Below are positions 1 through 64,000 of a stretch of 64,000 nucleotides of DNA, piece by piece (position 1 is the stretch's first letter; the number at the start of each line of letters is the position of its first letter). The DNA comes from Tagaea sp. (GTDB lineage: Bacteria > Pseudomonadota > Alphaproteobacteria > CACIAM-22H2). Both the position numbers and the translations under genes were made by a program. The notes beneath the pieces were generated by a model that saw only the letters and a list, made by a program, of their open reading frames with translations, did not search any database and had not been told where the DNA came from. The stretch lies in the NCBI GenBank assembly GCA_044356395.1, contig JBIKWI010000001.1, positions 3,921-67,920 of the forward strand. Direction: 5' to 3'.

Positions 1-1083
1 GGTTCCAGCGCATACGACGTCTACCAGATTCCGCCCTTCAATCGGCCCGCGTACCACAAGGCCGAGTGGCTGGCACCGCTCGATCCGTTCCTGTCGAATC
101 CGGCGCTGACTCCGGCTGCCTACGAGTTCAACGATTTCTTCCCGATCTCTGTCGCGCAGGGCGTTTCGTCGGGCAAGAGGTACGATCTCCCGATCTTCTC
201 GGCCACGATCCTGCTGTACTGGCGACGGGATATCTTCGCCAGGGCTGGACTCACCAAGCCCCCAGAGACGTTCGACGAGATGATGGAAACCTGCCGGATC
301 CTGCGCGAGCGGGTGCCGGATGTGGCACCGATCGGTCTGCGCGGCGCCGCCGGAGTCGAAGGAAACCTGTGGCCGTTCCCGATCCTCCTTTACGCGCAGG
401 GCGGAAAGTTCTTCCGGAACTTCCCGAGCGACATGCGTCCGGCACTTTCGGACCCGAACACGGTGAAAGCCGTCGAGATGTGGTCGACGCTTGTCCGCCA
501 GTATGGCTTTCCCGGTTCGGTCAACGCGACGCACGAGGAAGTCATCGTCGCGATGCAGCAGGGTCGGGTCGCGATGGTCATGGACGGCCACCCGCTTGCA
601 AACCTGTTCCTCAGTGCCGATCGTTCCCAGGCCCACGGCAAGACCGGAATAGCACCCGTGCCGCGCGGCCCGGCCGGCCGCTTTCCCGCCTTTGCCGAGC
701 ATGGGATCGGTATGGCCAAGAACGCACGCAACAAGCCGGCGGCGTGGGAGTTCATCAAGTGGGCGACAAGCAAGGGAGTGTTGCTCGATCTTGCGATGCG
801 CACGCCCTATGTCGCGTCGCCACGGCGCAGCACGGTGGACAATGCCGATTTCCAGAAGAAGAACAATTTGGCTGACGGCGAGTACCTTCCGGCCGTCCGG
901 CGCATGCTGGAGGAGCGCTCGCCCGTCTATACGCCGCCGATCCCGGAATGGGGCGAGGTCGGCGACGCGATCAGCAACGCTATCAGCCGCGCGACGATCG
1001 GCCGGCAGTCCGCGGCGGACGCGATGCGCCAGGCCGACGGCGAAGTCGAGCGCATACTGAGGCAGGCTGGGTACTTCCGCTAG
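1..1083 (+). CDS. Sugar ABC transporter periplasmic substrate-binding protein (CUT1 / family-1 SBP), 5'-truncated by window edge
   Basis: Open frame runs from base 1 to the stop at 1081-1083; the family-1 SBP C-terminal region ends in a RAGY motif shared with the SBP at 26515; two MalFG-type permease genes follow. Confidence 0.85.
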   Translation, partial: GSSAYDVYQIPPFNRPAYHKAEWLAPLDPFLSNPALTPAAYEFNDFFPISVAQGVSSGKRYDLPIFSATILLYWRRDIFARAGLTKPPETFDEMMETCRILRERVPDVAPIGLRGAAGVEGNLWPFPILLYAQGGKFFRNFPSDMRPALSDPNTVKAVEMWSTLVRQYGFPGSVNATHEEVIVAMQQGRVAMVMDGHPLANLFLSADRSQAHGKTGIAPVPRGPAGRFPAFAEHGIGMAKNARNKPAAWEFIKWATSKGVLLDLAMRTPYVASPRRSTVDNADFQKKNNLADGEYLPAVRRMLEERSPVYTPPIPEWGEVGDAISNAISRATIGRQSAADAMRQADGEVERILRQAGYFR

Positions 1084-1093
1084 GTAACGCCGC

Positions 1094-1975
1094 GTGAGCC
1101 GGACCGGACGCGAAAAAGGTACGCAGATCGTCATGGTGGCGCCGCTGGTGGCGGCGCTGCTTTTTCTGACAGTCATTCCGCTTGCCTTCGCGGTTCTCGT
1201 CAGTTTCACCGATCTCCGGCTCAACCGGCTTGCGCGATGGGACTGGATCGGCTTCGAGCACTATGTCCGTCTCGCCACCGACGCGCGTTGGTGGACGACG
1301 GTCTTTAACGGTCTCATCTATATCGTCGTTCCGACGGCCTTGCAGATGTTCCTCGGGCTGTCGCTCGCACTTCTGCTTCACTCGGCCATACGATCCCTGA
1401 AGGCCATACGGTCGCTGTTCATCCTGCCGATGGTGCTGCCGCCCGTCGTCGTTGGCGTCCTGTGGAAGGCTTTTCTTATCCCCGACCTCGGCGGCCTCGA
1501 CTACTTCATGTCTCTCCTCGGCCTGCGGACGCCGGGCTTTCTCGAAACGGCGAACGGCGCAATGGGCGCTCTCGTCCTGACCCTGACATGGGAGTGGACG
1601 CCGTACGTGATGCTGCTTCTGCTCGCCGGACTCGAGTCGTTGCCGCAGGATGTCTTCGAGGCGGCGCATATCGATGGCGCGAGCTCCTGGCAGGTGCTGC
1701 GCCACGTGACGATCCCGATGCTGATGCCGACAATCCTCGTCGTCCTGCTTTTCCGGATCATCGAAAGCACGAAGGTGTTTCCGGTAATCTTCACGATCAC
1801 CGGCGGCGGCCCGGGGAATGCGACCGAGAACATGGATTTCTACGCCTACCTCACGGGATTCCGGTACTTCGACCTCGGTTATTCGGCGACGATGCTCGTC
1901 GTCATCCTGCTGATGATGGCGGTCATCTGCGCGCCGCTCTACAGGTCGCTGGTCCGCCCGCAGATGCAGTCGTGA
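1094..1975 (+). CDS. Sugar ABC transporter permease (MalF/UgpA-like)
   Basis: Six-TM profile; EAA loop EAAHIDGASSWQVLRHVTIP; 10 nt after the SBP stop. Confidence 0.9.
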   Translation: MSRTGREKGTQIVMVAPLVAALLFLTVIPLAFAVLVSFTDLRLNRLARWDWIGFEHYVRLATDARWWTTVFNGLIYIVVPTALQMFLGLSLALLLHSAIRSLKAIRSLFILPMVLPPVVVGVLWKAFLIPDLGGLDYFMSLLGLRTPGFLETANGAMGALVLTLTWEWTPYVMLLLLAGLESLPQDVFEAAHIDGASSWQVLRHVTIPMLMPTILVVLLFRIIESTKVFPVIFTITGGGPGNATENMDFYAYLTGFRYFDLGYSATMLVVILLMMAVICAPLYRSLVRPQMQS

Positions 1976-1988
1976 GCCGGCTCCCGGA

Positions 1989-2819
1989 ATGATCGTCCGC
2001 CGCAGACTTCCGGTCGTCGCGATGTCGCTTGGAACGCTCGTGTTCCTGGTCCTGATCCTGCTTCCTCTATTCTGGATCGTGCTGCTGTCGCTGAAGACGC
2101 AGTTGCAGGCGTTCGACCGGACCCAGGTCTTCATCTTCTGGCCGACCCTCGACAACTACCGGCGCCTGCTGGAAGACGGGACATTCATGTCCTACCTTGT
2201 CAACAGTGTCGTCGTGGCGATCGGCACGGTCGTCGTCTCGCTTGCGGTTGGCGCACCGGCTGCCTATGTCGTGTCCAGATCCCGCTGGCGGGAGTTCCGC
2301 AACATCGCGCTGGGCTATTCCCTTTTCGTCCGGATCGTGCCGCCGACCGTCTTCATAATCCCGTACTTCTTGGCGGCGCGCGCTTTCGGAGTCAACGATA
2401 CGTGGTGGATCCTGATCGTCGCGTATGCGAATCTGAACATCCCCCTCGTCATGTGGTCGCTTTGGAGTTTCTTCAACGACGTGCCACGCGAACTGGACGA
2501 AGCCGCCCGGATCGACGGGGCAGGCCATTGGCAGATATTCCTCAAAGTCATCCTGCCGGTCTCCGCACCGGGTTTGACCGCAACCGCCATCCTGACGTTC
2601 ATCATGGCGTGGAACGAGTTTCTTCTTGCGCTCGTCCTCACGAGCCGCGAAGCGCGGACCCTTCCCGTTGCCATCGTCGGCTTCCTTGCCTATGAAGGGG
2701 CCGACTGGGGGCTTGTCTCGTCGGGTGCGGTTCTCGTGATGGCGCCGATCGTCGTGTTCACCGTATTCATCCGGAAGTACCTCGTCCAAGGCCTCGTCGG
2801 CGGGGCGCTAAAAGGATGA
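1989..2819 (+). CDS. Sugar ABC transporter permease (MalG/UgpE-like)
   Basis: EAA loop EAARIDGAGHWQIFLKVILP; follows the first permease. Confidence 0.9.
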   Translation: MIVRRRLPVVAMSLGTLVFLVLILLPLFWIVLLSLKTQLQAFDRTQVFIFWPTLDNYRRLLEDGTFMSYLVNSVVVAIGTVVVSLAVGAPAAYVVSRSRWREFRNIALGYSLFVRIVPPTVFIIPYFLAARAFGVNDTWWILIVAYANLNIPLVMWSLWSFFNDVPRELDEAARIDGAGHWQIFLKVILPVSAPGLTATAILTFIMAWNEFLLALVLTSREARTLPVAIVGFLAYEGADWGLVSSGAVLVMAPIVVFTVFIRKYLVQGLVGGALKG

Positions 2820-3841
2820 AGCCCAGATCGAATCCGACCCGGCCGGGACGGGCGCGGATCCGCGACGTGGCCGCGATGGCGAAAGTGTCGACGATGACCG
2901 TCGCTCGCGTGCTTCGGGATCCGGAGAGGGTCTCTGCAGAGACGAGAAAGCGGGTGGAGGCGGCACTGAAGTCGACCGGCTACACGCCGGATCTCGTCGC
3001 GCGCTCCCTGTCCGTGCGGCAGACGGGAGTCGTGGCTGTCCTCGTGCCGCATCTGGGTCACTCCAGCTTTACCGAGACGATCCAGGGGATGTCCGACGAG
3101 CTTTCCGACGACGGTTTCCACATTCTCGTGGGTGCAACGGGCTTCTCGCTCGAGAAGGAAGAGGCGATCGTCCGGGCTTTTCTTTCCCGGCGTGTCGATG
3201 CGATCTTCCTGACGGGAACGAGCCACTCCGCATCGACCGTCCGTCTGCTCGCCACGGCCGGAATTCCGGTCGTCGAGGGCAACAACATACCGGACACGCC
3301 GCTCGATCTTGTTGTCGGGTTCTCGAACGAGGTAGCTGCCCGGGCCGCGACCGAGCATCTCGTTTCGAAGGGTCATGCGAGGATCGCGCATATCGGCCTC
3401 GACGAGCGGAACAATGATCGTATGCGTGACCGCCATCTCGGCTATGCCCGGGCGCTCCGGTCGGCACGTATCCGCGTCAGGCCGGAGTGGTCGATCGTCA
3501 CGGATCTGGCCGTCGAGGCCGGAGCCCGGGCTTTGCGCCAGCTCTTGTCCATGAAGCCTTCGCCGACCGCGATCTTCTGTGCGTCCGACGTGCTCGCGAT
3601 CGGCGCAGTCCAGGAATGCAACAGGCTCGGAATCCGGATTCCACGCGAAATCGCGATCGTCGGGTTCGACGATCTGGAGTTTGCCGGCGAGCTGATTCCG
3701 GCCCTTACGACAATTCGGATCCCGCGCTACGAAATCGGCCGCGCGGCGGGAAGGATGTTGCGCGACTGCCTTGCAGGCCGTCGCATCTCCAAGCGGATCG
3801 TCGATCTCGGATTCGAACTGGTCGTCCGCGACAGTGCGTGA
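2816..3841 (+). CDS. LacI family transcriptional regulator
   Basis: N-terminal HTH IRDVAAMAKVSTMTVARVLRD; periplasmic-binding-fold C-terminus; ATGA overlap with the upstream permease stop. Confidence 0.9.
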   Translation: MKPRSNPTRPGRARIRDVAAMAKVSTMTVARVLRDPERVSAETRKRVEAALKSTGYTPDLVARSLSVRQTGVVAVLVPHLGHSSFTETIQGMSDELSDDGFHILVGATGFSLEKEEAIVRAFLSRRVDAIFLTGTSHSASTVRLLATAGIPVVEGNNIPDTPLDLVVGFSNEVAARAATEHLVSKGHARIAHIGLDERNNDRMRDRHLGYARALRSARIRVRPEWSIVTDLAVEAGARALRQLLSMKPSPTAIFCASDVLAIGAVQECNRLGIRIPREIAIVGFDDLEFAGELIPALTTIRIPRYEIGRAAGRMLRDCLAGRRISKRIVDLGFELVVRDSA

Positions 3842-3891
3842 GTTCACGACATTTCGCGTGCCGGCCGCCAACCGGAAGAGCGGGGCGTGAC

Positions 3892-4797
3892 ATGAAAATG
3901 ACCGTCGGATTCATCGGAATCGGAACGATCGGTGCGCCGATGGCGCGCAACATCCTGAAGGCGGGTTTTCCGCTGATCGTCTGCGACAGCAATCCATCTG
4001 CCATGGACGCGTTCGCGCGTACCGGCGCTCGGACGATGGCCCGACCGTCCGAAGTCGCCGCTGCCAGCGACCTCGTGATCACGATGCTTCCGGATTCGCC
4101 GGATGTCGAGGCCGTCGCGACGGGACCGGACGGGATCGCTTCGGCAATCCGCCCGGGCCGGATCTACATGGACATGAGCACGATCGATCCGGGAACGACC
4201 CGTCGTGTCGGCGTGGCGATGCGGGCGGCCGGTGCGCGAATGCTGGATGCGCCGGTCGCCCGCGCCGTCGAGGACGCGGAAAAGGGAACGCTTGCGATCA
4301 TGGTCGGCGGGGAGCCGTCGGATGTCGCCGAGGTCCGGCCGGTCCTCGACGTGATGGGGAACTACATCGTCCATGCCGGCCCGCTCGGCAACGGCCATGC
4401 GCTCAAGCTCGTGAATAACTATATCTCCGCCGGGATCCTTGCCCTGCATGCAGAAGCCCTCGCGTTCGGGATGAAGGCCGGACTGTCTCTCGAGAAGATC
4501 GTGGAGTTGGTCGGCAGCACGGGCGCATCCAGTGCGCAACTTCTCAAGATCCAGCCGGTGAAGAGCTATGTCGGGGACTTCCGGCGGGGATTCATGACCA
4601 GACTGGCGGCAAAGGATGTCCGCCTGGCTCTGGCGATGGCCAAGGATGCCGGTGTCGGTACGCCGGTCGGCCTGGGGCTGCAGTCTGCCCTCAAGGAGAC
4701 GTGTGAAAAGGGCTATGACACAGACGACATTTCGAGCGTCGTGCGGCTGCGCGAGGACGAGGCGGGCATCAAGGTCCGCTATGCGGGAAAGACCTAG
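3892..4797 (+). CDS. NAD(P)-dependent oxidoreductase, 3-hydroxyisobutyrate dehydrogenase / tartronate-semialdehyde reductase (HIBADH) family
   Basis: GFIGIGTIGAPMARNI Rossmann motif; KLVNNY catalytic-lysine motif; GGAAGAG RBS upstream of the ATG at 3892. The longer ORF 3487-4797 is an N-terminal over-extension into LacI. Confidence 0.85.
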   Translation: MKMTVGFIGIGTIGAPMARNILKAGFPLIVCDSNPSAMDAFARTGARTMARPSEVAAASDLVITMLPDSPDVEAVATGPDGIASAIRPGRIYMDMSTIDPGTTRRVGVAMRAAGARMLDAPVARAVEDAEKGTLAIMVGGEPSDVAEVRPVLDVMGNYIVHAGPLGNGHALKLVNNYISAGILALHAEALAFGMKAGLSLEKIVELVGSTGASSAQLLKIQPVKSYVGDFRRGFMTRLAAKDVRLALAMAKDAGVGTPVGLGLQSALKETCEKGYDTDDISSVVRLREDEAGIKVRYAGKT

Positions 4798-4800
4798 CGG

Positions 4801-5637
4801 CTAGATGGCCGCGAGCCTGTAGATGCGCCGTGCATTGCCACCCTCGAGCGCCAGACGATCCGGAATCGGCAGCGCCGCCCTGTCGAGCAAGGTCCGGCTT
4901 GCCGAAGCCCATCGGGCATAACCGCCACGCAGGTTGATGACCGGCCAGTTGCTGGCCCACATGATCCTTGCCGGGCCGAAGCATGCCAGCAGGTGTCGAA
5001 ACGCCGGTTCGAGCATTTCCGCTTCCCAGTTTTTCGGTGCTTCCTCGGCAAGTCCGGAAAACTTCGTCGAGACCGACGGAAAAGCGGCGATCCGTTCGAT
5101 CGCATCGGTCCAGTCCCGTCTGTCGGTTCGCCGCAAGGGCGCACTCGCGCCATGATCGACGACGATGCGAAGATCCGGAAATGCAGCTGCGACAGCCGCG
5201 ATCGCAGTCGCGTGTTCGGCGCGCGCAATGACATCGAGCGACAGACCTGCCTCGACAAGTGCCGCGAGGCCGGGGCGAATTCGGTCTTCGGCGAGCCAGT
5301 CGACCGGATCGACACGATTTAGCATGGCCCGGACGCCGACGATCTTCGGACGTGCGGCGAGTGCGCGGACGCACTCGCGCACATCGCCGGCGGAAAGATC
5401 GACCCATCCGACGACTCCGCGAACTTCGGCGATGTTCGCGCTCACGTCGATCAGATGATCCGTCTCGCCGGAATCCGGGGCGGACTGGATCGCAACCGCG
5501 CCGGTCACTCCGGCATTTTCCATCAGCGGCCGCAAGTCGTCCGGCATGGCCTGACGCGCGAGCGACGGCTCACGACGGACAATGAGGATGTCGTCCTTGC
5601 GATGCATGTCCCAGAAATGCACATGTGCGTCGATCAT
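4801..5637 (-). CDS. Amidohydrolase-2 family hydrolase (lactonase-like, e.g. aldonolactonase)
   Basis: Starts MIDAHVHFWD, the metal-binding motif of amidohydrolase_2 lactonases; start ATG shares ATGA with the upstream AKR stop. The 345-aa ORF is an N-terminal extension. Confidence 0.8.
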   Translation of the reverse strand: MIDAHVHFWDMHRKDDILIVRREPSLARQAMPDDLRPLMENAGVTGAVAIQSAPDSGETDHLIDVSANIAEVRGVVGWVDLSAGDVRECVRALAARPKIVGVRAMLNRVDPVDWLAEDRIRPGLAALVEAGLSLDVIARAEHATAIAAVAAAFPDLRIVVDHGASAPLRRTDRRDWTDAIERIAAFPSVSTKFSGLAEEAPKNWEAEMLEPAFRHLLACFGPARIMWASNWPVINLRGGYARWASASRTLLDRAALPIPDRLALEGGNARRIYRLAAI

Positions 5638-6569
5638 GGCAACGGACACGCCCGGTCGATGAGACCGGTCTGCTGGAGCGATCGCCAGAATGCTCCTGGA
5701 ATGGGAACCTCGAGCATGTCGAGGCAGTCCCGGAGTTCGCGGGGACTGCGTGCGCCCAACAGAAGGGTCCGGATGGCCGGATGTGCGAGCGGAAACTGCA
5801 ACGCCGCTGCCCGGAGCGGAATGCCGTAGCTCGCACAAAGCGCTTCGATCGATCGCGTCCGTTCCAGAATGGCCGCAGGTGCCGGATCATAGTGGAACAC
5901 GGCGCCTGCGACCGCACCGGTCGCGAGGATGCCCGAGTTGAAGACGCCACCGACGATCAGCCGCGTGTCCGCACGCTCGGCGACCGGGACGAGACCGAGC
6001 ATGGACTGGTCGAGAAGCGTGTATCGGCCGGCGACAAGGACGGCGTCGAAGCGGGCCCGTGCCATCAGGTCGAGCGGCGCTTCGACCTTGTTAGCCCCGA
6101 TCCCGATGCCGCCGATCCTGCCGCTCGAACGAAGTCGTTCGAGTTCCGGGTAGGCCGCCATCGCTGCGTCCGTCCGGCCTTCGACGTCGTGGAGATGCAC
6201 CAGGTCGAGGCGATCGGCGACGAGCCGCCGAAGACTGTTCTCGATGGAGCGTCGTGTCGCATCGGGCGAATAGTCCCAGATGTCGGCCGCCCGGCGGACG
6301 CCGCCCGGCGGAGCGGCGGCTTGCCCGTAAGGCCGGCTTACACCTGTCTTCGTCGAGAGGAAAAACGCATCCCGCGGTCGGCGCGACAGTGCGCGGCCGA
6401 TCCTCTCTTCCGAGAGTCCGCCGCCATAGAGCGGCGACGTGTCGAACGTCCGGATGCCTGCGTCCCAGGCAGCGTCGATCGCGGCCAAGGCATCCGCATC
6501 GTCGACCGGATCGAAAAGCACGCCTAAGGCGGCTCCGCCCAGACCGAGGCGCTCGTAAGGAATTCTCAT
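5634..6569 (-). CDS. Aldo/keto reductase family oxidoreductase
   Basis: MRIPYERLGLGGAALG...DTSPLYGGG AKR signature; ATGA overlaps at both ends. Confidence 0.85.
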   Translation of the reverse strand: MRIPYERLGLGGAALGVLFDPVDDADALAAIDAAWDAGIRTFDTSPLYGGGLSEERIGRALSRRPRDAFFLSTKTGVSRPYGQAAAPPGGVRRAADIWDYSPDATRRSIENSLRRLVADRLDLVHLHDVEGRTDAAMAAYPELERLRSSGRIGGIGIGANKVEAPLDLMARARFDAVLVAGRYTLLDQSMLGLVPVAERADTRLIVGGVFNSGILATGAVAGAVFHYDPAPAAILERTRSIEALCASYGIPLRAAALQFPLAHPAIRTLLLGARSPRELRDCLDMLEVPIPGAFWRSLQQTGLIDRACPLP

Positions 6570-7327
6570 CGCTGGACGATCCCCCAGCGCTGGACCGTCG
6601 CCCGCTCGAGCGGGACAAACACCAGCCGATCCATCACCAGCCAGATCAGGCCGATCGCGATCATGCCGATCAGGACCGTTTCGGTGCGATACCACTGGAC
6701 TGCTTCGATCGTCATGTATCCGAGACCGTTTGTTCCGGCGATCATTTCACCGGCCACCAATGCCCGCCACCCGTAGGCCATTGCGGTCCGGAACCCGACG
6801 ATTAGCTGGACCAGCGCGCCAGGCAGAATCAGGACTGTGGCAAGGCTCAGACCGCGTCCGCCAAGCGAGCGGACGGCGCGGTGAAGCGCCTGCGGGATCG
6901 CCTGCACGCCGATCACCGTGTTGTAGAGCATTGCGAAAAAAATCGTGTTCGCGATGACGAAAACGACCGACCCGATGCCGATGCCGAACCAGATGATCGC
7001 AAGTGGTACCCACGCGATGCCGGCGATCGATTGGAGGAAAGTCAGCAGGGGCTTGAGCGTGTCCGCGACGTGACGGTTGAGCGCGATCGCGATGCCGAGC
7101 GGCACGGCAATGCCCGCACCCAGGGCGAAGCCGAGCGCGAGACGGCCGAGAGAGCCGGCGATATGGCCTGCGAGCGTTCCGTCCGCCGCGATCTCCCGCA
7201 GATGTATCCATACGTCCGGTAGCGGCGGCAGCATGTAGGAAGGATAGTCGATCGCAAGGGGCAGGATTGCCCAGATCGAGAGCGCCAGTCCGAAAGGCAC
7301 GAGCCCGATGAGCGAAGCGGCTTTCAT
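6566..7327 (-). CDS. ABC transporter permease, NitT/TauT (SsuC-like) family
   Basis: Six-TM binding-protein-dependent transport permease profile; ATGA overlap with the upstream permease. Confidence 0.85.
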   Translation of the reverse strand: MKAASLIGLVPFGLALSIWAILPLAIDYPSYMLPPLPDVWIHLREIAADGTLAGHIAGSLGRLALGFALGAGIAVPLGIAIALNRHVADTLKPLLTFLQSIAGIAWVPLAIIWFGIGIGSVVFVIANTIFFAMLYNTVIGVQAIPQALHRAVRSLGGRGLSLATVLILPGALVQLIVGFRTAMAYGWRALVAGEMIAGTNGLGYMTIEAVQWYRTETVLIGMIAIGLIWLVMDRLVFVPLERATVQRWGIVQR

Positions 7328-8142
7328 GCGCGCTGCTCCGCCTCGATCACGAGACCCCAGCGCTCGACGGTCGCCCGCTCGACGGGCTTCAGGTAGAACT
7401 GGTCGATCAGCAGCCAGAGCAGGCCGACCGAGATCATGCCCACGATCGTGCGCGCCGTCTGCTGGGTCTGTGCGCCTTCGAAAATCAGGTAGCCGAGCCC
7501 GGTCTTCGCCGCGACGATCTCAGCGAAGATCAGTCCCCGGAACGCGAAACCCGCACCGACACGCAGGCCAGTGATGATGCTCGGCAGGGCTGCCGGCAGG
7601 ATGACGTTGACCAGCACCTGCCATCGGTTCGCGCCAAGAACCCGGACGGCGTTGATCAGCGGCTGCGGAACCGTGCGGACCCCTACCAGCGTGTTGTAGA
7701 CGACAGGGAAGAACACCACATAAGTCAATGCGATCAGGATCGTCTTGTAGCCGTAGCCCCACCAGATGACGAATATGGGTATCCATGCGACCTCGACGAT
7801 CGCGAAGAGGAAGTTGATCGTCGGCGACAGAAGACGCGAGGCGGTCGCGTTGAGCCCGATGAGGATGCCGAAGAATATGCCGGCGCATGCGCCGATCGCG
7901 ACGCCTACCGTATAGCGCTCAAGGCTGTCGATGATATAGACCGGCAGGATCCCTTTGCGCACGAGATCGACGAATGCAGCCGCGACGTCGGAAGGTGCCG
8001 GATAGAAGTACGGCTCGAGCCCGACAAGCGGGACCGATATCTGCCATGCCGCCAGGAAAAGCAGGATGCCGAGCGCGCCCTTTGCAGGGCGTTCGAGCTT
8101 CTTGCGCAGCGGAATGCCGGAGGACGCTATCGACCCGGCCAT
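7324..8142 (-). CDS. ABC transporter permease, NitT/TauT family (second permease of the same importer)
   Basis: Start taken at MAGSIASSG (ATG at 8142); SsuC-like profile; the 413-aa ORF upstream of it is a low-complexity extension. Confidence 0.8.
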   Translation of the reverse strand: MAGSIASSGIPLRKKLERPAKGALGILLFLAAWQISVPLVGLEPYFYPAPSDVAAAFVDLVRKGILPVYIIDSLERYTVGVAIGACAGIFFGILIGLNATASRLLSPTINFLFAIVEVAWIPIFVIWWGYGYKTILIALTYVVFFPVVYNTLVGVRTVPQPLINAVRVLGANRWQVLVNVILPAALPSIITGLRVGAGFAFRGLIFAEIVAAKTGLGYLIFEGAQTQQTARTIVGMISVGLLWLLIDQFYLKPVERATVERWGLVIEAEQRA

Positions 8143-8450
8143 TTCCGCACCCCGCGCACCCAGTAGGCGGCTGCGGCTTCGCGCAGCGCCGTCGGGTCGA
8201 CATCCATCAGGAATATCTCCGTGCCGCGCACCTCGATCAGGCGACCGATGGCTTGGAGCCGGGTCACGTGAAATCCTTCCGGCGCGAACGCCAGCGTAAC
8301 GATGTAGTGATCCTTGGCTGTTCCAACCCCACCTGCTTGAGCAAGGGTGTCGGCATGGTAGCGCCCCCACGCCGTCCATGCCGCTGCGACGGCAAGGACA
8401 GCGATCGTCGCGGCAAAAGTCCGGAAAAGCGGGTGCCGGCGGTCGATCAT
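8127..8450 (-). CDS. Hypothetical 107-aa protein with a single N-terminal TM helix, embedded in the ABC importer operon
   Basis: ATG at 8450 shares ATGA with the ATPase stop; the 3' end overlaps the next permease start by 16 nt. Codon usage and GC3 match neighbouring genes. Without it there would be an unexplained ~300-bp gap in an otherwise tightly coupled operon. No family recognised. Confidence 0.55.
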   Translation of the reverse strand: MIDRRHPLFRTFAATIAVLAVAAAWTAWGRYHADTLAQAGGVGTAKDHYIVTLAFAPEGFHVTRLQAIGRLIEVRGTEIFLMDVDPTALREAAAAYWVRGVRKWPGR

Positions 8451-9235
8451 GCGGCCTGCCGGTCCACGCCGCGGACCGAAGCGAGGACATGATCCTTGAT
8501 GCGGGCGAACTCGGCATCTGTACCCAACTGCGACCAGATACGCCGGTCGCGGGCGATCGGCACATCGACGATTTCCTTCACGCGACCGGGCCCGGGTGTC
8601 AGCACGGCGACACGGTCGCCGAGAAAGCATGCCTCCTCGACGCTGTGCGTGACGAAAAGGACCGTGATTCGCGCGGCAGCCCAGATACGAAGCAACTCCT
8701 CCTGGAGTGTCATCCGGGTCTGGGCATCGATGGCCGCGAACGGTTCGTCCATCAGCATGACCTCCGGCTCGTTCGCCAGGGTCCGTGCGACGGCCGTGCG
8801 TTGCTTCATGCCGCCGGATAGTTCGTGGGGATATTTCTGCGCTGCGTCCGCCAGATTCGCCATTTCCAGATAGTGCCGCGCACGCTCGTGACGCTCGGCC
8901 TTCGGGACGCCCTTCAACTTGGGGCCGAGCGCCACGTTGTCGAGCACCGTCATCCAGGGAAGCAGCGCGTACTCCTGGAACACGACGCCCCGATCGGCGC
9001 CCGGACCGTCGATCGGCCGCCCGTCGAGAGTGAGGATCCCGGCGCGCGGCTTGAGGAACCCCGCGATCGCCGATATCAGCGTCGACTTTCCGCAGCCGCT
9101 CGGACCAACGACGCAGAAGAACTCGTCGGCGAGGACATCGAGCGACAGGCCGTCGACCGCGACGTGGCGCTCGCCACGCGTCTCGTCGCGGTACTCCAGC
9201 CTGAGATCGCGCGCGGCGATCCGGACATTCGTCAT
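8447..9235 (-). CDS. ABC transporter ATP-binding protein, NitT/TauT family
   Basis: Walker A GPSGCGKST; signature LSGGMKQR; Walker B LLMDEP; start at MTNVRIAARDL. Confidence 0.9.
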   Translation of the reverse strand: MTNVRIAARDLRLEYRDETRGERHVAVDGLSLDVLADEFFCVVGPSGCGKSTLISAIAGFLKPRAGILTLDGRPIDGPGADRGVVFQEYALLPWMTVLDNVALGPKLKGVPKAERHERARHYLEMANLADAAQKYPHELSGGMKQRTAVARTLANEPEVMLMDEPFAAIDAQTRMTLQEELLRIWAAARITVLFVTHSVEEACFLGDRVAVLTPGPGRVKEIVDVPIARDRRIWSQLGTDAEFARIKDHVLASVRGVDRQAA

Positions 9236-9248
9236 CGTTCCGGCCCTC

Positions 9249-10274
9249 TCAGAGGCGCCGATCCGCCGGGACCGGCTTGAGATCCGAGAAAAACTGCGGT
9301 GCCGTCGCTTCGACGTGCTTGTAGAACTGCGCGTCGACCACGCTTGCGGCCGGCAGGGAACGGGCCATCCGCTTGTCGGCAACGAGGGCCGGTATGGTCG
9401 TCTTGTCGTAGCCTTCGAGGGTGTTCTTGGTCACCCGCAGGTCGTAGAGCGAGTTCCGGATGGCCACCTTCATGATGTCCATGTCGATGCCGGTGATCCA
9501 ACGCATGTTGATCTCCGCTGCCGCGTCGTAGTTCTGGCGCAGCCACTGGTGCGCCTCCGAGAACGCGACCATGAAGCGGCGGAGCTGTTCCGACTTCTGG
9601 GCGATCGTTGCGCGTGTCGTCAGGATCGATCCCGGATCGTAGCAGCTCTTGCAGTTGCCCCGGATGACTTCGATGGCGCCGGGCGTGCGAAGGGTCGCCA
9701 CTGTCGCCCAAGGCTCCCATGCCGCGACGGCGTGCACGTCGCCTTGGCGAAGAGCCGTGGCCGTGTCCGCCGGCCGGATATTGACGAGCGTCATGTCCGT
9801 GTCCTTGAGACCGGCCTGGGCGAGTATTCCGAGAAGATAGCCCTCCGCACCCGTCCCGCGTGCGAGACCGATTTTCTTGCCCCGCAGGCTCTGCAGATCG
9901 TCCTTGCGGACGCCACCCTGCGGTGTCGTGATCAGCGCATTGTTCTGCGAGTAGTTGGTCGACAGCGCGTCGCCGTGCAGGTGTCCGATCAGGACGATGG
10001 GCTGGCCGCGCGACACGCCTGCCAGAAACGGGATCGATCCCATGATGTTGACGTCCTGCGCATTGGCGAGCAGTCCGTTGATCATTTCGACGCCGGTCTG
10101 ATACATCACGATCTTCGCGTCGAGGCCGTGTTTGGCGAATATTCCGCGTTCGACGCCGATGAAGGCGGCGGCGTGATCGGTTGCGTAGGCCGCGCCGATC
10201 TTGATCTCGAGCGGCTGGGCCGTTGCCGCGCTTGCGCCAAGCAGCGCGATTGCGGCGATCAGTTTCTTGAACAT
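9249..10274 (-). CDS. ABC transporter substrate-binding protein, NitT/TauT (SsuA/NMT1-like) family, Sec signal peptide
   Basis: N-terminal MFKKLIAAIALLGASAATAQP signal; SsuA-like fold. Confidence 0.85.
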   Translation of the reverse strand: MFKKLIAAIALLGASAATAQPLEIKIGAAYATDHAAAFIGVERGIFAKHGLDAKIVMYQTGVEMINGLLANAQDVNIMGSIPFLAGVSRGQPIVLIGHLHGDALSTNYSQNNALITTPQGGVRKDDLQSLRGKKIGLARGTGAEGYLLGILAQAGLKDTDMTLVNIRPADTATALRQGDVHAVAAWEPWATVATLRTPGAIEVIRGNCKSCYDPGSILTTRATIAQKSEQLRRFMVAFSEAHQWLRQNYDAAAEINMRWITGIDMDIMKVAIRNSLYDLRVTKNTLEGYDKTTIPALVADKRMARSLPAASVVDAQFYKHVEATAPQFFSDLKPVPADRRL

Positions 10275-10317
10275 CTTTGTTTCCTCCTGGTGTCGTTCGG
10301 CTCTGTCGGCCGTTGCT

Positions 10318-11799
10318 TCAGTTTCTGTCGAGGCGGTTCTGCTCCGGTTTCGTCGGCCATAGGTAAGCGTTGGCCGGATTCGTCCGGCGGGCCCAGGCGC
10401 CGATCACGTCCTTGTCGAGACGGCGGGCACGCATGCGGGCATCGACGTCGTCCGGCGACCAGTCGGCGAGCAATCGTTCCAGCAGGCGTGCCAGGATCGG
10501 CGTGTGAGCCGGCGATTCGGCGAGGTCGTACAACTCGTCGGGATCGGATGCGAGATCGAAGAGCTGCGGCCGGTAGCCGTGGTAGTAGACCAGCTTCCAT
10601 CGGTCCCGGCGAAGCATGCGCTGGCGCACCGCCATTCCGCCGGTCCAGACCGGAACTTCATCGGTGCAGTATTCTGATACGGTTTCGTCGAGCCAGGGGG
10701 CCGAGCCGTTCTTGGCCACGTCGAGAAAGCTGCGTCCTTGCGAACCGGGAAGAGGCGGCGCACCCAATGCAGCGAGCATCGTCGCGGTCAGATCGACGAG
10801 ATTGACCACCTGCGAACGGCGTTGTCCTGCCGGAATCGTCCCGGGCCAAGACAAGATCATCGGGACGCGAACGGACTCCTCGTAGAAGGTGTGCTTCCAC
10901 CAAAGTCCGCGCTCGCCGATTTGGTCGCCGTGGTCCGTCGTATAGACGATCAATGTATCTTCGGCGAGACCGTTGCGGTGAAGGGCAGCGAGCACATCGC
11001 CGATCATCGCGTCGAGCCGGTATGTCAGCGCGTAGTATGCGGCGCGCGCACGATGCACGTCTTCCGGGTCGACGGTCTCGATGCCCCTGTTGGCGCGCCA
11101 CCATGCAAGCCACGGATGCTCGGTGCTCGGCAAAGGTGCCGCGATCCGCGGCCGGCGGACCTTGCTCGCGAACAGTTCGTAGTCTGCCGTCGTCGCGACA
11201 TAAGGCGGATGAGGCAGCATGAAGCCGACGGAAAGCGCGAACGGATCGTCATTTCCGGACCTGCGTTGCATGCCAAGTCGGTCGATGTACGCGATCGCTG
11301 CCCGGGTCACGTCCCGATCCTTGATCTCGTAAACGCTTTCCCCCGGGCCGCTGCGTACGACACTCGTACGGTGCGGATCGTTCGTTTCGTTGAGCACGCC
11401 CATATCGTGACGCGGAACGCCGCCCCAATTGGGACTATGGTCGCCGATTTCGCGTTCCGTATAGCCGTGCAACTGGTCCGGACCCATCGCATGCAGGCGA
11501 CCGATCAGAATGGGCCGATAGCCGGCTGCGCCCAGCGCGTGCGGCCAGGTGGCCCTGTCGGACGCGAGAAAATCGTCATTGGTCCAGCAGTCCTGGGCCG
11601 ACGGGTGTCGCGCCGTCAGCATCGACATGCGGGACGGCACGCAGATCGGCGAAGGGCAATAGGCGGCGTCGAACGTGACTCCGGTCGCGGCGAGCGAGTC
11701 GAGATTGGGCGTCTTGGCGATGCTATCGCCGTAGCAGCCCGCCACGTGGAACGCGTGTTGGTCGGAGAACAGGAAAAGGAGGTTCGGCCGCTTCTTCAT
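10318..11799 (-). CDS. Cys-type sulfatase (formylglycine-dependent), predicted cytoplasmic
   Basis: CVPSRMSMLTARH (C-x-P-x-R) sulfatase signature near the N-terminus; LLFLFSDQH; no signal peptide. Confidence 0.9.
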   Translation of the reverse strand: MKKRPNLLFLFSDQHAFHVAGCYGDSIAKTPNLDSLAATGVTFDAAYCPSPICVPSRMSMLTARHPSAQDCWTNDDFLASDRATWPHALGAAGYRPILIGRLHAMGPDQLHGYTEREIGDHSPNWGGVPRHDMGVLNETNDPHRTSVVRSGPGESVYEIKDRDVTRAAIAYIDRLGMQRRSGNDDPFALSVGFMLPHPPYVATTADYELFASKVRRPRIAAPLPSTEHPWLAWWRANRGIETVDPEDVHRARAAYYALTYRLDAMIGDVLAALHRNGLAEDTLIVYTTDHGDQIGERGLWWKHTFYEESVRVPMILSWPGTIPAGQRRSQVVNLVDLTATMLAALGAPPLPGSQGRSFLDVAKNGSAPWLDETVSEYCTDEVPVWTGGMAVRQRMLRRDRWKLVYYHGYRPQLFDLASDPDELYDLAESPAHTPILARLLERLLADWSPDDVDARMRARRLDKDVIGAWARRTNPANAYLWPTKPEQNRLDRN

Positions 11800-12446
11800 G
11801 GCGCCAGTCCGACGGCCCGTTGATGCGCGATGGTCAAGTGGCGGTCGAGGGCGGTCGCGGCACCCTCGGGGTCGCGCGCGCGGAACCCGGCAATCACGGC
11901 CATGTGCTCTTCGATCGCCGGCCGCACGCGCTCCGGGGTGAAGCGGCGATGCAGGCGAGCCAGACGGATCTTGTCGAAGTTCAGGCGATGGACATCCGAT
12001 AGCGTCCGGTTTCCGAGCCGGTCGATGACCAGATCGTGCATCATCCAGTCGACCCGAAGTGCCTCGTCGAGCGCTTCCCGATCGGGGTTCGGGCGGATGC
12101 GCTTCAGCACGCGAGCCGTCTGCGCCTCGAGATCGCGGATCAGCGACATGGGCGCTTCGGTCGCGAAATGACGTGCAGCGGCAAGCTCCAGTATCCGCCG
12201 CAGCCCGAACGCTTCGTTCAGCAAGGCGACATTGACGTCGGCGATCTGGATGCCGCGCTGCGGGATCAGCCGGACGAGCGCTTCGGCTTCGAGCTTCTTG
12301 AGGGCCTCGCGAAGCGGGCCGATGGGGACCTTTACGATCTCGCTGAGTTCGCGCTGCGTGATGAACTGCCCGGGCTCGAGGGCACGCGCGAAAAGCCGCT
12401 CCTTGAACCGATCATAGGCCTTGTGGCGCAACATCGCTTGGCTCAT
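11796..12446 (-). CDS. GntR family transcriptional regulator (FadR/FCD-type C-terminal domain)
   Basis: wHTH ITQRELSEIVKVPIGPLREALKKLE. Start placed at the MSQAMLRH ATG (12446); the track's upstream start at 12476 would run into the AT-rich operator region. Stop shares ATGA with the sulfatase start. Confidence 0.8.
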   Translation of the reverse strand: MSQAMLRHKAYDRFKERLFARALEPGQFITQRELSEIVKVPIGPLREALKKLEAEALVRLIPQRGIQIADVNVALLNEAFGLRRILELAAARHFATEAPMSLIRDLEAQTARVLKRIRPNPDREALDEALRVDWMMHDLVIDRLGNRTLSDVHRLNFDKIRLARLHRRFTPERVRPAIEEHMAVIAGFRARDPEGAATALDRHLTIAHQRAVGLAP

Positions 12447-12455
12447 GTTTCCATC

Positions 12456-12477
12456 TATAACTGAGATATCAGTCATA
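12456..12477. promoter_or_regulatory. Candidate GntR operator / divergent promoter: inverted repeat TATAACTGA-GATA-TCAGTCATA (core ACTGA-N4-TCAGT) inside an AT-rich island
   Basis: Read directly from the sequence between the GntR start (12446, minus) and the mutarotase start (12514, plus). This is the only AT-rich stretch in the region. A palindrome of this kind is plausible for GntR-family operators, but the assignment to GntR is inference. Confidence 0.5.
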
Positions 12478-12513
12478 TCTCAAGCGCCGATTCTCCGACG
12501 GAAGGAGCGAAAC

Positions 12514-12873
12514 ATGGACACCGCCAACCCGATCGGGCCATTGCCGGCTGCCGAGAGCGTCGCGTTCTGCCTGCGCTTGCGGCCGGGCACCGAGGCCGAG
12601 TACCAGCGGCGACACGACGAGATCTGGCCGGAAATGCGCGCGACGATCGTGGGCGCGGGAATCCTCCATTTCGAGATCCACCTGATGCACGAATACGGTC
12701 TGCTGTTCGCGTTCGTCGTGCGCCGCGGCGACCATTCGATGGATTCTTTCCGCGGCAATCCCGTCTGGCGGCGATGGCAGGCACACATGTCCGACATCCT
12801 TCTTCAGGACGGCGACAGTCCGCTGCGGATCCCGCTGGAGCGCGTCTTCAGCCTGCGCGCAGGAACGGCCTAG
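12514..12873 (+). CDS. rhaM: L-rhamnose mutarotase family protein (RhaM/YiiL-like)
   Basis: EYQRRHDEIWPEM...PVWRRWQAHMSD matches the conserved RhaM core (EYxxRHxxIWPE ... WW..M) as I recall it; GAAGGAG RBS 6 nt upstream; about 119 aa. Confidence 0.7.
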   Translation: MDTANPIGPLPAAESVAFCLRLRPGTEAEYQRRHDEIWPEMRATIVGAGILHFEIHLMHEYGLLFAFVVRRGDHSMDSFRGNPVWRRWQAHMSDILLQDGDSPLRIPLERVFSLRAGTA

Positions 12874-13772
12874 AACGCTGCCAGGAACGGCGGGCGCGCG
12901 GAGTAGGGCACGCGGATAGCGAGCAGATCGCCGGCAAGCGGCTGGCGTGCGAGTTCCTGTGCGGACAGGACACGGCGCTGGGAAGTCACGAACAGCGTGC
13001 GTCCGTCGGGTCCGCCGAGCGTGGGCATCGTGGGGCGCGATACGGGTAGTTCGACGACGAGGTCGAGCATGCCGTCGGGTCGAAAGCGCTCGATCCTGCC
13101 GGCTTCGATGAGCGCGACCCACAGCCCGCCTTCGGCATCGATGCAACTGCCATCCGGCGCGCCTGTTTCCGGGAACTGAACGAACGGCCGCGCTGGACCG
13201 GCCAATCCGGACGCCGGATCGTAAGCCGCGACTTCGATCGTGCGGCTGCGCGTGTCGCAGAAAAAGAACCGGGAGCCGTCCGTCGAGAAGTCGATCGCGT
13301 TCGGTATGCGGATCTCCGTACGGATCCGGTCCAGCCGACCGTCGAGGTCGAGGCGATAGAGCGAACCGACTGGCGCGCCGGAGCCGGACTTGTCCATCGT
13401 TCCGAACCAGAGTCGACCGGCCGGATCGGGCTTTCCTTCATTGATCCGGGTTGTCGTCACGTCCGATTCGACGGCGACGATGCGTTCCCCCAGACCGTCC
13501 GACGGGTCGAACGGATAGAGGCCATCCTCGAGGCCGACGAGGAGCCCGCCCGTCCGTCGCCCGACCAGCAGGCCCGGCATGCTGGGAAGCGGGTATTCGA
13601 CTGTGTCCCCACTGCCCGGCGAACAGCCGAGCAGCCGTTGTCCCTGGATATCGACCCACCACAGCATACCCGAACCGGCGTCCCAGAACGGGCATTCGCC
13701 GGTCACGGCATTGCCGTGGTGGATCGCGACGGTCTCGTGCCGACCGATCGTCCGCACGTCCGGCTTCGTCAC
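12870..13772 (-). CDS. SMP-30/gluconolactonase/LRE-like lactonase
   Basis: N-terminal GECPFWD...LWWVDI and repeated six-bladed-propeller motifs; GTG start at 13772 overlapping the SBP stop (GTGA); 3' end overlaps the convergent rhaM stop by 4 nt. Confidence 0.8.
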   Translation of the reverse strand: MTKPDVRTIGRHETVAIHHGNAVTGECPFWDAGSGMLWWVDIQGQRLLGCSPGSGDTVEYPLPSMPGLLVGRRTGGLLVGLEDGLYPFDPSDGLGERIVAVESDVTTTRINEGKPDPAGRLWFGTMDKSGSGAPVGSLYRLDLDGRLDRIRTEIRIPNAIDFSTDGSRFFFCDTRSRTIEVAAYDPASGLAGPARPFVQFPETGAPDGSCIDAEGGLWVALIEAGRIERFRPDGMLDLVVELPVSRPTMPTLGGPDGRTLFVTSQRRVLSAQELARQPLAGDLLAIRVPYSARPPFLAAF

Positions 13773-14986
13773 GCCAGCTTCCAGGAATCGATTTCCCAGA
13801 CCGGCGCGCCGCGGGTGTCCGGTGCCGAGCGGTCGGCGAATGCCGCTGGGGCAGGATCCTTGCCGACCCGTTCCCAGGCCTCTCGCGACAGCGGTGCTCC
13901 CAGAGCAAGAGTGCGTTTGACGGAGTCCGGGTTGAGCTCGCTCTGGAAGATCGTCTTGACCTTCGACATGCCGATCAGGGACCGCGCGTCCCCCTCGGTG
14001 ATCCACGACCAGCCGCGCTTGCGGTACAGGATGTTCTCGACATAGGGACGCTGGGCCGCCCGGTCGCTGAACCACTCCTTGTTGGCGAGGTCGATTACCT
14101 CGTCTGTCGTCATCTTCGTCGTCAGCTGGACAGCCCGTGCATTCGCGACGAGAAGCGCCACGACGGCCTTGGGGTTCTCGCGCATGAACTGTTCGCGTGC
14201 GACCCACCAGATCCGGTGCGGATAGTAGGCTTCGGGATGGAATCCGGTCTTGCTGAAGCTCGCGACCCTGTGGCCCTCGCCCTTTCCTTCAGGACCGTCG
14301 TAGGCCGGGCCGGTCGATCCGTCGTTTCGCACGAGCGCCACGAGCTCGCCCGCATTCTCCGCGCCCCGCGCAGCCGGATCGACGTTGAGGACGGCATCGA
14401 TTCCCGGCTGTGCGCGCGTCAGCTCGGTGAACGCCTGGATATTCTTGACCGTGATGTTCAGCTCCTTGACGTCGTCGGTCCCGAAATGCGCCTTCAGCAT
14501 CAGCATCAGGACAAGATGAAGATCGGACCCGACGATCGTCAGGATCGTCTTGCCGCGCAGATCGTCGAGCTTCCTGATCGGCGATCCTTTCGGGACCTGC
14601 AGCGGAAACTTGATGCCGCCGCCGCCGATCGCGATCGGTACGGCCGGATTGGGCTGGGCGAGGTTCCGGATCGTCGGCGTCGAGCCGAGCATCCCGATGT
14701 CGAGCTGGCCGGCGGCCAAGCCCTGGAGCATCCGGAGGAGAACGGGAAAGTTCAGGTACTCGGCATCGATACGCAAGCCGAGTTCCTCCGCCGCCTTCTC
14801 CAGCAGCTTGTCGCGCTGCATCGCGAAAACAAGCGGCGCGCCGTCATTCGTAAGGCCGACTCCCATCGACATCTTCAGCGCCTGGGCCAAGGAGGGGCTG
14901 GCGCGGAAGAGCGGCAGCGCCGCCAGGGCAGCGGCACCGCCCGTCTTCAGGACCGAACGTCTTGTCGTATCTGCATCGCGTTCCAT
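13769..14986 (-). CDS. ABC transporter substrate-binding protein, NitT/TauT (NMT1-like) family, twin-arginine signal
   Basis: N-terminal TRRSVLKTGGAAALAALPL Tat motif; 405 aa, larger than SsuA. Confidence 0.8.
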   Translation of the reverse strand: MERDADTTRRSVLKTGGAAALAALPLFRASPSLAQALKMSMGVGLTNDGAPLVFAMQRDKLLEKAAEELGLRIDAEYLNFPVLLRMLQGLAAGQLDIGMLGSTPTIRNLAQPNPAVPIAIGGGGIKFPLQVPKGSPIRKLDDLRGKTILTIVGSDLHLVLMLMLKAHFGTDDVKELNITVKNIQAFTELTRAQPGIDAVLNVDPAARGAENAGELVALVRNDGSTGPAYDGPEGKGEGHRVASFSKTGFHPEAYYPHRIWWVAREQFMRENPKAVVALLVANARAVQLTTKMTTDEVIDLANKEWFSDRAAQRPYVENILYRKRGWSWITEGDARSLIGMSKVKTIFQSELNPDSVKRTLALGAPLSREAWERVGKDPAPAAFADRSAPDTRGAPVWEIDSWKLA

Positions 14987-15024
14987 GAGGTTCCTCCGGG
15001 TTTTGACTTCGGCGTTTCTGGTTT

Positions 15025-15840
15025 CTACGGTTCTTCGACGATTGCCTGTGCGGCTTCAGAACGGATCAGGTTCCAGATCTGCTCGACGAGTCGAGCCGCT
15101 TCCGGCGACGAGCGGACACCGCTGCGCGGACGAGGGAGGTCGATTGGGACGATCTCTTTGATCTGGCCCGGCCTGCGGCCAAGTACGACGACGCGGTCGG
15201 ACAGGTAGACGGCTTCATCGATCCCATGCGTGACGAAGAGCACCGACTTTCGCTCGACCCCGGGACTGGCGTCGCCCCACAGCCGGAGAAGTTCGTCCTG
15301 AAGGATCACGCGTGTCTGCAAATCGACGGCCGCAAGCGGCTCGTCCATCAGCCAGACCTCCGGCTCGTTGGCGAGCAGGCGCGCGAGGGCGCAGCGCTGG
15401 CGCATACCGCCGGACAGCTCGTGCGGATACCTGTCCTCGAATCCGGAAAGGCCGACCATCTCGATATTCCGCCGGACAAGGTCGGTCCGGCGAGCGGCGC
15501 CGAGACCCCGGGCGAGCGGGCCGAACTCGACGTTTCCGCGGACCGTACGCCATGGGAAAAGAGCGTAGTCCTGGAACATCACGCCGCGTTCCGGGCCTGG
15601 CCCCGTGATCGCCCGGCCATCGAACCGGACCACACCGGACGAAGGTTCCGCGAACCCGGCGACAAGAGACAGGAGCGTTGATTTTCCGCAGCCGGAAGGG
15701 CCGACGATAGACACGAACTCGTTCGGCATGACCTGGAAGGATACGTCGCGCAGCGCCTCGACCTTCGTTCCGTTGCGGGCGGAAACGTAGATCTTCCCGA
15801 GGTTGGCGGCCTCGATCTTGGGGGCGGTCATTTCTGCCAT
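15025..15840 (-). CDS. ABC transporter ATP-binding protein, NitT/TauT family
   Basis: GPSGCGKST; LSGGMRQR; LMDEP. Confidence 0.9.
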   Translation of the reverse strand: MAEMTAPKIEAANLGKIYVSARNGTKVEALRDVSFQVMPNEFVSIVGPSGCGKSTLLSLVAGFAEPSSGVVRFDGRAITGPGPERGVMFQDYALFPWRTVRGNVEFGPLARGLGAARRTDLVRRNIEMVGLSGFEDRYPHELSGGMRQRCALARLLANEPEVWLMDEPLAAVDLQTRVILQDELLRLWGDASPGVERKSVLFVTHGIDEAVYLSDRVVVLGRRPGQIKEIVPIDLPRPRSGVRSSPEAARLVEQIWNLIRSEAAQAIVEEP

Positions 15841-16607
15841 GGGGTCACCGCGCGCTGGAGCGAACGAACGCCATAGTCGATGGCCATGCTGATGAGTCCG
15901 ATACTGGCCATGTAGAGAACTAGCCCGTTTATGTCCCGTTTTATGTACAGAGTGTTGACCATAAGCTGCCCCAGTCCGACTGTCGCCGCGCCACCCGGAT
16001 TGACCTTGATGCCGATCGCCATCTCAGCCGCAATGATCGATCCCCACGCGAATGCCATCGCGATGCGTGCGCCGGTGAGCACGACGGGAAGCGCTCCCGG
16101 CACGATGATCGCGTGTAACGTTAGCCATCGTCCGGCGCCGAGTGCGCGCCCGGCGTCGACGAGACGGCGGTCAATGAGCCGCACGGCCTGAATCGTGTTG
16201 AGGACGAACGGGAAGAAGGCGGCATACGCGACGATGAAAAGCGCGGCATTTCCGCGGATGCCGAGCCATAGGAGTGCCATCGGTATCCATGCGATCGGCG
16301 CGATCGCGCGCAGCGAGTCGACGATCGGGTCGAGTGCCCGCCGTACCGGCTCGGCAAGTCCCATGAGCAGGCCCAGCGGAATGCCGAAAAGGGCGGCGAT
16401 CGCAAACCCGGTCGTGACCCGCTGAAGGCTGCCCGCAATGGCAGTCAGTAGCGTGCCGTCGGCAAGCGCACGAACAGCCGCTTCGGCGATTCCGGACGGG
16501 TAAGGCGCGATCTTCGCCGATCCCGTCGCGTGGACGCCCGCTTCCCATGCGACCAGGACAGTCGCGAAGAAAACAAGTGGAGCTGCCCGGCGCTGCTTGG
16601 GCGTCAT
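15828..16607 (-). CDS. ABC transporter permease, NitT/TauT family
   Basis: Start at MTPKQRRAAPLVFF (ATG 16607, ATGA with the upstream permease stop); the 471-aa ORF is an extension. Confidence 0.8.
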   Translation of the reverse strand: MTPKQRRAAPLVFFATVLVAWEAGVHATGSAKIAPYPSGIAEAAVRALADGTLLTAIAGSLQRVTTGFAIAALFGIPLGLLMGLAEPVRRALDPIVDSLRAIAPIAWIPMALLWLGIRGNAALFIVAYAAFFPFVLNTIQAVRLIDRRLVDAGRALGAGRWLTLHAIIVPGALPVVLTGARIAMAFAWGSIIAAEMAIGIKVNPGGAATVGLGQLMVNTLYIKRDINGLVLYMASIGLISMAIDYGVRSLQRAVTPWQK

Positions 16608-17380
16608 GCGCCCTCCATGCGGGTATCCGCACTCCAGCGCGTGAGTCCCGATTGGATACGTCGCAGGACCAGATCGAGCGCGTAGCCGAGAACGCCGATT
16701 GAAAGAATGACGGCCATGACCTTGTCCATGGCGAAGAACTCCTGATACCAGAATATCCGCCAGCCGAGTCCGGCATCGGCACCCGTGAGTTCGGCGGCAA
16801 CCATCGCGGCCCATGCCACACCGAGACTGAGGCGGGCGCCTGCGAGGACCAAAGGCAGTGCCGCCGGCAGCACGACATGCGTGACCACCATGCGCTCGGG
16901 CGCTCCCAGCGACCGCGCGGCGTTGAGGAGGTTCGGGTCGACCTGTCGTATTCCCGCGAGTGTATTGACGAAGATTGGAAACGCCGACGCATAGAAGATC
17001 AGGAAAATCGGCACGCCGCGCCCAATTCCGAAGAAGATGATGGCGAGCGGGATCCATGCGATCGCGCCGATGGGTCGCAGGAATTCCATGAACGGGTCGG
17101 CGATGGCATCGACGATCTCGAACCGGGCGCATAGTACGGCAAGAGCGAGGCCGAGCGTCGCGCCGGCGCCGTATCCGGTCGCCAGATGCACGAGGCTTGC
17201 GGCGATATCGGCAGGCAGATCGCTTCGGAGAAGTTCGAGCCACGCCTTACCTACGGCGGGCGGAGCGGGAACCAGCGTCGCGTTCGCGACTTGCAGCGCC
17301 ACTGCGTGCCATGCAATGCCGACGACGCCGAGCGCAAGGCCGAACTCGGCAAGCCTGCGGAAGTGGCGAAAGACATTCAC
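16604..17380 (-). CDS. ABC transporter permease, NitT/TauT family
   Basis: GTG start at 17380 overlapping the enolase stop (GTGA); SsuC-like profile. Confidence 0.8.
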   Translation of the reverse strand: MNVFRHFRRLAEFGLALGVVGIAWHAVALQVANATLVPAPPAVGKAWLELLRSDLPADIAASLVHLATGYGAGATLGLALAVLCARFEIVDAIADPFMEFLRPIGAIAWIPLAIIFFGIGRGVPIFLIFYASAFPIFVNTLAGIRQVDPNLLNAARSLGAPERMVVTHVVLPAALPLVLAGARLSLGVAWAAMVAAELTGADAGLGWRIFWYQEFFAMDKVMAVILSIGVLGYALDLVLRRIQSGLTRWSADTRMEGA

Positions 17381-18504
17381 GCCGATGGCCCGCGAAGCTC
17401 GGACAGCGAAATCAGCTTTCCGGCGTCGAGCGAGATGCCGAGCCCCGGCCCCGCCGGCAGCGCGCTGTTTCCTTGATGGGTAAGTGGCAGGCTATCGAGG
17501 AGTATCGAAGAGAAGACAGGGCTTTCGTCGTACTGGTGCTCGAGAATCATCATGCCGGGCAGCGTCGCGCAGAGCTGGAGGCTTGCGACATGAGACACCG
17601 GACCGCTCGGATTGTGCGGCGCCACCTTCATGCCGCGAGTCGCCGCGTAGTCGGCGGTCCGGCGGAACTCGACCATGCCGCCGGCATACTTGATATCGGG
17701 CATCAGGACGTCGTACGTGCCGGCATCGATGAAAGGACGGAAGCCTTCGAGCGCAGTTTCGGTCTCGCAGCCGGCCAGCACCGCGCCTAACCGGTTCGCC
17801 TGCGCGCGCAGTTGCCTTAGTCCTTCGAAGTTCTCGGGGTGCTCGGGCAATGGGCATTCGAACCAGGTGACCCCCAGTTCGGCCAGTGCGTCGAGTGCAA
17901 TCGACGCATTGGCGAGATCGAAGCGCCAGTGGCAGTCGACGAAGAGGCGGCGCTTCGGTCCGATTTCCGAGCGGACTGCCGCTGCGCGAGCGATCCCTTC
18001 AGCGACATTTTCGCCGCTTCCTGGCCGGACGGCATCGAATGGCGCGATCTTCACTGTTTCGAACCCGTCGGCGATCGCCTTCCTCGCGCTTGCCGCGAAG
18101 CCCGCCGGTGTCCGGTCGACGGTCCGTCTGTTGATGTTCGCATAGAGCGGAATCGTGTCGCGAACGGTTGTGCCGATAAGGTCGCGCATCGGGCGGCCTT
18201 CACGGCGTCCGGCCGCGTCCCAAAGCGCCTGGTCGAGCGCGCTGGCGATCGCGGCCCCCGCTCGATCGGTGCGGCGCACGCCGCACCGATCGAGCGGGTT
18301 GTCGCAAGGGTGTGCACTTGTGCCGCACAGTTGTGCGGCTAGGGGAGACAATGCCGCGGCGAGATCTCCCTCCTGTCCTGCAAGCGTGGCTTCTCCCCAA
18401 CCGGAGTTTCCGTCGGAGTCGCGGACATGGACGAAGACCCAGATGGTTTTCGCGCTCGCGCGCGCGGCATGGCCGTCGATGGACCGGATTGTGGCAAACG
18501 TCAT
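17377..18504 (-). CDS. Enolase-superfamily enzyme (mandelate racemase / muconate lactonizing family; likely acid-sugar dehydratase)
   Basis: Start MTFATIRSIDG; KxK / D...E...D metal-ligand spacing (KIAPFD...DCHWRF...EHP...DIKYAGG); about 375 aa. Confidence 0.75.
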   Translation of the reverse strand: MTFATIRSIDGHAARASAKTIWVFVHVRDSDGNSGWGEATLAGQEGDLAAALSPLAAQLCGTSAHPCDNPLDRCGVRRTDRAGAAIASALDQALWDAAGRREGRPMRDLIGTTVRDTIPLYANINRRTVDRTPAGFAASARKAIADGFETVKIAPFDAVRPGSGENVAEGIARAAAVRSEIGPKRRLFVDCHWRFDLANASIALDALAELGVTWFECPLPEHPENFEGLRQLRAQANRLGAVLAGCETETALEGFRPFIDAGTYDVLMPDIKYAGGMVEFRRTADYAATRGMKVAPHNPSGPVSHVASLQLCATLPGMMILEHQYDESPVFSSILLDSLPLTHQGNSALPAGPGLGISLDAGKLISLSELRGPSA

Positions 18505-19166
18505 TGCGGCGCCGCTCCGGCCGTACGGATTTTGCGTAGCATTTCCTGTTTTGCCTTTGCCGCGTGCGCCGTCTGAAGGATTGCGGCACCTTCCGCGTCG
18601 CGCTGCGAGAGCGCCACGATGATCTGCCGATGATCGGAGATCACGCCAGCGACGCGTTCTTCGCCGTAGCCGTGGCGTCCCCAAAGCGCGACGATGATGT
18701 TCCAGTGACGGTCGAGAATACGTATCGCTTCGATGTTGCCGGCGGCATCGTTGATGACCGCATGGAACGCCTGGTTTGCGGCGAGTACCCCGGCAAAGTC
18801 GGATCGGGCGGCACTTGCCTCGAGGTCCGACTCGATCCGGCGGATTTCTTCGATCTGATCGGCGCCGATGCGCTCCGCCGCCCGCCTTGCCAGCATCGCC
18901 TCGAGCGCGATGCGCAAATCGAACAGGTCGCGCACGAAGTCGGCATCGACCGCGCGTACGCGGGCGCCCCGGTTCGGCTCGACATTGACGAGACCTTCGC
19001 CCTGGAGTTGGCGAAGCGCCTCGCGGATCGGCATGTGGCTCGTCGTGTAGCGCGCAGCAAGCTCGTCGATCTTGAGACGGCCGCCAAACGGAAACACCCC
19101 GGACAAGATGTCCTGGCGTAGGCGGTCACTGATCGATCTCGCCTCGATCTCCGACAGCACGCGCAT
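18501..19166 (-). CDS. GntR family transcriptional regulator (FCD domain)
   Basis: wHTH LKIDELAARYTTSHMPIREALRQLQGEGLV; ATG at 19166 (track start 19172 is a GTG); stop shares ATGA with the enolase start. Confidence 0.85.
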   Translation of the reverse strand: MRVLSEIEARSISDRLRQDILSGVFPFGGRLKIDELAARYTTSHMPIREALRQLQGEGLVNVEPNRGARVRAVDADFVRDLFDLRIALEAMLARRAAERIGADQIEEIRRIESDLEASAARSDFAGVLAANQAFHAVINDAAGNIEAIRILDRHWNIIVALWGRHGYGEERVAGVISDHRQIIVALSQRDAEGAAILQTAHAAKAKQEMLRKIRTAGAAPQ

Positions 19167-19182
19167 CCTCACCTTTTCCGGT

Positions 19183-19255
19183 TTTGATCAAATTATCCGG
19201 ATTTAGGAGGAGTAGTGGGCATATTCTGACGATGAATGTCAATATTTGATCAAAT
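19183..19255. promoter_or_regulatory. Two copies of the perfect palindrome TTTGATCAAA (19183-19192 and 19245-19254, the second extended to ATTTGATCAAAT) in the AT-rich region upstream of the second GntR operon
   Basis: Read directly. Only 96 bp separate the tctA stop (19269) from the GntR start; an unusual GGAGGAG sits between the repeats. Confidence 0.5.
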
Positions 19256-19268
19256 CGGACCCAGGCGG

Positions 19269-20753
19269 TCACTTCCGCGTGGCCGAACCCTTTCGCCATT
19301 CCCGCCAGAACGGCCAGACGAAGCAGGCGGCCGCGACGAGCAGAAGGCCGAGCGACCCCGGGCGGGTCACGAGCGGCAGCATCGACCCATCCGAGATCAT
19401 CAGTGCCGAACGCAGCTTCGCCTCGGCCATCGGTGCCAGAACGAAACCGATCACGAACGGGGCGAGCGGAAAGCGCGCCAATTCCATCGACAATCCGACC
19501 AGTCCGAACAGGAGCATGATCCAGACGTCGGAGACCTGTCCATCGACCGCATACGCGCCGACAATGCAGAACACGACGACGATCGGGAACAGAATCGCGC
19601 GGGGTACCAGCATCAGGCGCGCGAAGAGAAGGACGCCCGCCGTCATCATCACATACATGGCCACGTGAGCGACGAGATGCGTCGCCATGATCGTGTTGAC
19701 GATCTCGGGGTTCGTCGAGAACAGCAGCGGCCCCGGCCGCAGATTGTGCATGACGAGAGCCGCCAGCAGGATGGCATCGGCGATGCCGCCGGGAATGCCC
19801 AGTGCGAGAAGCGGGATGAGCGAGCCGCCGGTCGTGGCGTTGTTGGCACTCTCGGCCGCGACGATCGCCTCCTCGCTGCCCGTACCGAATGCCTCCGGCG
19901 TCTTCGACACGTTCTTCGCCACCGTATACGCCACAATCGACGACACCGCCGAACCTACGCCCGGATGGATGCCGATCCACACGCCGATCAGCGACGACCG
20001 CAACATGTTCCACCCATGCACGACGTAGTCGCCGAGCCGCAGGACGACCCCTCTCATCGATGCGCGGATATGCTCGTTGCTTTGCTCGATGTGCATCGTG
20101 TCGGCAACGAGCTGCGACATCGCGAACAGGCCGATCACCACGGGCAAAAGCTGGAAGCCGTTGGTGAGCGCCTCGACGCCGAATGTGAGGCGTACGATGC
20201 CCGAAGTCTGGTCGACGCCCGGCATCGCGACGAGGACTCCGAGCAATGCCGAAATCATTCCCTTCAGGAACGATCCGCGGCTGAGGGAGGAGACGAGCAC
20301 AAGTGCCGTGAGCACGAGGGCGAAGTTCTCCCACGGTCCGAGCAGCACGGCGAGATCGGCGACGGGCCGCGTCAGCAGCACCAGGAACAGCCAGCCCACG
20401 AAGCCGCCGACGATCGAGCCGGCATTGCCGAGGCCAAGCGCGCGGCCGGGGAAACCCTTCTTGGCAAGCGGATAGCCGTCGAGTGTCGTCATGACGGCAT
20501 TGGGTTCGCCGGGAATACGCATGAGTGTCGCCGTCACGAGCCCGCCGGATATCCCGCCTACGAACATCGATATCAGCAGCACGATCGCGTTTGTCGGCGC
20601 CATCGAGTAGGTGAACGGCAGCGTCAGGGCCATCAGCATGCCGGCTGTAATGCCCGGCATGACGCCGACGGCAATGCCGATCGTCACGCCGACCATCATG
20701 AGCAGGAACGGGAGCGGCGTGGCGAGATTCAGAAAGGCGTCGGCAAGCGTCAT
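19269..20753 (-). CDS. tctA: Tripartite tricarboxylate transporter large permease TctA
   Basis: About 494 aa, multi-TM, TctA family N-terminus GVMPGITAGMLMALTLPFTY; ATGA overlap with tctB. Confidence 0.9.
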   Translation of the reverse strand: MTLADAFLNLATPLPFLLMMVGVTIGIAVGVMPGITAGMLMALTLPFTYSMAPTNAIVLLISMFVGGISGGLVTATLMRIPGEPNAVMTTLDGYPLAKKGFPGRALGLGNAGSIVGGFVGWLFLVLLTRPVADLAVLLGPWENFALVLTALVLVSSLSRGSFLKGMISALLGVLVAMPGVDQTSGIVRLTFGVEALTNGFQLLPVVIGLFAMSQLVADTMHIEQSNEHIRASMRGVVLRLGDYVVHGWNMLRSSLIGVWIGIHPGVGSAVSSIVAYTVAKNVSKTPEAFGTGSEEAIVAAESANNATTGGSLIPLLALGIPGGIADAILLAALVMHNLRPGPLLFSTNPEIVNTIMATHLVAHVAMYVMMTAGVLLFARLMLVPRAILFPIVVVFCIVGAYAVDGQVSDVWIMLLFGLVGLSMELARFPLAPFVIGFVLAPMAEAKLRSALMISDGSMLPLVTRPGSLGLLLVAAACFVWPFWREWRKGSATRK

Positions 20754-21262
20754 GGAAGCGACACGAGCAGTATCTTGCGGAAGACGTGCTCGATCGAAAT
20801 CGTGGCCAGCAGTGCCGTGCCGACGACCCAGTAGGCGAGCGGCCGCCGCAGGCGCGCCATTGCAAGTCCGAGGATCGAAAGAAACGCGAAAGTCGAGAGG
20901 AAGAACGGGATCGCAAGCCAGATCGCGGCGACATAGGCGGCCGTTGCAGCGAAGGCAAAAGCCGCAAGCCCGGGGCGAAGCGGATAGCCGACTTCTTCGC
21001 TCGAAGTGTCGAGGCCGCCGATCAACGACTGCCCTGCCTGCCCGATATGCAGCCCCAACAGCGCGCGCACGAGGAGGGCAAGGCCCAACGCGAACAGAGC
21101 CACGGCCGCCGCCATCGGTACCGCACCGGGGCCGAGCGGATCGTAGACCGCCGGCGGCTCGCGCCAGCCGGCGACGAATACGATGCTTGCGATGGCCAGC
21201 ACGACCACTGCGGCGAACGTGTCGGTCCGCCGGTCGCCCTCCGGCGGCCCGCTGTCGGACAA
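20750..21262 (-). CDS. tctB: Tripartite tricarboxylate transporter small permease TctB
   Basis: 170-aa four-TM protein between tctC and tctA; start is a TTG per the track, start uncertain. Confidence 0.7.
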   Translation of the reverse strand: MSDSGPPEGDRRTDTFAAVVVLAIASIVFVAGWREPPAVYDPLGPGAVPMAAAVALFALGLALLVRALLGLHIGQAGQSLIGGLDTSSEEVGYPLRPGLAAFAFAATAAYVAAIWLAIPFFLSTFAFLSILGLAMARLRRPLAYWVVGTALLATISIEHVFRKILLVSLP

Positions 21263-21272
21263 GTCCCGTGCC

Positions 21273-22223
21273 TCAGCGTGCCGGAGCGGCGGTCTTGGCG
21301 ACCGGTTCGATCATCTTGAATACGTCGTCGAGCCGCTTCGCGAAAGCAGCCCCACGCATGAACTGCCCGGTTTGCGCCTGCTTCTGGAAGAACTCCTTGA
21401 TGTCCGGCGAACCGTTCGCTTTTTCGAGCGCATCGGCCATGCCTTCGATCGCCTCGCGCGAGGTCCCCTTCGGGGCGAACCAGAAGTTCTCGGCGCAATA
21501 ATCGAAGCCGAGGCCGAGTTCGCGCGCGGTCGGGATCGCTGGTTCAAGCGACAGGCGCTCCGGTCCCGAATAAGCGAGAGCTCGGATGCCGTTCGCCTTG
21601 TAGGTCTGGTATTCGGAACTCGACAGGACGGTGAGCTGCGTATGTCCACCCATGATCGCCGCGAAATTCTCGCCGCCACCGCCGATCTGCGCATATCGGA
21701 ATTTCGCACCGGGAAAACCCTGCTCCATGAACAGGGCCATCATGTGGTTGAGTGCGCCGATGTTGACGCCGGTGACGATCGTGTTGGGTTGCGCCTTGGC
21801 CGCGTCGAGAAGTTCCTTGAGGGTCGTGAACTTGGAGTCTGCCCGGACGATCGGATGGAAGCAGAATCCGCCGGTCAGCGCGACGGGCTCGAAGTTGCGG
21901 TACGAGACGCCACGTGCGGGATCGACGACCTCGCCCGACAGCAGGGCAAGATGGATCGCCAGAAAAGTGTGCCCGTCGGGCTGCGCCGTCATGACCTGGC
22001 GCGCGCCGACCGAAAAGTGGCCGCCGACATTCTGAATGGCGACCGGCTGAGAAACGATCTTCCGCTCGTCCAGCACCTTCTGCAGCGTTCGCGCGAGGAT
22101 GTCGGTCGTACCGCCAGGGCCGAACGGCACCACGATCCGGATCGGCTTCTCCGGCCAGGCCGCCATCGCCGGACCGAAGCTGGCGAAAACTGCGACGACT
22201 GCGGCGGCGATTTTGAAAAGCAT
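21273..22223 (-). CDS. tctC: Tripartite tricarboxylate transporter substrate-binding protein TctC (Bug family)
   Basis: Start MLFKIAAAVVAVFASFGPAMA signal; PIRIVVPFGPGGTTD Bug-family motif; GGGAGGA RBS. Confidence 0.9.
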   Translation of the reverse strand: MLFKIAAAVVAVFASFGPAMAAWPEKPIRIVVPFGPGGTTDILARTLQKVLDERKIVSQPVAIQNVGGHFSVGARQVMTAQPDGHTFLAIHLALLSGEVVDPARGVSYRNFEPVALTGGFCFHPIVRADSKFTTLKELLDAAKAQPNTIVTGVNIGALNHMMALFMEQGFPGAKFRYAQIGGGGENFAAIMGGHTQLTVLSSSEYQTYKANGIRALAYSGPERLSLEPAIPTARELGLGFDYCAENFWFAPKGTSREAIEGMADALEKANGSPDIKEFFQKQAQTGQFMRGAAFAKRLDDVFKMIEPVAKTAAPAR

Positions 22224-22369
22224 CTGACGTCCTCCCGTTGTCTCTTTGGTTGCGAGTATTGGATTTCGGTGGCGGGCGGTCAAGCGTGCCTCGAAAGCAC
22301 CGGCCGTCTGGCGCAACGGCCGAAGCTTCCAATTCGCCAGTCCGACTGCCAGGTGATGACCGGGACGGA

Positions 22370-23347
22370 TCAGACCAATCCGTGCAGATCCGCCGACTTA
22401 CCGATCGGGCGGGCGGCCTTCAGGGCCGTCGAGTTCCCGATCGCTGGAAATCTCTCCGCGCAGACATTGCGAAGTTCCCCGAGCAGGCGCCTGCAGGCGG
22501 GCGAAAGCACGCCACTGCGGCGTAGCGTCAGGCCTACCGGCCTGTCCCAGTCCAGCCATCCTATGCCTGCCGGAACCACACCGGCGCATTCGCGCCCCGG
22601 CACCATCGTGACCGAGGGAAGGAACCCGAGGCAGTCGGTCTCGAGGATCATCGCCCGCATGAAGGCGAGCGCATTCGTCTCGACGGCAAGGCGCGGCGCC
22701 GCGAGCCCGTGCGACTGCATGGATATTTCCAGGTGCTGGCGCGTGACGATGGTGGTGGCCGGCAATACCCAGCGATAGCGCTCGATCTCCTTCTTCGGCG
22801 GGTTGCGGCGCTCGAGCAGGGGATGGCCAGGCCGGCAGGCAACGACGACGCGGTCGACGAACAGAGTCTCCTGGACGAGATCGGAATCGTCGGGTTGTTC
22901 GACGAGGTTGGAGATCACGACATCGATCTCGCCGGCGCGCAGCCACTCGAACAGCCTGTCGTGCAGGCCTCCGATCACGGTCAGCTTGAGGTCGTTGCGG
23001 CCCTTGAGCAGGCGCGCGGTCGCGATCGGCAGGACACTGGCGATGACGCTGGGCGCGGATCCGATGACGATCCGTCCTTCGCGGCCGTCGCGGATTGCGC
23101 CGACCGCCCGTTCCGCCTCGCTTACTTCGACCGCGATGGCACGGGCGTGTTGCGCGAACTCCCGGCCGAACTCGGTCGCCAGCACGCCGCGTGCCGTACG
23201 TTCGAAGAGCTTGACGCCGAGATAGGCCTCGAGCCGGCGAAGGCTCTTGCTGAGTGCCGGTTGCGAGATCCCAAGCGCCTTCGCCGCGCGGACGAGGCTG
23301 CGGTGTTCGACCAATGCCACGACGTGCCGGAGCTGCTGGAGTTGCAT
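22370..23347 (-). CDS. LysR family transcriptional regulator
   Basis: N-terminal HTH LRHVVALVEHRSLVRAAKALGISQPALSKSLRRLE; sits between the two TTT operons, divergent from the plus-strand one. Confidence 0.9.
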   Translation of the reverse strand: MQLQQLRHVVALVEHRSLVRAAKALGISQPALSKSLRRLEAYLGVKLFERTARGVLATEFGREFAQHARAIAVEVSEAERAVGAIRDGREGRIVIGSAPSVIASVLPIATARLLKGRNDLKLTVIGGLHDRLFEWLRAGEIDVVISNLVEQPDDSDLVQETLFVDRVVVACRPGHPLLERRNPPKKEIERYRWVLPATTIVTRQHLEISMQSHGLAAPRLAVETNALAFMRAMILETDCLGFLPSVTMVPGRECAGVVPAGIGWLDWDRPVGLTLRRSGVLSPACRRLLGELRNVCAERFPAIGNSTALKAARPIGKSADLHGLV

Positions 23348-23501
23348 TGATATATCCAGTGGTTATGGATTGGAGACCAGATGGTAGTTGTTCCATTCCG
23401 ACGGAAGTGTCAAGTTTTTGGACATACCGGACCGAGGCCGCACAACGCTCGGCCGGTGGAGGAGGCGCGAACTTGATCGATCCAGTGTACCCGATCCACG
23501 G

Positions 23502-24014
23502 ATGCTCAAGCCTGTGAACGGTCAGGGTGAATCCGCGCGTCTGGCGAAGGGAGATGCTGCCTTCGCCGTGTCGATGATCGCTGTCGCCTTGCTGACGATG
23601 TGGGGTGTGCGCAACCAACCGAAGGCGCCGTACGATCCGGTCGGCGCCGCGGCCATACCGTTCTGGACGGCCGCGATCGTGCTCGTGCTCGCCGTCCTGC
23701 TTTTGGCGCGCGTGCTACTGCGGCACTCGACCCGCGGCAGTTCGACAGCGCTCTTCACCATGTCTGAAGCGATCGACGACAGTTATGCGATTTCGCATCG
23801 GTTTTCGGTCTACGGCATCGGTCTTGCGATCCTCTATGCGGCGGCCATCCCGCACCTGGGCTTCATGTTTGCCTCTGTCGGCTACATGACGGTTTTCGGC
23901 TGGGTACTGAGCGACCGCACGCCGCGTGCGTTGGCGACAGTCGCTGCGGTCGCGATCGTCGGCGGCGTCGGACTCGACTTGGGCTTCCGCGCACTTCTCA
24001 TCGACCTGCCGTAG
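23502..24014 (+). CDS. tctB: Tripartite tricarboxylate transporter small permease TctB (paralog)
   Basis: Start MLKPVNGQ (ATG 23502); motif YDPVGAAAIP parallels YDPLGPGAVP in the first TctB. Confidence 0.75.
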   Translation: MLKPVNGQGESARLAKGDAAFAVSMIAVALLTMWGVRNQPKAPYDPVGAAAIPFWTAAIVLVLAVLLLARVLLRHSTRGSSTALFTMSEAIDDSYAISHRFSVYGIGLAILYAAAIPHLGFMFASVGYMTVFGWVLSDRTPRALATVAAVAIVGGVGLDLGFRALLIDLP

Positions 24015-24023
24015 AGACGCGCG

Positions 24024-25520
24024 ATGGATCTCGTTCAGGGATTTCTCCATCTTTTCACGGCAGGGCCTTTCGCCCTGCTGATGATCGGCACGTTGCTCGG
24101 CATCGTCGTCGGCGCGCTTCCGGGGCTCACTGGCGGCGCGCTGCTCGCCTTGTCACTGCCATTCACGTACCGGATGAGCAGCGTCGATGGCGTCATCCTC
24201 ATGACGTCGATGTATGTCGGCGGCATATCCGGCGGCCTCATTACGGCGACGCTCATGCGCATTCCGGGCGAGCCGGCGTCGGTTGTCACGACGCTCGACG
24301 GCTTCCCGATGGCGCGTGGCGGCCGCCCCGGACGTGCGCTCGGCCTCGGAATCTCGGCGTCGTTGATCGGCGGTGCGCTGTCGTGGGTTGCCCTCGTCAC
24401 GCTCTCGCCGATGATGGCGCGCCTGGCACTGGTTTTCGGCCCCTTTGAGAATTTTTCGCTTGTGCTGATGGCGCTGGTCCTCATCGCCGCACTAAGCCAA
24501 GGGTCCATCATCAAGGGCCTGCTTTCGGGTCTTTTCGGAATGCTCGTGTCATTTCCAGGTATCGACGAATCGTCGGGGCAGAAGCGCCTGACATTCGGCT
24601 TCGAGAGTCTCGAGGCCGGATTCAGCAGTTTGGCCGTCATCCTGGGGATATTCGCGATCAGCCAAGTGCTTGCGGACGCGATGCATGCCCGCCAGCGCTT
24701 CGAGCGCCTCGATCCGAGCATCAAGGGGATCTTCCTGTCACCGGCCGACTATGCCCGGCAGACTTGGAACATCATCCGGTCGGCCATGATCGGCATCTGG
24801 ATCGGCATTCTTCCAGGTGTCGGTGCCAGCATCAGTTCGATTGTCGCTTACTCGACGGCGAAGAACATGTCGAAGACGCCCGAGAAGTTCGGGACGGGCT
24901 TCGAAGACGGCATCGTCGCGTCGGAGACCGCGAACAACGCCAATACTGGCGGCGCACTGATTCCGATGATCACGCTCGGCATTCCGGGAAGTCCTGCGGC
25001 TTCGATACTCCTGGCGGGCCTCCTGATGCACAACGTCCAGCCCGGCCCAACGCTCTTCACGAACTCGCCTGAGGTCGTCAATGCGCTGATGGCGACGCAT
25101 CTTGCCGCGCATGTCGCGATGTTCATCATGATGGTGGCCGGCTGCATGCTGATCGCGCGCCTGATGTACGTCCAGCGCGCCTACGTGCTGCCGATCATCC
25201 TCGTCCTCTGCGTCATCGGCGGGCTTGCCGAGAACGGGCGGATATTCGACGTCTGGACCATGATCGGTTTCGGCATCGTCGGGTTCGCGCTCGAGATGGT
25301 CGGCGCGCCGCTCGGGCCGTTTGTGATCGGTCTCATCCTTGCGCCGCTCGCGGAAGGCCAGCTGCGGGCCGGCCTCATGGCGTCGGATGGCTCCCTGTCG
25401 CCGCTGTTCGAACGGCCGATAACGCTCGGTTTCCTGATCGTCTCGGCACTGATGTTCATATGGCCGCTTTGGCGTGATTGGCGCCGCAAGCGGCGCCAAT
25501 CCGCCATCGCCTTACCCTGA
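24024..25520 (+). CDS. tctA: Tripartite tricarboxylate transporter large permease TctA (paralog)
   Basis: About 60% identical by eye to the TctA at 19269-20753. Confidence 0.9.
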   Translation: MDLVQGFLHLFTAGPFALLMIGTLLGIVVGALPGLTGGALLALSLPFTYRMSSVDGVILMTSMYVGGISGGLITATLMRIPGEPASVVTTLDGFPMARGGRPGRALGLGISASLIGGALSWVALVTLSPMMARLALVFGPFENFSLVLMALVLIAALSQGSIIKGLLSGLFGMLVSFPGIDESSGQKRLTFGFESLEAGFSSLAVILGIFAISQVLADAMHARQRFERLDPSIKGIFLSPADYARQTWNIIRSAMIGIWIGILPGVGASISSIVAYSTAKNMSKTPEKFGTGFEDGIVASETANNANTGGALIPMITLGIPGSPAASILLAGLLMHNVQPGPTLFTNSPEVVNALMATHLAAHVAMFIMMVAGCMLIARLMYVQRAYVLPIILVLCVIGGLAENGRIFDVWTMIGFGIVGFALEMVGAPLGPFVIGLILAPLAEGQLRAGLMASDGSLSPLFERPITLGFLIVSALMFIWPLWRDWRRKRRQSAIALP

Positions 25521-25534
25521 ACGGAGGAAGTCAC

Positions 25535-26479
25535 ATGCGCCGCAGAGAATTTGTCGCCGGAACCCTTGCCGCAACGTTGGCAGCGCCGGCACTCGCACAG
25601 ACCTATCCCGACAAGCCGATCCGGATCATCGTCCCCAATCCGCCCGGCGGCAGCGCCGATTACATCGCACGGTTCTTCCAGTCGCCGCTCCAGCGCATAC
25701 TGGGCCAGCCACTTGCCGTCGCGAATGTCGTCGGTGCCGGCACGTCGGTCGGAAACCGGCAGGTCCGCGATTCGGCACCGGACGGTCATACCGTCCTTGC
25801 AGTGCATCAGGCCCTGCTGACGGCCGCTACCCTGAAGGTGATGGATTTCGGACCCGAGGCCTTCGCGCAGGTCGCGCAGGTCGCCACGGAATACGTGGCC
25901 GTCATCGTCAACCGAAAGGCACCCTACCAGGATCTGCCGTCCTTCCTTGCTGCGGCGAAGAGCGGCGAACTGAAGGCAGGTGTCCAGATCGGTGCCATCA
26001 ACCATTTCCTGTTCCTGTCACTTGGCGATGCGACGGGTACCAAGTTCCGGTACGTCAACACCGGCGGCGGCGGCCCGACGCGTACGGCGCTTGCAGGCGG
26101 GCACGTCGATTGCGCCTTCCTGACCGTCAACGAGGCCAAGCCGCTTGTCGACTCCGGTGACCTCACGATCGCCGGGATCTTCGCGCCGCAGCGCCTGCCA
26201 AGCTGGCCCAACCTGAAAACCGCACGCGAGCAGGGCACGAACCTGCTTCTCAACCTGAATTACTGGTGGTGGATGCCCAAGGCGACGCCGCGCGACCGGG
26301 TCGACCGGTTCGCCGAGGCGCTTCGCGCGTCGATGAGCGATCCGGAAGTCGTCCAGAAATTCGCCGAGTTCAACATGATCCCTGCGTTCCTGAAGGGGGC
26401 CGAACTCGAAGCCGAAATCAGCCGCCAGTACGAACAGATGAAGCAGCTTGCCGCGCGCAACAACGTGACGGCGAGCTGA
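25535..26479 (+). CDS. tctC: Tripartite tricarboxylate transporter substrate-binding protein TctC (paralog), Tat-type signal
   Basis: Start MRRREFVAGTLAATLAAPALA; PIRIIVPNPPGGSAD; GGAGGAAG RBS. Confidence 0.9.
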   Translation: MRRREFVAGTLAATLAAPALAQTYPDKPIRIIVPNPPGGSADYIARFFQSPLQRILGQPLAVANVVGAGTSVGNRQVRDSAPDGHTVLAVHQALLTAATLKVMDFGPEAFAQVAQVATEYVAVIVNRKAPYQDLPSFLAAAKSGELKAGVQIGAINHFLFLSLGDATGTKFRYVNTGGGGPTRTALAGGHVDCAFLTVNEAKPLVDSGDLTIAGIFAPQRLPSWPNLKTAREQGTNLLLNLNYWWWMPKATPRDRVDRFAEALRASMSDPEVVQKFAEFNMIPAFLKGAELEAEISRQYEQMKQLAARNNVTAS

Positions 26480-26514
26480 CCCGAAACCGGAAAGACTTCA
26501 AAAGGGAGGACACC

Positions 26515-27870
26515 ATGTCGAAGGGATTCAACCGACGGGACGCCATCGCCGCCGCAGGCGCCGCGGGCGCCGTCGCCGCGCTGCCGTGGACGCCGGGTGC
26601 CAAGGCCCAGACTGCCAAGGTTGGGCCGTTCACGATCGTCATCAACAACTCGCCATGGTTCGACGGATTCCGGGGCGCAGTCGAGGCATACGAGAAGGAG
26701 TCGGGCAACAAGGTCAATCTCGACGTCAACCCGTTCGGCGGGAGTCTCGAGAAGCAGCGCGCTTCCGTGCGCGCGCGCGATGGCCAGTTCGACCTGCTGA
26801 TCATGAACGGCCTCTACTACCAGGAAATGTATCACGGGGGCTTCCTGACGCCGATCAACGAGATCGATCCGTCGTTCCGTCTCGATCCGCAGATGATCAA
26901 GTACGACAACACCGTGTTCTGGGACGAGGCGAGCAAGACCCATTCGCCGTCGGGCAAGCTGATGTCGGTACCGATCAACGGCAACATCCCTCTGCTGCTC
27001 TACCGCGCCGACCTCTATGCCGAGCACAAGCTGAAGGTGCCGGAAACCTGGGACGAGCTTCTGGCCAACGCCAAGAAGCTTCACAATCCGCCGCGCATGT
27101 ACGGCATCGTGCAGCGCGGGGCGCGCGGGTCTCCGAACGACATCTCGTACGACTGGTGGCCGTATCTCTACAGCCATGGCGGCAAGCTGTTCCGCGACGA
27201 GCCGAAGGGCGACTACACGATCACGATCAACAGCCCGGAAGGCAAGGCGGCTCTCGACTTTTACATCCGCATGGCCAAGGAGGCGGGCCATCCGCAGACA
27301 GGTGGCCTTGCCCAGGCGCAGATCATCCAGAACCTGGCGACCGGGCGTGCCGCCCATGCGCTGCTCGTCATCGCCGCTTGGTCGCAGATGGACGATCCCA
27401 GCAAATCGGCGGTCGTCGGCAAGCTCAACGCCGCGCGTGTGCCCGGTTCCGCCAAGGGCAAGCCCGCGCCGGTGCTGGGCCATTGGCTCGGCGGAATCCC
27501 GAAGAACGTGCCCAAGCCGCGTCAGGAGGCGGCGCTCACGTTCCTCAAGTGGTTCCAGACCCGCGATGCGCAGATGAAGTACCTCGCGGCCGGCGCGCCG
27601 CCGGTCCGTCAGGACGTGCTGTCCGACCAGAACCTGTGGAAGGATCCGAAGAACCGCTGGATGCCTGCGATGGCGCAGAGTTCGGAGTTCGTGCAGCTGA
27701 TGTGGAGCGTCCCCGAGGGCTCGCAGATCGGCGACGTTCTCGAACTTCGGCTCAACCAGGCCGTCATCGGGGAGCTGACGACCGACCGGGCGCTCAACAT
27801 GATCGCGGACGAATGCCACGCGATCATGCAGCGCGCCGGCTACAAAACCGGGAAGATCGCTGCCCTGTAA
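26515..27870 (+). CDS. Sugar ABC transporter substrate-binding protein (CUT1 / family-1 SBP), Tat-type signal; paralog of the SBP at 1-1083
   Basis: Start MSKGFNRRDAIAAAGAAGAVAALPW; AGGGAGGA RBS; C-terminal ...IMQRAGY like the SBP at 1-1083. Confidence 0.85.
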   Translation: MSKGFNRRDAIAAAGAAGAVAALPWTPGAKAQTAKVGPFTIVINNSPWFDGFRGAVEAYEKESGNKVNLDVNPFGGSLEKQRASVRARDGQFDLLIMNGLYYQEMYHGGFLTPINEIDPSFRLDPQMIKYDNTVFWDEASKTHSPSGKLMSVPINGNIPLLLYRADLYAEHKLKVPETWDELLANAKKLHNPPRMYGIVQRGARGSPNDISYDWWPYLYSHGGKLFRDEPKGDYTITINSPEGKAALDFYIRMAKEAGHPQTGGLAQAQIIQNLATGRAAHALLVIAAWSQMDDPSKSAVVGKLNAARVPGSAKGKPAPVLGHWLGGIPKNVPKPRQEAALTFLKWFQTRDAQMKYLAAGAPPVRQDVLSDQNLWKDPKNRWMPAMAQSSEFVQLMWSVPEGSQIGDVLELRLNQAVIGELTTDRALNMIADECHAIMQRAGYKTGKIAAL

Positions 27871-27891
27871 GGGGTTGCTACGGGAAGGTCT

Positions 27892-27923
27892 GCCGGGGCC
27901 GCATCGGTCGATGCGGCCCCGGC
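27892..27923 (+). other. Perfect 14-bp stem-loop (GCCGGGGCCGCATC-GGTC-GATGCGGCCCCGGC) in the SBP-permease intergenic region; no U-tract
   Basis: Read directly; its position mirrors known intra-operon SBP/permease hairpins that set differential mRNA stability. Confidence 0.5.
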
Positions 27924-27951
27924 CGACGCCAAGGTACGGAACGGGACTGAC

Positions 27952-28842
27952 ATGGCAGCAAGAAGCGTGAAGATCGATACGAAGTGGCGCGCGATCGCGC
28001 TGACGCCGACGGCCGCGATCTTCGTCCTGATGTCGATCCTGCCGGTGATCAACCTCATGGCGATGAGCGTCAACGAGATCACCTGGGTCGATGGCAAGTC
28101 GGTCTGGACCTATGTCGGATTGGCGCACTACCGGCGCCTTGCCGACGACACGCTTCTGCGTGCCGGCATCTCCAATACCTTCATCTTCGCCATCGCCGGC
28201 GTGACGGCGCAGGTCGTCATCGGCTTCCTGCTCGCCTGGGCGGTCAGTCGCGTGCGCAGCGGACGCCTCGCTTACCGCACGATTTTCATCCTGCCGATCC
28301 TGGTCCCCGGCATCCTGATCGGCGCCGTCTGGAAGCTCATGCTGAACTACGATTTCGGACTCGCGAACGCGTTTCTCGATCTGTTCGGCATCCATCCGGT
28401 CGACTGGCTGGGTACGCGCGCCTTTGCGCTTCCCTCGGTCATCGTCGTCGACATCTGGCACTGGACGCCCTTCTGCTTCCTGCTTCTGCTTGCCGGGTTC
28501 GAATCGCTGCCGCAGGACGTGCAGGAGGCTGCGCGTGTCGACGGAGCGACCACGTGGGACGAACTGCGCTACGTGCTGATCCCGATGATGATGCCGGTCA
28601 TCGTGGTGACGTTCCTGTTCCGCTTCGTGACGTCGCTGAAGGTTTTCGACGAGATCTACCTGCTGACGGGCGGTGGGCCCGGCTCGGCGACTGAGGTCAT
28701 CAGCTACACGATCTACCGGACCTTCTTCACGCAGGACCGGATGGGCTACGGTTCGGCAATGTCGGTGGCCGTGCTGTTCGGCATCTCGCTGCTGATCGTC
28801 GGCGCGCTGTCGGCGGCGCGTCGCCAGGGAGGCCGGACATGA
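27952..28842 (+). CDS. Sugar ABC transporter permease (MalF-like)
   Basis: EAA loop QEAARVDGATTWDELRYVLIP. Confidence 0.9.
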   Translation: MAARSVKIDTKWRAIALTPTAAIFVLMSILPVINLMAMSVNEITWVDGKSVWTYVGLAHYRRLADDTLLRAGISNTFIFAIAGVTAQVVIGFLLAWAVSRVRSGRLAYRTIFILPILVPGILIGAVWKLMLNYDFGLANAFLDLFGIHPVDWLGTRAFALPSVIVVDIWHWTPFCFLLLLAGFESLPQDVQEAARVDGATTWDELRYVLIPMMMPVIVVTFLFRFVTSLKVFDEIYLLTGGGPGSATEVISYTIYRTFFTQDRMGYGSAMSVAVLFGISLLIVGALSAARRQGGRT

Positions 28843-29669
28843 ATCCCTCCGAGCGCCGCGGTATCGGCTTGTTCCACGTCTTCCTGCTGACGGTTGCCAT
28901 CTTCGTGCTGGTCCCGTTCGTGTGGATCGTCGCGGCCGGCTTCAAGACGCAGATATCGCTGCTGCAGGGCGAGATCTTCTTCACGCCGTCGCTGAACAGC
29001 TTCCGCGAAGTTCTGTTCTCGCGCACGACCGAGTTCCTCGACAACACGCTCAACAGCTTCATCGTAGCGACCGCGAGTACGCTGGTGATCGTGTTCGCGG
29101 CGACGCTCGGCGGCTACGCGATCGAGCGGTTGGGGACGCCGCGCTGGATGGTCCACACGATGCTGGGCTGGGCCGTGGTCTTCCACATGGTGCCGCCGAT
29201 CACGCTGGTCGCCGCGTGGTTTCCGCTGTACCGCGAGATCGGCCTCGACAACACCTATCTCGGCCTCACGCTCGGCCACGTCGCAGTCCATCTGCCGATG
29301 GCGCTTTGGCTAATGACGAACTTCATCCGCGACGTGCCGGTGGAACTCGAGGAGGCCGCGCGCATCGACGGTTGCTCGACGCCCTATCTCATCTGGCGGA
29401 TCGTCGTGCCGCTTGTGGCGCCCGGGCTCGCGGCAACCGCGATCCTGATGTTCATCTTCAGCTGGAACGAGTTCGCCGTGGCCCTGAACCTGACCGCCAA
29501 GCAGACGGCGACCGTACCCGTCGCGATCGCCAAGTTCGCGCAAGGCTACGAGATCAAGTACGGCGAGATGGCGGCCACGGCCGCCCTCTCGCTGGTTCCG
29601 GCACTGGCCTTCCTGCTGTTCGGACAACGCTACATCGTCAAGGGACTTACGACGGGAGCCGTGAAGTAA
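28839..29669 (+). CDS. Sugar ABC transporter permease (MalG-like)
   Basis: EEAARIDGCSTPYLIWRIVVP; ATGA overlap. Confidence 0.9.
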   Translation: MNPSERRGIGLFHVFLLTVAIFVLVPFVWIVAAGFKTQISLLQGEIFFTPSLNSFREVLFSRTTEFLDNTLNSFIVATASTLVIVFAATLGGYAIERLGTPRWMVHTMLGWAVVFHMVPPITLVAAWFPLYREIGLDNTYLGLTLGHVAVHLPMALWLMTNFIRDVPVELEEAARIDGCSTPYLIWRIVVPLVAPGLAATAILMFIFSWNEFAVALNLTAKQTATVPVAIAKFAQGYEIKYGEMAATAALSLVPALAFLLFGQRYIVKGLTTGAVK

Positions 29670-29671
29670 AG

Positions 29672-30862
29672 ATGCCGACGATCTATGGACAGAAGTTGAC
29701 GCGCCGGGAGTTCGAACGCCGTGTCGGCGCCACGCGGCAGATCGCGGGCGTCAGCCTCGTGACGCTGGATGACGGCGCCGAGCGTGGCGTGCGTGCGGTC
29801 GAATTCCGGACGGGCGCCGGTCTCGACTTTTCGGTTCTCGTCGACCGTACGATGGATATCGGGCGGTTCGACTATCGCGGCGTGCCGTTCGCATGGCAGT
29901 CCGATACCGGATTCCGCAACCCGGCCTTCATGGATCCGATGGGCGACGGCGGTAACGGGTTCATGCGCGGCTTCTCCGGCCTCCTCTGCACGTGCGGCTT
30001 CGACCATGTTCGCCAGCCCGACACTGGGCCGGCCGATCACTTCGATCTGCCGCTGCGCAAGGAGATCGTCTATCCGATGCATGGCCGAGGCGCGTTCCAG
30101 CCGGCCCGGCTCGATGGCTACGGCGAAGTCTGGGATGGCGACGAGTGCACGCTTTGGTGCGAGGGCACGGTCGCTCAGGTCCAGGTCATGGGGGAGAACC
30201 TCGCGTTCGTCCGGCGCGTCGAGGTAAAGGTCGGCTCTTCCGATGTCCGTATCCGCGACACGATCACCAACCGCGGCTTCTCGCGTACGCCGCATCTGCT
30301 GCTCTACCACATCAACATCGGATGGCCGCTGCTGGAGGCCGGTGCCCGCTTCGTGGCGCCCATACGCGGAACGTTTGCGGCGAATGTTCCGCGAGAGAGC
30401 CAGCAGGCAGGCTGGCGCACCCAGATCGATCCTGCGTCGCGCTTCGTCCAGCAGGTTTTCGACCACGACGCCGTCGCCGACGCAAACGGTCGCGTGCCTG
30501 CCGCACTTGTCAATGACCGGATCGGCCTCGGCTTCCTCGTCGACTACGATGCGCGGCAGTTCATTTGCCTGCAGCAATGGCAGGCCTTCGGCGAGGGTGT
30601 CTATGGGTTCGGCATCGAGCCGGCGACGACCCGCTGGGGCAATCGCGCCGACGCCATGCGTCGGGACGAGATCGCGTGGCTCGAACATGGCGAGACGCGC
30701 AGCTACACGACCGTCCTGTCCGTCCTGCACGGGGCGGCCGATATCGCCGCACTCGACGCGCGCGTCGAGGCGATCCATCCCGCCGCTACCGACGAGTTTC
30801 CGGTCCGCAGCGACCAGTCGCCGGGCGGTCCGTTCGTTACAACGCTTCCGAGGGTCCGATGA
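29672..30862 (+). CDS. DUF4432-like protein (galactose-mutarotase / aldose-1-epimerase-like fold), function unknown
   Basis: 396 aa; N-terminal YGQKLTRREFERRVG...GVRAVEF...GLDFSVLVDRTMDI and C-terminal GFGIEPATTRW resemble DUF4432 / aldose-epimerase-family proteins as I recall them. Confidence 0.55.
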   Translation: MPTIYGQKLTRREFERRVGATRQIAGVSLVTLDDGAERGVRAVEFRTGAGLDFSVLVDRTMDIGRFDYRGVPFAWQSDTGFRNPAFMDPMGDGGNGFMRGFSGLLCTCGFDHVRQPDTGPADHFDLPLRKEIVYPMHGRGAFQPARLDGYGEVWDGDECTLWCEGTVAQVQVMGENLAFVRRVEVKVGSSDVRIRDTITNRGFSRTPHLLLYHINIGWPLLEAGARFVAPIRGTFAANVPRESQQAGWRTQIDPASRFVQQVFDHDAVADANGRVPAALVNDRIGLGFLVDYDARQFICLQQWQAFGEGVYGFGIEPATTRWGNRADAMRRDEIAWLEHGETRSYTTVLSVLHGAADIAALDARVEAIHPAATDEFPVRSDQSPGGPFVTTLPRVR

Positions 30863-32331
30863 GCCAGAAGCCGACCAACGTCCTTTTCATCCTCTCGGAC
30901 GAGCATACCCGCGACGTCGCGGGCTGCTACGGCCACAAGATCGTCAAGACGCCGCATCTGGACCGGCTCGCGGCGCGTGGAACCAAGTTCACCGCCGCCT
31001 ATACGAATTGTCCGATCTGCGTCCCGGCGCGGGCTGCCCTGCACACCGGGACGTACGTGGCCCAGAACGCGTGCTGGGACAATGCGCATCCCTATGACGG
31101 CTCGATCCGCAGCTGGGCGCACCGGCTCAAGGATGCCGGCCATTTTTCGATGTCGATCGGCAAGCTGCATTTCCGCTCCTCGAAGGACGACAACGGCTTC
31201 GACGAAGAAGTCATCCCGCTGCATGTCGTGGACGGAGAGGGGGATCTGCTCGGACTGATCCGCAGGCCGAAAGCCGCCACGCGCGGCGGGATGCCGGATC
31301 TCGCCAAGGCGGCGGGACCCGGCGAGTCGACCTATGCGAAGTACGATCGCAACATCCGCGATGGGGCGGTCGAGTGGCTTACGAAGCACGCCAAGGCACA
31401 GACAAAGCCATGGTGCCTGTTCGTGTCGTTCGTGAAGCCGCATTTCCCCTTGATCGCACCGCCCGAGTTCTTCGCGATGTATCCGCCGGAATCGCTGCCG
31501 ATGCCGCGTCTCTACGGTCCCGAGGACTATCCGAAGCATCCGTCGGTCGCGGCCCTGCGCAGCTGCATGAGCTACGACGACTTCTTCACGCCGGAAAAGG
31601 TGCGCGTCGCCCTTGCCGCCTATTACGGCATGGTCAGCTTCCTCGACGACAATATCGGGCAGGTGCTTGCGGCACTCGAAGCGGCCGGGCTCTCGGACAC
31701 GACGCGCGTGGTCTACTCCACCGACCACGGCGACAATCTCGGCACGCGCCACATGTGGGGCAAGTCGATCCACTACGAGGAAGCCGCCGCGATACCGATG
31801 ATCGTCGCGGGACCGGGCATCCCGGCCGGCAAGACCTGCCCCACGCCGGTCACGCTTGTCGACGTCTATCCGACGATCATCGAGAGCGTGGGGCTGGTAC
31901 CCGACGCGACGGAGAAGGCGTTGCCCGGGCGCTCGCTGGTCGATCTCGCCAACTCGCCGCCGGTCGACCGCGTGGCGTTCGGCGAGTATCACGCCGCCGG
32001 CTCGATCACCGCGATGTACATGGTCCGGAAGGGACGCTGGAAGCTCATCTACCATGTCGGCTACCGGCCGGAGCTGTACGATCTTGAAGCCGATCCGGGA
32101 GAGACCAAGGATCTGGGCGAGAGCACGGCGCATCGCGACACGCTCGCGATGATGGAAGCCGAGCTGCGCAAGATCGTCGACCCCGAAGCGGTCGACGCGC
32201 GGGCGTTCGCCGACCAGGAGGCGAAGATCGCGAAGTTCGGCGGGGTCGAGGCGCTGATCAAACGCGGCGATTTCGGCTATTCGCCCGCACCCGGCGAGAA
32301 GCCGGTTTTCGCGACCCGAATCGAGGCGTAG
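30859..32331 (+). CDS. Cys-type sulfatase, predicted cytoplasmic
   Basis: CPICVPARAALHTG (C-x-P-x-R); LFILSDEH; no signal peptide; ATGA overlap with the upstream gene. Confidence 0.9.
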   Translation: MSQKPTNVLFILSDEHTRDVAGCYGHKIVKTPHLDRLAARGTKFTAAYTNCPICVPARAALHTGTYVAQNACWDNAHPYDGSIRSWAHRLKDAGHFSMSIGKLHFRSSKDDNGFDEEVIPLHVVDGEGDLLGLIRRPKAATRGGMPDLAKAAGPGESTYAKYDRNIRDGAVEWLTKHAKAQTKPWCLFVSFVKPHFPLIAPPEFFAMYPPESLPMPRLYGPEDYPKHPSVAALRSCMSYDDFFTPEKVRVALAAYYGMVSFLDDNIGQVLAALEAAGLSDTTRVVYSTDHGDNLGTRHMWGKSIHYEEAAAIPMIVAGPGIPAGKTCPTPVTLVDVYPTIIESVGLVPDATEKALPGRSLVDLANSPPVDRVAFGEYHAAGSITAMYMVRKGRWKLIYHVGYRPELYDLEADPGETKDLGESTAHRDTLAMMEAELRKIVDPEAVDARAFADQEAKIAKFGGVEALIKRGDFGYSPAPGEKPVFATRIEA

Positions 32332-32335
32332 ACGC

Positions 32336-33865
32336 ATGACCCGCAAGCCGAACATCCTGCTCATCACCTCCGACCAGCAGCGGGGCGACTGCTACGGCTT
32401 CGAAGGCCGCAAGGTCCGCACGCCGCATCTCGACATTCTGGCGGGCGAGGGGACGCGGTTTTCCGCGTGCATCACGCCAAACGTCGTCTGCCAGCCGTCG
32501 CGCGCCTCGATCCTCACGGGCCTGCTTCCGCGCACGCACGGCGTCTGGGACAACGGTATCGACCTCGACGAGGATGTCGGAAACGCCGGCTTTGCCGGTA
32601 CTTTCGCGAAGGCGGGGTATCGCACCGGCTTCATCGGGAAAGCCCATTTCTCGACTTTCCATACCTTCAAACCGACCGGGCGACCGGAGTGCCGGTCGAG
32701 TTCGCATGAGTTCGGTGCGGACTGGTCGGGACCCTATATGGGCTTCCAGCATGTCGACATGATGATTGCCGGCCATAACATGTTCCTGCCGCAGAAGCCG
32801 CCCGAAGGCCTCCAGTACGAGGCCTGGTACCACAAGGACGGCCGAGGCGAGATGCTCAACAAGCTGTTTTCGACGAAGCTCCCGCCCGACGTGGGCGCTG
32901 CCCAGACATGGAATTCGGCACTTCCGCCGGCGTTCCACAACTCGACTTGGATCGGCGACCGCACGATCGACTTCATGCGCGACAACAAAGACAGACCTTG
33001 GGTCGCGTGGGCCTCGTTCCCAGATCCCCATCATCCCTTCGATGCGCCTGCACCCTGGTGCTATCTGCACCATCCCGACGACATTGACCTTCCTGTCCAC
33101 CGCACGAAAGACCTGGAGCGCCGGCCGTGGTGGCACAAGGCGAGCCTCGAAGGTATCCCCAAGCTCGACGATCCGGAGCTTCAGGCTTTCCGCGCCAAGC
33201 AATCGCGTACGCCCGAACAGACCGATCTCCAACTGCGCCATCTTATCGCGAACTATTACGGGATGATCTCGCTGATCGACCACAATGTCGGACGCATCCT
33301 GCTGTCGCTCGAGCGGCTGGGCCTCGACCGCGACACGCTGGTCGTCTTCACGACGGACCACGGCGACTGGCTGGGCGACCATGGTCTGCTGCTCAAGGGG
33401 CCGATCCACTACGAGGGACTTCTTCGCATCGGCTGCATCGTTCGTGGACCCGGCGTGCCGAAGGGCAAGATCGTGCCGTATCCCGTTTCCACGCTCGATC
33501 TCACATCGACGTTCTACGACTACGCTTCGCTGTCGCCGGATCGTGCCCTCCATTCGCGCAGCCTTCGCCCCTTGATGGAGGGCGATAGCACGCGCGATTT
33601 CGCCTACAACGAATGGGATCTGCATCCGTCGCGCTGCGGCGTGGCGCTCAAGCTGCGGACGGTACGCACGCGTACCCACAAGCTGACACTCGAACTCGAT
33701 TCAGGCGCCGGCGAACTCTACGACCTCGTCGGCGATCCGCACGAGATGGATAACCGGTTCGGCGATCCGGCCGTGGCCGGCGTTCAGCGCGAACTCGTCG
33801 ACATGATCCGCAGTCGGCCGGACGACGTGCGCGTTCCGGCTCCGCAACCGGTAGGAATGGCCTAG
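32336..33865 (+). CDS. Cys-type sulfatase, predicted cytoplasmic
   Basis: VVCQPSRASILTG (C-x-P-x-R); LLITSDQQRGD; no signal peptide. Confidence 0.9.
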   Translation: MTRKPNILLITSDQQRGDCYGFEGRKVRTPHLDILAGEGTRFSACITPNVVCQPSRASILTGLLPRTHGVWDNGIDLDEDVGNAGFAGTFAKAGYRTGFIGKAHFSTFHTFKPTGRPECRSSSHEFGADWSGPYMGFQHVDMMIAGHNMFLPQKPPEGLQYEAWYHKDGRGEMLNKLFSTKLPPDVGAAQTWNSALPPAFHNSTWIGDRTIDFMRDNKDRPWVAWASFPDPHHPFDAPAPWCYLHHPDDIDLPVHRTKDLERRPWWHKASLEGIPKLDDPELQAFRAKQSRTPEQTDLQLRHLIANYYGMISLIDHNVGRILLSLERLGLDRDTLVVFTTDHGDWLGDHGLLLKGPIHYEGLLRIGCIVRGPGVPKGKIVPYPVSTLDLTSTFYDYASLSPDRALHSRSLRPLMEGDSTRDFAYNEWDLHPSRCGVALKLRTVRTRTHKLTLELDSGAGELYDLVGDPHEMDNRFGDPAVAGVQRELVDMIRSRPDDVRVPAPQPVGMA

Positions 33866-34012
33866 ATGCTGTATCCAGGCAGATGGTTGCGCCCGACGGG
33901 CGACAGGCGTCCGGGATCCGGGTGGACGCAGGTAGCGAGTTCCGGCGCGCCGTGACGCGCGGCGACGTCTATCGCTATCGCCTCGATCTAAGTTAACGAG
34001 CGGGAGTCCGGC

Positions 34013-36154
34013 ATGAGCGGCCTTGCGATCAACATCGATACGAGCGGGAAGTCCGGATCTGCCACGCTCGACGGCCCGAACCCGGTCGTCGCGGGCATGG
34101 TCGGCACTTGGACGGCGACCTTCCGTACGGGGCCCGCCGGCCTGCCGGCGGGGAGTGCGGTCGCTTTCGTCCGACGCTGGCCGAGCGATTGGGATATCCC
34201 GCAGTGCCATTCGCCCGACCAGCCCGGCTTCACGACGATTTCGCTCTCGCATCCGTGCCGCTTCCGCTGGCGCACGCGCCGTTCGATCGAATGGCATCCG
34301 TTTGATCACGTGTTCGAACTCGATCTGTTTGACGCCCTGCCGGGCGGTACCGCCGTGGAAGCCCGCTTCGAAACGCGGGCCCAGACGTTCATCGAGGAAG
34401 GCTCGGCGCTCTCGGTACGCGTACGGGCAGGGACGGACGACTGGACGGAGATCGCCCAACTCGTTGTCGATGTCGTCGGTGCTTCCGCGAAGCGGGCCGT
34501 ATTGATTGCACCCAGCGACGTCGTCGCGGGCGAAGCGTTCGAGCTTGCCTGCCGCATCGAGGACGAGTGGGGCAATCCGGCGGCTCCGGACCAGCGTCCG
34601 GCCATCGACGGTGCCGTCTGCGAACCCCTTCCGGACTTGCCGGGAGTGCTGCGCTGGCGTGCGCGCATCGAAGCGCTCGGCATCGTTCGCCTCGTGGCCT
34701 GCGGAGGACTTCCGGCCGTTTCCAATCCGATCATGGTCCATGCGACCGCACCTTCCCGGCGGATCCGCTGGGGCGACATCCACGCCCAGTGCCTGATCGG
34801 TTGCGGCGCGCGGACGATCGACGCCTTTTTCACGCATGCCCGCGATTTCGCGCGAATCGACTTTTCCAGCCACCAGGCCAATTGCTTCCTCGTCTCGTCG
34901 CCCGAATGGCGAGAGACGGAGGCGGTGACCGCTCGCCACAACGAGCCGGGTCGCTTCGTCTCCCTCCTCGGCCTCGAATGGTCGGCAGACACGGCAAAAG
35001 GCGGCGACCGGAACCTCTATTTTCCCGACGATGCCGCGCCCATCACGCGCTGCAGCCACGAATATGTCGACGACAAGAGCGATCTTTCCTCCGACCTGCC
35101 ACAAGCCGAGGACCTCCATGCCCGGTATCGCGGTACGAAGACCCTGATTGCCCTTCATGTCGGTGGGCGGACGACCGATCTGCGACGCCACGAGCCGTCG
35201 CTCGAACGGCTCATCGAAGTCCATTCGACGCATGCCACATCGGAGTGGTTCATGTTCGAGGCGCTCGAGCGTGGCTACCGGATGGGCGTGACGGCCGGCA
35301 GCGACGGCGTGGACGGCAGGCCGGGTGCAAGCCATCCGGGACACCAGGCCGTCCGCAATGTGCGCGGCGGACTTGTCGCATCCCCGTTGCGGAGCCTCAC
35401 GCGGGAAGGTCTCTGGGAAGCGCTGGAGGCCCGGAACTGCTACGCCACGACAGGCGAGCGCATCCGGCTTGAGTACTCGGCCGAAGGACATGCGATGGGC
35501 AGCGAGTTCGACGCGACGATGCCGCCGGCTCTCAGCATTGCCGTCGAGGGAACCGGTCCGCTCGAGGCCGTCGAAATTTTCCGGGGAACCGGCCTGATCC
35601 ACTCGGTGGCGCTCAGGGCTGCCGATGCCCCGCTCTCCGATCGTGTAAGGATCGCCTGGCGCGGCGCCACCGCCCCCGGAAACTTCGCACGCGCGCGCAT
35701 GTGCTGGGACGGGCATGCCGCGCTATCGGCGGGAACATTCGCCGATGCCGAGGGCCATGCCTTCGATACGCCAGACGAGGGGATACTGTCAGCCAGACCG
35801 AAGCGGATCGACTGGCGCTCGGCGACGGGCGGCGATTGGGATGGCATCACTGTACGGATCGACGCGCCCGACGATGCGATTTTCACGGTCCAGACCCCGC
35901 AGATATCCACAGCGGTTCCAGTCGGCAAGTTGGCCGTCGGACCGACCTATCTGAGTGACAGGCGTCCGCATCGGGAACTCGAGATCCGTCGCCTCCCGCG
36001 TGATCCCGGCCCGACAGCCTGGCAAGGCACATTCCGCGATCCGGCCGGCGTGCCGGGCTGGAATGCCTACTGGGTTCGCGTGCGACAATGGGATGGCGCC
36101 TTCGCCTGGTCGAGTCCGATCTTCGTCCGCCTCCCCGGAGAGGCTGCCCGGTGA
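34013..36154 (+). CDS. Large (713 aa) conserved hypothetical protein, DUF3604-like (possible PHP-type metal-dependent hydrolase fold)
   Basis: Long, clean ORF with GGGAG RBS. Motifs RIRWGDIHAQC, HVGGRT...EVHSTHATSEW and GVTAGSDG recall DUF3604 / PHP-domain signatures; this assignment is from memory and tentative. Confidence 0.45.
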   Translation: MSGLAINIDTSGKSGSATLDGPNPVVAGMVGTWTATFRTGPAGLPAGSAVAFVRRWPSDWDIPQCHSPDQPGFTTISLSHPCRFRWRTRRSIEWHPFDHVFELDLFDALPGGTAVEARFETRAQTFIEEGSALSVRVRAGTDDWTEIAQLVVDVVGASAKRAVLIAPSDVVAGEAFELACRIEDEWGNPAAPDQRPAIDGAVCEPLPDLPGVLRWRARIEALGIVRLVACGGLPAVSNPIMVHATAPSRRIRWGDIHAQCLIGCGARTIDAFFTHARDFARIDFSSHQANCFLVSSPEWRETEAVTARHNEPGRFVSLLGLEWSADTAKGGDRNLYFPDDAAPITRCSHEYVDDKSDLSSDLPQAEDLHARYRGTKTLIALHVGGRTTDLRRHEPSLERLIEVHSTHATSEWFMFEALERGYRMGVTAGSDGVDGRPGASHPGHQAVRNVRGGLVASPLRSLTREGLWEALEARNCYATTGERIRLEYSAEGHAMGSEFDATMPPALSIAVEGTGPLEAVEIFRGTGLIHSVALRAADAPLSDRVRIAWRGATAPGNFARARMCWDGHAALSAGTFADAEGHAFDTPDEGILSARPKRIDWRSATGGDWDGITVRIDAPDDAIFTVQTPQISTAVPVGKLAVGPTYLSDRRPHRELEIRRLPRDPGPTAWQGTFRDPAGVPGWNAYWVRVRQWDGAFAWSSPIFVRLPGEAAR

Positions 36155-36909
36155 TCGAAATCAACATCACGCTTCGAACGACCGACGGACAGATGCCAGT
36201 CTTCATCGTCCATCCGGACGAGGGCGGTCCGTTCCCGACCGTTGTCTTCTACATGGACGCGCTCGGCATCCGGGAGGAACTGCGCGACATGGCGCGGCGT
36301 TGCGCGTCCGCCGGCTACTACGCGATGCTTCCCGACCTCTACTATCGCTGGGGATGCCCGAGCTTCGATCCCGCACCTTTGGCGCAGGGAATCCTCGACC
36401 CGAAAATGGTCGAGCTCAACAACACGCTGTCGGTACCCATGACGGCACTCGATACTTCGACCCTGCTCGAGCACGCCGCCGGCGATCCGGCAGCCCGTCT
36501 GCCGGCCGCAACGGTCGGCTACTGCATGGGCGGTCGCCATGCGCTCGGCGCGGCCGCAGCCCATTCAAGTTCGGTCGCGGCCTTCGCATCGCTGCATGGC
36601 GGGCGTCTGGTCAACGACACGCCGCAGTCTCCGCATCTGTCGATCGCGAAGACTTCGACGGCCGAAGCCTATTTCGGTTGGGCTGACGACGACCCGACCG
36701 CGCCGCCGGAGCATCTGCGCGCGATCGAGACGGCGCTTGCCGAGCGCGGCGGACGGTATCGTGTCGAGTTCCACGCGGGCGCGTTGCACGGGTTCACGTT
36801 TCCGGAGCGCTATTGCTACCACAAGCAGGCGGCCGAGCAGGTCTGGGCCCGGCTGTTCGCGATGTTTCGCCGATGTCTGCACGGGCCTGCGACACAGGGA
36901 AGGACGTAG
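36151..36909 (+). CDS. Dienelactone hydrolase family protein
   Basis: GTG start overlapping the upstream stop (GTGA); ITLRTTDGQMPVFIVHP...GYCMGGRHAL nucleophile-elbow motif of the DLH family. Confidence 0.75.
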   Translation: MIEINITLRTTDGQMPVFIVHPDEGGPFPTVVFYMDALGIREELRDMARRCASAGYYAMLPDLYYRWGCPSFDPAPLAQGILDPKMVELNNTLSVPMTALDTSTLLEHAAGDPAARLPAATVGYCMGGRHALGAAAAHSSSVAAFASLHGGRLVNDTPQSPHLSIAKTSTAEAYFGWADDDPTAPPEHLRAIETALAERGGRYRVEFHAGALHGFTFPERYCYHKQAAEQVWARLFAMFRRCLHGPATQGRT

Positions 36910-36912
36910 AGC

Positions 36913-37887
36913 ATGACGACACGTTTCGCGATGATCGGATGCGGCGGTTTCTCGCGCCGGTATCATGTCCCGACACTTTTGGCCGACACGGACGTCAGGC
37001 TCGTCGGAATTTTCGACCCGTTTCCGGCTCCGGCGGTCGGCGATCTCGCGCGCGCGACGGGTGCGCGTATCGTCGACAAGCTCGATGACCTGCCCGACGC
37101 CGATGCGGTTCTGATCACCACACCGCATATGCTGCATGCTGGACATGCCGATCACGCGATGGCGCGCGGCTGGGCTACGCTGGTGGACAAGCCGTTCGTG
37201 ATGAAGACAGCCGACGCACGCCGTCTTGTCGCCGCCGCGACGCAAAGAAAGCTGCTAAATGCGGTCGCCTTCAACCGCCGGCTCGACGCCGGCTGCCGAC
37301 GCGCGCGCGAGATCATCCGGAGCGGCGGCATCGGCGCCGTCCGCTACGTTCAGACCGTGCAACTCGGCTACGAAAAGGCCGGCTGGTTCCTCGATCCCGC
37401 TCTCGGCGGCGGCGGCGCCTACACGGGCCGTGGCACGCATATGGCGGACATCGTGCCTTGGCTGATCGATAGCCGTCCCACGCAGGTGCGCAGCCGTCTG
37501 CGCCCCGGGCCGACGGGACGGGCCGACCTCGGCGGCTTCATCGAGATCGCCTTCCCGGGAATCGAGTGCCAGCTCGCCTGCATCGAGGAAGGCTGGCACA
37601 TGTGGGACGAGATCCGGATATTCGGCGAGGACGGCATGATCGAACTGCGCCGCCCGCTTGCCATGCCCACGGGCTGGCACCTGGTCTGGCAGAGCCGGCG
37701 GGGGGCGGCGCGCGAGGAACTGGCGGCAGCACCCAACGAGGGCCTGATCACGACCGAGTTTCTGAGCGCGTTGCGGAGTGGCACGCCGGTGTCGTGCACG
37801 TTCGCGGACGCGCTTCTTTCAGTCCAGATCATCGAAGCCGCATTCGAATCCGCAGCGGCCGGCTCCAAGACGATCGCCATCGCCTGA
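36913..37887 (+). CDS. Gfo/Idh/MocA family oxidoreductase
   Basis: N-terminal Rossmann FAMIGCGGFSRRYHVP; EKP-like motif VDKPF. Confidence 0.8.
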   Translation: MTTRFAMIGCGGFSRRYHVPTLLADTDVRLVGIFDPFPAPAVGDLARATGARIVDKLDDLPDADAVLITTPHMLHAGHADHAMARGWATLVDKPFVMKTADARRLVAAATQRKLLNAVAFNRRLDAGCRRAREIIRSGGIGAVRYVQTVQLGYEKAGWFLDPALGGGGAYTGRGTHMADIVPWLIDSRPTQVRSRLRPGPTGRADLGGFIEIAFPGIECQLACIEEGWHMWDEIRIFGEDGMIELRRPLAMPTGWHLVWQSRRGAAREELAAAPNEGLITTEFLSALRSGTPVSCTFADALLSVQIIEAAFESAAAGSKTIAIA

Positions 37888-37899
37888 CGCGGAAAAGAC

Positions 37900-38649
37900 A
37901 TGGCGGCGGCGATCGAAATCAACGGTTTGGGCAAGCGCTTCGGCGACGAAGCCGGGCAGCCCGTGCTTGGCAAGGTCGACCTGTCGATCTCCGAGAACGA
38001 GTTCGTCGTACTGTTGGGTCGCAGCGGCTGCGGAAAGACGACGTTGCTCAACATCGTCGCCGGCCTCGAGCAGGCGAGCGCAGGAAGCGTTCGCGTGGAC
38101 GGCGTGGTCGTCACCGGGCCTGGTAACGGCAAGGGCATGGTCTTCCAGCAGGGGGCCCTTTTTCCTTGGCTGACGGCCAAGCGCAACATCGAGTTCGCTG
38201 CCGTCAATCGTGGCCTGCCGCAGGCCCAGGCGGCGAAGCTCGCGGAAGAGCTGCTGGCACTCGTCGGGCTCGCGGGTTCCGAACACAAGTATCCGTTCGA
38301 ACTTTCCGGCGGCATGCAGCAGCGGGTGGCGATCGCACGTGCCCTGGCCCTCGATCCCAAGATTCTGCTTATGGACGAACCGTTCGGGGCGCTCGACGAG
38401 ATCACGCGCAACGAGATGCAGGACGAGTTGCTGCGCGTGTGGGCGCGTCGCCGCAAGACCGTCGTGTTCGTCACGCACTCGATCTGGGAGGGGCTGATTC
38501 TCGCCGACCGGATCCTCGTGATGGCGCCTCGTCCCGGGCGTATCGTGCTGGAGCGACGCATCGACCTGGCGCGCCCGCGCCGACGCAGCGACCCGCAGCT
38601 CGTCGCCCTCTACGACGAGGTCTGGGCGTGTCTGAGGGGCGAAGAATGA
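37900..38649 (+). CDS. ABC transporter ATP-binding protein, NitT/TauT family
   Basis: GRSGCGKTT; LSGGMQQR; LLMDEP. Confidence 0.9.
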
Positions 38650-39437
38650 TCGGCCGGCATGCCGGATGGCTTGTGCCGGTGGCTGTCCTCGCCGCGTTCC
38701 TCGGCCTGTGGGAGTTCGCGGTTGGAGCAGGCTGGCTGCGCCCGATCCAGTTCCCGCCGCCGAGCAAGCTCGCCCGCAGCTTCGTCGACCTTTCGACCGT
38801 CGGCTATCCACAAGGCATAACGCTTTGGGCGCATGCGGGCATCACTTTCCAGCGTATCGTGACCGGGCACCTGCTGGCCGTCGCCCTTGCCGTGCCGCTC
38901 GGCCTGTTGATCGGCAGCCAGCCGCTGCTCGACCGGATGACCGCCCCGATCGTCGCGTTCTGCCGGTCGGTCGCCACGCTGAGCTTGCTTCCGCTCGCGA
39001 TCGTCTGGTTCGGGACCGGCGAGGGCGCCAAGATTTTCCTGATCGGCTATGGCTGCTTCTGGGTCATGTTGTCGGCAAGCATCGCGGCGGTCCAGCTCGT
39101 CGATCCGGTCCTGATCCGCGCCGCGCGCACGATGGATGCCGACGCCCGTACGATTTTCCGGCAGGTGATGCTCCCTGCCTCGCTGCCGCGCCTTCTGGCG
39201 GGGGCGCGCACGGCATTGGGCGTCGGCTTCATGGTCATCGTGGGCGCCGAGATGATCGGCACGATCCACGGACTCGGATCGCTGATCATGGAGGCGCGGA
39301 CCTTCTACCGCACGGACATCACGATGGTCGGCATGTTCTGCATCGGCGGCTTCGGGATCGGCGTGATGCTCGTCCTTGCGCGCGTCGAAGCCTGGCTCGT
39401 CCCGTGGCAGGCAAGGCAGGAGGCGCAGCAGCGATGA
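38646..39437 (+). CDS. ABC transporter permease, NitT/TauT family
   Basis: Start [12 protein letters not shown] (ATGA overlap with the ATPase stop). Confidence 0.85.
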
Positions 39438-40201
39438 CGCGAGCGCCGGGAGCCGTTGAGCGCTACGCTGGCCTGATCGGGGTCGTCATGTTCCTCGGTC
39501 TATGGGAGCTGGCCGCCCGTTTCGGCTGGCGAAATCCTGCGATCATGCCGGCGCCGAGCCAGGCGATACTTGTCGCGCTATCGACGGTTCCGCTCCTCAC
39601 GCTTGTCGAACATGTCGCGACAAGCCTGTGGCGGATCCTTGCGGGGTTCTCGCTCGGCGCTTTGGCGGGAATCGCCCTCGGGATTGCCGCCGGCTGGTAT
39701 CGACCGGTCGCCCTCGTCAGCCGTCCCTTCGTCGAGATCCTGCGACCGATCCCGCCGCTTGCCTGGATCCCGATCGCGATCGTCTGGTTCGGGATCGGCG
39801 AACCTTCGAAAATTTTCGTCATCTTCCTCGGCACGTTCTTTCCGGTCTTCAGCAGCGCCGCACGCGGCATGGCATCGATCCAGCCCGCGATCCTGCGCGC
39901 GGCCCGGACGATGGACGTGGACGGACTGCGACTGCTCGTCAAGGTCGCGGTTCCGGCCGCGATGCCGGATATCGCGACGGGGCTGCGCATCGGCTTCGGC
40001 CTCGGCTTCGGCGTGCTCGTGGCGGCCGAACTAATCGCCGCCGAGCGCGGCATGGGCCATCTCGTCATGGAAGCCCGCCAGCTCGGACAGCTCGGCATCT
40101 CGGTCTTCGGAATATTCCTGATCGGACTCGTGAATCTCGTCGCCGACCAGCAACTCGCCGCGGCAATCCGCCGGACGGTGGGGCGCTGGCACCATTTCTA
40201 G
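39434..40201 (+). CDS. ABC transporter permease, NitT/TauT family
   Basis: Start [13 protein letters not shown] (ATGA overlap). Confidence 0.85.
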   Translation: MTRAPGAVERYAGLIGVVMFLGLWELAARFGWRNPAIMPAPSQAILVALSTVPLLTLVEHVATSLWRILAGFSLGALAGIALGIAAGWYRPVALVSRPFVEILRPIPPLAWIPIAIVWFGIGEPSKIFVIFLGTFFPVFSSAARGMASIQPAILRAARTMDVDGLRLLVKVAVPAAMPDIATGLRIGFGLGFGVLVAAELIAAERGMGHLVMEARQLGQLGISVFGIFLIGLVNLVADQQLAAAIRRTVGRWHHF

Positions 40202-40220
40202 AAACAGAGGAGGCAACGCC

Positions 40221-41255
40221 ATGGATCGCCGGACATTCCTTGCCACGACCACCGCAGTACTCGTCTCGCCAGCGATCGCCAAGGCCCAGGCGCGCCCGGA
40301 GATTTCGAAGCTCGGGATCGGTTTCGGGCTCGATCCGGTCTTCGCGCCGCACATCGTCGCCATGCAGAAGGGTTGGCTGCGCGAGGCGGGCTTCACCGAG
40401 ATCACCACGCCGAGCTTCACCAGTGGCGCGCTCGCCGGCGAGGCGCTGATCGGCGGTCAGATCCATCTCTGGACGCCGGGCAACCAGCCACCGATTTCGA
40501 TGGCGAACTCCGGCGTGCCGGCGGTCGTACTCGGCACGAACTGCATCGCCGCGAAGGCCGAGCAACTGATCGTGCGCAACGACGCGAACGTGAGCAAGCC
40601 CGAAGACCTGTACCGCATAAAGATAGGACTGCTTGCGGGGTCGACTGCCAGTGCCACGCTCCACAATCTCGCAAAGCTCTACAAGCTTGACGAGAGCAAG
40701 CTGCAGGTCGTCAACATGCCGCCGCCCGAGCAACTTGCCGGCCTTACCAGCAACAACATCCAAGCCTTGTTGTGCTGGCAGCCGTGGGCGCACAATGCCT
40801 TGAAGCTCGGAAACACCTCGATGCTGCATTCCGGCACCAACAGCGGCTTTGCCGCCAACAAGGGGGCGGCTGTCGCCGTCTCGGCGACGCGTTCGATATT
40901 CGTCGCGAGCGAGGAATTCGTGCGGAAGAATCCGGTTGCGACCCGCACGCTGATGGCCGTTCTCGTCCGTGGCCAGAAGTATGTGGCGAACCCCGCCAAC
41001 CGGGCCGAAGTTCTGGAACTGGTGTCCGCGCAGACCAAGCAGGACAGATCCCTCGTCGAGGCGATCTGGGGGGACTACGACTTCAATCCGGCATTCGACG
41101 ACGCTTATGTGGCCGATATGGAATCGATGAGCGGCTACCTCGTCGCCTCGGGCCGCATCAGGGCACCCAAGCATCCGCTGGACTACACGTTCTCGGACCC
41201 GGTTGCGGCGGCCGATCCGGCGCTTGTACGTCGCCCCGGCCGCTGGAAGACCTGA
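40221..41255 (+). CDS. ABC transporter substrate-binding protein, NitT/TauT (NMT1-like) family
   Basis: Start MDRRTFLATTTAVLVSPAIAKAQA, a Tat-like signal. Confidence 0.8.
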   Translation: MDRRTFLATTTAVLVSPAIAKAQARPEISKLGIGFGLDPVFAPHIVAMQKGWLREAGFTEITTPSFTSGALAGEALIGGQIHLWTPGNQPPISMANSGVPAVVLGTNCIAAKAEQLIVRNDANVSKPEDLYRIKIGLLAGSTASATLHNLAKLYKLDESKLQVVNMPPPEQLAGLTSNNIQALLCWQPWAHNALKLGNTSMLHSGTNSGFAANKGAAVAVSATRSIFVASEEFVRKNPVATRTLMAVLVRGQKYVANPANRAEVLELVSAQTKQDRSLVEAIWGDYDFNPAFDDAYVADMESMSGYLVASGRIRAPKHPLDYTFSDPVAAADPALVRRPGRWKT

Positions 41256-41260
41256 GCCGG

Positions 41261-42286
41261 ATGGCGCGGGTCGGGATCGCGTTCGTCGGCACCGGATCGA
41301 TTGCCGACTATCATCTGGCCGGACTGGGCGCGGTCCCGAATGCCGACGTGCGCGTCATCGTCGGCCGCGATGCGGACAAGACACAGGCTGCGGCCGCCCG
41401 CTACGGCATCGCCGACGCAAGCGTGGACCTTCCCACCGCTCTTGGCAGGCGGGACGTCGAGGCTGTCATCATCGCAACGCCCGACGACACGCACGAGGCC
41501 ATTGCGGCGGAGGCGGCGGACAGGGGAAAGGCGGTCCTCCTGCAGAAGCCGATGGCGGCCGACAGTTCGGCCTGCCGGCGGATCATCGCCACGGCGGCGG
41601 CGGCAAACGTCGATCTGCAGGTCAGCTTCATGCACCGGTATTTCGAAGAGTTCCGCATGGCACGCGAACTCGTCGCCGACGGCGCCATCGGCGAAGTGAC
41701 GAGTGTCCGCCTGCGCAACGCAACGCCGGGTCCAGACTGGGCCGACTGGTTCTTCAAGAAGTCGCGCGTCGCCGGCGGCGTCGTCCTTCAGCTCGGCGTT
41801 CATGGAATCGACCTGCTGACGCAGATGTGCGGCCACGTGGCCGCCGTATCGGCAACGACGGCGATCCTGCGTGCCGAACGCCTGCTGGCCGACGGACGCC
41901 GCGTGGCCGTCGAGAACCCGGACAGCGCATGGGCGGTCTACTCGATGGCTAACGGAACGGTGGCATCGCACGAGATGTCGATGATCGAAGCGAGGGGCTG
42001 CGACCGGTTCAGGTTCGAGATCTACGGGACGAAAGGCACCATCTGGCTGCGGAGCGAACTGGGCCCGCTCGCACTGGATTGCGGTGACGGAAAAGGATGG
42101 AAAATGCCGGTCGTTCCGACGCCGCCATTCGGCCAGCGCCAGCATCAGCGCTGGATCGACGGGATCACCGGCACAAAGACGCGCGAGCGGACGGCGCTTG
42201 ACGCATTGAACGGCATCCTGATCGCCGAAGCGATCGGACGATCCAGCGCAGTCTCCGGCGCCCGCGTATCGGTGGAGTCCGCATGA
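41261..42286 (+). CDS. Gfo/Idh/MocA family oxidoreductase
   Basis: Start MARVGIAFVGTGSIADYH; LQKPM motif. Confidence 0.85.
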   Translation: MARVGIAFVGTGSIADYHLAGLGAVPNADVRVIVGRDADKTQAAAARYGIADASVDLPTALGRRDVEAVIIATPDDTHEAIAAEAADRGKAVLLQKPMAADSSACRRIIATAAAANVDLQVSFMHRYFEEFRMARELVADGAIGEVTSVRLRNATPGPDWADWFFKKSRVAGGVVLQLGVHGIDLLTQMCGHVAAVSATTAILRAERLLADGRRVAVENPDSAWAVYSMANGTVASHEMSMIEARGCDRFRFEIYGTKGTIWLRSELGPLALDCGDGKGWKMPVVPTPPFGQRQHQRWIDGITGTKTRERTALDALNGILIAEAIGRSSAVSGARVSVESA

Positions 42287-43302
42287 TCCGCATCGCGATC
42301 CTGAGTTTCGCGCATTACCACGCGAACTTCTGGGCCGAGGCCTTCCTGGCCGAGCCGGATGTCGTCTTGGCGGCGATCTGGGACGACGATGTCGCGCGGG
42401 GTACGGAGGCAGCCGGTCGTTTCGGCGTGCCGTTCGTCCCGGACCTCGATCGGGCGATCGACGCCTGCGATGCCGTTGCCGTCTGCAGCGAAACCGTGGC
42501 GCATGCCCCGCTGATCGAGCGTGCCGCGAAGGCAGGGCGAGCCGTCCTGTGCGAGAAGCCGATCGCCATCGACCTGATCGAGGCCGCGCGCATCGGGGCG
42601 GCTGTGCGCGATGGCGGAATTGCGTTCATGCAGAGCTTTCCAAAGCGCTTCGATCCGGCGTCGCACGAGCTACGACGACTCGTGATGTCGGGCGAACTCG
42701 GACGGATCGGTCTCGTCCGCATCCGTCACGGCCACTTCTATGGCCTTGAGGCCGACTTTGCGAGTCGCTGGTACGTCGATCCGGCCAGATCCGGCGGCGG
42801 AGCCCTCCTCGACGAGGGCGTCCACGCAGCGGACTTCCTCTGCTGGACCTTCGGCATGCCCAGGAGCGTACTCGCGTCGGCCTCGTCGGCGCTCGGGTTG
42901 CCGGTCGAAGATCAGGCAATCGCGTTGTTCGAGTATGCGGATGGGATGACGGCCGAAGTCATCGCGAGTTTCGCGTTCGCGGCGGCGGACACGTCGATCG
43001 AGATTTACGGCTCGAACGGAACCGCACTTCTCTCGGGCGTCGATCTGGCGTCGCGCGATATCTCGAAAGGCCCGTTTCTCCGGACATTCACGCGAGACCA
43101 GGTCGTCCGGGAGTGGACCCCTTCGCCGTTGGTCCCGCAGTTCAAGCTAGGCTGGTTCCACCACCAGAACGCCATCGCGTTCGCTGCCGCGCTGCGACGT
43201 GGCGAGGCGCCGCCGATATCGCTGGACGACGGCATCCGTGCATTGACGATGATCGCACGTGCCTACGAATCGGTGCGGAGCGGCCGACGCATCGAATTCT
43301 AG
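42283..43302 (+). CDS. Gfo/Idh/MocA family oxidoreductase
   Basis: Start MIRIAILSFAHYHANFWAEAF; CEKPI motif; ATGA overlap with the upstream gene. Confidence 0.85.
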   Translation: MIRIAILSFAHYHANFWAEAFLAEPDVVLAAIWDDDVARGTEAAGRFGVPFVPDLDRAIDACDAVAVCSETVAHAPLIERAAKAGRAVLCEKPIAIDLIEAARIGAAVRDGGIAFMQSFPKRFDPASHELRRLVMSGELGRIGLVRIRHGHFYGLEADFASRWYVDPARSGGGALLDEGVHAADFLCWTFGMPRSVLASASSALGLPVEDQAIALFEYADGMTAEVIASFAFAAADTSIEIYGSNGTALLSGVDLASRDISKGPFLRTFTRDQVVREWTPSPLVPQFKLGWFHHQNAIAFAAALRRGEAPPISLDDGIRALTMIARAYESVRSGRRIEF

Positions 43303-43318
43303 ACGTCCGGACGCGCCG

Positions 43319-44116
43319 TCAGGCATTCGTCTCCGCGGCGCGCATTGCTTCGACGCGGATCTCCTCGGTGAGACGCGCCTTGAGGGCCGAAAACTCGGGG
43401 CTTGTCTTGACCGTGTAGTGGCGCGGATGCGGCAGATCGACCGGGATGTCGGCCTTGATGCGGCCGGGCCGTGCGGTCATCACCAGGACGCGAGAAGCCA
43501 TAAAGATCGCCTCTTCGATATCGTGGGTAACGAAGATCACGGTCTTGCGGTCCCGTTCCCAGATGCCGAGCAGCAGTTCCTGCATGAGCCCGCGGGTCTG
43601 GTTGTCGAGCGCGCCGAACGGCTCGTCGAGAAGAAGAATTTCGGGATCGTTGGCAAGGGCACGCGCGATCGCGGTTCTCTGCTGCATGCCCCCGGAGAGT
43701 TGCTTGGGCAGGTGCTTCTCGAAGCCCTTCAAGCCGACCCTGTCGACATATATCGAGACCGACTCGGCGATCTCGCGCTCCGTCACGCCGCGTTCGCGCA
43801 GGCCGAAGGCCACGTTGTCGGCCACCGTCAGCCACGGGAACAGCGTATAGGACTGGAAAACCATGCCGCGATCGGGGCCGGGGCCTTCGATCGCGTGCCC
43901 GTCGAGCAGCACGCGCCCGGTACTTGGCCGGTCGAGCCCGGCGACGATGCGCAACAGGGTCGATTTCCCGCAACCCGAGGGGCCCAGGATCGTGATGAAG
44001 TCGTTCCGGGCGATCGAAAGTCCGGTGGGCTCGAGCGCCTTGAGTGCTGGCCTGCCGCCCACGCCCGGAAACGTGCGCGACACGCCTTCGACACGCAGCT
44101 TCGGCGTCTCCGTCAT
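43319..44116 (-). CDS. ABC transporter ATP-binding protein, NitT/TauT family
   Basis: Start MTETPKLRVEG; GPSGCGKST; LSGGMQQR; LLLDEP. Confidence 0.9.
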   Translation of the reverse strand: MTETPKLRVEGVSRTFPGVGGRPALKALEPTGLSIARNDFITILGPSGCGKSTLLRIVAGLDRPSTGRVLLDGHAIEGPGPDRGMVFQSYTLFPWLTVADNVAFGLRERGVTEREIAESVSIYVDRVGLKGFEKHLPKQLSGGMQQRTAIARALANDPEILLLDEPFGALDNQTRGLMQELLLGIWERDRKTVIFVTHDIEEAIFMASRVLVMTARPGRIKADIPVDLPHPRHYTVKTSPEFSALKARLTEEIRVEAMRAAETNA

Positions 44117-44895
44117 GCCAGCCGCCAGCCGAAGAACACGCGATTGACGGCCTTGAACGCGAAGTCTGATATCAGGCCGATAAGTCCGATCACGATGATG
44201 CCGAATACGATCTGGCCGGTCGCCATCAACGCCTGGCTTTCGATGATCATGTGGCCGATGCCCGACGAGGAGCCGATCAGTTCGGCGACGATCACGTAGG
44301 TCCACGCCCAGCCGAGCACGAGGCGCAGGATCTCGGCGATCTCCGGCGCGTTGGCCGGGATCAGGACGCGGCGAACGACGCTGGCGGAGCTTGCGCCCAG
44401 CGTATAGGCCGCCTCGACGAGGTCGCGCCGGGTATTGCCGACCGCGACGGCGACCATCAGCACGATCTGGAAGACCGAACCGATGAAGATGACGAGCAGC
44501 TTCTGCGTCTCGCCGATTCCGGCCCAAAGGATGAGCAGCGGCACGAAGGCGGAGGCCGGCAGATAGCGTGCGAAGGAAACGAACGGTTCGAGGAACGCCT
44601 CGACGGTCTTGTAGGCACCCATCAGGATGCCGAGCGGAACGGCGACGAGAGCCGCGAGCGCGAAGCCGCCGACCACCCGCCACACGGTAACCCCGATGTC
44701 GTGCGAGAAGCCGAACTTGGTGAGCAGCAGCCAGCCGTCCTTCACCATCGTGATGGGGTCGGCGAGGAAGATGATCGGCACGAAGCCGCTGAGCGTCGCC
44801 GCGGCCCAGGCGAGGAAGAAAACGACGAAGAACGCGACCCCCAGCACGATACGCGCGGGGCGGCCCACGGGTTCGAGCGGCCGGAAAAGGGTCAT
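44113..44895 (-). CDS. ABC transporter permease, NitT/TauT family
   Basis: Start MTLFRPLEPVG; ATGA overlap with the ATPase start. Confidence 0.85.
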   Translation of the reverse strand: MTLFRPLEPVGRPARIVLGVAFFVVFFLAWAAATLSGFVPIIFLADPITMVKDGWLLLTKFGFSHDIGVTVWRVVGGFALAALVAVPLGILMGAYKTVEAFLEPFVSFARYLPASAFVPLLILWAGIGETQKLLVIFIGSVFQIVLMVAVAVGNTRRDLVEAAYTLGASSASVVRRVLIPANAPEIAEILRLVLGWAWTYVIVAELIGSSSGIGHMIIESQALMATGQIVFGIIVIGLIGLISDFAFKAVNRVFFGWRLA

Positions 44896-44950
44896 GGCGC
44901 GGTCAGTGCGGGCAGGCGCCGGATACGGGGGTGCACCCGGCGCCCGTCCG

Positions 44951-45892
44951 TCACTGGATGAAGCGCGTGTCGACGAGCGAAGCGATGTCCGGCTTCGCCT
45001 TGATGATGCCGATCTCGAGAAGCAGGTCGGCAGCTTCGTTCGAGAAGGCCTGGAACTCGCCCTCGAAGAACTTCTTGTTGGCCGCCTTGTCCTGCCAGCG
45101 CAGATACTGCGACGACGCCGCGAACTGCGCGCCGGTCTGCTTGACATCGGCACCCATGATCTCGTTCGCCTTTGCCGGCTCTTTCGCGATCATTTCGATC
45201 GCCTGGAAGTAGCTGTCTGCAAGTGCCTTGCCGGCGGCCGGATTGTCGGCCAGGAACTTCGGCGTACAGCCGAACGTGTCCATGATCATCGGATAGTCGA
45301 GCGTCGTGGCGATGATCTTGCCGGCCTGCGGGGCCGCGCGCACCGAGGAAAGGTACGGCTCGTACGTCATCGCCGCGTCGTTCTGGCCGGCGATGAAGAC
45401 CTGCGCGGCCGGACCCGGTTCGAGATTGACGACCGTGACGTCCTTGACCGACAGCCCGTTCTTCTTGAGGAACCAGGCGAGGGTGAAGTAGGGGGCCGTA
45501 CCCGGCGCCGAGGCGGCGACCGTCTTGCCCTTGAGGTCCTTGATCGACGCGATCGAATTGCGCACGACCATGCCGTCGGCCCCGTAGCTCTTGTCGAGTT
45601 GGAAGATCTGCTTGGTGGCCACGCCATTGGCGTTCCAGACGACCCAGGTTTCCACGGTCGTCGCCGCGCAAGCGACCTGCCTGGACTGGATCGCGAGATG
45701 ACGGCTCGCCTGCGGGATCTTCGACATCGTCACATCGAGACCGTTCTTCTGGAAGATGCCGGCCTCCTTGGCGAGCGTGAGCGGGGCAAACCCCGTCCAG
45801 CCGCTGTAGCCGATGGTGAGCTTCGTCTGTGCCGACGCGGGCGACAGGGCGGCCGCAGCCCCCAGCGATAGCGCCACGATCCATGCCTTCAT
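44951..45892 (-). CDS. ABC transporter substrate-binding protein, NitT/TauT family, Sec signal
   Basis: Start MKAWIVALSLGAAAALSPASAQ; GGAGG 6 nt upstream of the ATG (minus-strand reading). Confidence 0.8.
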   Translation of the reverse strand: MKAWIVALSLGAAAALSPASAQTKLTIGYSGWTGFAPLTLAKEAGIFQKNGLDVTMSKIPQASRHLAIQSRQVACAATTVETWVVWNANGVATKQIFQLDKSYGADGMVVRNSIASIKDLKGKTVAASAPGTAPYFTLAWFLKKNGLSVKDVTVVNLEPGPAAQVFIAGQNDAAMTYEPYLSSVRAAPQAGKIIATTLDYPMIMDTFGCTPKFLADNPAAGKALADSYFQAIEMIAKEPAKANEIMGADVKQTGAQFAASSQYLRWQDKAANKKFFEGEFQAFSNEAADLLLEIGIIKAKPDIASLVDTRFIQ

Positions 45893-45996
45893 TTCCGCCT
45901 CCATGCCTGGTATCCGGGGCCGGTCGGCCCTTGTTGGCGCGATGTTAGGCGGCCCGGCGGTGGTTTGTATAGGGGAGGTTGCAAGTTCGGGGCCGC

Positions 45997-46929
45997 CTAT
46001 TCGTAGATCGCGACCTTGGCCGGCTGAATCGACGTGACGGAGCCGCGATACATGCCCTCCGTATTGTACGGCAAGGCGACATTGCCGTGCCGGTCGACGG
46101 CGACCAGCCCCGCACCGCATTCCCAGTCGCGCAATTCGGCCACCATGTCGGCCGTCGCCTTCTCCAGGCTATGGCCGAGATATGCCATGCGTGCCGATAT
46201 CTCGTGCGCCAGGACCTTGCGGATGAAGTACTCGCCCTTGCCGGTGCCAGAGACGGCACAGGTCGCGTTGTTGGCATAGGTGCCCGCCCCGACGATCGGC
46301 GTGTCGCCGACGCGTCCGACCGGCTTGTTCGTGTAGCCGCCGGTCGAGGTGGCGGCGGCAAGGTTGCCGTGCCGGTCGCGCGCGACGGCGCCGACGGTGC
46401 CGTGCTTCTGCGCCTCGTTGGCTTTGGCGGCCTGGCCCTTGGCGGCCAGTTCCTTCATCTCCGCCAGCATCTGGCGCCGCTGCTCGGTTCCGAAATAGTC
46501 CTGCGGCACGGTCTGGTAGCCGTTGCGCCGCGCGAATTCGTCCGCACCCTTGCCCTGCAGCAGCAGGAAATCTCCCGACGCCATGACGCCGCGCGCAACG
46601 CGGACCGGATTGCGCATCGTCGTTGCACCAGTCACGGCACCGGCTTCGAGCGTGCGCCCGTCCATGATCGCGGCATCGAGTTCGTGGCCGCCCGCCTCGT
46701 TGAAAGCGGCGCCATGGCCGGCATTGAAGACAGCGGCATCCTCCATGACGACGACGGCGGCTTCGACGGCATCGAGCGCCGCACCGCCATCGCGCAGGAT
46801 TGCCGCTCCGGCGGCAAGCGAGGCGTGCAGCGCCGCGTGCACGTCGGCGGCGAACTTCTCGGGGATCGTCTTGCGCGGCAGCACGCCGCAGCCGCCATGA
46901 ATGGCGAGCGAGAATTCCGGACCGTTCAT
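45997..46929 (-). CDS. Isoaspartyl peptidase / L-asparaginase (Ntn-hydrolase, plant-type asparaginase family)
   Basis: Start MNGPEFSLAIHGGCG; autoprocessing site region GTVGAVARD with downstream TSTGG; ATGA overlap with the upstream ATPase stop. The 742-aa ORF is an extension. Confidence 0.85.
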   Translation of the reverse strand: MNGPEFSLAIHGGCGVLPRKTIPEKFAADVHAALHASLAAGAAILRDGGAALDAVEAAVVVMEDAAVFNAGHGAAFNEAGGHELDAAIMDGRTLEAGAVTGATTMRNPVRVARGVMASGDFLLLQGKGADEFARRNGYQTVPQDYFGTEQRRQMLAEMKELAAKGQAAKANEAQKHGTVGAVARDRHGNLAAATSTGGYTNKPVGRVGDTPIVGAGTYANNATCAVSGTGKGEYFIRKVLAHEISARMAYLGHSLEKATADMVAELRDWECGAGLVAVDRHGNVALPYNTEGMYRGSVTSIQPAKVAIYE

Positions 46930-47941
46930 CGCGATGTCTCCGTTTCGAGGTCGAGCTCTTCGGCGCGCAGGCATGCGACCTGGCGATCGCCCAGCGTCCG
47001 CAGTGCCGGCCGCTCGGTCCGGCAACGGACTTCGGCGTGCGGACAGCGGAGATGGAAGTGGCAGCCGGGCGGCGGATCGAGCGGCGAGGGCAGCTCGCCC
47101 TGGATCGGGCGGAAGGCGATCTCCGCTTCGGCATCGAGCCGCAGCTTGGGCATGCTGTCGAGAAGCGCTCGGGTGTAGGGATGGCGCGGCGCCTTGAAGA
47201 TCCCTTGCGTGTCGCCCAGCTCGACGATGCGACCCAGATACATGATCGCGATCCGGTCTGACACGTGGCGTACGAGGCCCAGATCGTGGCTGATGAAAAG
47301 CATCGTCAGGCCCAGATCCCGGCGCAGCTTCAGGAACAGGTTGATGATCTGCGCCTGGATCGACACGTCGAGCGAAGCGACTGGCTCGTCGCACACGAGA
47401 ACGTCGGGGCGCATGGCAAGGGCACGCGCGATCGCGATGCGCTGGCGCTGTCCGCCGGAGAATTGGTGCGGGTAGCGCTCTGCCACCGCCGGATCGAGGC
47501 CGACGGTCGAAAGCCAGCGCGCCGTGTCCGCCCGGATTTCGGCCGCCGGAACGATGCCGTTGGCGACCGGGCCTTCGGACACGATATCGCCGACCCGCAT
47601 GCGCGGATCCAGCGAGGCGAACGGGTCCTGGAAGACCATCTGCACGCGCGTCGTCGTCTTGACGGGACGTCCCGTCTCGGCGAGCAGCGGCACCCCGTCG
47701 AGATGCGCATGACCCGTGCTGGGCTGGAGGATGCCGGCGATCATCCGTCCGAGGGTCGATTTGCCGCAACCGGACTCGCCGACGAGGCCAAGCACCTCGC
47801 CCTTGCGGATGTCGAGCGATACGCTGTCGACCGCATGGACAGGGCGCGGAAGGCTGCCGCCCGCGAGAGCCGCGAGCCGCTCGCCCAGCGTGGGCGACTG
47901 CCGGAACAGCTTCGATGCGTTCGCGACCGAAACGAGCGGGG

Positions 47942-47945
<4 letters not shown>
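46926..47945 (-). CDS. Peptide ABC transporter ATP-binding protein (DppF/GsiA C-terminal-half-like)
   Basis: GESGCGKST; FSGGQRQR; CDEPVASLD; C-terminal oligopeptide-transporter extension. Confidence 0.9.
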
Positions 47946-48906
<961 letters not shown>

Positions 48907-48910
<4 letters not shown>

Positions 48911-49785
48911 CGGCGGAGCCTCGGATTCAGCTGGTCGCGGATCTGGTCGCCGACGAGGTTGATCGCGACGATGAGCACGATCAGCGCCACGCCTGGATAG
49001 ATCGAGATCCAGTACCGTCCCGACAGCATGTACTGGAAGCCGTTGGCGATCAGCATGCCCAGCGACGGTTCCGTCACCGGAAGGCCGAGGCCGAGGAAGG
49101 AGAGCGTGGCTTCGAGCGCGATCGAGTTTGCGACCTGTACCGTCGCTACGACGATCAGTGGCGGCAGGCAGTTGGGAAGGATGTGCCGAAACACCACGCG
49201 CCGGGCCGAAAGCGGCGTCGACAGCGCCGCGACCACATAATCCTTCGACCGCTCGGCCGAGGCGGCCCCGTGCGCCGTGCGCGCGAAATAGGCGTACTGT
49301 GCGGTGACCAGCGCGGCGACAAGCTGCCATTTCCCGGGACCGAGCACGGCCACGAGCACAAGGGCGAGCAGGATGGCGGGGAAGGAGAGCTGCAGGTCGA
49401 CGAAGCGCATGATCAGCATCTCGATCCTGCCGCCGGCGAATGCAGCGACGGCGCCCAGCGACGCACCGACCACGAAGGCGAAGGTTCCCGCCGCAAGCCC
49501 AACCTGCAGCGAAACGCGTAGGCCGTAGAGGATCGCGGACAGCAGATCGCGCCCCTGCGCGTCGGTGCCAAGCCAGTGAACGAAACCCTTGGTTCCGAGA
49601 AACCCGGGCGGCCGACGTGCATCCGCGAGCACGAGGGTCGCGAGATCGTAGGGATCCTGCGGTGCCACGAGCGGCGCGAAGACCGCCACGCCGACGATCG
49701 CCAGAACGACGCCGAACGCGGCGAGCGCCAAGCGGTTCTCGCGGAATTCCGACCAGAACCGGGCGAGCGGCGTCGCGCCGGTCAT
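48907..49785 (-). CDS. Peptide ABC transporter permease (DppC-like)
   Basis: Start MTGATPLARF; ATGA overlaps at both ends. Confidence 0.85.
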
Positions 49786-50756
49786 TTCGCCCGCCCTGCG
49801 CGCAGGCGCGGATCGAGGGCCGCGTAGGCGATATCGACGATGAAGTTGATGAAGATGAACAGGAACGCCACCAGCATCAGGTAGGCGACCATTACCGGGC
49901 GGTCGAGCGTGGAGATGCTGTCGATGATGAGCTTGCCCACGCCGGGCCACGAGAAAATCGTCTCCGTCACGACCGCGAAGGCGAGGGTGGAGCCGAACTC
50001 GAGACCGAACACCGTCACGATCGGGATCGCGATCAGGCGCAGCACGTGGCGGCGCAGTATCGTCGCCTCGCTTTCGCCGGCCGCGCGCGCGAACTTGACC
50101 GTATCGCCGAGCATAGCCTCGCGCGTACCGGCGCGCGCGAGACGCACCATCATCGCGAACTTGAACAGCGACAGGTTCAGCGCGGGCAGGGCAAGGTAGC
50201 TCCATCCGTCGAGCGTCAGGAAGCTCCAGGGCACCCCGAACAGCATGGCGGTTTCGCCCCGCCCGCCGGCCGGAAGCCAGCCGAGCGTGACCGCGAAGGT
50301 GAGGATCAGCACCAGACCGATCCAGAAGGTAGGCACGGAAAAGCCGAGGACCGAAATCGCCATGATCGACTTGGCCGCGATGCCGTCGGGCCGGTAGCCG
50401 GCGTACATGCCCAGCGGTACGCCCAGCGCCGTGGCGCCGACGACGGCGACGATCGTGAGTTCGAGCGTGGCGGGCAGGCGCGACAGGATCAGGTCGAGCA
50501 CCGGCATGTTGAACACGAAGGAGCGACCGAAGTCGCCGACGGCAAGACGCAGCAGGAAATCGCGGTACTGGATCCAGAGCGGCTGGTCGAGGCCATAGGC
50601 GCGGATCGTCGCCTCGCGGATCGCGTGCGTGGCATCGGGGGAAAGCAGCACGTCGATCGGATTTCCGATACCGAACACGCCGGCGAACACGAGTGCCGAA
50701 ATGATGAGCATCACGATCAGCGCCTGCACAAGGCGTTGGATGAAAAAGCCTATCAT
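49782..50756 (-). CDS. Peptide ABC transporter permease (DppB-like)
   Basis: Start MIGFFIQRLVQALIVML, a typical DppB N-terminus. Confidence 0.85.
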   Translation of the reverse strand: MIGFFIQRLVQALIVMLIISALVFAGVFGIGNPIDVLLSPDATHAIREATIRAYGLDQPLWIQYRDFLLRLAVGDFGRSFVFNMPVLDLILSRLPATLELTIVAVVGATALGVPLGMYAGYRPDGIAAKSIMAISVLGFSVPTFWIGLVLILTFAVTLGWLPAGGRGETAMLFGVPWSFLTLDGWSYLALPALNLSLFKFAMMVRLARAGTREAMLGDTVKFARAAGESEATILRRHVLRLIAIPIVTVFGLEFGSTLAFAVVTETIFSWPGVGKLIIDSISTLDRPVMVAYLMLVAFLFIFINFIVDIAYAALDPRLRAGRAK

Positions 50757-50827
50757 TGCGCCACTAGCCGGTCGCCTGCGGGGCTCGCGGCCATCCAAGG
50801 AGAAATAGTTCCATCTAGAACCACCAT

Positions 50828-50856
50828 CTTGACAGCCGCTTCGCGCATGCGTCAAG
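50828..50856. promoter_or_regulatory. Divergent promoter region with inverted repeat CTTGAC-N17-GTCAAG (including a TTGACA hexamer); candidate MarR operator
   Basis: Read directly in the 125-bp gap between the dppB-like start (50756, minus) and the MarR start (50882, plus). Confidence 0.4.
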
Positions 50857-50881
50857 GTCTGCGCGTTTCCGGGGAGGCACG

Positions 50882-51436
50882 GTGGCATCCAAACGCGTCC
50901 GCATCGACGACAACGCGCCGGCCGGACGCCGCCCCAAAGCGGTCCCGCCGCCGCCGCTGCATGCAATGCTTGGCGTCAAGCTCTGGAACAATCCCTGCCG
51001 CCTTTCGTTCCGGGTCAACTTCATCGCCCACCATTTCAACCAGACCGCTTACGAATGGGTCTGGCGTACGTACCGCCTGACGCTGCCCGAGCACATCGTG
51101 CTCTATGCGCTGGCGCTCAAGGACGGGATCACCGCGGACGACATCGCCGCGTCGACAGCCCGTCCGAAGAACACGCTGAGCCGCGGCGTCAACGCGGTCC
51201 TGCGCAAGAAACTCATCGATCGCCGGGCGGACCCGAAGGACCGGCGGCGCCTTATCCTCACGCTGACCGCGCGCGGCCGGCGGATCGTCGCAAGGACCGT
51301 GCCGGCTTTCGTGGCGCACGAGAACGGCATGGCGAGTGCACTTACGGCAGGCGAACGGCGCGCGCTCGAAGCGCTGCTCGAGAAGATCATCGTCGACAAA
51401 CCGAATTGGCCAACTCAGATCCAAGGGAGACCGTGA
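50882..51436 (+). CDS. MarR family transcriptional regulator
   Basis: wHTH LPEHIVLYALALKDGITADDIAASTARPKNTLSRGVNAVLRKKLIDRRADPKDRR; GTG start with GGGGAGG RBS, start uncertain. Confidence 0.75.
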   Translation: MASKRVRIDDNAPAGRRPKAVPPPPLHAMLGVKLWNNPCRLSFRVNFIAHHFNQTAYEWVWRTYRLTLPEHIVLYALALKDGITADDIAASTARPKNTLSRGVNAVLRKKLIDRRADPKDRRRLILTLTARGRRIVARTVPAFVAHENGMASALTAGERRALEALLEKIIVDKPNWPTQIQGRP

Positions 51437-51437
51437 C

Positions 51438-53036
51438 ATGAACCATTACGCGAATTGGGCGCGCGGCGCGCTCGTCGGGAGCGCTCTGGCGCTTGCCCTT
51501 GCCGCAGGCGCTTCGGCGCAGACGCTGACGATCGGCGTGCGCGGCGGGCCGGACTCGATCGATCCGCATTTCACCGCGACCGGGACGCACGCCGAATCGC
51601 TCAAGCACATCTTCGATACGCTGACCTGGTCGGGCGACGGTCTCGAGGTCGAGCCGCGCCTTGCGGAAAGCTGGAAGGTGCTGAACCCGACGACCTGGGA
51701 ATTCAAGTTGCGCCGCGGCGTCAAGTTCCACGACGGATCGGACTTCACGGCCGAGGACGTCAAGTTCTCGATCGAACGTATCCCCGTCGTCGCCGGTCCG
51801 AACCCGACGACGATCTACGTCCGTCGCGTCAAGGCGGTGAAGATCGTCGATTCGCATACGGTGCATATCGAGACCGACGGTCCCGCACCGATCCTTCCCT
51901 ACGACTTCATCCGCCTGTTCATCGTCTCCCACAAGGCGGCTGCCGGACTGACCAAGGAAAATGCGAACGAGGCGTTCAACTCCGGCAAGGCCGCGATCGG
52001 GACCGGTCCTTACAAGTACGTGTCGTGGCAGCCGAAGGGCGACCTCGTGCTCGACCGCAACGACACGTATTGGGGACCCAAGGAGCCGTGGGCGCGCCAC
52101 GTCCGCAAGGAGGTGCCGAATGACGCCGCGCGCGTCGCGCAGCTCAAGGCCGGCCAGCTCGACCTTATCACGCGCGTGCCGGCGACCGACGTCGCGTCGC
52201 TCAAGCGCGATCCGAAGATCGAGGTCTCGACGATCGGCACCGTCTACGTGTTCAATGTCGAGCTCGACATGCGCGACACGCCGCCCGCCGGCCAGATCAC
52301 GGCCAAGGACGGCTCTGCCCTGTCGAAGAACCCCCTGCAGGACCGCCGCGTGCGCGAGGCGATCGACCTCGCGATCGACCGCAAGACGATCGCCGAGATC
52401 TCGATGGACGGTCTCGGTATCCCGGTCAACCAGCTCGTGACGCCGTCGATCTTCGGCTACAACAAGAGTCTGCCGGCACGCCGCTACGACGTCGCGGCCG
52501 CCAAGAAGCTGCTGGCCGATGCCGGGTATCCCAACGGGTTTCGTATCCGCTTCGCCTTCACCCAAGACCGCCTGCCCGGCGACACCCAGGTCGGCACATC
52601 GATCGCGCAGATGCTGGCGGCCGTCGGGATCGACGCGGCTGCCAGCGCCCAGCCAGCCGCCGTCTTCTTCCCTGCGCGCACGCGCGGGGAATTCTCCATG
52701 TCGATGTCGGGCTGGGGCACGCTGACGGGCGAAGCGCACTACACGCTTTCGTCGATCGCGCACTCCAACGATCCGGCGGCGAAGATGGGCGCATTCAACG
52801 TGCTCGGATACAAGAACATCACGATGGACAAGCTGCTGCAGGATGCGGCCGTCGAACTCGACGACGCGAAACGCCGCAGCTTCCTCGAGCAGGCGAATGC
52901 GCTCGTTCTCGAAGACAGGCCGCGCCTTCCGATCGTGTCGGTCGGCTCCGCCTGGGCCATGCAGAAGGGCAAGGTGCGCATCAAGGCTCGTGTCGACGAA
53001 GACACGCTGGCGATGAACATCAAGCCGGTGCGCTGA
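51438..53036 (+). CDS. Peptide/nickel ABC transporter substrate-binding protein (family 5, DppA/GsiB-like)
   Basis: Start MNHYANWARGALVGSALALALAAGASAQ; AAGGGAGA RBS; begins 2 nt after the MarR stop. Confidence 0.9.
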   Translation: MNHYANWARGALVGSALALALAAGASAQTLTIGVRGGPDSIDPHFTATGTHAESLKHIFDTLTWSGDGLEVEPRLAESWKVLNPTTWEFKLRRGVKFHDGSDFTAEDVKFSIERIPVVAGPNPTTIYVRRVKAVKIVDSHTVHIETDGPAPILPYDFIRLFIVSHKAAAGLTKENANEAFNSGKAAIGTGPYKYVSWQPKGDLVLDRNDTYWGPKEPWARHVRKEVPNDAARVAQLKAGQLDLITRVPATDVASLKRDPKIEVSTIGTVYVFNVELDMRDTPPAGQITAKDGSALSKNPLQDRRVREAIDLAIDRKTIAEISMDGLGIPVNQLVTPSIFGYNKSLPARRYDVAAAKKLLADAGYPNGFRIRFAFTQDRLPGDTQVGTSIAQMLAAVGIDAAASAQPAAVFFPARTRGEFSMSMSGWGTLTGEAHYTLSSIAHSNDPAAKMGAFNVLGYKNITMDKLLQDAAVELDDAKRRSFLEQANALVLEDRPRLPIVSVGSAWAMQKGKVRIKARVDEDTLAMNIKPVR

Positions 53037-53052
53037 ACTCCGCAGGCAATTC

Positions 53053-53093
53053 CCCGCGGACGGCGCTCGCGCGCCGTCCGCGGGTTTCTCCTT
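53053..53093 (+). terminator. Rho-independent terminator: CCCGCGGACGGCGC-TCGC-GCGCCGTCCGCGGG followed by TTTCTCCTT
   Basis: Perfect 14-bp GC stem, 4-nt loop and T-rich tail, 17 nt after the SBP stop. Confidence 0.75.
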
Positions 53094-53113
53094 CGCGAAC
53101 GGACGGACTCGAC

Positions 53114-53818
53114 ATGCGCCTGACCGAAATGAACTGGATGCAGCTTGAAGCGCATCTCAAGGGCGACGACCGCTGCATCCTGCCTATCGGCAGTATCGAG
53201 CAGCATTCCCATCTCAGCCTCGGCGTCGACGCGATCCTCGCCGAGAAGGTGTCGCTCGACGCCGCACAGCCTGCCGGCGTGCCGGTATTTCCCGTCCTGT
53301 CGTACGGCATCACGCCCTATTTCAAGGCGTTTCCGGGAACCGTGACGCTGCGCATTTCGACGGCGATCGCCGTGATGAAGGACGTGCTCGATTCGATCAA
53401 GCGCAGCGGCTTCAGGCGCGTGATGATCGTCAACGGCCACGGCGGCAACAATCCCGTCGGTGCCTACGCGCTCGAGTGGATGTCGGAAAATGCCGGGGTG
53501 GCGATCAAGTTCCACAATTGGTGGTGCGCGCCGAAAACCTGGAAGAAGGTCAAGGAAATCGACCCCGTCGCCAGCCATGCCTCATGGATGGAAAACTTCC
53601 CGTGGACGCGTGTGGCGAATGTCGCCTATCCGGACATGCAGAAGGCCATGGTCGACATCGAGAAGCTGAAGCAGTTGGGCCCGGTCGAGGCACGCAAGAT
53701 GCTCGGTGACGGCAACTACGGAGGCCGCTACATCCGAGATGATGCCGAAATGCTCGCGTTGTGGGACGTCGCCGTCGAGGAGACTCGCGAACTGCTGAAC
53801 GGCCCGTGGCCGCAATGA
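53114..53818 (+). CDS. Creatininase (creatinine amidohydrolase) family protein
   Basis: ILPIGSIEQHSHLSLGVD...VFPVLSYG...FPGTVTL matches the creatininase family core. Confidence 0.8.
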   Translation: MRLTEMNWMQLEAHLKGDDRCILPIGSIEQHSHLSLGVDAILAEKVSLDAAQPAGVPVFPVLSYGITPYFKAFPGTVTLRISTAIAVMKDVLDSIKRSGFRRVMIVNGHGGNNPVGAYALEWMSENAGVAIKFHNWWCAPKTWKKVKEIDPVASHASWMENFPWTRVANVAYPDMQKAMVDIEKLKQLGPVEARKMLGDGNYGGRYIRDDAEMLALWDVAVEETRELLNGPWPQ

Positions 53819-54837
53819 CCGACCCGACCGTCATCTGGGGTGCGGGTGCCGTCGGCGGCACGCTGGGGGCCTATCTCGTCCGCTCCGGCGTCGACGTGCT
53901 GTTCGTCGACAACGTGCCGGAGCATGTCGCGGCGATGAACGGATCCGGCCTGACGATCGAAGGGCCGATCGACAACTTCACGGTGCCTGCAAAAGCATGC
54001 CTTCCGGCCGATGTGTCGGGCCGGTTCGGGCGCATCGTGCTGGCAGTCAAGGCGCAGCACACGGTCTCGGCCGTGGCGGCGCTCGCACAGCATCTTGCCG
54101 ACGACGGATATGTCGTGTCCGCGCAGAACGGCCTCAACGAGATCGCGATCTCAAATGAGGTCGGCGAGGCGCGGACGATGGGCTGCTTCGTCAATTACGG
54201 GGCCGACTATCTGGAGCCGGGTCGGATCACCTACGGCGGTTACGGCGCCGTCGTGCTCGGCGAACTCGACGGGCGCTCCACGCCCCGGCTCGCCGATACG
54301 CTGGCCCTGTTCCAGCGCTTCGAGCCGCGCGCGATAGCCACGGACAACATCTGGGGCTATCTCTGGGGGAAGCTCGGTTACGGAGCGCTGCTTTTTGCGA
54401 CGGCCCTGACCAACAGGTCCATCGCAGATGCGCTGGCCGAGCCGCGCTGGAAGGCGCTTTACCGGCGCATCGGGACGGAGGCGGTGCTCGCGGGCCGCGC
54501 CCGAAAGGTACGCGCGGAAGGTTTCAACGGATTTGACGTGGCGGCATTCACGCCCGAGGCTTCCGATGCGGCGGTGCAAGCCTCGCTCGACGCGATGGTC
54601 GCGCACAACGCCAAATCGACCAAGACGCATAGCGGCATCTGGCGCGATCTTGCCGTGCGCAAGCGCAAGACGGAAGTCGACGCGCAGATCGCCATCATCG
54701 CCGACCTCGCAAGGGAAGTCGGCGTCGATACCCCGGCGATCCGGGCACTCGTGGCCTTCGTCCACGACGTGGAGGATGGACGCCGCCCGCTCGACGACGC
54801 CACGCTCGACGCTCTTGCCAAGGCCGTCGGCGCATGA
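53815..54837 (+). CDS. 2-dehydropantoate 2-reductase family oxidoreductase (ApbA/PanE-like)
   Basis: Start MTDPTVIWGAGAVGGTLGAYL; ATGA overlap with the creatininase stop. Confidence 0.75.
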   Translation: MTDPTVIWGAGAVGGTLGAYLVRSGVDVLFVDNVPEHVAAMNGSGLTIEGPIDNFTVPAKACLPADVSGRFGRIVLAVKAQHTVSAVAALAQHLADDGYVVSAQNGLNEIAISNEVGEARTMGCFVNYGADYLEPGRITYGGYGAVVLGELDGRSTPRLADTLALFQRFEPRAIATDNIWGYLWGKLGYGALLFATALTNRSIADALAEPRWKALYRRIGTEAVLAGRARKVRAEGFNGFDVAAFTPEASDAAVQASLDAMVAHNAKSTKTHSGIWRDLAVRKRKTEVDAQIAIIADLAREVGVDTPAIRALVAFVHDVEDGRRPLDDATLDALAKAVGA

Positions 54838-55583
54838 ACGTCGATTTTTCGGGCAAGACCGTCGTCGTCACCGGTGCCGGTCACGGCATCGGCCGCGCCA
54901 TCGCGCGTGCATTCGCCGATGACGGGGCAAACGTGTTCGCCTGCGACCTCGATGCCGGCGAATTGTCGGAGACGTCGGGCGGGCGCATGGAGACCGCGGC
55001 GTTTGACATTGCCGACCGTGCCGCCATCTTCGCCTTCGTCGGCAGTGCGGCCGCGGCGACGGGTCGCGTCGACATCCTGATCAACAACGCCGGCGGCGTG
55101 CGCGGGCAGGTCAGACAGCCGCTCGAGAGCGTGACGCCCGAGGCATGGCGCGCCCTGTTCGAGGTCAATGTCGACGGCGCCTTCGCCTTCGCGCAGGCGG
55201 CCGTACCGCACATGAAGAAGGGCGGGTCGGGCCGGATCGTCAACATCTCGTCGGGTGCCGGATTGGGCGTGAGCCTGACTGGCATCCAGGCCTATGCGGC
55301 GTCCAAGCATGCACTCGTGGGTCTGACGCGGCAGCTCGGCCACGAACTCGGGCAGTTCGGCATCACGGTCAATTCGGTGGCACCCGGCTTCGTGCGTTCG
55401 AATCCCGCGAGCGAACGGCAGTGGGAAAGCTATGGCCCCGACGGGCAGAAGGCCCTGCTGGAGCGGATCGCCTTGCGCCGGCTTGGCACGCCCGGGGACA
55501 TCGCCAATGCCGTGCTGTTCCTCGCCTCGGAACACGCCGCATGGATCACGGGGCAGGTCCTGCAGGTCGACGGCGGGAAGTAG
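54834..55583 (+). CDS. SDR family NAD(P)-dependent oxidoreductase
   Basis: TGAGHGIGRA; NNAG; catalytic YAASK; ATGA overlap. Confidence 0.9.
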   Translation: MNVDFSGKTVVVTGAGHGIGRAIARAFADDGANVFACDLDAGELSETSGGRMETAAFDIADRAAIFAFVGSAAAATGRVDILINNAGGVRGQVRQPLESVTPEAWRALFEVNVDGAFAFAQAAVPHMKKGGSGRIVNISSGAGLGVSLTGIQAYAASKHALVGLTRQLGHELGQFGITVNSVAPGFVRSNPASERQWESYGPDGQKALLERIALRRLGTPGDIANAVLFLASEHAAWITGQVLQVDGGK

Positions 55584-55586
55584 GCG

Positions 55587-56495
55587 TCAGCGCTTCAGTC
55601 CGCCGGCAGCCGCGCAATAGGCCGCGATTTCGGCATGCGTGGCGATCCAAGTGCCCGGCAGCGACTTCGCCAACTTGACGATCTCCTCGAGGATCCAGAC
55701 GCGCGAGCGGTGCCCGATCACGTGCGGGTGCATCGTAAGCACGTACAGGCCGCCTTCGGCGTGCGCCATCTCCAGTTCGCGCCGGAAAACGTCGAAGACC
55801 GCATCTGGCGCCGTGTAGGGGCGCAGGCTCGCCATGCGGTCCATGTTGAAATAGATCGCGTCGTCGCGGATCCATTCGACCGGCAGCTCGACCACGCCGG
55901 TCGGCTGACCGTCTTCGAGCAGCTCGTAGGGATCGTCGTCGGCCATCAGGGAAGAATCGTAGAGCAGCCCCATCTCGCGGATGATGCCGAGCGTGTGGGG
56001 GCTGAAATCCCACGACGCCGTGCGCATGCCGACGGCCCGCTTGCCCGAGACCTTCTCGAGCACGTCGGCCGCACGGAAATTGAGATCGCGCTCGGCCTCG
56101 TAGCCGAGCGTGCTGTTGAACTCGTGGATCCAGCTGTGAATCGCCAGCTCGTGACCGGCCGCGACGACCGATTTCACTTCCTGGGGATGGAGCAGGGCCG
56201 AGACCGCCGGCTGGAAGAAGCTCGCCGGAACCGCGTGCCTGTCGAGTATCTTCAGGATTCGCCTGATTCCGGAGCGCGCGCCGTATTCGCCCTGGCTCAG
56301 CTTGCCGAACGACTTGCCGCCATGCCGAAGCTCGCCCGTTTCATGGTCGGAATCGAATGACAGGGCGACGGCACAGCGTGCCCCGTCCTTCCACTTCGCG
56401 GGCAGCAACGACTTGCCGCCCCGCACCTTGTTGACGATGGCGCGCCATGTCGCCTCGCTCCATTGCCACGGCTTCTGTTCGTCTTCCTGCGACAT
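55587..56495 (-). CDS. Polysaccharide deacetylase family protein (NodB-homology carbohydrate esterase)
   Basis: Start MSQEDEQKPWQW; FDSDHETG...HSWIHE motifs; GGAGAAG RBS. Confidence 0.75.
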   Translation of the reverse strand: MSQEDEQKPWQWSEATWRAIVNKVRGGKSLLPAKWKDGARCAVALSFDSDHETGELRHGGKSFGKLSQGEYGARSGIRRILKILDRHAVPASFFQPAVSALLHPQEVKSVVAAGHELAIHSWIHEFNSTLGYEAERDLNFRAADVLEKVSGKRAVGMRTASWDFSPHTLGIIREMGLLYDSSLMADDDPYELLEDGQPTGVVELPVEWIRDDAIYFNMDRMASLRPYTAPDAVFDVFRRELEMAHAEGGLYVLTMHPHVIGHRSRVWILEEIVKLAKSLPGTWIATHAEIAAYCAAAGGLKR

Positions 56496-56564
56496 CGGCG
56501 CTTCTCCGGACTGGAAATCCGGCCGACTATAGGGCAATCCTCGACCGGGAGGGAGCCGCCATCC

Positions 56565-57479
56565 ATGCCGCGCATCGTCGTTGTCGGAAGTTACAATCGC
56601 GACCTTAGCTTCGTCATGCGGCGCATGCCGGCCGACGGCGAGACGGTGATCGGCGCCGATCTCGTCGAGGGGCCCGGCGGCAAGGGCAGCAACCAGGCGA
56701 TCCAGGCCGCACGCGCCGGCGCGTACGTTTCCATGCTCGCCGCGGTCGGTGCCGATGGCGCCGGTTCGGAGGCGGTCGCGCTCTGGCGCAGATGCGGCAT
56801 CGCCACACGTATGGTCGTCCGCAAGGACGGTGTCGCGACCGGATCGGCGGCGATTCTCGTCGAGGCGGATGGTCGCAACCGTATCGTGGTCGCGTCCGGC
56901 GCAAACGCATGCCTGACCGCAGCGGACGTACGGCGTGCAGGCGGCGGCATCCGGGCATCGGCGCTCGTCGTCGGCCAACTGGAAGTGCCGGTTGCCGCGA
57001 CCCAAGCGGCCTTCGCGATGGCGCGCAGGGCCGGTGCTGCCACACTCCTCAATGCGGCACCGGCGATCTCGCGGATTCCGGCAAGCCTGCTCCGGCTGAC
57101 GGACATCCTGGTCGTCAACGAGATCGAAGCACGCGCCCTGACGGGCCTGCCTGCACGGGCAACGCCCTCGACGCTTGCAAGGGCGCTCGGGAAGTTCGCC
57201 CGGCTGGCGGCGGTGGTCACGGTCGGCGCCGACGGTGCATGGCTCGCCGGCGCCGGTCGCGCCCCCTCACGGTTCCCGGCACCCTCCACGAAGGTCGTCG
57301 ATACGACAGGCGCCGGCGATGCGTTCGTCGGCGCCTTTGCCGGGCGCTATGCCCTCGACGGTGACGTGCCGGCAGCGATGCGCTGGGGGATCGCCGCCGG
57401 CTCGCTGGCCTGCCGCAAGCGCGGTGCGGCGGCATCCTATGCCGGGGTCGATGCCATCGCACGGGTCGCACGGGCATGA
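56565..57479 (+). CDS. PfkB-family carbohydrate kinase (ribokinase-like)
   Basis: Start MPRIVVVGSYNRDL; GGKGSNQA; C-terminal TGAGDAFVGA; GGGAGGGAG RBS. Confidence 0.85.
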   Translation: MPRIVVVGSYNRDLSFVMRRMPADGETVIGADLVEGPGGKGSNQAIQAARAGAYVSMLAAVGADGAGSEAVALWRRCGIATRMVVRKDGVATGSAAILVEADGRNRIVVASGANACLTAADVRRAGGGIRASALVVGQLEVPVAATQAAFAMARRAGAATLLNAAPAISRIPASLLRLTDILVVNEIEARALTGLPARATPSTLARALGKFARLAAVVTVGADGAWLAGAGRAPSRFPAPSTKVVDTTGAGDAFVGAFAGRYALDGDVPAAMRWGIAAGSLACRKRGAAASYAGVDAIARVARA

Positions 57480-58948
57480 GCTGCGTGCTCGCCTTCGACC
57501 TTGGGGGCTCCAGTCTGCGCGGAGGTCTTGTCGACGGGACCGGTGCGATCGTGGCACTTCGGTCGGTCGCGTCGTCGGCCGGCCGGTCGGCCGAAGCCGA
57601 TCCCGAGACCTGGTGGCGGGACCTCGTGGATCTGGCCGATGCACTCGCTGCTGCCAATCCGGCGGCATTTGCGGCGACGACGGCGATCGCGATTTCGGCC
57701 TTCACGCGCACGCAGGTGTTTCTCGATGCCGGTGGCCGTCCGACGCATCCGGCCTTGCTGTGGCACGACAGCCGTGCCGAGACGTTCGTCGAAATCCTGC
57801 GCGCGGCCTGCCCGGCCGGACATCCCGAGGCTGCCCGCATCAATGCATATCATCCGGCGGCGCGACTGCTGTGGCTTGCACGCATGATGCCCGACGCGTT
57901 CGCCCGAACGGCGCATGTCGTCGAACCCAAGGACTGGCTCAATTTCAGGCTGACGGGTGTCCTGGCGGGCGACAGCGTGTCGCTTGCGCGGCTTGCCGCC
58001 GCCGCGGCACCCGCCGGGCGTTCGATCCTTGCCGCCATCGGCGTCGCGGAATCGCTGGTTCCTGCCCTGCGCGACCCGGTCTCGGTCATGGGGCATGCCG
58101 TCGCCGGCCTGCCTGGCGCTCTTCGCGATCTGGCGGGCTGTCCGGTCGTGACGATGGCCAACGACACGTGGGCGGCAGTCGCCGGGCTTGGAGCACTCCA
58201 GCCGGGCCTAGCCTACAACATCTCCGGCACGACCGAGGTGCTGGGGCTCGTCGCCGGGCATCCGGCAACGGCGGAAGGCCTGCTCGACGTCGTCTGGGGG
58301 CCGGACCTGCATCAGCTTGGCGGCCCGGGCCAGAACGGGGCCGATACGCTCGCCTGGATACTCGATCTGCTGGGTCGGCGCGGCGACGCCGGCGCGGCAA
58401 TCGAAACACTGTTGGCCGAGCCCCGGTCCGACGCCCCGGTGCTGTTCCTGCCCTTCCTGCAGGGCGAACGCGTGCCCTTCTGGGACGCGAACCTGCGCGG
58501 CGCGTTCGTGGGCCTGAACCGCCAGCACCGCGCGGTCGACCTCGCTTTTGCGGTGATGGAGGGGATCGCGTTCCTCAACCGCATCGTCCTCGAGCGGGCC
58601 GAGGCCGGTGCCGGCCTACGGGCGCGCGAGCTGCGGTTCGGCGGCGGCGGTGCCGCAAACGTGGCGTGGTGCCGGATCAAGGCCGATATCCTCGACCGGC
58701 CGGTCGTGGCGCCGGCCGTCGAGGAGCCCGGGCTGCTCGGGGCGGCGGTCGTGGCACGGGTGGCATGCGGCGACTATCCGACCCTTGCGGCGGCGCAGGA
58801 AGCGCTTGTCCGGCCGGGTCGCCGCTACGAGCCGGATCCGACCCGCAGGGCATCCTTCGACCGGCTCCATGCCGAGTTCCGGCAGGCCCACGACGCGCTG
58901 GCACCCGTCTCGCGACGCCTTGCCACGTGGGCTGCGGATCGGCGATAA
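57476..58948 (+). CDS. FGGY-family carbohydrate kinase
   Basis: N-terminal LAFDLGGSSLRGGL; FGGY C-terminal domain; ATGA overlap with the ribokinase-like gene. Confidence 0.8.
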   Translation: MSCVLAFDLGGSSLRGGLVDGTGAIVALRSVASSAGRSAEADPETWWRDLVDLADALAAANPAAFAATTAIAISAFTRTQVFLDAGGRPTHPALLWHDSRAETFVEILRAACPAGHPEAARINAYHPAARLLWLARMMPDAFARTAHVVEPKDWLNFRLTGVLAGDSVSLARLAAAAAPAGRSILAAIGVAESLVPALRDPVSVMGHAVAGLPGALRDLAGCPVVTMANDTWAAVAGLGALQPGLAYNISGTTEVLGLVAGHPATAEGLLDVVWGPDLHQLGGPGQNGADTLAWILDLLGRRGDAGAAIETLLAEPRSDAPVLFLPFLQGERVPFWDANLRGAFVGLNRQHRAVDLAFAVMEGIAFLNRIVLERAEAGAGLRARELRFGGGGAANVAWCRIKADILDRPVVAPAVEEPGLLGAAVVARVACGDYPTLAAAQEALVRPGRRYEPDPTRRASFDRLHAEFRQAHDALAPVSRRLATWAADRR

Positions 58949-58990
58949 CACGGGGCCGGTTCAATCGTTAACAGTCAGCGCCATCGGCCG

Positions 58991-59974
58991 ATGCCACCCC
59001 CAAGCCATCCCTCCGCATCCGCCGACCGGCGTATCCGCGATGCCATCGAACGCTACGGCACGGTGATGGCCGGGCTCGTGCTGATCGGCTATTTCGTCGT
59101 GTTCGCGCAGAACTTCGCCAGCCCGGCCAATCTCCTCAACATCGCCAAGGACACCAGCTTCCTTGCCATCCTGGCGATCGGTTTCGCACTCGCCCTCACC
59201 ATCGCCGAACTGGATCTGTCGGTCGCCGAGGTCGCCAGCCTCGCGGCGGTCGTCGCCGGCTGGCTCGTCCAGCAGAAGTACGATCCATGGCTCGCGTTCC
59301 TGGCCGCGATCGCGGTCGGTCTCGGGCTCGGCCTGTTCAACGGGTTCGGCGTGACCGTCCTTCGCGTGCCTTCGCTGATCGTGACGCTGGGAACGGCCGC
59401 GATCGCCAAGGGGCTGGCCTTCATGATCACGCAGGGCGTGGCTTTCGTCGGCCGCTGGCCGACCGGGTTCACCGGGCTTTCCCGGGGGACGACGTGGGGC
59501 GTGTCCAACCTGATCTTCTGGATGGCGGGCGTCGCGATCGTCGCCTACGGACTCGTCAAGTGGACCCGCACGGGCGCCCACATGACCGCGACCGGCGAGG
59601 CGGACGAGGCCGCGCGTCTCGCCGGCATCGCGACGGCCCGGATGAAGCGGATCGGCCTCGCGCTGTCGGGCGCCTGCGCAGGCCTGGCAGCCGTCCTGCT
59701 CGCCGCGAACCTTTCGTCTGCCGCCCCCAACATGGCAGGCGACTATTTCCTCTATGCGATCGCGGCGGTGCTGCTCGGCATGACGATGTTCGAGCCGGGG
59801 CGGCCGAACATCCCCGGCACGCTGTTCGCCGCAGTCGTGCTCAAGGTACTCGGCAACGGCCTCGTCCTGCAGGGGGCCGCTTACTACGTGCAGGATATCG
59901 TGCTTGGTGGCATCATCATCGGATCCGTCGCCTTCTCGGCGATGGTGACGAAGAAACCAGCCTTCAAGGTGTGA
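58991..59974 (+). CDS. Sugar ABC transporter permease (CUT2 / RbsC-like)
   Basis: Multi-TM; branched-chain/ribose-type permease profile; start uncertain. Confidence 0.75.
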   Translation: MPPPSHPSASADRRIRDAIERYGTVMAGLVLIGYFVVFAQNFASPANLLNIAKDTSFLAILAIGFALALTIAELDLSVAEVASLAAVVAGWLVQQKYDPWLAFLAAIAVGLGLGLFNGFGVTVLRVPSLIVTLGTAAIAKGLAFMITQGVAFVGRWPTGFTGLSRGTTWGVSNLIFWMAGVAIVAYGLVKWTRTGAHMTATGEADEAARLAGIATARMKRIGLALSGACAGLAAVLLAANLSSAAPNMAGDYFLYAIAAVLLGMTMFEPGRPNIPGTLFAAVVLKVLGNGLVLQGAAYYVQDIVLGGIIIGSVAFSAMVTKKPAFKV

Positions 59975-60008
59975 CGCCCGACAGGGTCGCAAGAGGGAGT
60001 AGACGGAC

Positions 60009-60953
60009 ATGGCAAAGCTAAAATCGATGGTCGCGGCGGCGGCGATGCTGCTGGCGGGCACGGCAGCCGCACAGGCGGTCGAGATCGGCGTGATCGGATT
60101 CCAGTTTTCTTCCGAGACGCACGCGCGCGTGGCCAATGCCGCGGCGGCGGCGGCGAAGGCGAAGGGCTGGGGCGTCACGCTGCTCAATTCGGAAGGTTCG
60201 CTGCCCAAACACGCCGAGCAGTTCGAGGCGCTCATCTCCAAGAAGGTCGATGCGATCGTCATCGCCATGGGCAAGCCGGTCGAGGCGGACGCGCAGTTCA
60301 AGATGGCCAAGGACCGCGGCATCCCCGTCATCACCGTCCAGTCGGGAGCGGGCCCGCACGCGTTGTTCGACATCCAGACCAATGAATACAAGGTCGGTGC
60401 CGATGCGGCCATGTATCTGCTCGGGCAGATGGGCTACACGGGCAACATCCTGACCGTCCGCTTCGAAGGCAACATCGCCTCGCGCATCCGCGGCAAGGTC
60501 CTCGACACGGTCGTGTCGGAGAACACGGCCGTCAAGGAAATCGGCAAGCACTCGATGGCGCGCACGCAGAGCTGGCGCGACGACGTGCGGGCCGGCGTGC
60601 AGGCGCTGCTGCTGCAGAACCAGGGCAAGATCAACGGCATCTGGGCGTCGTTCGACGGGCAGGCCTACATCATCGACGACCTGCTGAAGGCGCAGGGCGT
60701 CAAGAAGGGCCAGATCCCGCTGGTGTCGGTCGACGGCGGCGAAGACAGCTACCGTCGCATCGCCGATCCGGAAAGCACGTTCCTCGCCACTGTCACGATC
60801 CCGTTCGAGGCGATGGGCGTCAAGGCGGTCGATGCCGTCGAGACCATCGTCGTCAAGAAGCAGCCCGCGACGTCGATCGTCAGCGGTCCGTATCTGTTCA
60901 TGGACGCCGTCGTCGTCGACAAGAACAACGTCAACGCCTATCTGAAGAAGTGA
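60009..60953 (+). CDS. Sugar ABC transporter substrate-binding protein (CUT2, RbsB/periplasmic-binding-protein type I)
   Basis: Signal MAKLKSMVAAAAMLLAGTAAAQA; GGGAG RBS. Confidence 0.85.
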   Translation: MAKLKSMVAAAAMLLAGTAAAQAVEIGVIGFQFSSETHARVANAAAAAAKAKGWGVTLLNSEGSLPKHAEQFEALISKKVDAIVIAMGKPVEADAQFKMAKDRGIPVITVQSGAGPHALFDIQTNEYKVGADAAMYLLGQMGYTGNILTVRFEGNIASRIRGKVLDTVVSENTAVKEIGKHSMARTQSWRDDVRAGVQALLLQNQGKINGIWASFDGQAYIIDDLLKAQGVKKGQIPLVSVDGGEDSYRRIADPESTFLATVTIPFEAMGVKAVDAVETIVVKKQPATSIVSGPYLFMDAVVVDKNNVNAYLKK

Positions 60954-61012
60954 CCGGGTGCCGGGCGGGGAAACCCGCCCGGACTCTTCCGGCGCCAGGG
61001 ACGACGCGCGCG

Positions 61013-61789
61013 ATGGCGGACGACGGGAAATCGGATGCGGCACTGTTCTCGCTGCGCGGCATCGCCAAAAGCTACGGCGCGGTCCAGGCGCTCGCCGGCA
61101 TCGATCTCGACGTCTTTCCCGGCGACGTGCTCGCCATCTGCGGCGACAACGGTGCCGGGAAATCGACCCTGATCAAGATCCTGTCGGGCGCGCAGGCACC
61201 CAGCGACGGCACGATGTCGCTGCGCGGCGTTCCGGTGCATTTCCGGTCGCCGCACGATGCGCTCGCGCAGGGCGTCGCGACAATCTACCAGGATCTGGCG
61301 CTTGCACCCCGGCTGTCGATCGCCGCCAACATCTTCATGGGGGCCGAGCGCACGCGCGCTCTCGGGCTGCCGTTTATCCGGATCCTCGACAAGGCCCGCA
61401 TGGCGCGCGAATCGCGAGAGTACCTCGCGCGCCTTTCGGTCGACATCGCGGACATGTCGCGGCCCGTCGAGCGCCTGTCGGGAGGCCAGCGGCAGGCGGT
61501 CGCGATCTCGCGCGCGCTCCGCTGGAACGCCGAGATCATCATCATGGACGAGCCGACGGCGGCATTGGGCGTCAAGGAGACCGCGCAGGTTCTCGACCTG
61601 GTCCGCGCGCTGAAGGCGCAGGGCCACACGATCCTGCTGATCAGCCACAACATGCGCGATGTGGTGGCGCTGGCCACGCGGGTCGCGATCCTGAAGAGCG
61701 GACGCAAGATCGCCGACCGGCCGATCGGCGGACTGTCCGCCGACGATCTCAGCCACATGATCATGTCGGCCGAACAGGAGGCCGCGTGA
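61013..61789 (+). CDS. Sugar ABC transporter ATP-binding protein (single nucleotide-binding domain)
   Basis: GDNGAGKSTL; LSGGQRQ; IIMDEP; only 258 aa, a single NBD rather than the tandem RbsA type. Confidence 0.85.
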   Translation: MADDGKSDAALFSLRGIAKSYGAVQALAGIDLDVFPGDVLAICGDNGAGKSTLIKILSGAQAPSDGTMSLRGVPVHFRSPHDALAQGVATIYQDLALAPRLSIAANIFMGAERTRALGLPFIRILDKARMARESREYLARLSVDIADMSRPVERLSGGQRQAVAISRALRWNAEIIIMDEPTAALGVKETAQVLDLVRALKAQGHTILLISHNMRDVVALATRVAILKSGRKIADRPIGGLSADDLSHMIMSAEQEAA

Positions 61790-62715
61790 CAGCGCGCACG
61801 CTCGTCGTCGATACCGATCCGGGGCAGGACGATGCGGTGGCCCTTCTGCTCGCCTTCGCGCATCCGGAAGTTTTCGACGTCAAGCTCGTTTCGACCGTTG
61901 CAGGCAATGTCGGTCTTGCCCGGACGACCGCCAACGCGCTGCGGATCCGCGAGCTTGCCGGCCGCGGCGACGTGCCAGTCCATGCCGGAATGGCGGGGCC
62001 GATGATCGTGCCGCTGGAAACCGCCGAGTTCATAAGCGGTCCGGACGGGCTGGCCGGGTCTGGACTGCCCGAGCCTGAATCGGCCGTCGCCGAGGGCCAT
62101 GCCGTCGAGGCGTTGATCCGTCTCGTAAGGACAGCGCCGCCGGGCAGCGTGACGGTCTGCGCGCTCGGCCCGCTGACCAATATCGCGATGGCGCTTCGTC
62201 TGGCGCCGGATATCGCACCGCGACTGGGGCTGCTGTCGATCATGGGCGGTGCCCTGTCGCTCGGGAACATGACGCCGGCGGCCGAGTTCAATTTCTATGT
62301 CGATCCGCATGCGGCCGCCGTCGTGATGGCGGCGGGCGTGAAGACGGCGCTTTTCGGGCTCGACCTCACGCATCAGGCGATCGCTTCGCCCGCACATGTC
62401 GACAGGCTCGCGGCGCTTGGCACGCGCGCGGGTGCATGCGTCCACGGCATGTTGACGCGCCCGCGACCCGGCGGCATGGCGACGAAGGCGCACCCGATGC
62501 ACGACCCGTGTACCGTCGCGTGGCTGCTCTGGCCCGACCTGTTCGAGGGGCGCGACTGCCATGTTGAGATCGAGACCGAAGGGCGCGTGCGCGGCCGCTC
62601 GACGATCGACTGGAACGGCCGCACGAAGCGCCCGGCCAACGCGTTCGTCGCCTCGAAGGTCGACGCGGCGACGCTTTTCGACCGGATGATCGATTCGATC
62701 GCCCGGCTGCCCTAG
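61786..62715 (+). CDS. Nucleoside hydrolase (inosine-uridine-preferring family)
   Basis: LVVDTDPGQDDAVAL matches the DxDxxxDD aspartate cluster; GTG start overlapping the ATPase stop (GTGA). Confidence 0.8.
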   Translation: MTARTLVVDTDPGQDDAVALLLAFAHPEVFDVKLVSTVAGNVGLARTTANALRIRELAGRGDVPVHAGMAGPMIVPLETAEFISGPDGLAGSGLPEPESAVAEGHAVEALIRLVRTAPPGSVTVCALGPLTNIAMALRLAPDIAPRLGLLSIMGGALSLGNMTPAAEFNFYVDPHAAAVVMAAGVKTALFGLDLTHQAIASPAHVDRLAALGTRAGACVHGMLTRPRPGGMATKAHPMHDPCTVAWLLWPDLFEGRDCHVEIETEGRVRGRSTIDWNGRTKRPANAFVASKVDAATLFDRMIDSIARLP

Positions 62716-62726
62716 GACGAACGCAC

Positions 62727-63209
62727 ATGACGCATCCCGTCGACGCACATCTGGAACTGGCCGAACGGGCCATCGCCGCGATGCAGGATGCCGCGCTTGC
62801 GGCAAGAGCCGCGCACGCGCGAGCCGAACTCCTGCGCCACATGCGCACGACGGCCCGCAAGATGGCTAGCCAACCGGTCGATGCCGCCGCCGCGAAGGTC
62901 TGCGGGGAGTGGATGAAGGCGTGGAGCCTCGATGCAGGCGCCTATCCCGCGCTCGCCGAGGATATCCGCCGGTTCGCGGCCGCCTTCTGCGCCGACGCGA
63001 CCGGTTCCACGCCGGCGACGCAGGGCGAGATTTCCGCGTCTCTCGCGGGGCTGGAAGCGGGGTTCGTCGCGACCGGCACGACGTTGGCCGACCAGATGGC
63101 GTTCCGCTCTGAATGCGCGCACGGTTGGTGGGAGCTTGTCGTACCAAAACCGGCAGGCGGGCCCGGTGGCGGGTTCTGGACACGCGGCTGTCCGCCGCAC
63201 TGCCGATAG
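62727..63209 (+). CDS. Hypothetical protein (160 aa, Ala-rich, C-terminal HGWW...GCPPHC)
   Basis: Clean ORF with GC3 and codon usage like its neighbours; the antisense alternative is Arg-rich junk; no family recognised. Confidence 0.45.
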   Translation: MTHPVDAHLELAERAIAAMQDAALAARAAHARAELLRHMRTTARKMASQPVDAAAAKVCGEWMKAWSLDAGAYPALAEDIRRFAAAFCADATGSTPATQGEISASLAGLEAGFVATGTTLADQMAFRSECAHGWWELVVPKPAGGPGGGFWTRGCPPHCR

Positions 63210-63235
63210 ACGGAAAAATCGAAAGGAAAGACCCG

Positions 63236-64000
63236 ATGTACGATCTGGTTTTGACGGGCGGCCGTGTCGTCGATCCGGCACAGGGCCTCGACGCGGTGTC
63301 CGACGTCGCGTTCCGCGACGGGCGCGTTGCCGCAGTCGGCCAGAAGCTAGGGCCTTCCAAGGCCAGCCGCGACGTGACGGGCAAGATGGTCGTGCCCGGA
63401 CTCATCGACCTGCACACGCACGTCTATTGGGGCGGCACGTCGATCGGCGTCGATCCGGACGCCTATGCAAAACGTGCGGGCTGCACGACGCTGATCGACG
63501 CGGGGACCGCCGGCCCCGGCAACCTGCCGGGCTTCCGCAAGCACATCGTCGAGCAGTGCGGCGTGCGCATCCTGCCGTTCATGAACATCTCCTATCCGGG
63601 CATCTTCGCCTTCGGTTCCTACGTGATGGTCGGCGAGTGCGAGGACCTTCGCATGCTGAGCCCGCGCGCCTGCCGCGACATCGGGCGCGAGCACGCGGAC
63701 CTGATCGTCGGCATCAAGGTGCGCGTGGGCCGGAGCGCTTCGGGCGAATCGGGACTTGCGCCGCTCGACATGGCGCTCGAGGTCGCCGACCATCTCGGCA
63801 TCCCGGTGATGGCGCATCTCGACCATCCGCCGCCTTATCGCAGCGAGGTGATGCCGCGCCTGCGCAAGGGTGACATCCTGACGCACTGCTACCGGCCCTT
63901 TCCCAACGCGCCGGTCACCGGCGACGGCCGGGTGCAGGACGACGTGCGGGCGGCACGCGCGCGCGGCGTGATCTTCGACATCGGGCATGGTGCCGGTTCG
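63236..64000 (+). CDS. Amidohydrolase / deacetylase-family metallohydrolase (dihydroorotase-like), 3'-truncated by window edge
   Basis: Not in the ORF track because it has no stop before base 64000. Manual translation from the ATG at 63236 gives MYDLVLTGGRVVDPAQG...VVPGLIDLHTHVYWGG (metal-binding HxH); GAAAGGAAAG RBS. Confidence 0.75.
   Translation, partial: MYDLVLTGGRVVDPAQGLDAVSDVAFRDGRVAAVGQKLGPSKASRDVTGKMVVPGLIDLHTHVYWGGTSIGVDPDAYAKRAGCTTLIDAGTAGPGNLPGFRKHIVEQCGVRILPFMNISYPGIFAFGSYVMVGECEDLRMLSPRACRDIGREHADLIVGIKVRVGRSASGESGLAPLDMALEVADHLGIPVMAHLDHPPPYRSEVMPRLRKGDILTHCYRPFPNAPVTGDGRVQDDVRAARARGVIFDIGHGAGS

Follow-up and report, generated by a model that had tools for sequence, protein, structure and literature searches.

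Two adjacent minus-strand operons in the window (the whole 64-kb stretch of DNA that was analysed, from a Tagaea-like alphaproteobacterium) place sugar-oxidation enzymes beside a sulfatase and two NitT/TauT-type importers, and raise the question of whether they serve a single pathway and, if so, for what kind of substrate. The original prediction read them as a split non-phosphorylative pathway for a sulfated or sulfonated deoxy-sugar. In our analysis the enzyme families, the cytoplasmic Cys-type sulfatase and the linkage between the operons were upheld, while the deoxy-sugar, the sulfonate option and the argument drawn from the transporters were not. The reading that we favor, with a probability of roughly 0.55, is that both operons jointly serve the catabolism of a small free aldose sulfate ester, which would be oxidized non-phosphorylatively after desulfation in the cytoplasm. 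Marine dissolved organic matter (DOM) contains free hexose 6-sulfate, the catabolism of which has been stated to be unknown (PMC12911362), and no published description of such a route for free sugar sulfates was found in the literature.

Locus Layout and Operon Structure

Profile searches with Pfam and NCBIfam recovered all of the gene families originally listed, and the spans of operon 1 (12446 to 4801, minus strand) and operon 2 (19166 to 12870, minus strand) agree exactly with those predicted; one conserved gene of operon 1, at 8127-8450, had been overlooked. Gene junctions in both operons are mostly 4-bp overlaps, including that between the GntR1 and sulfatase genes, with two overlaps of 13 and 16 bp and remaining gaps of 13-43 bp, a pattern consistent with two translationally coupled operons. 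All of the proteins score below the NCBIfam equivalog cut-offs, and enzyme activities are read from family-level similarity of about 30%; for this reason the predicted "deoxy-sugar" is, like any other identity for the sugar, only a candidate. The operons are predicted to be regulated separately, since each has a GntR regulator and a conserved palindromic operator to itself.

Operon 1: Proposed Functions in Regulation, Desulfation, and Oxidation

The features of operon 1 and of the gene divergent from it are as follows.

12514..12873, plus: RhaM-family mutarotase (Pfam rhaM, 75 bits)
12460..12473: palindrome ACTGAgataTCAGT, probable GntR1 operator, in the 67-bp GntR1/RhaM divergent region; single match in the window
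11796..12446, minus: GntR1, GntR/FCD-type regulator, first gene of the operon (Pfam GntR and FCD)
10318..11799, minus: cytoplasmic Cys-type (formylglycine) S1 sulfatase (Pfam Sulfatase and SGSH_C)
9249..10274, minus: SBP1, periplasmic SsuA/NMT1-type binding protein with Sec signal (Pfam NMT1 and NMT1_2)
8447..9235, minus: ABC ATPase of importer 1 (Pfam ABC_tran)
8127..8450, minus: conserved 107-aa protein, between the ATPase and the first permease
7324..8142, minus: permease 1a of importer 1 (Pfam BPD_transp_1)
6566..7327, minus: permease 1b of importer 1 (Pfam BPD_transp_1)
5634..6569, minus: aldo-keto reductase (AKR), proposed aldose 1-dehydrogenase (Pfam Aldo_ket_red)
4801..5637, minus: Amidohydro_2 (COG3618-type) enzyme, proposed aldono-1,5-lactonase (Pfam Amidohydro_2)

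The GntR1 start that gives a protein of 216 aa agrees with the orthologue in locus L001, and the motif ACTGA-N4-TCAGT is kept 5' of GntR1 orthologues in L001, L004 to L010, L012, and L017, a phylogenetic footprint that marks the probable GntR1 operator. The predicted cytoplasmic location and Cys type of the sulfatase are borne out by the motif C53-V-P-S-R and by the absence of a signal peptide; C53-x-P-x-R, Q14, N74, H197, and K302 are invariant. On TIGR01728 the score of SBP1 is 137 bits, short of the cut-off of 163, and the protein is only distantly related to the SsuA, NrtA, and TauA structures. The 107-aa protein has a single N-terminal hydrophobic segment and no Pfam match, and its positional counterparts in L001, L087, and L091 align with it at 42-75% identity.

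The two enzymes that close the operon resemble those of sugar oxidation. The five top solved relatives of the AKR are all L-galactose dehydrogenases (7lh6, 9w6y, 8scc, 7ezi, 7smi), and the Amidohydro_2 enzyme has as its sole NCBIfam match L-fucono-1,5-lactonase (156 bits, cut-off 400) and as its closest solved relative the L-fucono-1,5-lactonase 4dlf, such that the AKR and COG3618 pair mirrors known partnerships between L-galactose or L-fucose dehydrogenases and their lactonases. RhaM, which at 61 bits stays below the TIGR02625 cut-off of 99.6, diverges from GntR1 across the 67 bp and converges on the SMP-30 gene of operon 2 with stop regions overlapping by 4 bp; in L001, L006, and L007 its orthologue stands at the end of operon 1.

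Operon 2: A Predicted Acid-Sugar Dehydratase with Its Own Importer

19184..19253: two TTGATCAA boxes (19184-19191 and 19246-19253), probable GntR2 operators
18501..19166, minus: GntR2, GntR/FCD-type regulator, first gene of the operon (Pfam GntR and FCD)
17377..18504, minus: MR_MLE enolase-superfamily acid-sugar dehydratase with GalD-type active site (Pfam MR_MLE_N and MR_MLE_C)
16604..17380, minus: permease 2a of importer 2 (Pfam BPD_transp_1)
15828..16607, minus: permease 2b of importer 2 (Pfam BPD_transp_1)
15025..15840, minus: ABC ATPase of importer 2 (Pfam ABC_tran)
13769..14986, minus: SBP2, Tat-exported NMT1/SsuA-like binding protein (Pfam NMT1, Phosphonate-bd, and TAT_signal)
12870..13772, minus: SMP-30/gluconolactonase-family lactonase (Pfam SGL, 246 bits)

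Both matches to TTGATCAA in the 64 kb lie 5' of GntR2, the upstream one abutting a TTGAC -35-like hexamer, and the boxes are kept 5' of GntR2 orthologues in L004, L027, L029, L088, L093, L094, L096, and L098 as well as in more distant loci; this motif, too, is a phylogenetic footprint and probably an operator, in this case of GntR2. The best NCBIfam match of the enolase-superfamily enzyme is galactonate dehydratase (155 bits, cut-off 311). Its residues K152, D190-x-H192, E216, E247, D270, and H297 are invariant, and all of these from D190-x-H192 onward are retained in alignment to a GalD-like structure; the enzyme thus keeps the residues typical of acid-sugar dehydratases of the galactonate dehydratase type. 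Together with the relatives of the AKR and the Amidohydro_2 enzyme, this supports membership of the enzymes in the families on which non-phosphorylative oxidation of L-fucose, L-galactose, and L-rhamnose relies. The ATPase of importer 2 is a paralogue of that of importer 1 (72% nucleotide identity over 161 nt), SBP2 scores 79 bits on TIGR01728, below cut-off, and the closest solved relative of the SMP-30 protein is 7plb, an entry labelled Smp-30/Cgr1 family protein.

A Proposed Route for a Monosaccharide Sulfate

Alongside the observed gene content, protein families, catalytic residues, operon structure, conserved operators, and conserved linkage, we infer a substrate class, an order of steps, and an effector for each regulator. 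Operon 1 would encode the upper pathway and operon 2 the next steps. An anionic sugar sulfate would be imported by the SsuA-like binding protein and ABC permease, with participation of the conserved 107-aa membrane protein, and its ester hydrolyzed by the cytoplasmic formylglycine sulfatase. The RhaM-family mutarotase, expressed from a divergent promoter sharing the GntR1 operator, would supply the right anomer for the AKR to oxidize at C1 to the 1,5-lactone, which the COG3618-type amidohydrolase would open to the aldonate; the SMP-30 lactonase of operon 2 would probably act on the 1,4-lactone isomer, and the GalD-type dehydratase would convert the aldonate to a 2-keto-3-deoxy-aldonate. Importer 2 probably takes up either a related sulfated species or the aldonate or lactone in free form. 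Further breakdown of the keto-deoxy acid, by cleavage or by oxidation, and generation of formylglycine would be encoded elsewhere: the predicted absence of an aldolase and a KDR-dehydrogenase holds for both operons and the genes scanned, no formylglycine-generating enzyme (FGE), aldolase, or keto-deoxy-acid dehydrogenase was found in the window, and tblastn, with SDR, GD_AH, lyxose-isomerase, and FGE queries taken from related loci, recovered no orthologues there.

There are weak hints that the sugar is a hexose or 6-deoxyhexose of the L-galacto or L-manno type. Counting against the proposed route, L-galacto-configured sugars, whose dehydrogenases the AKR resembles, yield 2S aldonates, and a GalD-type active site lacking the second Lys is expected to take 2R aldonates; the AKR and the enolase would therefore not act on a common substrate if both analogies held.

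Conservation of the Linkage Between the Two Operons

The functional link between the operons is also apparent from gene neighborhoods, for which sulfatase-side and enolase-side samples were drawn independently and both show linkage. The sulfatase-side sample comprised 80 species-level loci, and counts derive from the 52 of at least 15 kb. Importer 1 is present in 27/52 and the AKR in 22, accompanied by the Amidohydro_2 gene in 17; an enolase-superfamily gene likewise occurs in 17 of the 52, and 35 carry at least one sugar-oxidation gene. Enolase and sulfatase genes are contiguous in L015, L027, L029, L030, and L093, with GntR2 completing the row in L027 and L029, and in both L048 and L056 an SMP-30 orthologue of 58-60% identity lies directly 5' of the sulfatase gene. 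The betaproteobacterial locus L091 carries in succession a binding protein, sulfatase, AKR, Amidohydro_2 enzyme, D-lyxose-isomerase-family gene, and SDR, and L087 contains an enolase, SGL, SDR, sulfatase, TctCBA, and a NitT/TauT importer.

Operon 1 alone might handle the sulfate ester, with operon 2 a separate module for import and dehydration of an unsulfated sugar acid or lactone and its adjacency reflecting at most a shared downstream route. Consistent with such an arrangement, the regulator and the operator of operon 2 differ from those of operon 1; more distant operons that combine GntR2, enolase, importer 2, SBP2, and SDR have no sulfatase within 10 kb (L121, L123, L125, L138, L153, L164), and in one Tagaea assembly the orthologues of operon 1 (L006) and operon 2 (L088) lie on different contigs. 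The sulfatase-free operons also weaken the earlier argument that NitT/TauT importers signify sulfated cargo, since importers of the operon 2 type accompany this enolase family there. Against this division, all seven loci with enolase identity of at least 54% carry sulfatase-module genes, and L098 presents GntR2, enolase, importer 2, and an SBP2 91% identical to that of the window, followed by the sulfatase as last gene of operon 2. The two operons are, moreover, adjacent in two orders, that of the window and L004 and that of L094, in which operon 1 is followed directly by operon 2 in tandem. Together with the enolase-sulfatase contiguity described above, these data make it unlikely that operon 2 is a separate module.

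Alternative Substrates and Roles

That the ester is not a sugar sulfate at all but an amino-alcohol, amino-acid-derived, or other small ester, the AKR and amidohydrolase acting on a non-sugar aldehyde or lactone, is suggested by several features of the sulfatase and its neighbors, and we regard it as quite improbable. The closest characterized sulfatase is choline sulfatase, on whose model the protein scores 284 bits (NCBIfam cut-off 433), and the position of the choline sulfatase specificity residue Glu386 is occupied here by an invariant Asp, likewise acidic, and the substrate may carry a cationic group. Furthermore, in L025 and L054 an M20 peptidase gene takes the place of the AKR and lactonase genes behind the core of regulator, sulfatase, and importer 1. 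Genes of the M20 or M24 peptidase families lie after this core or beside it in L025, L054, L036, and L001, and in several other loci the core stands alone, so that the sulfatase family is not tied to sugars alone; Amidohydro_2 and AKR are, in addition, broad families. Opposed to this are the recurrence of the sulfatase module with RhaM, SMP-30, acid-sugar dehydratases, a D-lyxose-isomerase-family gene, UxaA-type dehydratases, and sugar-type ABC systems, and the likeness of the AKR and COG3618 pair to known sugar dehydrogenase-lactonase pairs. No bet genes occur, and choline sulfate is poorly supported as the substrate.

In the ats system of Pseudomonas (atsRBCA), too, a cytoplasmic Cys-type sulfatase neighbors an importer of the NitT/TauT type. 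The match of importer and sulfatase to it, and the proximity of both binding proteins to SsuA-family models, would suit release of sulfate under sulfur limitation, as for the ats, ssu, and tau systems of Pseudomonas and E. coli. Such scavenging is very improbable: the regulators are of the GntR/FCD type with conserved operators rather than CysB-like or SftR-like LysR proteins, Cys and Met content is an ordinary 3.0% with no depletion, and the genes display tight translational coupling and conserved linkage to carbon-catabolic enzymes.

Flanking Genes

19269..23347, minus: LysR, TctC, TctB, and TctA (tripartite tricarboxylate-type importer), directly upstream of GntR2 (Pfam)
3892..4797, plus: beta-hydroxyacid dehydrogenase (HIBADH family), convergent on operon 1 (Pfam NAD_binding_2 and NAD_binding_11)

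The LysR-TctCBA genes probably belong, at lower confidence, to the same functional island as the operons: the TctC of the window is 94% identical to that of L015, which follows an enolase, a sulfatase, and an unknown gene, and TctC and TctA orthologues of 76-85% identity occur in the enolase/sulfatase loci L093 and L097.

The best NCBIfam matches of the HIBADH protein, both below cut-off, are sulfolactaldehyde 3-reductase (216 bits, cut-off 348) and tartronate-semialdehyde reductase, and its preference for the former, the sulfonate-type transporter family, and a dehydrogenase-lactonase-dehydratase order that follows sulfo-ED logic could all be accommodated by a sulfoquinovose-type route for 6-deoxy-6-sulfo sugars, an option of the original prediction that is extremely improbable given that the formylglycine sulfatase, the most tightly linked gene, hydrolyzes C-O-S esters and has no C-S role, that sulfo-ED and sulfo-SMO enzymes are absent (the genes scanned in the window include neither a KDSG-type aldolase nor a sulfolactaldehyde dehydrogenase, and the window has no GD_AH-type, SuyAB-like gene), and that the closest solved relatives of the AKR are L-galactose dehydrogenases. 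A HIBADH homologue of 47% identity occurs in GD_AH/HIBADH/AKR modules beside sulfatase/enolase loci, and the HIBADH gene is possibly associated with the sulfatase/enolase system.

Organization of the locus and its surroundings

Pfam and NCBIfam scans place every gene listed in the original prediction in the family named there, and start codons together with gene spacing return exactly the operon ends it gave, 12446 down to 4801 for operon 1 and 19166 down to 12870 for operon 2. Its gene list for operon 1 was incomplete, as a 107-aa gene at 8127-8450 had been overlooked. Gene junctions in both operons are mostly 4-bp overlaps, with two of 13 and 16 bp, and the remaining gaps span 13-43 bp. Both GC3 and base composition of the locus match those of the flanks, and thus give no sign of recent insertion. 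The closest genomes are metagenome-assembled genomes (MAGs) of Tagaea species (Rhodospirillales), and one of these (L004; L-numbers denote loci fetched from other genomes carrying sulfatase or enolase orthologues) displays the same two-operon layout and a sulfatase 90% identical to that of the window.

Features of the locus and its surroundings (window positions)
12446-4801, minus: operon 1, encoding a GntR/FCD regulator (GntR1), sulfatase, NMT1/SsuA-like binding protein (SBP1), ATPase, the 107-aa protein, two permeases, an aldo/keto reductase (AKR) and an Amidohydro_2 protein
8127-8450, minus: 107-aa gene, separating the ATPase gene of importer 1 from its first permease gene
12514-12873, plus: RhaM-family (mutarotase-family) gene, converging on SMP-30 and diverging from GntR1 over 67 bp
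19166-12870, minus: operon 2, encoding a GntR/FCD regulator (GntR2), enolase-superfamily protein, two permeases, ATPase, Tat-exported NMT1-like binding protein (SBP2) and an SMP-30 protein
19269-23347, minus, and 23388-26479, plus: two TctCBA-type importers flanking a LysR gene
26161-33865, plus: sugar-type ABC system (SBP_bac_1 and two permeases), then two sulfatase genes
30517-32331 and 32258-33865, plus: these two further sulfatase genes, behind the sugar-type ABC system
33992-36154: DUF3604 protein, 3' of the two further sulfatases
36004-36909: dienelactone hydrolase, beyond the two further sulfatases
36910-37887 and 42202-43302: two GFO/IDH/MocA oxidoreductases
37888-38649: ABC ATPase
40134-41255, plus: NMT1/SsuA-type binding protein
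44951-46168, minus: NMT1/SsuA-type binding protein

Outside the two operons, too, the window is rich in genes for sulfate esters. NitT/TauT-type binding proteins number four in the 64-kb window, and in locus L001 a binding protein and GFO oxidoreductases, similarly paired, adjoin the sulfatase operon. The DNA just left of the window start, as seen in L084 (793-4657), encodes a 743-aa sulfatase and a GMC oxidoreductase, and this pair precedes the cluster of sugar ABC, LacI and HIBADH genes at window positions 1-4797. The sulfate-ester gene island runs past the left end of the window. The binding protein of the left-flank sugar ABC system was considered as an orthologue of its counterpart in the L087 module, a candidate dropped when tblastn gave no match. 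At the other end, an FGGY-family sugar kinase followed by a BPD_transp_2 permease (57365-59974, plus) has its equivalent in L056 (16643-19205), where the same pair lies 3' of RhaM in a sulfatase locus.

Comparison of the whole region with plasmids by megablast returned two trivial matches of <100 nt and no annotated relative, and an Rfam scan of the window found no RNA family. Promoter-like sites in the scan numbered 1 against 2.7 expected, and terminator-like sites 16 against 11.6 expected, counts that carry no information on the locus.

The sulfatase

The sulfatase of operon 1 (10318-11799) has no signal peptide, scores 158 bits against Pfam Sulfatase and contains the type I (S1) motif C53-V-P-S-R57. 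Residues Q14, N74, H197 and K302 are invariant across 19 orthologues and correspond in the alignment to Gln15, Asn75, His201 and Lys309 of SmCS, the choline sulfatase of Sinorhizobium. No homologue of the formylglycine-generating enzyme (FGE) was found in the 64-kb window by tblastn with genes of related loci; in L002, a Geminicoccus locus, an FGE gene adjoins the sulfatase orthologue.

The closest characterised enzyme is the choline sulfatase BetC (PDB 6fny, E = 2e-52), orthologues of the window protein carry the JGI label choline-sulfatase, and choline-O-sulfate utilisation likewise employs a cytoplasmic class I sulfatase acting on a small ester. Identity as a choline sulfatase is nevertheless ruled out by a TIGR03417 score of 284 bits against a cut-off of 433, by a Glu386 that is not kept and by the missing bet context: unlike BetC systems, the locus is without betA, betB and betI, and its sulfatase is linked to sugar-oxidising enzymes. 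All choline sulfatases keep Glu386, the residue that contacts the quaternary ammonium group (PMC5870055). The residue aligned with it here is Asp380, invariant in the family and still acidic, so that the ligand could still be cationic or a polyol. To the exo-L-galactose-6-sulfatase chain 7lha the enzyme is only distantly related.

The importers

Both operons encode a NitT/TauT set composed of an NMT1/SsuA-like binding protein, BPD_transp_1 permeases and an ABC ATPase. The export signal is of the Sec type in SBP1 and of the Tat type in SBP2; neither protein reaches the SsuA subfamily cut-off, and their similarity to SsuA, NrtA and TauA is remote only. The 107-aa protein encoded within importer 1 has one N-terminal hydrophobic segment and the motif TLAFAPEGFHVTRLQAIGR, matches no Pfam family, and is found at the same position in alpha- and betaproteobacterial relatives at 42-75% identity; it may be an accessory subunit of importers of this type.

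A third transport system probably belongs to the same functional island, namely the TctCBA-type (TTT) system directly upstream of GntR2. This placement follows from its TctC, which is 94% identical to the TctC of the Tagaea locus L015, where it lies beyond the enolase and sulfatase in the order enolase, sulfatase, protein without assigned family, TctC; the value far exceeds the 59-67% identity of the neighbouring enzymes.

The putative sugar-oxidising enzymes

Solved structures place the AKR with L-galactose dehydrogenases, which head the list of relatives at E <= 1e-10 and account for all of the five best, 7lh6 being first (E = 4e-29); these, and not SmoB-like enzymes, are its nearest solved kin in the placement that the original prediction had called for. 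The Amidohydro_2 protein has L-fucono-1,5-lactonase as its sole NCBIfam match (156 bits against a cut-off of 400) and 4dlf as its best solved relative. Bacteroides and Xanthomonas systems are known to pair a COG3618 lactonase with an AKR-type dehydrogenase for L-galactose or L-fucose. The RhaM-family protein reaches 61 bits against the YiiL equivalog cut-off of 99.6. SMP-30 scores 246 bits on Pfam SGL and has as its nearest solved relative 7plb, labelled Smp-30/Cgr1 family protein. For mutarotase, dehydrogenase and lactonases alike, the matches are at family level.

The enolase-superfamily enzyme keeps K152, D190-x-H192, E216, E247, D270 and H297, a set that aligns with the metal ligands and acid/base residues of a GalD-like structure, and is without the second Lys of the KxK motif. 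Its NCBIfam scores are 155 bits for GalD (cut-off 311) and 97 bits for RhamD (cut-off 393), far under both, and it would represent an acid-sugar dehydratase family that has no assignment as yet. Of the subgroups proposed for it (RhamD, FucD or GalD), the catalytic residues point to the GalD type, and the scores stay below the cut-offs of both GalD and RhamD.

Residues 123-131 of this enzyme (window about 18112-18138) form an N-x-N-R-R-T-x-x-R loop that is invariant in 32/32 family members examined, down to 42% identity, and missing from the solved relatives in the alignment. The loop may provide a site for a second anionic group of the substrate. As a marker of sulfated substrates it was rejected as non-specific, being family-wide and present in sulfatase-less loci also. 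At window 18257-18298 (codons 69-82) the same gene contains a perfect inverted repeat, its two 20-nt arms separated by 2 nt, which lies in frame within a hypervariable protein loop and has a predicted RNA hairpin of -50.8 kcal/mol; the 84% identical orthologue of L004 has an imperfect hairpin at that site (-36.8 kcal/mol), and the repeat entails no length change relative to the closest orthologues.

For the steps that would follow dehydration, the original prediction had seen no aldolase or KDR-dehydrogenase gene, and this stands: neither a 2-keto-3-deoxy-acid aldolase nor a 4-dehydrogenase with hydrolase occurs in the two operons or the scanned window genes. In related loci L087, L088, L091 and L092, SDR genes occupy the position of the keto-deoxy-acid step; tblastn with window proteins registers only those families that the window itself contains.

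Regulation

Each operon is preceded by a conserved motif of its own. The palindrome ACTGAgataTCAGT lies at 12460-12473, between GntR1 and RhaM, and an ACTGA-N4-TCAGT motif recurs 5' of GntR1 orthologues in diverged loci. Two TTGATCAA boxes, at 19184 and 19246, are the sole copies in 64 kb and recur 5' of GntR2 orthologues in all close and several distant loci; the distal box abuts a TTGAC hexamer. From this recurrence, ACTGAgataTCAGT is a probable operator for GntR1 and TTTGATCAAA for GntR2. Different operators imply two regulons, which presumably respond to different effectors. FCD-type GntR regulators commonly sense sugar acids, and we infer a sugar sulfate as the effector of GntR1 and an aldonate as that of GntR2.

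A role in sulfur starvation would be suggested by the likeness of the locus to Pseudomonas atsRBCA, in which an SsuA/TauA-family ABC importer also stands next to a cytoplasmic Cys-type sulfatase and the ester is hydrolysed after import. The Pseudomonas system is a sulfate-starvation response and includes no carbon-catabolic genes. By contrast, the present locus has GntR/FCD regulators, its sulfatase shares a transcription unit with a dehydrogenase and a lactonase, and its proteins are not sulfur-depleted, Cys and Met together making up an ordinary 3.0%. Because of these regulators, this composition and the coupling to catabolic enzymes, a sulfur-starvation role is unlikely.

Conservation of the linkage in other genomes

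Linkage was analyzed from the sulfatase and, independently, from the enolase. The sulfatase-side scan, with one genome per species, yielded 80 loci with orthologues at 55-90% identity, distributed among Tagaea, other Rhodospirillales, Geminicoccaceae, Beijerinckiaceae and Acetobacteraceae as well as Casimicrobiaceae, other Burkholderiales and Granulosicoccus. Genes were counted in the 52 loci of at least 15 kb: importer 1 occurs in 27/52, the AKR in 22/52, the AKR together with Amidohydro_2 in 17/52 and an enolase-superfamily gene in 17/52, frequencies that, the loci having been fetched with sulfatase or enolase as bait, hold for those two families. At least one of AKR, Amidohydro_2, enolase, SMP-30 and RhaM is present in 35/52, and the neighbourhood comparison that had been recommended thereby links the sulfatase to sugar-oxidation genes.

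The arrangements themselves are varied. RhaM closes operon 1 in L001, L006 and L007; L027 and L029 have GntR2, enolase and sulfatase side by side, and L015 and L030 have enolase next to sulfatase. In L048 and L056 it is SMP-30 that is contiguous with the sulfatase, accompanied by a transporter of the sugar-type ABC class and by an AKR, HIBADH and a UxaA-type dehydratase as neighbours. The betaproteobacterial L091 has, consecutively, a binding protein, sulfatase, AKR, Amidohydro_2, a D-lyxose-isomerase-family gene and an SDR. Counter-examples are L025 and L054, in which an M20 peptidase comes after the regulator-sulfatase-importer core, and several further loci where this core stands alone.

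The enolase-side scan, a metagenome search with an alignment of enolase orthologues, likewise yielded 80 loci. Where enolase identity is at least 54%, sulfatase-module genes lie within 10 kb in 7/7 loci. In L094 operon 2 comes immediately after operon 1, both on one strand; L098 has GntR2, enolase, importer 2 and SBP2 (91% identity), then the sulfatase. L092 carries a UxaA-type dehydratase, SDR, enolase, SMP-30, SDR, sulfatase and a protein without assigned family; L093 carries GntR2, enolase, sulfatase and TctCA; and L095, L096 and L097 have operon 1 genes, or GntR1 with a second enolase type, at the locus edge. L087, reached through a 68% enolase homologue, contains enolase, SGL, SDR, sulfatase, TctCBA and a NitT/TauT importer. 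That the operons adjoin in two different orders, and that the sulfatase can take the place of SMP-30 as last gene of operon 2, speaks for a functional link and against chance.

At 42-49% identity, the enolase is found in six loci in GntR2-enolase-importer 2-SBP2-SDR operons without a sulfatase, and in other loci it is paired with a UxaA-type dehydratase. The module of enolase and importer 2 therefore predates its association with sulfate esters and extends beyond it, and the cargo of importer 2 could be an unsulfated acid or lactone.

Proposed route and comparison with known systems

The reading we prefer, with a probability of roughly 0.55, is that a monosaccharide sulfate is imported, desulfated in the cytoplasm and oxidised non-phosphorylatively. 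SBP1 and importer 1 would take up the sulfate ester, from which the cytoplasmic sulfatase would release sulfate and the free aldose; RhaM would equilibrate the anomers of the latter and the AKR would oxidise it at C1. The COG3618 lactonase, together with SMP-30 for a 1,4-lactone, would open the lactone to the aldonate, which the enolase-family dehydratase would convert to a 2-keto-3-deoxy-aldonate, and SDR genes 3' of enolase or SMP-30 in related loci are candidates for later steps. All activities are assigned from family membership and gene linkage. The order of steps is likewise an inferred one, and desulfation could instead follow oxidation.

Several known pathways share parts of this scheme. 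The pathway of 7lha and 7lh6 (labelled exo-L-galactose-6-sulfatase and L-galactose dehydrogenase), which we take to be the Bacteroides porphyran/L-galactose branch with a COG3618 L-galactono-1,5-lactonase step, resembles the locus in its sequence of sulfatase, AKR-type dehydrogenase and amidohydrolase-2 lactonase. Bacteroides, however, removes the sulfate in the periplasm, as part of a polysaccharide utilisation locus, and takes up the neutral sugar, whereas the present sulfatase is signal-less and accompanied by a NitT/TauT importer; after the lactonase, Bacteroides employs L-galactonate dehydrogenase and the locus an enolase-type dehydratase.

The L-fucose route of Xanthomonas and Burkholderia (dehydrogenase, COG3618 L-fucono-1,5-lactonase 4dlf, FucD, KDF dehydrogenase, hydrolase) has in common with the locus an aldose 1-dehydrogenase, an amidohydrolase-2 lactonase and an enolase-superfamily dehydratase in the same order of chemistry. 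It includes neither the sulfatase nor the NitT/TauT importer that the locus has, the dehydratase site here is of GalD type (D-x-H, His/Asp dyad, no second KxK Lys) and not of FucD type, and the window contains no KDF dehydrogenase or hydrolase of that route. The L-rhamnose route (LRA1-LRA4) similarly shares a RhaM-family mutarotase, a lactonase and a His-base enolase-superfamily dehydratase, but its LRA1 is an SDR where the locus has an AKR, and the locus is without an HpcH-type aldolase. Taken together, the locus combines ats-type import to a cytoplasmic sulfatase with non-phosphorylative oxidation of the L-fucose/L-rhamnose type.

Hints as to the sugar conflict. The AKR and lactonase point weakly to an L-galacto-configured sugar such as L-fucose or L-galactose, while RhaM, the lyxose-isomerase-family neighbour in L091 and the His-base dehydratase point, just as weakly, to a manno- or lyxo-configured sugar such as L-rhamnose. 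Because the hints disagree and all lie at roughly 30% identity, the original designation of the substrate as a deoxy-sugar is not established.

A farther-reaching reading, which we consider improbable, joins a widespread cytoplasmic route for free sugar sulfates in Alpha- and Betaproteobacteria to an enolase family acting on O-sulfated aldonates. Its hosts may be free-living in lakes, soils and wastewater, with anion-type importers (NitT/TauT and TTT) in place of sugar transporters; the enolase may abstract the C2 proton and expel sulfate rather than water, and may thus be a sulfatase-independent, sulfate-eliminating lyase converting, for example, a 3-O-sulfo-aldonate to a 2-keto-3-deoxy acid. 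The enolase family does carry the invariant Arg-rich loop, and does pair with NitT/TauT importers even where no sulfatase is nearby.

Sulfoquinovose routes were compared with the locus as well. Sulfo-ED of Pseudomonas putida SQ1 acts on a C-S sulfonate by means of a dehydrogenase, an SMP-30-type lactonase and an IlvD/Edd-family dehydratase, so that dehydrogenase, SMP-30-type lactonase and dehydratase for an anionic sulfur-bearing sugar are common to both; it needs no sulfatase, and its aldolase and sulfolactaldehyde dehydrogenase are missing at the locus. The operons and scanned window genes contain no IlvD/Edd-type SG dehydratase, KDSG aldolase or SLA dehydrogenase, and no SmoC monooxygenase or SmoB-type AKR; with no defining enzyme present, sulfo-ED and sulfo-SMO were rejected.

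Significance

A large part of the organic sulfur of soils and waters is present as sulfate esters, and glycans of algae, cyanobacteria and animals release sugar sulfates. Bacteria are known to desulfate the polymer outside the cell or in the periplasm, by means of polysaccharide utilisation loci, mostly of Bacteroidota. In the open-access literature no published account was found of a sugar-sulfate system joining a sulfatase to AKR, lactonase and enolase. Hexose (glucose or galactose) 6-sulfate occurs in ocean dissolved organic matter, and its catabolism is stated to be not known (PMC12911362). If true, the preferred reading would provide a gene set with which oligotrophic Proteobacteria use monomeric sugar sulfates as carbon by importing first and desulfating later; it would add sugar-like cargo to the range of the NitT/TauT and TTT transporter families, and would mean that the automatic labels "choline-sulfatase" and "galactonate dehydratase" of JGI-named orthologues among the listed matches need correction. 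The parts available for testing are the single sulfatase, both binding proteins, the two regulators with their defined operators and the unassigned enolase family.

Additional recurrent genes

Three further elements recur in the fetched loci. Firstly, a protein of ~470-496 aa with no Pfam match accompanies the sulfatase, enolase or operon 2 orthologue in Geminicoccus, Beijerinckiaceae, Hyphomicrobiales and Tagaea; compared copies are 56-89% identical, and the window holds no homologue. Secondly, another type of enolase-superfamily protein, 365-366 aa long and with 70-73% identity between the compared classes, is only about 27-30% identical to the window enzyme and missing from the window; it is often divergent from GntR1 or beside the ~470-aa gene. 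Thirdly, sulfatase and enolase loci are recurrently accompanied by a module of split UxaA-type dehydratase (GD_AH and small SAF), HIBADH, AKR and sugar-type ABC system.

Positions of the recurrent genes (locus coordinates)
~470-496-aa protein: L002 7540-8949, L048 4412-5857, L056 11485-12930, L088 16411-17820, L015 11392-12882
Second enolase type: L001 8178-9278, L090 2399-3499, L094 from about 295, L002 6446-7543, L048 5854-6951
GD_AH/SAF-HIBADH-AKR-ABC module: L087 5335-8750, L056 2292-5900, and in L093, L095, L097, L123 and L129

The split GD_AH and SAF architecture of this last module also resembles that of the sulfolactate sulfo-lyase SuyAB.

Follow-up and report, generated by a model that had tools for sequence, protein, structure and literature searches.

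The small open reading frame between the ATPase gene and the first permease gene of a NitT/TauT-type importer operon in the 64-kb window (the whole stretch of DNA analysed here) is a real, conserved gene of a small membrane-anchored protein. Its product is probably an extra accessory subunit of the importer, because the family is confined to operons that encode a single branch of the sulfonate/sulfate-ester-type ABC importers; the assignment is based on gene neighbourhood, from which we infer physical association and function. Binding-protein-dependent ABC importers are, in the textbook description, four-part systems composed of a binding protein, two membrane domains and two ATPases.

The gene occupies positions 8127..8450 of the minus strand, stop codon included, and encodes MIDRRHPLFRTF...VRKWPGR*, a protein of 107 amino acids, exactly as the earlier note had it; the assignment draws on the ORF, its homologs, dN/dS and a structure model. 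Its ATG (8450-8448) and the TGA of the ATPase gene (8449-8447) together form ATGA (8447..8450, minus strand), an overlap with 1-4-nt equivalents in loci L011, L012, L014, L030 and L034. At the other end the stop codon (8127-8129) lies beyond the ATG of permease 1 at 8142, which results in a 16-nt overlap (8127..8142, minus strand) that is identical in L001, L003, L014 and L031-L033. Both overlaps were found as previously described. Read mechanically, the ORF reaches an upstream ATG at 8630 (167 aa), and this extension lies within the ATPase gene in another frame; the homologs are 100-107 aa long and their alignment begins at the ATG at 8450. The protein has its own frame and its own ORF and matches none of the canonical subunits in Pfam or NCBIfam.

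The surrounding operon, all of it on the minus strand, passes as a NitT/TauT importer by virtue of an NMT1/SsuA binding protein, a TauB/SsuB/NrtCD-like ATPase and TauC/SsuC/NtrB-like permeases. A GntR/FCD-family regulator (11796..12476) is followed by the operon's first enzyme gene, a choline-sulfatase-like sulfatase that scores under the equivalog cut-off (10318..11799), and by the gene for a periplasmic substrate-binding protein of the NMT1/SsuA type whose N-terminal segment resembles a signal peptide (9249..10274). This binding protein matches PF09084 (1e-23), PF13379 (6e-21) and TIGR01728 (1e-39, under its cut-off), and its nearest solved relatives are SsuA (2x26) and 3e4r, deposited as 'Nitrate transport protein'. 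The ATPase (262 aa, 8447..9235) matches ABC_tran with E = 1e-30, and TIGR01184 and NF008421 at about 1e-70, under their equivalog cut-offs. Profile matches also identify permease 1 (272 aa, 7324..8142) and permease 2 (253 aa, 6566..7327), both TauC/SsuC-like and 36% identical to each other; against NF040733, NF007545, TIGR01183 and NF008470 they score between 1e-26 and 1e-40, again under the equivalog cut-offs. Downstream are an aldo-keto reductase gene (5634..6569), which has an ATGA overlap with permease 2, and an Amidohydrolase_2-family gene (4801..5637; Pfam assignment from orthologs), which overlaps the reductase gene in the same way. Judged by these profiles the core proteins are members of the superfamily and of no named system, and because all core scores are well under the equivalog cut-offs, the substrate would, by annotation, not be taurine, alkanesulfonate or nitrate.

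The claim that every other junction of the operon is an ATGA overlap holds for GntR/sulfatase, permease 1/permease 2, permease 2/aldo-keto reductase and aldo-keto reductase/amidohydrolase, but fails at the sulfatase/binding protein junction, a 43-nt gap with AGGAGG inside it, and at the binding protein/ATPase junction, a 13-nt gap. The four core components are clear relatives of the canonical TauABC, SsuABC and NrtABCD/CmpABCD systems (TC 3.A.1.16, 3.A.1.17). The locus differs from those canonical importers in having two distinct permease genes and a fifth gene that has no counterpart in the curated models.

Conservation of the small gene is extensive. Fifteen close homologs, 46-100% identical, are each 100-107 aa long, and a family profile search of 1.84 billion representatives at E <= 1e-3 returned at least 180 clusters (50% identity), nearly all of them 95-135 aa in length. 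With dN/dS values of 0.09-0.36, compared with 0.03-0.18 for the neighbouring genes, the gene is under purifying selection. The earlier proposal that this is a real gene is borne out by the constant length of the close homologs, the profile-search clusters and dN/dS well below 1. As for an absence of the ORF from syntenic loci in relatives, the opposite was found: it is present in all Tagaea-like relatives and in distant loci. An origin as an extension or frameshifted part of a neighbour is excluded, since the ATPase and the permease align nearly end to end with TauB/TauC/SsuC-type models. Long spurious ORFs are common in GC-rich genomes, and dozens appear in the ORF list of this region, so that a non-functional chance ORF, or a fragment of an adjacent gene called in error, had to be considered. 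The length, frame and sequence are, however, kept from 33% to 68% GC, dN/dS stays below 0.4, the fold is predicted with confidence, and the gene shifts as an independent unit within operons. By its conservation, dN/dS, fold and mobility the chance-ORF explanation is effectively refuted, and we give it almost no weight.

The association with the transporter is strict. Across the examined loci, which range from 33 to 68% GC and comprise Tagaea MAGs, a betaproteobacterial MAG (L011), L012-L027, L034, L035 and an Agrobacterium plasmid (L030), the small gene lies within a NitT/TauT-type operon in every case. Wherever a locus is long enough, it also encodes a binding protein of the NMT1 type, an ATPase and orthologs of both permeases that are 41-97% identical to those of the window; on short contigs the operon is visible in part. 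The gene is thus found in L011, where the operon layout is rearranged, on the Agrobacterium plasmid and in distant metagenomic members. Among 72,556 plasmids a single record has a homolog of the small gene, and the same record alone has a close ortholog of permease 1. There is, then, strict co-occurrence of the small gene with one orthologous transporter clade.

The earlier note asked whether homologs always sit between the ATPase and permease genes. They are always in the operon, but their position varies: in most loci the gene directly follows the ATPase gene, in others it comes after or before the binding-protein gene or stands last, and hence it is separable from its usual neighbours. Three loci in which it is apart from the ATPase gene are L016, L018 and P0169. 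Translational coupling, which had been suggested for the window, is conserved over loci: in distant loci, too, the small gene overlaps the ATPase stop before it by 1-4 nt, and either overlaps the permease start by 4-16 nt or is separated from it by a very short gap. The catabolic neighbours differ from locus to locus (a sulfatase; ComA and transketolase; an aldehyde:ferredoxin oxidoreductase, AFOR; an amidohydrolase with an SDR), and the transporter is the sole constant among the neighbours of the small gene. The transporter clade that carries it is linked in many loci to sulfatases and to the catabolism of organosulfur compounds or sugar acids.

The 64-kb window also contains further NitT/TauT loci, two of them with two permeases and one with a single permease, and a search of the window with the family HMM revealed no second copy of the small gene. 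Because the two other two-permease loci are without it, the small protein is specific to one clade, and the idea that every NitT/TauT system with two permeases is marked by it was rejected for the same reason.

Searches of the small protein against Pfam and NCBIfam gave no match, and 47 family members compared with Pfam at E <= 1 gave no credible family and no ACT-type model. The family profile found nothing in a sequence search of the PDB (top match E = 4.6). Literature on two-permease TauT-family systems, on small accessory proteins of ABC importers, on AtsRBC and on Sao yielded no description of such a component; SaoXPA is an unrelated selenoprotein-linked system. The family is therefore undescribed, in that no Pfam or NCBIfam model, solved relative or literature was found for it. 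The description of the ORF as unrecognised is right as regards family models but not as regards gene calling, as the JGI and NCBI gene callers had already called it under the label "hypothetical protein", which a homolog in RefSeq bears as well. Credible natural fusions of family members to other domains were sought and none were found. Three apparent fusions were discarded: P0016 (245 aa) is a frameshift artefact that joins the ATPase C-terminus to the small protein, and in P0042 (1976 aa) and P0091 (5703 aa) the match is confined to short repeated stretches.

An AlphaFold2 model of the small protein (pLDDT 89, pTM 0.73) consists of a helix at residues 7-40 followed by a beta-alpha-beta-beta-alpha-beta (ferredoxin-like) domain of about 60 residues (residues 47-103; 8142..8312, minus strand). 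Model and hydropathy place the predicted membrane-spanning segment at approximately residues 11-29 of this helix (8364..8420, minus strand); averaged over the family, the highest-scoring 19-residue hydropathy window reaches 1.8. The architecture first suggested, one N-terminal transmembrane helix followed by a soluble domain, agrees with the model, but the domain is smaller than the roughly 75 residues proposed, at about 60 residues plus a helical stalk. The top conserved motif, F55-x-P-E-x-F-H ... Q66 ... G69-R70, lies in the beta1-alpha1 loop and helix alpha1 (8241..8288, minus strand); at least 90% of the family retain P57, E58, F60, H61, Q66, G69 and W97, and the full family motif reads F-x-P-E-x-F-H...Q..G(R)...YW. 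The window protein has the features by which the family is defined: it falls within the length range (about 95-135 aa), has a hydrophobic helix at its N-terminus and contains the conserved motif.

The flank N-terminal to the membrane helix carries 3.06 positive charges on average (terminal amino group counted) and the C-terminal flank 1.75. Counts of Lys and Arg are higher on the N-terminal side in 105 of 147 members and on the C-terminal side in 13, and acidic residues are enriched C-terminal to the helix. This charge distribution predicts an N-in/C-out topology and so would place the folded domain in the periplasm. The reverse orientation would make the protein a membrane-tethered cytoplasmic regulator, with an ACT-like domain beneath the ATPase dimer that binds a metabolite (for example sulfate or a pathway product) and inhibits ATP hydrolysis; it would do in trans what the regulatory C-terminal domains of MetN, ModC or MalK do in cis. 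NitT/TauT ATPases of about 260 aa are without a regulatory C-terminal domain, and in most loci the small gene comes directly after the ATPase gene and is coupled to it. The fold is ACT-like, with the top conserved motif at the beta1-alpha1 loop, and it is at the beta1-alpha1 loop that ACT domains bind their ligand. The fold matches are generic, and several weak ones are to regulatory domains that ABC ATPases carry in the cytoplasm (those of ABCA1/ABCA7, and the basket domain of PmtCD), which would fit a cytoplasmic location better than a periplasmic one. These features are set against the charge pattern described above, a short N-terminal tail with 2-4 Arg/Lys that is unlikely to be translocated, the lack of any Pfam match by sequence, to ACT models or to others, and the separation of the ATPase gene in the three loci where it is not adjacent. 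A cytoplasmic regulator of this kind therefore appears quite unlikely to us. MetN C2, the R domains of ABCA1/ABCA7 and the PmtCD basket have the beta-alpha-beta-beta-alpha-beta fold in common with the small protein but are cytoplasmic and fused to the ATPase, whereas here the domain belongs to a separate membrane-anchored polypeptide and is predicted to be periplasmic; Pfam and PDB searches found no sequence similarity between them.

Given a periplasmic domain, the hydrophobic segment might instead be a cleaved signal peptide, which would leave a mature soluble protein of about 75 residues that works with the binding protein, for example by presenting substrate or by modulating the binding protein, and is not an integral subunit. 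The gene-neighbourhood evidence is equally compatible with this, the N-terminus has positive charges followed by a hydrophobic stretch, and in the window protein RR occupies positions 4-5 and an A-A-A run positions 22-24. Neither the A-x-A cleavage motif nor the twin-arginine motif is conserved across the family, however, and in the model the hydrophobic stretch of about 19-20 residues forms part of a continuous 34-residue helix reaching into the stalk, which would be long for a signal peptide. Conserved within the segment are R-P at the cytoplasmic edge and T15, which would be unexpected in a discarded leader and argue for a specific partner in the membrane. Cleavage is thus improbable, and a membrane-anchored protein is the reading that we retain.

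A mirror-tree analysis of co-variation in evolutionary distances gave answers that depend on the method. Rank-based residual co-variation points to the two permeases (partial r ~0.31, permutation p ~0.02) and is absent for the binding protein and for the ATPase, where the value of 0.07 is no support for a regulator acting on it. With Kimura distances and a Pearson partial correlation the ATPase is indicated instead (0.63), as a cytoplasmic regulator would have it.

Compared with the core subunits, the small protein evolves 2-4 times faster, a pace seen more often in peripheral or modulatory partners than in essential structural ones. It could accordingly be a transient assembly or quality-control factor that inserts or pairs the permeases or shields them from proteolysis, or a hitch-hiking membrane protein, in either case outside the working transporter. 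Paralogous two-permease systems do without it, and there are precedents for small proteins that raise or lower the stability of a transporter, among them MgtS, MgtU, MgtR and FeoC (PMC10710835). On the other hand, the tight translational coupling suggests production in fixed proportion with the subunits, and a folded conserved domain, predicted to be periplasmic and bearing an invariant polar motif, exceeds what a helix-binding stabiliser needs. We consider a role outside the working transporter unlikely.

Small bitopic partners have been described for other transporters, including AcrZ with AcrB, KdpF with KdpABC, MgtS/MgtR/MgtU with MgtA/B, and LucB with Mce1, a mycobacterial lipid importer; they are encoded with the transporter or regulate it, and are thought to bind its transmembrane domain by one helix (PMC10710835). 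For type I importers that depend on a binding protein, the review names no partner of this kind. Partners of the AcrZ/KdpF/MgtS type share with the small protein a single transmembrane helix, but most are below 60 aa and essentially helix alone, whereas the protein here has 107 aa and a folded 60-residue extramembrane domain, and there is no sequence relationship. CbiN and NikL of ECF-type metal importers are likewise small membrane proteins encoded in an ABC-type importer operon and outside the canonical subunit set. CbiN, which is required for activity, is a component of energy-coupling-factor transporters and spans the membrane twice, with an extracytoplasmic loop between its two helices; the small protein has one hydrophobic segment, no Pfam match and a different transporter class. 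The bitopic proteins PilO/PilN and GspM/GspL of pilus and secretion systems have the architecture predicted for the small protein, with an N-terminal membrane helix, a helical stalk and a periplasmic ferredoxin-like domain, but they are larger proteins and are part of unrelated machineries.

We propose that the small protein is a stoichiometric, clade-specific fifth subunit anchored to the permease heterodimer, with its periplasmic domain near the docking site, and put the probability of this whole proposal at roughly 55%. The protein would be a bitopic inner-membrane protein with a short, positive cytoplasmic N-terminus, one transmembrane helix extending into a stalk, and a ferredoxin-like domain of 60 residues on the periplasmic side, and it would be co-produced with the ATPase and both permeases by translational coupling. 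Its helix may pack on the asymmetric permease heterodimer. The periplasmic domain would display the conserved Glu-His-Gln-Arg surface at the beta1-alpha1 loop, which may adjoin the docking site of the substrate-loaded binding protein, so that the small protein could assist or gate docking and substrate hand-over or could stabilise the assembled complex. Counted against the proposal are the generic fold, the 2-4 times faster evolution and the method-dependent co-variation, and also the related two-permease systems in the same genome that manage without the small protein. More tentative, and somewhat short of an even chance, is the notion that this is the first bitopic fifth subunit dedicated to a type I (binding-protein-dependent) ABC importer and that its membrane-anchored periplasmic domain takes part in the transport cycle of one widespread sulfate-ester/organosulfur-type clade, where it could control docking of the binding protein or itself recognise the substrate. 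On that reading, the protein would found a new family and give ABC importers a new architectural variant.

Conserved and embedded in the operon, a fifth protein falls outside the textbook picture of these importers. If it proves dispensable, it would still represent a widespread uncharacterised family deserving a name. If it is a true subunit, it would serve as an annotation marker for one specific NitT/TauT transporter clade and would lend itself readily to genetics and cryo-EM, as a cultured strain, Agrobacterium sp. CGMCC 11546, has the system on a plasmid (pA, GSF67_RS24585). A true subunit would also mean a new mode of type I importer modulation.

The small gene occupies 8450..8127 on the minus strand, between the ATPase and permease 1 genes of a NitT/TauT importer, and its translation is 107 aa long (MIDRRHPLFRTFAATIAVLAVAAAWTAWGRYHADTL...YWVRGVRKWPGR*). 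As the earlier note described, it is a 324-nt ORF whose ATG overlaps the ATPase TGA as ATGA (8450-8447) and whose 3' end overlaps the start of permease 1 (ATG at 8142) by 16 nt. Mechanically the ORF can be extended upstream to an ATG at 8630; this extension falls within the ATPase gene but in a different reading frame, and the start of every homolog aligns at the position of the 8450 ATG. That every other junction in the operon is an ATGA overlap is correct for four minus-strand junctions (GntR/sulfatase, permease 1/permease 2, permease 2/aldo-keto reductase and reductase/amidohydrolase) and incorrect for two, sulfatase/SBP (a 43-nt gap with a strong AGGAGG) and SBP/ATPase (a 13-nt gap), where SBP is the NMT1/SsuA-type binding protein. 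The out-of-frame 16-nt overlap (8127-8142) is unusual, and is also present at L001, L003, L014 and L031-L033, loci from other genomes and metagenomes, being kept even in L014, a relative of 43% GC. Other family members have 4-nt overlaps or short gaps in its place, so the conserved C-terminal W-x-G-(R) of the protein is not merely a by-product of the overlap. Gene overlaps are conserved across loci, which implies the translational coupling that had been proposed.

Fifteen homologs of 46-100% identity came from a word-indexed search of 5.8 billion proteins; all are 100-107 aa long and share the invariant core TLxFxPExFHVTRLQAIGRxIEV...MDV. When a profile was run against all 1.84 billion cluster representatives, 180 clusters matched at E ≤ 1e-3 and 43 at E ≤ 1e-10, almost all matches being 95-135 aa in length; the DNA carrying the family ranges from 33 to 68% GC. 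In pairwise comparisons of Tagaea-like loci the small gene has a dN/dS of 0.09-0.36, and is therefore under purifying selection; for the same pairs dN/dS is 0.03-0.18 in the neighbouring transporter, sulfatase and regulator genes. Its protein sequence diverges 2-4 times faster than those of the flanking genes, with an identity of about 50% in comparisons where the neighbours keep 80-90%. JGI and NCBI gene callers already call it, always as a "hypothetical protein". On the homologs, clusters and dN/dS values, the ORF is a real gene, which the earlier note had considered likely. Among the profile matches, P0042 (1976 aa) and P0091 (5703 aa) match in 4 and 11 short stretches, respectively, which are probably repetitive or low-complexity. 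The metagenomic protein P0016 (245 aa) joins the ATPase C-terminus to the small protein via an out-of-frame upstream extension; we rejected it as a natural fusion, a contig frameshift error being most likely.

Genomic context is the decisive evidence for the predicted tie of the small gene to the transporter. Close relatives (metagenome-assembled genomes, MAGs, of Tagaea sp. and of an unclassified alphaproteobacterium) all have the window operon, in the order GntR, sulfatase, NMT1-type SBP, ATPase, small gene, permease 1, permease 2, aldo-keto reductase, amidohydrolase_2. At L011, in a betaproteobacterial MAG (39% identity), the operon is rearranged with the SBP and sulfatase genes divergent, and ATPase, small gene, permease, permease still follow one another in that order, with a TGATG overlap. 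The cultured Agrobacterium sp. CGMCC 11546 carries ATPase, WP_006316190.1 (hypothetical protein), permease, permease and SBP on plasmid pA, adjoined by a LysR regulator, a sulfatase and a formylglycine-generating enzyme (FGE); among 72,556 plasmids surveyed, this record alone holds a homolog, and it alone holds a close permease 1 ortholog (E ≤ 1e-40). The order at L012/L035 is two NMT1 SBPs, SDR, ATPase, small gene, permease, permease, amidohydrolase, and at L014 it is SBP, ATPase, small gene, permease, permease, 2-hydroxyacid dehydrogenase; a sulfatase is close by. On 11 more metagenomic contigs the small gene lies between the ATPase or SBP and orthologs of permease 1/permease 2.

Homologs thus sit between ATPase and permease genes at many loci, with exceptions. 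At L016 (34% GC) the order is SBP, small gene, alcohol dehydrogenase, ATPase, permease, permease, aldehyde:ferredoxin oxidoreductase; at L018 and the P0169 locus it is ComA-like gene, small gene, SBP, ATPase, permease, permease, split transketolase; and at L034 the operon ends after ATPase and small gene. Catabolic neighbours vary among distant members and the transporter stays the same; it is the sole constant partner at the loci examined, and the small gene shifts within the operon, never outside it. This relocation argues against a 5' extension or a frameshifted piece of a neighbouring gene, and synteny is conserved from close relatives through L011 to distant metagenomic members and the Agrobacterium plasmid. 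At two soil-metagenome loci (L028, 431-1552; L029, 138-1202), the operon is recognisable only as short, interrupted matches (sulfatase, SBP, small protein, permease 1) packed into 1.2-1.6 kb, which looks like a decayed or internally deleted copy, or a mis-assembly.

The 64-kb window is unusually rich in organosulfur-type uptake genes, with three additional NitT/TauT-type loci, and has a second sulfatase-like region at 30859-33829. The three loci served as controls: 13769-18684 (minus; MR_MLE, permease, permease, ATPase, NMT1-type SBP), whose junctions leave no space for an extra gene; 37900-41255 (plus; ATPase, permease, permease, SBP); and 43355-44862 (minus; a single-permease NitT/TauT-like locus). 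The family HMM, run on all six-frame window ORFs at E ≤ 10, found no copy beyond 8127-8450, so the small protein is not general to heterodimeric NitT/TauT systems. Permeases of the small-gene clade are 41-97% identical to those of the window and paralogs 28-37%, and the small protein marks one orthologous transporter clade.

A confident AlphaFold2 model (mean pLDDT 89, pTM 0.73, 15-sequence alignment) has one long helix, residues 7-40, and then a compact domain of beta(47-53), alpha(59-66), beta(70-75), beta(78-84), alpha(86-95) and beta(98-103), in agreement with the single N-terminal TM helix and soluble domain first proposed. The modelled domain falls in the ferredoxin-like fold class, which is very common. 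Foldseek gave no match at E ≤ 1e-3 (weak top matches include ABCA7 and ABCA1), a PDB sequence search with the family profile found no relative, and Pfam and NCBIfam scans gave no credible match for any member. Over 114 members, non-redundant at 60% identity, conserved positions are F55, P57, E58, F60 and H61, which fall in the beta1-alpha1 loop and at the beginning of alpha1; Q66, G69 (and R70), V84, A93, Y96, W97 and V98; and an R-P pair with T15 in and ahead of the membrane segment. The hydrophobic helix core spans about residues 11-29 (family-mean Kyte-Doolittle 1.8 over 19 residues). Helix length and the conserved intramembrane positions tend to disfavour one of the main rival readings, a cleaved signal peptide that would release a small soluble periplasmic factor.

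Mean positive charge is 3.06 in the short N-flank (amino terminus counted) and 1.75 in the 15 residues after the helix, while acidic residues show the opposite trend (0.33 and 1.61); positive charge is higher on the N side in 105 of 147 members and on the C side in 13. These flanking charges predict an N-in/C-out orientation, from which the folded domain is most likely periplasmic. A second main rival would make the protein a cytoplasmic ACT-like regulator of the ATPase; gene order and fold class are in keeping with this, and the charge-based topology contradicts it.

The small protein is conserved, predicted to be bitopic, and co-transcribed with transporter subunits. We suggest that it joins the importer complex, where its helix would lie against the asymmetric permease pair and a conserved Glu-His-Gln-Arg surface would be exposed on the periplasmic face, at the binding-protein docking site. 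To find its partner, pairwise distances at 15 loci were compared for co-variation, and the outcome differs by statistic: rank-based partial correlation gives 0.31-0.32 for the permeases (permutation p ~0.02), 0.07 for the ATPase and -0.24 for the binding protein, whereas the parametric version favours the ATPase instead (0.63). Taken together, the two tilt at most slightly to the membrane components. A third main rival is a factor that acts transiently in assembly or stability.

In the window's sub-branch the substrates may be sulfate esters, given how often sulfatase and FGE genes are found alongside. The window operon (4801-12476, minus) joins sulfatase and importer to aldo-keto reductase and amidohydrolase_2, and relatives (L001, 1353-11995) have a RhaM-like mutarotase, an MR_MLE dehydratase and an SDR near the operon. 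This enzyme set presumably resembles a non-phosphorylative L-fucose/L-rhamnose-type sugar-acid pathway; if so, a sulfated deoxy-sugar may be taken up and desulfated. In the sub-branch of L018 (651-7035) and the P0169 locus, the adjoining genes are ComA-like (phosphosulfolactate-synthase family) and a split transketolase, which hints at a sulfonated-sugar or sulfolactate-type substrate.

The transporter core is an ordinary NitT/TauT superfamily member and scores below every equivalog cut-off, so that these models assign it no substrate. The small protein has functional analogies with the single-helix transporter partners AcrZ, KdpF, MgtS/R/U and LucB (PMC10710835), with auxiliary CbiN-type subunits and with the ACT-like regulatory domains of ABC ATPases, but it does not have the full set of defining features of any of them. 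The same review, on transporter modulation, names no comparable partner of an importer that depends on a binding protein (PMC10710835), and the literature searched contained no account of such a component, which does not prove the family undescribed. As far as sequence analysis reaches, the interpretation of an accessory subunit is supported. The family is new and fairly widespread and sets apart a variant architecture within a well-known type of transporter; while overturning no principle, a fifth subunit that is conserved and carries a folded domain in the periplasm would be noteworthy to transporter specialists.

Follow-up and report, generated by a model that had tools for sequence, protein, structure and literature searches.

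A possible two-module locus for the catabolism of a sulfated, carbohydrate-like compound in a Tagaea-like alphaproteobacterium

In a Tagaea-like freshwater alphaproteobacterium, genes for a sugar-type (CUT1) importer, a NitT/TauT-type importer, two sulfatases, three Gfo/Idh/MocA oxidoreductases, a DUF4432 protein, a dienelactone-hydrolase-family (DLH) enzyme and a large PHP-fold protein lie one behind the other on the same strand, which raises the question of whether they form a single pathway and on what compound it would act. The reading favored here, held tentatively and at slightly less than even confidence, is that the array is a composite catabolic locus of two co-recurring modules, expressed by read-through transcription and directed at a sulfated, carbohydrate-like substrate, for which a sulfated sugar is plausible. 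The preliminary description of this DNA had called the pathway undescribed, and the literature that was searched yielded no pathway of this kind.

Open reading frame (ORF) and codon-bias analysis places 15 plus-strand genes at positions 26515–43302 of the window, the whole 64-kb stretch analyzed (Table 1). The co-directional arrangement and close packing reported earlier stand, whereas the earlier count of 16 genes is reduced to 15; the sixteenth may be a relic ORF of 37 aa annotated by public gene callers within the 147-bp gap. One ORF (38666–40201) is really two overlapping permease genes. The junctions in gene order are 81, −4, 2, −4, 4, 147, −4, 3, 12, −4, −4, 19, 5, and −4 bp (negative values are overlaps). 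The gaps of 81 and 147 bp stand out; every other junction is an overlap or no wider than 19 bp. Inside the array, no intrinsic-terminator or promoter signal rises above shuffled sequences. All of the family assignments previously made for the array genes were reproduced with Pfam, and no array protein has an NCBIfam match at equivalog cut-off. The genes fall into two modules: module 1 comprises the CUT1 importer, the DUF4432 protein and the two sulfatases, and module 2 the 713-aa PHP-fold protein, the DLH enzyme, Gfo1, the NitT/TauT importer, Gfo2 and Gfo3. Only the two binding proteins carry export signals, and the chemistry of the array is for this reason placed in the cytoplasm, as had been proposed.

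Table 1. Features of the array and its upstream flank (positions in the window).
Feature	Position	Strand	Evidence
LysR gene, divergent from TctB-TctA-TctC	22373–23347	−	Pfam LysR
TctB, TctA, TctC (tripartite tricarboxylate transporter, TTT)	23388–26479	+	Pfam TctB/TctA/TctC
CUT1-type substrate-binding protein, twin-arginine signal (RRDAI)	26515–27870	+	SBP_bac_1, 112 bits
GC-rich stem-loop directly 3′ of the CUT1 binding-protein gene, without T-run	27888–27927	+	
Two CUT1 permeases, 4-bp overlap	27952–28842, 28839–29669	+	BPD_transp_1
DUF4432 protein, aldose-1-epimerase-like fold	29672–30862	+	PF14486, 277 bits
Sulfatase A, cytoplasmic Cys-type S1, CVPAR, choline-sulfatase-like	30859–32331	+	Pfam Sulfatase + SGSH_C
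Sulfatase B, cytoplasmic Cys-type S1, CQPSR	32336–33865	+	Pfam Sulfatase + SGSH_C
GntR/UTRA regulator gene relic, about the last 20 codons, inside gap 33866–34012	33935–33996	+	tblastn
713-aa cytoplasmic protein, PHP-fold metallohydrolase domain, marginal DUF3604 match	34013–36154	+	
DLH-family esterase/lactonase, GTG start	36151–36909	+	PF01738, 114 bits
Gfo/Idh/MocA oxidoreductase 1 (Gfo1)	36913–37887	+	Pfam
NitT/TauT ATPase	37900–38649	+	Pfam ABC_tran
NitT/TauT permeases	38646–39437, 39434–40201	+	BPD_transp_1
NitT/TauT NMT1 binding protein, Tat signal (RRTFL)	40221–41255	+	Pfam NMT1
Gfo/Idh/MocA oxidoreductases 2 and 3 (Gfo2, Gfo3), 4-bp overlap	41261–42286, 42283–43302	+	Pfam

The CUT1 importer of module 1 is represented by a SBP_bac_1 binding protein, whose closest solved structures are binders of maltose, trehalose and sorbitol, and by two BPD_transp_1 permeases. 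CUT1 systems commonly use a shared ATPase encoded elsewhere. Among the scanned genes of the 64-kb window there is no TOBE-type (MalK/UgpC-type) ATPase, no glycoside hydrolase (both as noted before) and, by Pfam, no sulfatase maturation enzyme (formylglycine-generating enzyme or anSME), so activity of the sulfatases and of the CUT1 system would rely on genes elsewhere in the genome. The 81-bp gap behind the binding-protein gene contains a perfect 14-bp GC stem, and the 96-nt stretch around it folds at −49.9 kcal/mol (z = −3.5 versus shuffles). Related loci have a strong hairpin at the same position with different stem sequences, and the stem-loop is probably an intra-operon mRNA stabilizer or attenuator. 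The DUF4432 assignment is borne out over the full length of PF14486 (profile positions 2–304 of 304; cut-off 32.5 bits), and this protein also matches PDB 3ty1, a “hypothetical aldose 1-epimerase” (E = 2e-31).

Both sulfatases score 130–138 bits against PF00884 and carry the S1 maturation motif C/S-x-P-x-R-x4-TG (CVPARAALHTG in sulfatase A, CQPSRASILTG in sulfatase B). In agreement with their description as signal-less Cys-type enzymes, their domains begin at residues 5–7, too close to the N-terminus for a signal peptide to fit. The top PDB match of sulfatase A is choline sulfatase 6fny (E = 4e-59), and those of sulfatase B are 4uph and an exo-2S-iota-carrageenan sulfatase (E about 1e-40). The choline sulfatase equivalog (TIGR03417, cut-off 433 bits) is reached by neither (A, 294.7 bits; B, 186.2 bits).

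The 713-aa protein that opens module 2 has two N-terminal β-sandwich domains, a central PHP domain (approximately residues 250–480) with the distorted (βα)7 barrel fold of the PHP superfamily, and C-terminal β-sandwich domains. It belongs to a large family with no characterized member, and it has no sequence-level match to any solved structure. As for its earlier description as DUF3604-like, PF12228 scores 40.2 bits, above the gathering cut-off of 20.4, but the better-scoring of two matching stretches (residues 286–345) covers only profile positions 124–184 of 591, or about 60 positions, and precomputed public DUF3604 matches are flagged “faint” or “weak.” On these alignments, the protein is best called a member of a DUF3604-like sister family. 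His257, His287, Glu322, His349, His382, His404, His407, and Asp431 are invariant and are candidate metal ligands. Of the canonical PHP ligand motifs (H-x-H, H, E, H, H, D-x-H), the first reads D-x-H-x-Q in this protein and the last S-D-G-V-D, which lacks His; the metal site and chemistry may thus differ from those of known PHP phosphoesterases. The CehA/McbA metallohydrolase model (NF038032) gives only 35.6 bits over residues 400–548 versus a cut-off of 80.

The DLH gene overlaps the stop codon of the 713-aa gene by 4 bp. Its product matches PF01738 over profile positions 2–216 of 217, with the nucleophile motif G-Y-C-M-G-G (an instance of G-x-C/S-x-G-G), and gene calls on public contigs include an orthologue of 252 aa. 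All three Gfo proteins have the N- and C-terminal family domains in Pfam. Gfo1 lies under every NCBIfam equivalog cut-off (top PDB match 6nor, 77 bits), and assignment as inositol 2-dehydrogenase IolG (TIGR04380, cut-off 355) is rejected for all three (79, 138, and 116 bits; no iolBCDE). No xylose-isomerase-like (AP_endonuc_2) lyase or hydratase occurs among the scanned window genes. The NMT1 binding protein has weak PDB matches to TauA and SsuA and falls below both equivalogs (SsuA_fam, 84.9 versus 163.5; TauA, 60.3 versus 304); as classified from its protein sequences, the importer is a NitT/TauT system by architecture and, by the curated thresholds, not a sulfonate or taurine binder.

Comparison of this neighborhood across genomes indicates that the CUT1 importer, DUF4432, both sulfatases, the DUF3604-like protein, DLH and Gfo recur together in Alpha- and Betaproteobacteria, with the order sometimes altered, which argues that the array is functionally coupled rather than a chance juxtaposition. 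Among 39 related proteobacterial loci of at least 15 kb each, the neighbors of the PHP gene include Gfo (33/39), a NitT/TauT binding protein (28/39), DLH (23/39), a sulfatase of the sulfatase A (sulfA) type (within 10 kb; 20/39) and a CUT1 binding protein (18/39), with both importers present in 14/39. CUT1 binding-protein orthologues (54–61% identity) adjoin the PHP gene in distant Betaproteobacteria, and low-GC freshwater members of that class (L019, L092) have the order sulfB-DLH-Gfo-CUT1-DUF4432-sulfA-PHP without NitT/TauT. The DUF4432 homologues of at least 60% identity whose context was examined lie in this type of cluster; three at about 50% lie elsewhere. The Gfo2–Gfo3 pair after the NMT1 gene is also kept in related loci. 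Given this recurrence, the conserved set probably encodes a single route by which a small sulfated compound is broken down. Sulfate esters may nevertheless not be what the module 2 loci have in common, since about half of them lack a sulfatase within 10 kb. A cassette of GntR, NitT/TauT importer and PHP gene is found on Agrobacterium vitis and Klebsiella pneumoniae plasmids, and in haloarchaea the PHP gene has a NitT/TauT importer next to it. Judged from these distributions, the evolutionary core is GntR, the NitT/TauT importer and the PHP hydrolase, with Gfo usual in the proteobacterial subfamily; module 2 is the putative older core of the array, and the minimal cassette is older.

The 147-bp gap between the modules bears on their transcription. 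At this position, relatives have a GntR/UTRA regulator gene and a palindromic operator, the latter found only upstream of GntR, and in these relatives the two modules are regulated separately, module 2 by its own repressor and operator. In the window, tblastn finds an 18-residue remnant of the regulator (33937–33990, 94% identity); the compared gap measures 69 bp versus 814 bp in the related locus L003, and the operator palindrome is absent. The deletion scar occurs in at least six independent samples, and on these alignments the gap marks the place from which a GntR/UTRA regulator gene was deleted. With regulator and operator gone, transcription of module 2 probably reads through from module 1, and the whole array would then form one unit; a single transcript over both modules is plausible only in the Tagaea-like lineage with the deletion.

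In the proposed pathway, the binding-protein-dependent importers would take up, intact, one or more small compounds that are anionic, carbohydrate-like and probably sulfated. In the cytoplasm, the sulfatases would strip sulfate esters, and the PHP hydrolase would cut a further ester or amide bond; the Gfo enzymes would oxidize ring or anomeric hydroxyls, and the DLH enzyme would open the resulting lactone or ester, with the product passing to central metabolism. A bolder proposal, which we consider distinctly improbable, is that DUF3604-like PHP proteins make up a novel class of hydrolases or lyases that act in the cytoplasm specifically on compounds imported by NitT/TauT systems. In the array, the PHP enzyme would act with the three Gfo enzymes in a route that needs no glycoside hydrolase and depends only in part on S1 sulfatases. 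After oxidation beside the leaving group, a sulfate, glycosidic or carbamate-type bond would be broken by elimination or hydrolysis with the aid of the metal. Such a route, if real, would account for the half of related loci that lack a sulfatase.

Several known systems share parts of this logic. Choline-O-sulfate utilization (BetC choline sulfatase plus an ABC importer) likewise has a small sulfate ester brought in intact by a binding-protein-dependent ABC system and attacked in the cytoplasm by a Cys-type S1 sulfatase, whereas the array lacks betA/betB and has two sulfatases, a mutarotase-like protein, Gfo enzymes and a PHP hydrolase. The Pseudomonas ats locus combines the AtsA arylsulfatase with the AtsRBC NitT/TauT-type sulfate-ester importer; it belongs to the cys regulon, serves sulfur scavenging and has no oxidoreductases. 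It resembles the array in pairing a NitT/TauT-family importer with an S1 sulfatase, but here the importer lies among three Gfo genes, DLH and the PHP hydrolase, with GntR/UTRA control in relatives. The sulfo-Entner-Doudoroff pathway for sulfoquinovose, a C–S sulfonate, needs a dehydratase and an aldolase rather than sulfatases; it shares the combination of importer, mutarotase, NAD-dependent sugar dehydrogenase and lactonase acting on an anionic sulfur-containing sugar, whereas the array has sulfatases and neither dehydratase nor aldolase. From PHP-family hydrolases (TM0559, 3e38, PsfC, EndoQ, RNase AM) and the CehA/McbA carbaryl hydrolases, the 713-aa protein differs by four extra β-sandwich domains and by H-x-Q as its first motif, and the association of its family is with NitT/TauT importers, not with nucleic-acid or histidinol-phosphate chemistry. 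Gfo-dependent oxidation–elimination–hydration–reduction pathways have been described for levoglucosan (PMC7676230), for β-elimination of O/C-glycosides (PMC10628242) and as a broad-specificity gut pathway (bioRxiv 10.1101/2024.03.25.586180). These also combine several Gfo enzymes with a metal-dependent barrel enzyme, lack a glycoside hydrolase and act in the cytoplasm on glycosides or anhydro-sugars that have been imported, but they use AP_endonuc_2 lyases/hydratases where the array has a PHP-fold barrel and sulfatases.

An alternative to coupling of the modules is that two independent systems lie side by side in a transporter-rich island: an operon for uptake and desulfation of a sulfated sugar (CUT1, DUF4432, sulfatases) and a cassette for a non-sulfated compound of unrelated chemistry (NitT/TauT, PHP, Gfo, DLH). 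In about half of the loci, module 2 does occur with neither module 1 nor sulfatases, and in relatives it has its own repressor and operator; the minimal GntR–ABC–PHP cassette stands alone on the Klebsiella and Agrobacterium plasmids, Azospirillum has GntR and PHP without an adjacent ABC importer, and transport systems are numerous in the window (four NitT/TauT, two CUT1 and two TTT). We regard this explanation as fairly unlikely: the PHP gene accompanies module 1 without NitT/TauT in L008, L013/14, L018/19 and L092, in another gene order and another bacterial class, and sulfA-type sulfatases (20/39) and CUT1 orthologues (18/39; 54–61% identity) occur near it at frequencies that we judge to be well above chance.

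Other alternatives concern the substrate and the purpose of its breakdown. Genes of the D-ser_dehydrat family (PF14031) lie within 10 kb of the PHP gene in at least 13 loci of Beta- and Alphaproteobacteria and Acidimicrobiia, directly adjoining it in many and with RidA alongside in several, which suggests an amino-bearing, nitrogen-containing substrate in those relatives. The substrate here might then be an amino-bearing conjugate (a sulfated amino sugar, or an ester, amide or carbamate of a hydroxy amino acid), with the PHP protein serving as an amidase or as a hydrolase of the carbamate type, similar to the distantly related CehA/McbA, and its product, once oxidized to an aminoaldonate, deaminated elsewhere. 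The weak CehA/McbA domain match and the Acidimicrobiia contexts, which also contain CN_hydrolase, MlrC, Amidohydro_3 and DUF4432, are consistent with this, but that match reaches less than half of its cut-off, no D-ser_dehydrat or RidA homologue occurs anywhere in the window, and the array encodes no aminotransferase or deacetylase; such a conjugate is quite unlikely. Sulfur scavenging in the manner of Pseudomonas ats and ssu, in which sulfate is released under sulfur limitation rather than the carbon used, is highly improbable. The SsuA/TauA-like binding protein and the NitT/TauT-type importer beside S1 sulfatases do recall atsRBC-atsA; however, three dehydrogenases, a lactonase-type esterase and a mutarotase-like protein point to processing of the carbon skeleton, the regulator in relatives is of the GntR/UTRA type typical of carbon catabolism and not CysB/Cbl-like, and the cluster proteins show no sulfur-economy bias (Cys+Met, 3.31% versus 2.99% in other window proteins).

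The co-directional run itself begins upstream of the array, at the TctB-TctA-TctC genes, which end 35 bp before the CUT1 binding-protein gene and possibly encode a third importer of the unit. In L001, too, TctA and TctC precede the CUT1 genes, and L003/6/7/9 have a TctA-like ORF at that same end.

The plus-strand array at 26515–43302 comprises 15 genes as delimited by codon-position bias and ORF analysis (window G+C about 65%; see Table), one fewer than the sixteen counted in the preliminary description; a long ORF at 38666–40201 is an artefact, as two real permease genes underlie it, each in its own frame. Of the junctions, six are overlaps of 4 bp and the rest are 2–19 bp, except for gaps of 81 bp and 147 bp, in agreement with the tight co-directional packing described previously. 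Each family name proposed there was recovered by Pfam, and no MalK/UgpC-type ATPase, glycoside hydrolase or formylglycine-generating enzyme was found among the genes of the 64-kb window scanned with Pfam, which bears out the reported absence of a glycoside hydrolase and of a CUT1 ATPase. The co-directional run begins before the array with TctB–TctA–TctC, 35 bp from the CUT1 binding-protein gene, and the array end abuts a convergent second NitT/TauT operon. TctA and TctC also lie upstream of the CUT1 genes in the Tagaea locus L001, other Tagaea loci have a TctA-like ORF at this end, and betaproteobacterial versions of the cluster (L019, L092) contain an internal TctC gene.

Coordinates of the array genes and of associated features in the window and in related loci around homologues of the 713-aa protein (L numbers)
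Feature	Sequence	Positions	Strand	Remark
LysR regulator gene	window	22373-23347	-	divergent, upstream of TctB-TctA-TctC
TctB-TctA-TctC	window	23388-26479	+	
CUT1 binding protein	window	26515-27870	+	twin-arginine signal
81-bp gap	window	27871-27951		hairpin at 27888-27927
Two CUT1 permeases	window	27952-28842, 28839-29669	+	
DUF4432 protein	window	29672-30862	+	
Sulfatase A	window	30859-32331	+	
Sulfatase B	window	32336-33865	+	
147-bp gap	window	33866-34012		compared with L003 9109-9981 and L001 9120-10004
713-aa protein	window	34013-36154	+	
Dienelactone hydrolase (DLH)	window	36151-36909	+	
Gfo1	window	36913-37887	+	
ABC ATPase	window	37900-38649	+	NitT/TauT importer
Two permeases	window	38646-39437, 39434-40201	+	NitT/TauT importer
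NMT1 binding protein	window	40221-41255	+	twin-arginine signal
Gfo2	window	41261-42286	+	
Gfo3	window	42283-43302	+	
Second NitT/TauT operon	window	43319-46168	-	
Other transporter coordinates	window	1-2816	+	
Other transporter coordinates	window	6569-10403, 13772-17491	-	
Spacing downstream of Gfo3	window	43303-43330		~35 bp
Spacing downstream of Gfo3	L003	19284-19809		~526 bp
AraC-family regulator	L001	19307-20182		post-Gfo3 position
Distant-paralogue cassette	L094	5424-11262		A. vitis plasmid
Distant-paralogue cassette	L096	4324-10082		K. pneumoniae IncFIB plasmid
Distant-paralogue cassette	L097	6963-10268		Azospirillum
PF14031 gene	L002	20015-21304		
PF14031 gene	L018/L019	~12650-13860		
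PF14031 gene	L035	7102-8388		
PF14031 gene	L042	6229-7398		
PF14031 gene	L043	11868-13136		
PF14031 gene	L083/L084	8500-9870		
PF14031 gene	L092	15389-16681		
713-aa homologue and 'Phosphodiest' pair	L063	13451-18373		Chloroflexota

No array protein reaches a curated equivalog threshold of NCBIfam. The catalytic domain starts at residues 5–7 in both sulfatases, which with the motifs CVPAR (sulfatase A) and CQPSR (sulfatase B) identifies them as cytoplasmic, Cys-type enzymes, as previously proposed from their lack of signal sequences. Export signals are confined to the two binding proteins, and the array enzymes are thus placed in the cytoplasm. Sulfatase A is closest to choline sulfatase (PDB 6fny, E = 4e-59), an assignment rejected on its TIGR03417 score of 295 bits versus a cut-off of 433; for sulfatase B the closest entries are 4uph and an exo-2S-iota-carrageenan sulfatase (E ~1e-40). 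The DUF4432 protein has its sole structural match in the hypothetical aldose 1-epimerase 3ty1. Maltose, trehalose and sorbitol binders are what the CUT1 binding protein is most like, and the NMT1 binding protein is weakly similar to TauA and SsuA, with scores under the curated cut-offs for both. The three Gfo/Idh/MocA oxidoreductases (Gfo1–3) share 6nor as best entry (77–98 bits), followed by inositol, scyllo-inositol, anhydrofructose and sugar-3-keto enzymes; as inositol dehydrogenases they too fall under the curated cut-offs.

The 713-aa protein has a formally significant match to DUF3604 (40 bits), but in its best-scoring stretch only about 60 of the model's 591 positions are aligned. Single-sequence and profile searches of PDB sequences found no relative among solved structures, and Foldseek with the model returned immunoglobulin-like matches only. 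Structure prediction, as the preliminary description had advised, gave a confident AlphaFold model from 54 homologues (pLDDT 89.7, pTM 0.90), in which beta-sandwich domains (1–245) precede a central alpha/beta domain (about 250–480) and further beta-sandwich domains extend to the C-terminus. The computational analysis shows a predicted PHP fold for the family. D255, H257, H287, E322, H349, H382, H404, H407 and D431 are invariant and are plausible candidate metal ligands; H-x-Q stands in place of the usual H-x-H, and D-G-V-D in place of D-x-H. The CehA/McbA carbaryl-hydrolase domain of NCBIfam scores 35.6 bits, below its cut-off of 80, and the protein has no signal peptide. With clustering at 50% identity, the family numbers 1,668 representatives at E <= 1e-30 (8,219 at E <= 1e-3), mostly of 700–790 aa, and these 1,668 clusters are without a solved structure or known activity; the analysis sets apart a large uncharacterised family of PHP-fold enzymes.

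The best matches of the 713-aa protein are from Tagaea MAGs (Rhodospirillales), with homologues in Alpha- and Betaproteobacteria and Acidimicrobiia (43–80% identity) and in Chloroflexota and haloarchaea (31–38%). Among the carriers, Bosea sp. LjRoot90, Roseomonas sp. AR75 and the plasmid-bearing K. pneumoniae strains are cultivable. Neighbours were assigned by BLAST of window proteins and public gene calls; single-linkage clusters of six-frame ORFs were set aside because antisense ORFs of high-GC genomes were mixed in. The Tagaea loci L001 and L004 (79% identity) match all 15 genes of the array in content and order and have a GntR gene besides. Within 10 kb of the PHP gene in 39 proteobacterial loci of at least 15 kb each, at least one Gfo orthologue is present in 33, a NitT/TauT binding protein in 28, DLH in 23, a sulfatase of the A type in 20, a CUT1 binding protein (>=40% identity) in 18, both importers in 14, both sulfatases in 12 and DUF4432 in 11. 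The comparative genomics recommended at the outset finds a gene set conserved across classes with its order shuffled. The usual betaproteobacterial order is GntR–PHP–ATPase–permease–permease–NMT1–Gfo–Gfo–DLH–Gfo, often with a sulfatase nearby and in several loci with RidA and a D-ser_dehydrat gene. Two low-GC freshwater Betaproteobacteria (L019, L092) have the reordered set sulfB–DLH–Gfo–CUT1–DUF4432–sulfA–PHP without the NitT/TauT importer, which is also absent from L008, L013 and L014. Among the contexts examined, all DUF4432 homologues of at least 60% identity lie in this type of cluster, and three at about 50% identity lie in other contexts, one with Gfo and AP_endonuc_2.

Distant full-length paralogues (26–34% identity) are found on plasmids of K. 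pneumoniae (14 records), A. vitis, Azospirillum, Rhizobium, Sulfitobacter and Natrinema. The A. vitis and K. pneumoniae copies have, as flanking neighbours, a GntR gene and an importer of the NitT/TauT type (identity to that of the window: ATPase 44%, permease 33%, binding protein 24%). Homologues of the NitT/TauT-type ATPase and permease adjoin the PHP gene in three haloarchaeal loci, with an NMT1 binding protein confirmed beside it in one (L076). This recurrence identifies regulator, NitT/TauT importer and PHP hydrolase as the ancient unit; Gfo and DLH came in with the proteobacterial subfamily, in many cases together with sulfatases, CUT1 and DUF4432. Among the matches listed, the K. pneumoniae plasmid paralogues are labelled 'hypothetical protein'.

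In at least 13 loci, spread over three phyla or classes, a gene of the D-serine-dehydratase type (PF14031) is found no more than 10 kb from the PHP gene, in many directly adjacent, and RidA stands beside it in several; the window has no PF14031 homologue. An amino-hydroxy-acid product is suggested in the lineages bearing this gene. In the Chloroflexota locus L063 the PHP homologue is followed, beside an ABC importer, by two alkaline-phosphatase-superfamily 'Phosphodiest' proteins of about 700 aa, the superfamily to which sulfatases also belong.

The 147-bp gap is a scar, left where a GntR/UTRA repressor gene was deleted. Such a gene lies immediately upstream of the 713-aa homologue in 40 of 81 related loci, often with a 4-bp overlap, including the nearest relative L003 (proteins 83–99% identical). 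It spans 9178–9981 in L003 and 9198–10004 in L001. About the last 20 of its codons are left in the window (tblastn: 18 residues, 94% identity, 33937–33990), and 814 bp of L003 are replaced by 69 unrelated bp. The scar, with a called 37-aa ORF, recurs in six of the public contigs whose 713-aa protein is 100% identical. Four of the six come from JGI metagenomes, one from an NCBI MAG and one from an SRA assembly; since these are of separate origin, it is not an assembly artefact, and the deletion is fixed in a natural population. In eight distinct loci a 16-bp palindrome, AAATGTTYATACATTT, occurs beside a TTGAC box in exactly one copy just upstream of GntR, and betaproteobacterial loci have related palindromes at the corresponding place; the 16-bp sequence is unmatched anywhere in the window even with three mismatches allowed. 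With GntR reduced to a relic and the palindrome absent, both repressor and predicted operator–promoter have been lost in the window lineage. Terminator-like and promoter-like signals inside the array are no more frequent than in shuffles, the 147-bp gap folds no better than shuffles, and Rfam has no match in 22000–44500. Where one or two transcripts had been allowed for, we infer a single transcription unit in this lineage. As a natural deletion within a single lake population, this loss is a clear-cut case of regulatory streamlining, in which two units were apparently fused to one. Spacing downstream of Gfo3 also varies (see Table), with an AraC-family regulator at that position in L001; here, as a second instance, close relatives may differ in the regulatory genes that they carry.

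Within the 81-bp gap lies a perfect 14-bp GC stem without a T-run, and the 96-nt stretch around it folds at −49.9 kcal/mol (z = −3.5). An equally strong hairpin follows the CUT1 binding-protein stop codon in L001, L003, L006–L009, L014, L016 and L020 with unrelated stem sequences; the structure is retained and the sequence has turned over. A hairpin after the binding-protein gene is a classic means of raising the binding protein over the permeases within one ABC operon.

That the array genes form a functional unit is highly probable. Their importers would take up a small anionic, probably sulfated, carbohydrate-like compound, which would then be desulfated, hydrolysed further by the PHP enzyme and oxidised with NAD(P), and a lactone or ester would be opened. 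Cytoplasmic sulfatases, whole-molecule import and the lack of a glycoside hydrolase point to use of small sulfated metabolites. Sulfate esters are reasonably likely substrates in this organism, a sugar or polyol backbone is a more tentative assignment, and the overall reading of one unit importing and degrading such a compound has nearly an even chance.

Two independent systems may instead lie side by side, which is rather unlikely. An amino-bearing conjugate as substrate, suggested by the D-ser_dehydrat, RidA, CN_hydrolase and MlrC neighbours of other lineages, is improbable for a window lacking PF14031. Sulfur scavenging as in the ats locus, which shares cytoplasmic desulfation, is very improbable, as the array has carbon-processing enzymes, the regulator type in its relatives is GntR/UTRA, and no sulfur-economy signature was found (Cys+Met 3.31% in the cluster versus 2.99% in other proteins of the window).

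Like the choline sulfate/BetC and ats systems, the locus would import its substrate whole and desulfate it inside, to judge by its genes, but it differs from BetC and from SsuA/TauA in its sub-threshold sulfatase and binding-protein scores. It is comparable with recorded Gfo-based sugar oxidation pathways (PMC7676230, PMC10628242, bioRxiv 10.1101/2024.03.25.586180) but has no AP_endonuc_2 lyase, nor any iol genes of the inositol system. In the literature searched, DUF3604 and DUF4432 are mentioned only incidentally. We rate the locus as a probable sulfated-organic-compound catabolic operon that centres on a PHP-fold hydrolase family yet to be characterised. It would not startle a specialist, but it is well delimited, wide in distribution and open to experiment. 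In the sulfur and carbon cycles of freshwater and soil, the use of small sulfated metabolites has received far less study than has marine polysaccharide desulfation. The family signature of GntR repressor, NitT/TauT importer and hydrolase is clear and portable (K. pneumoniae IncF plasmids, rhizobia, haloarchaea) and offers an experimental handle, as ligands of the binding protein or repressor could assign function to thousands of genes.

The window is also a catabolic island of unusually high transporter density, with four NitT/TauT-type ABC systems, two CUT1 systems (both without their own ATPase), two TTT, one Opp/Dpp-type and one CUT2-like sugar system.
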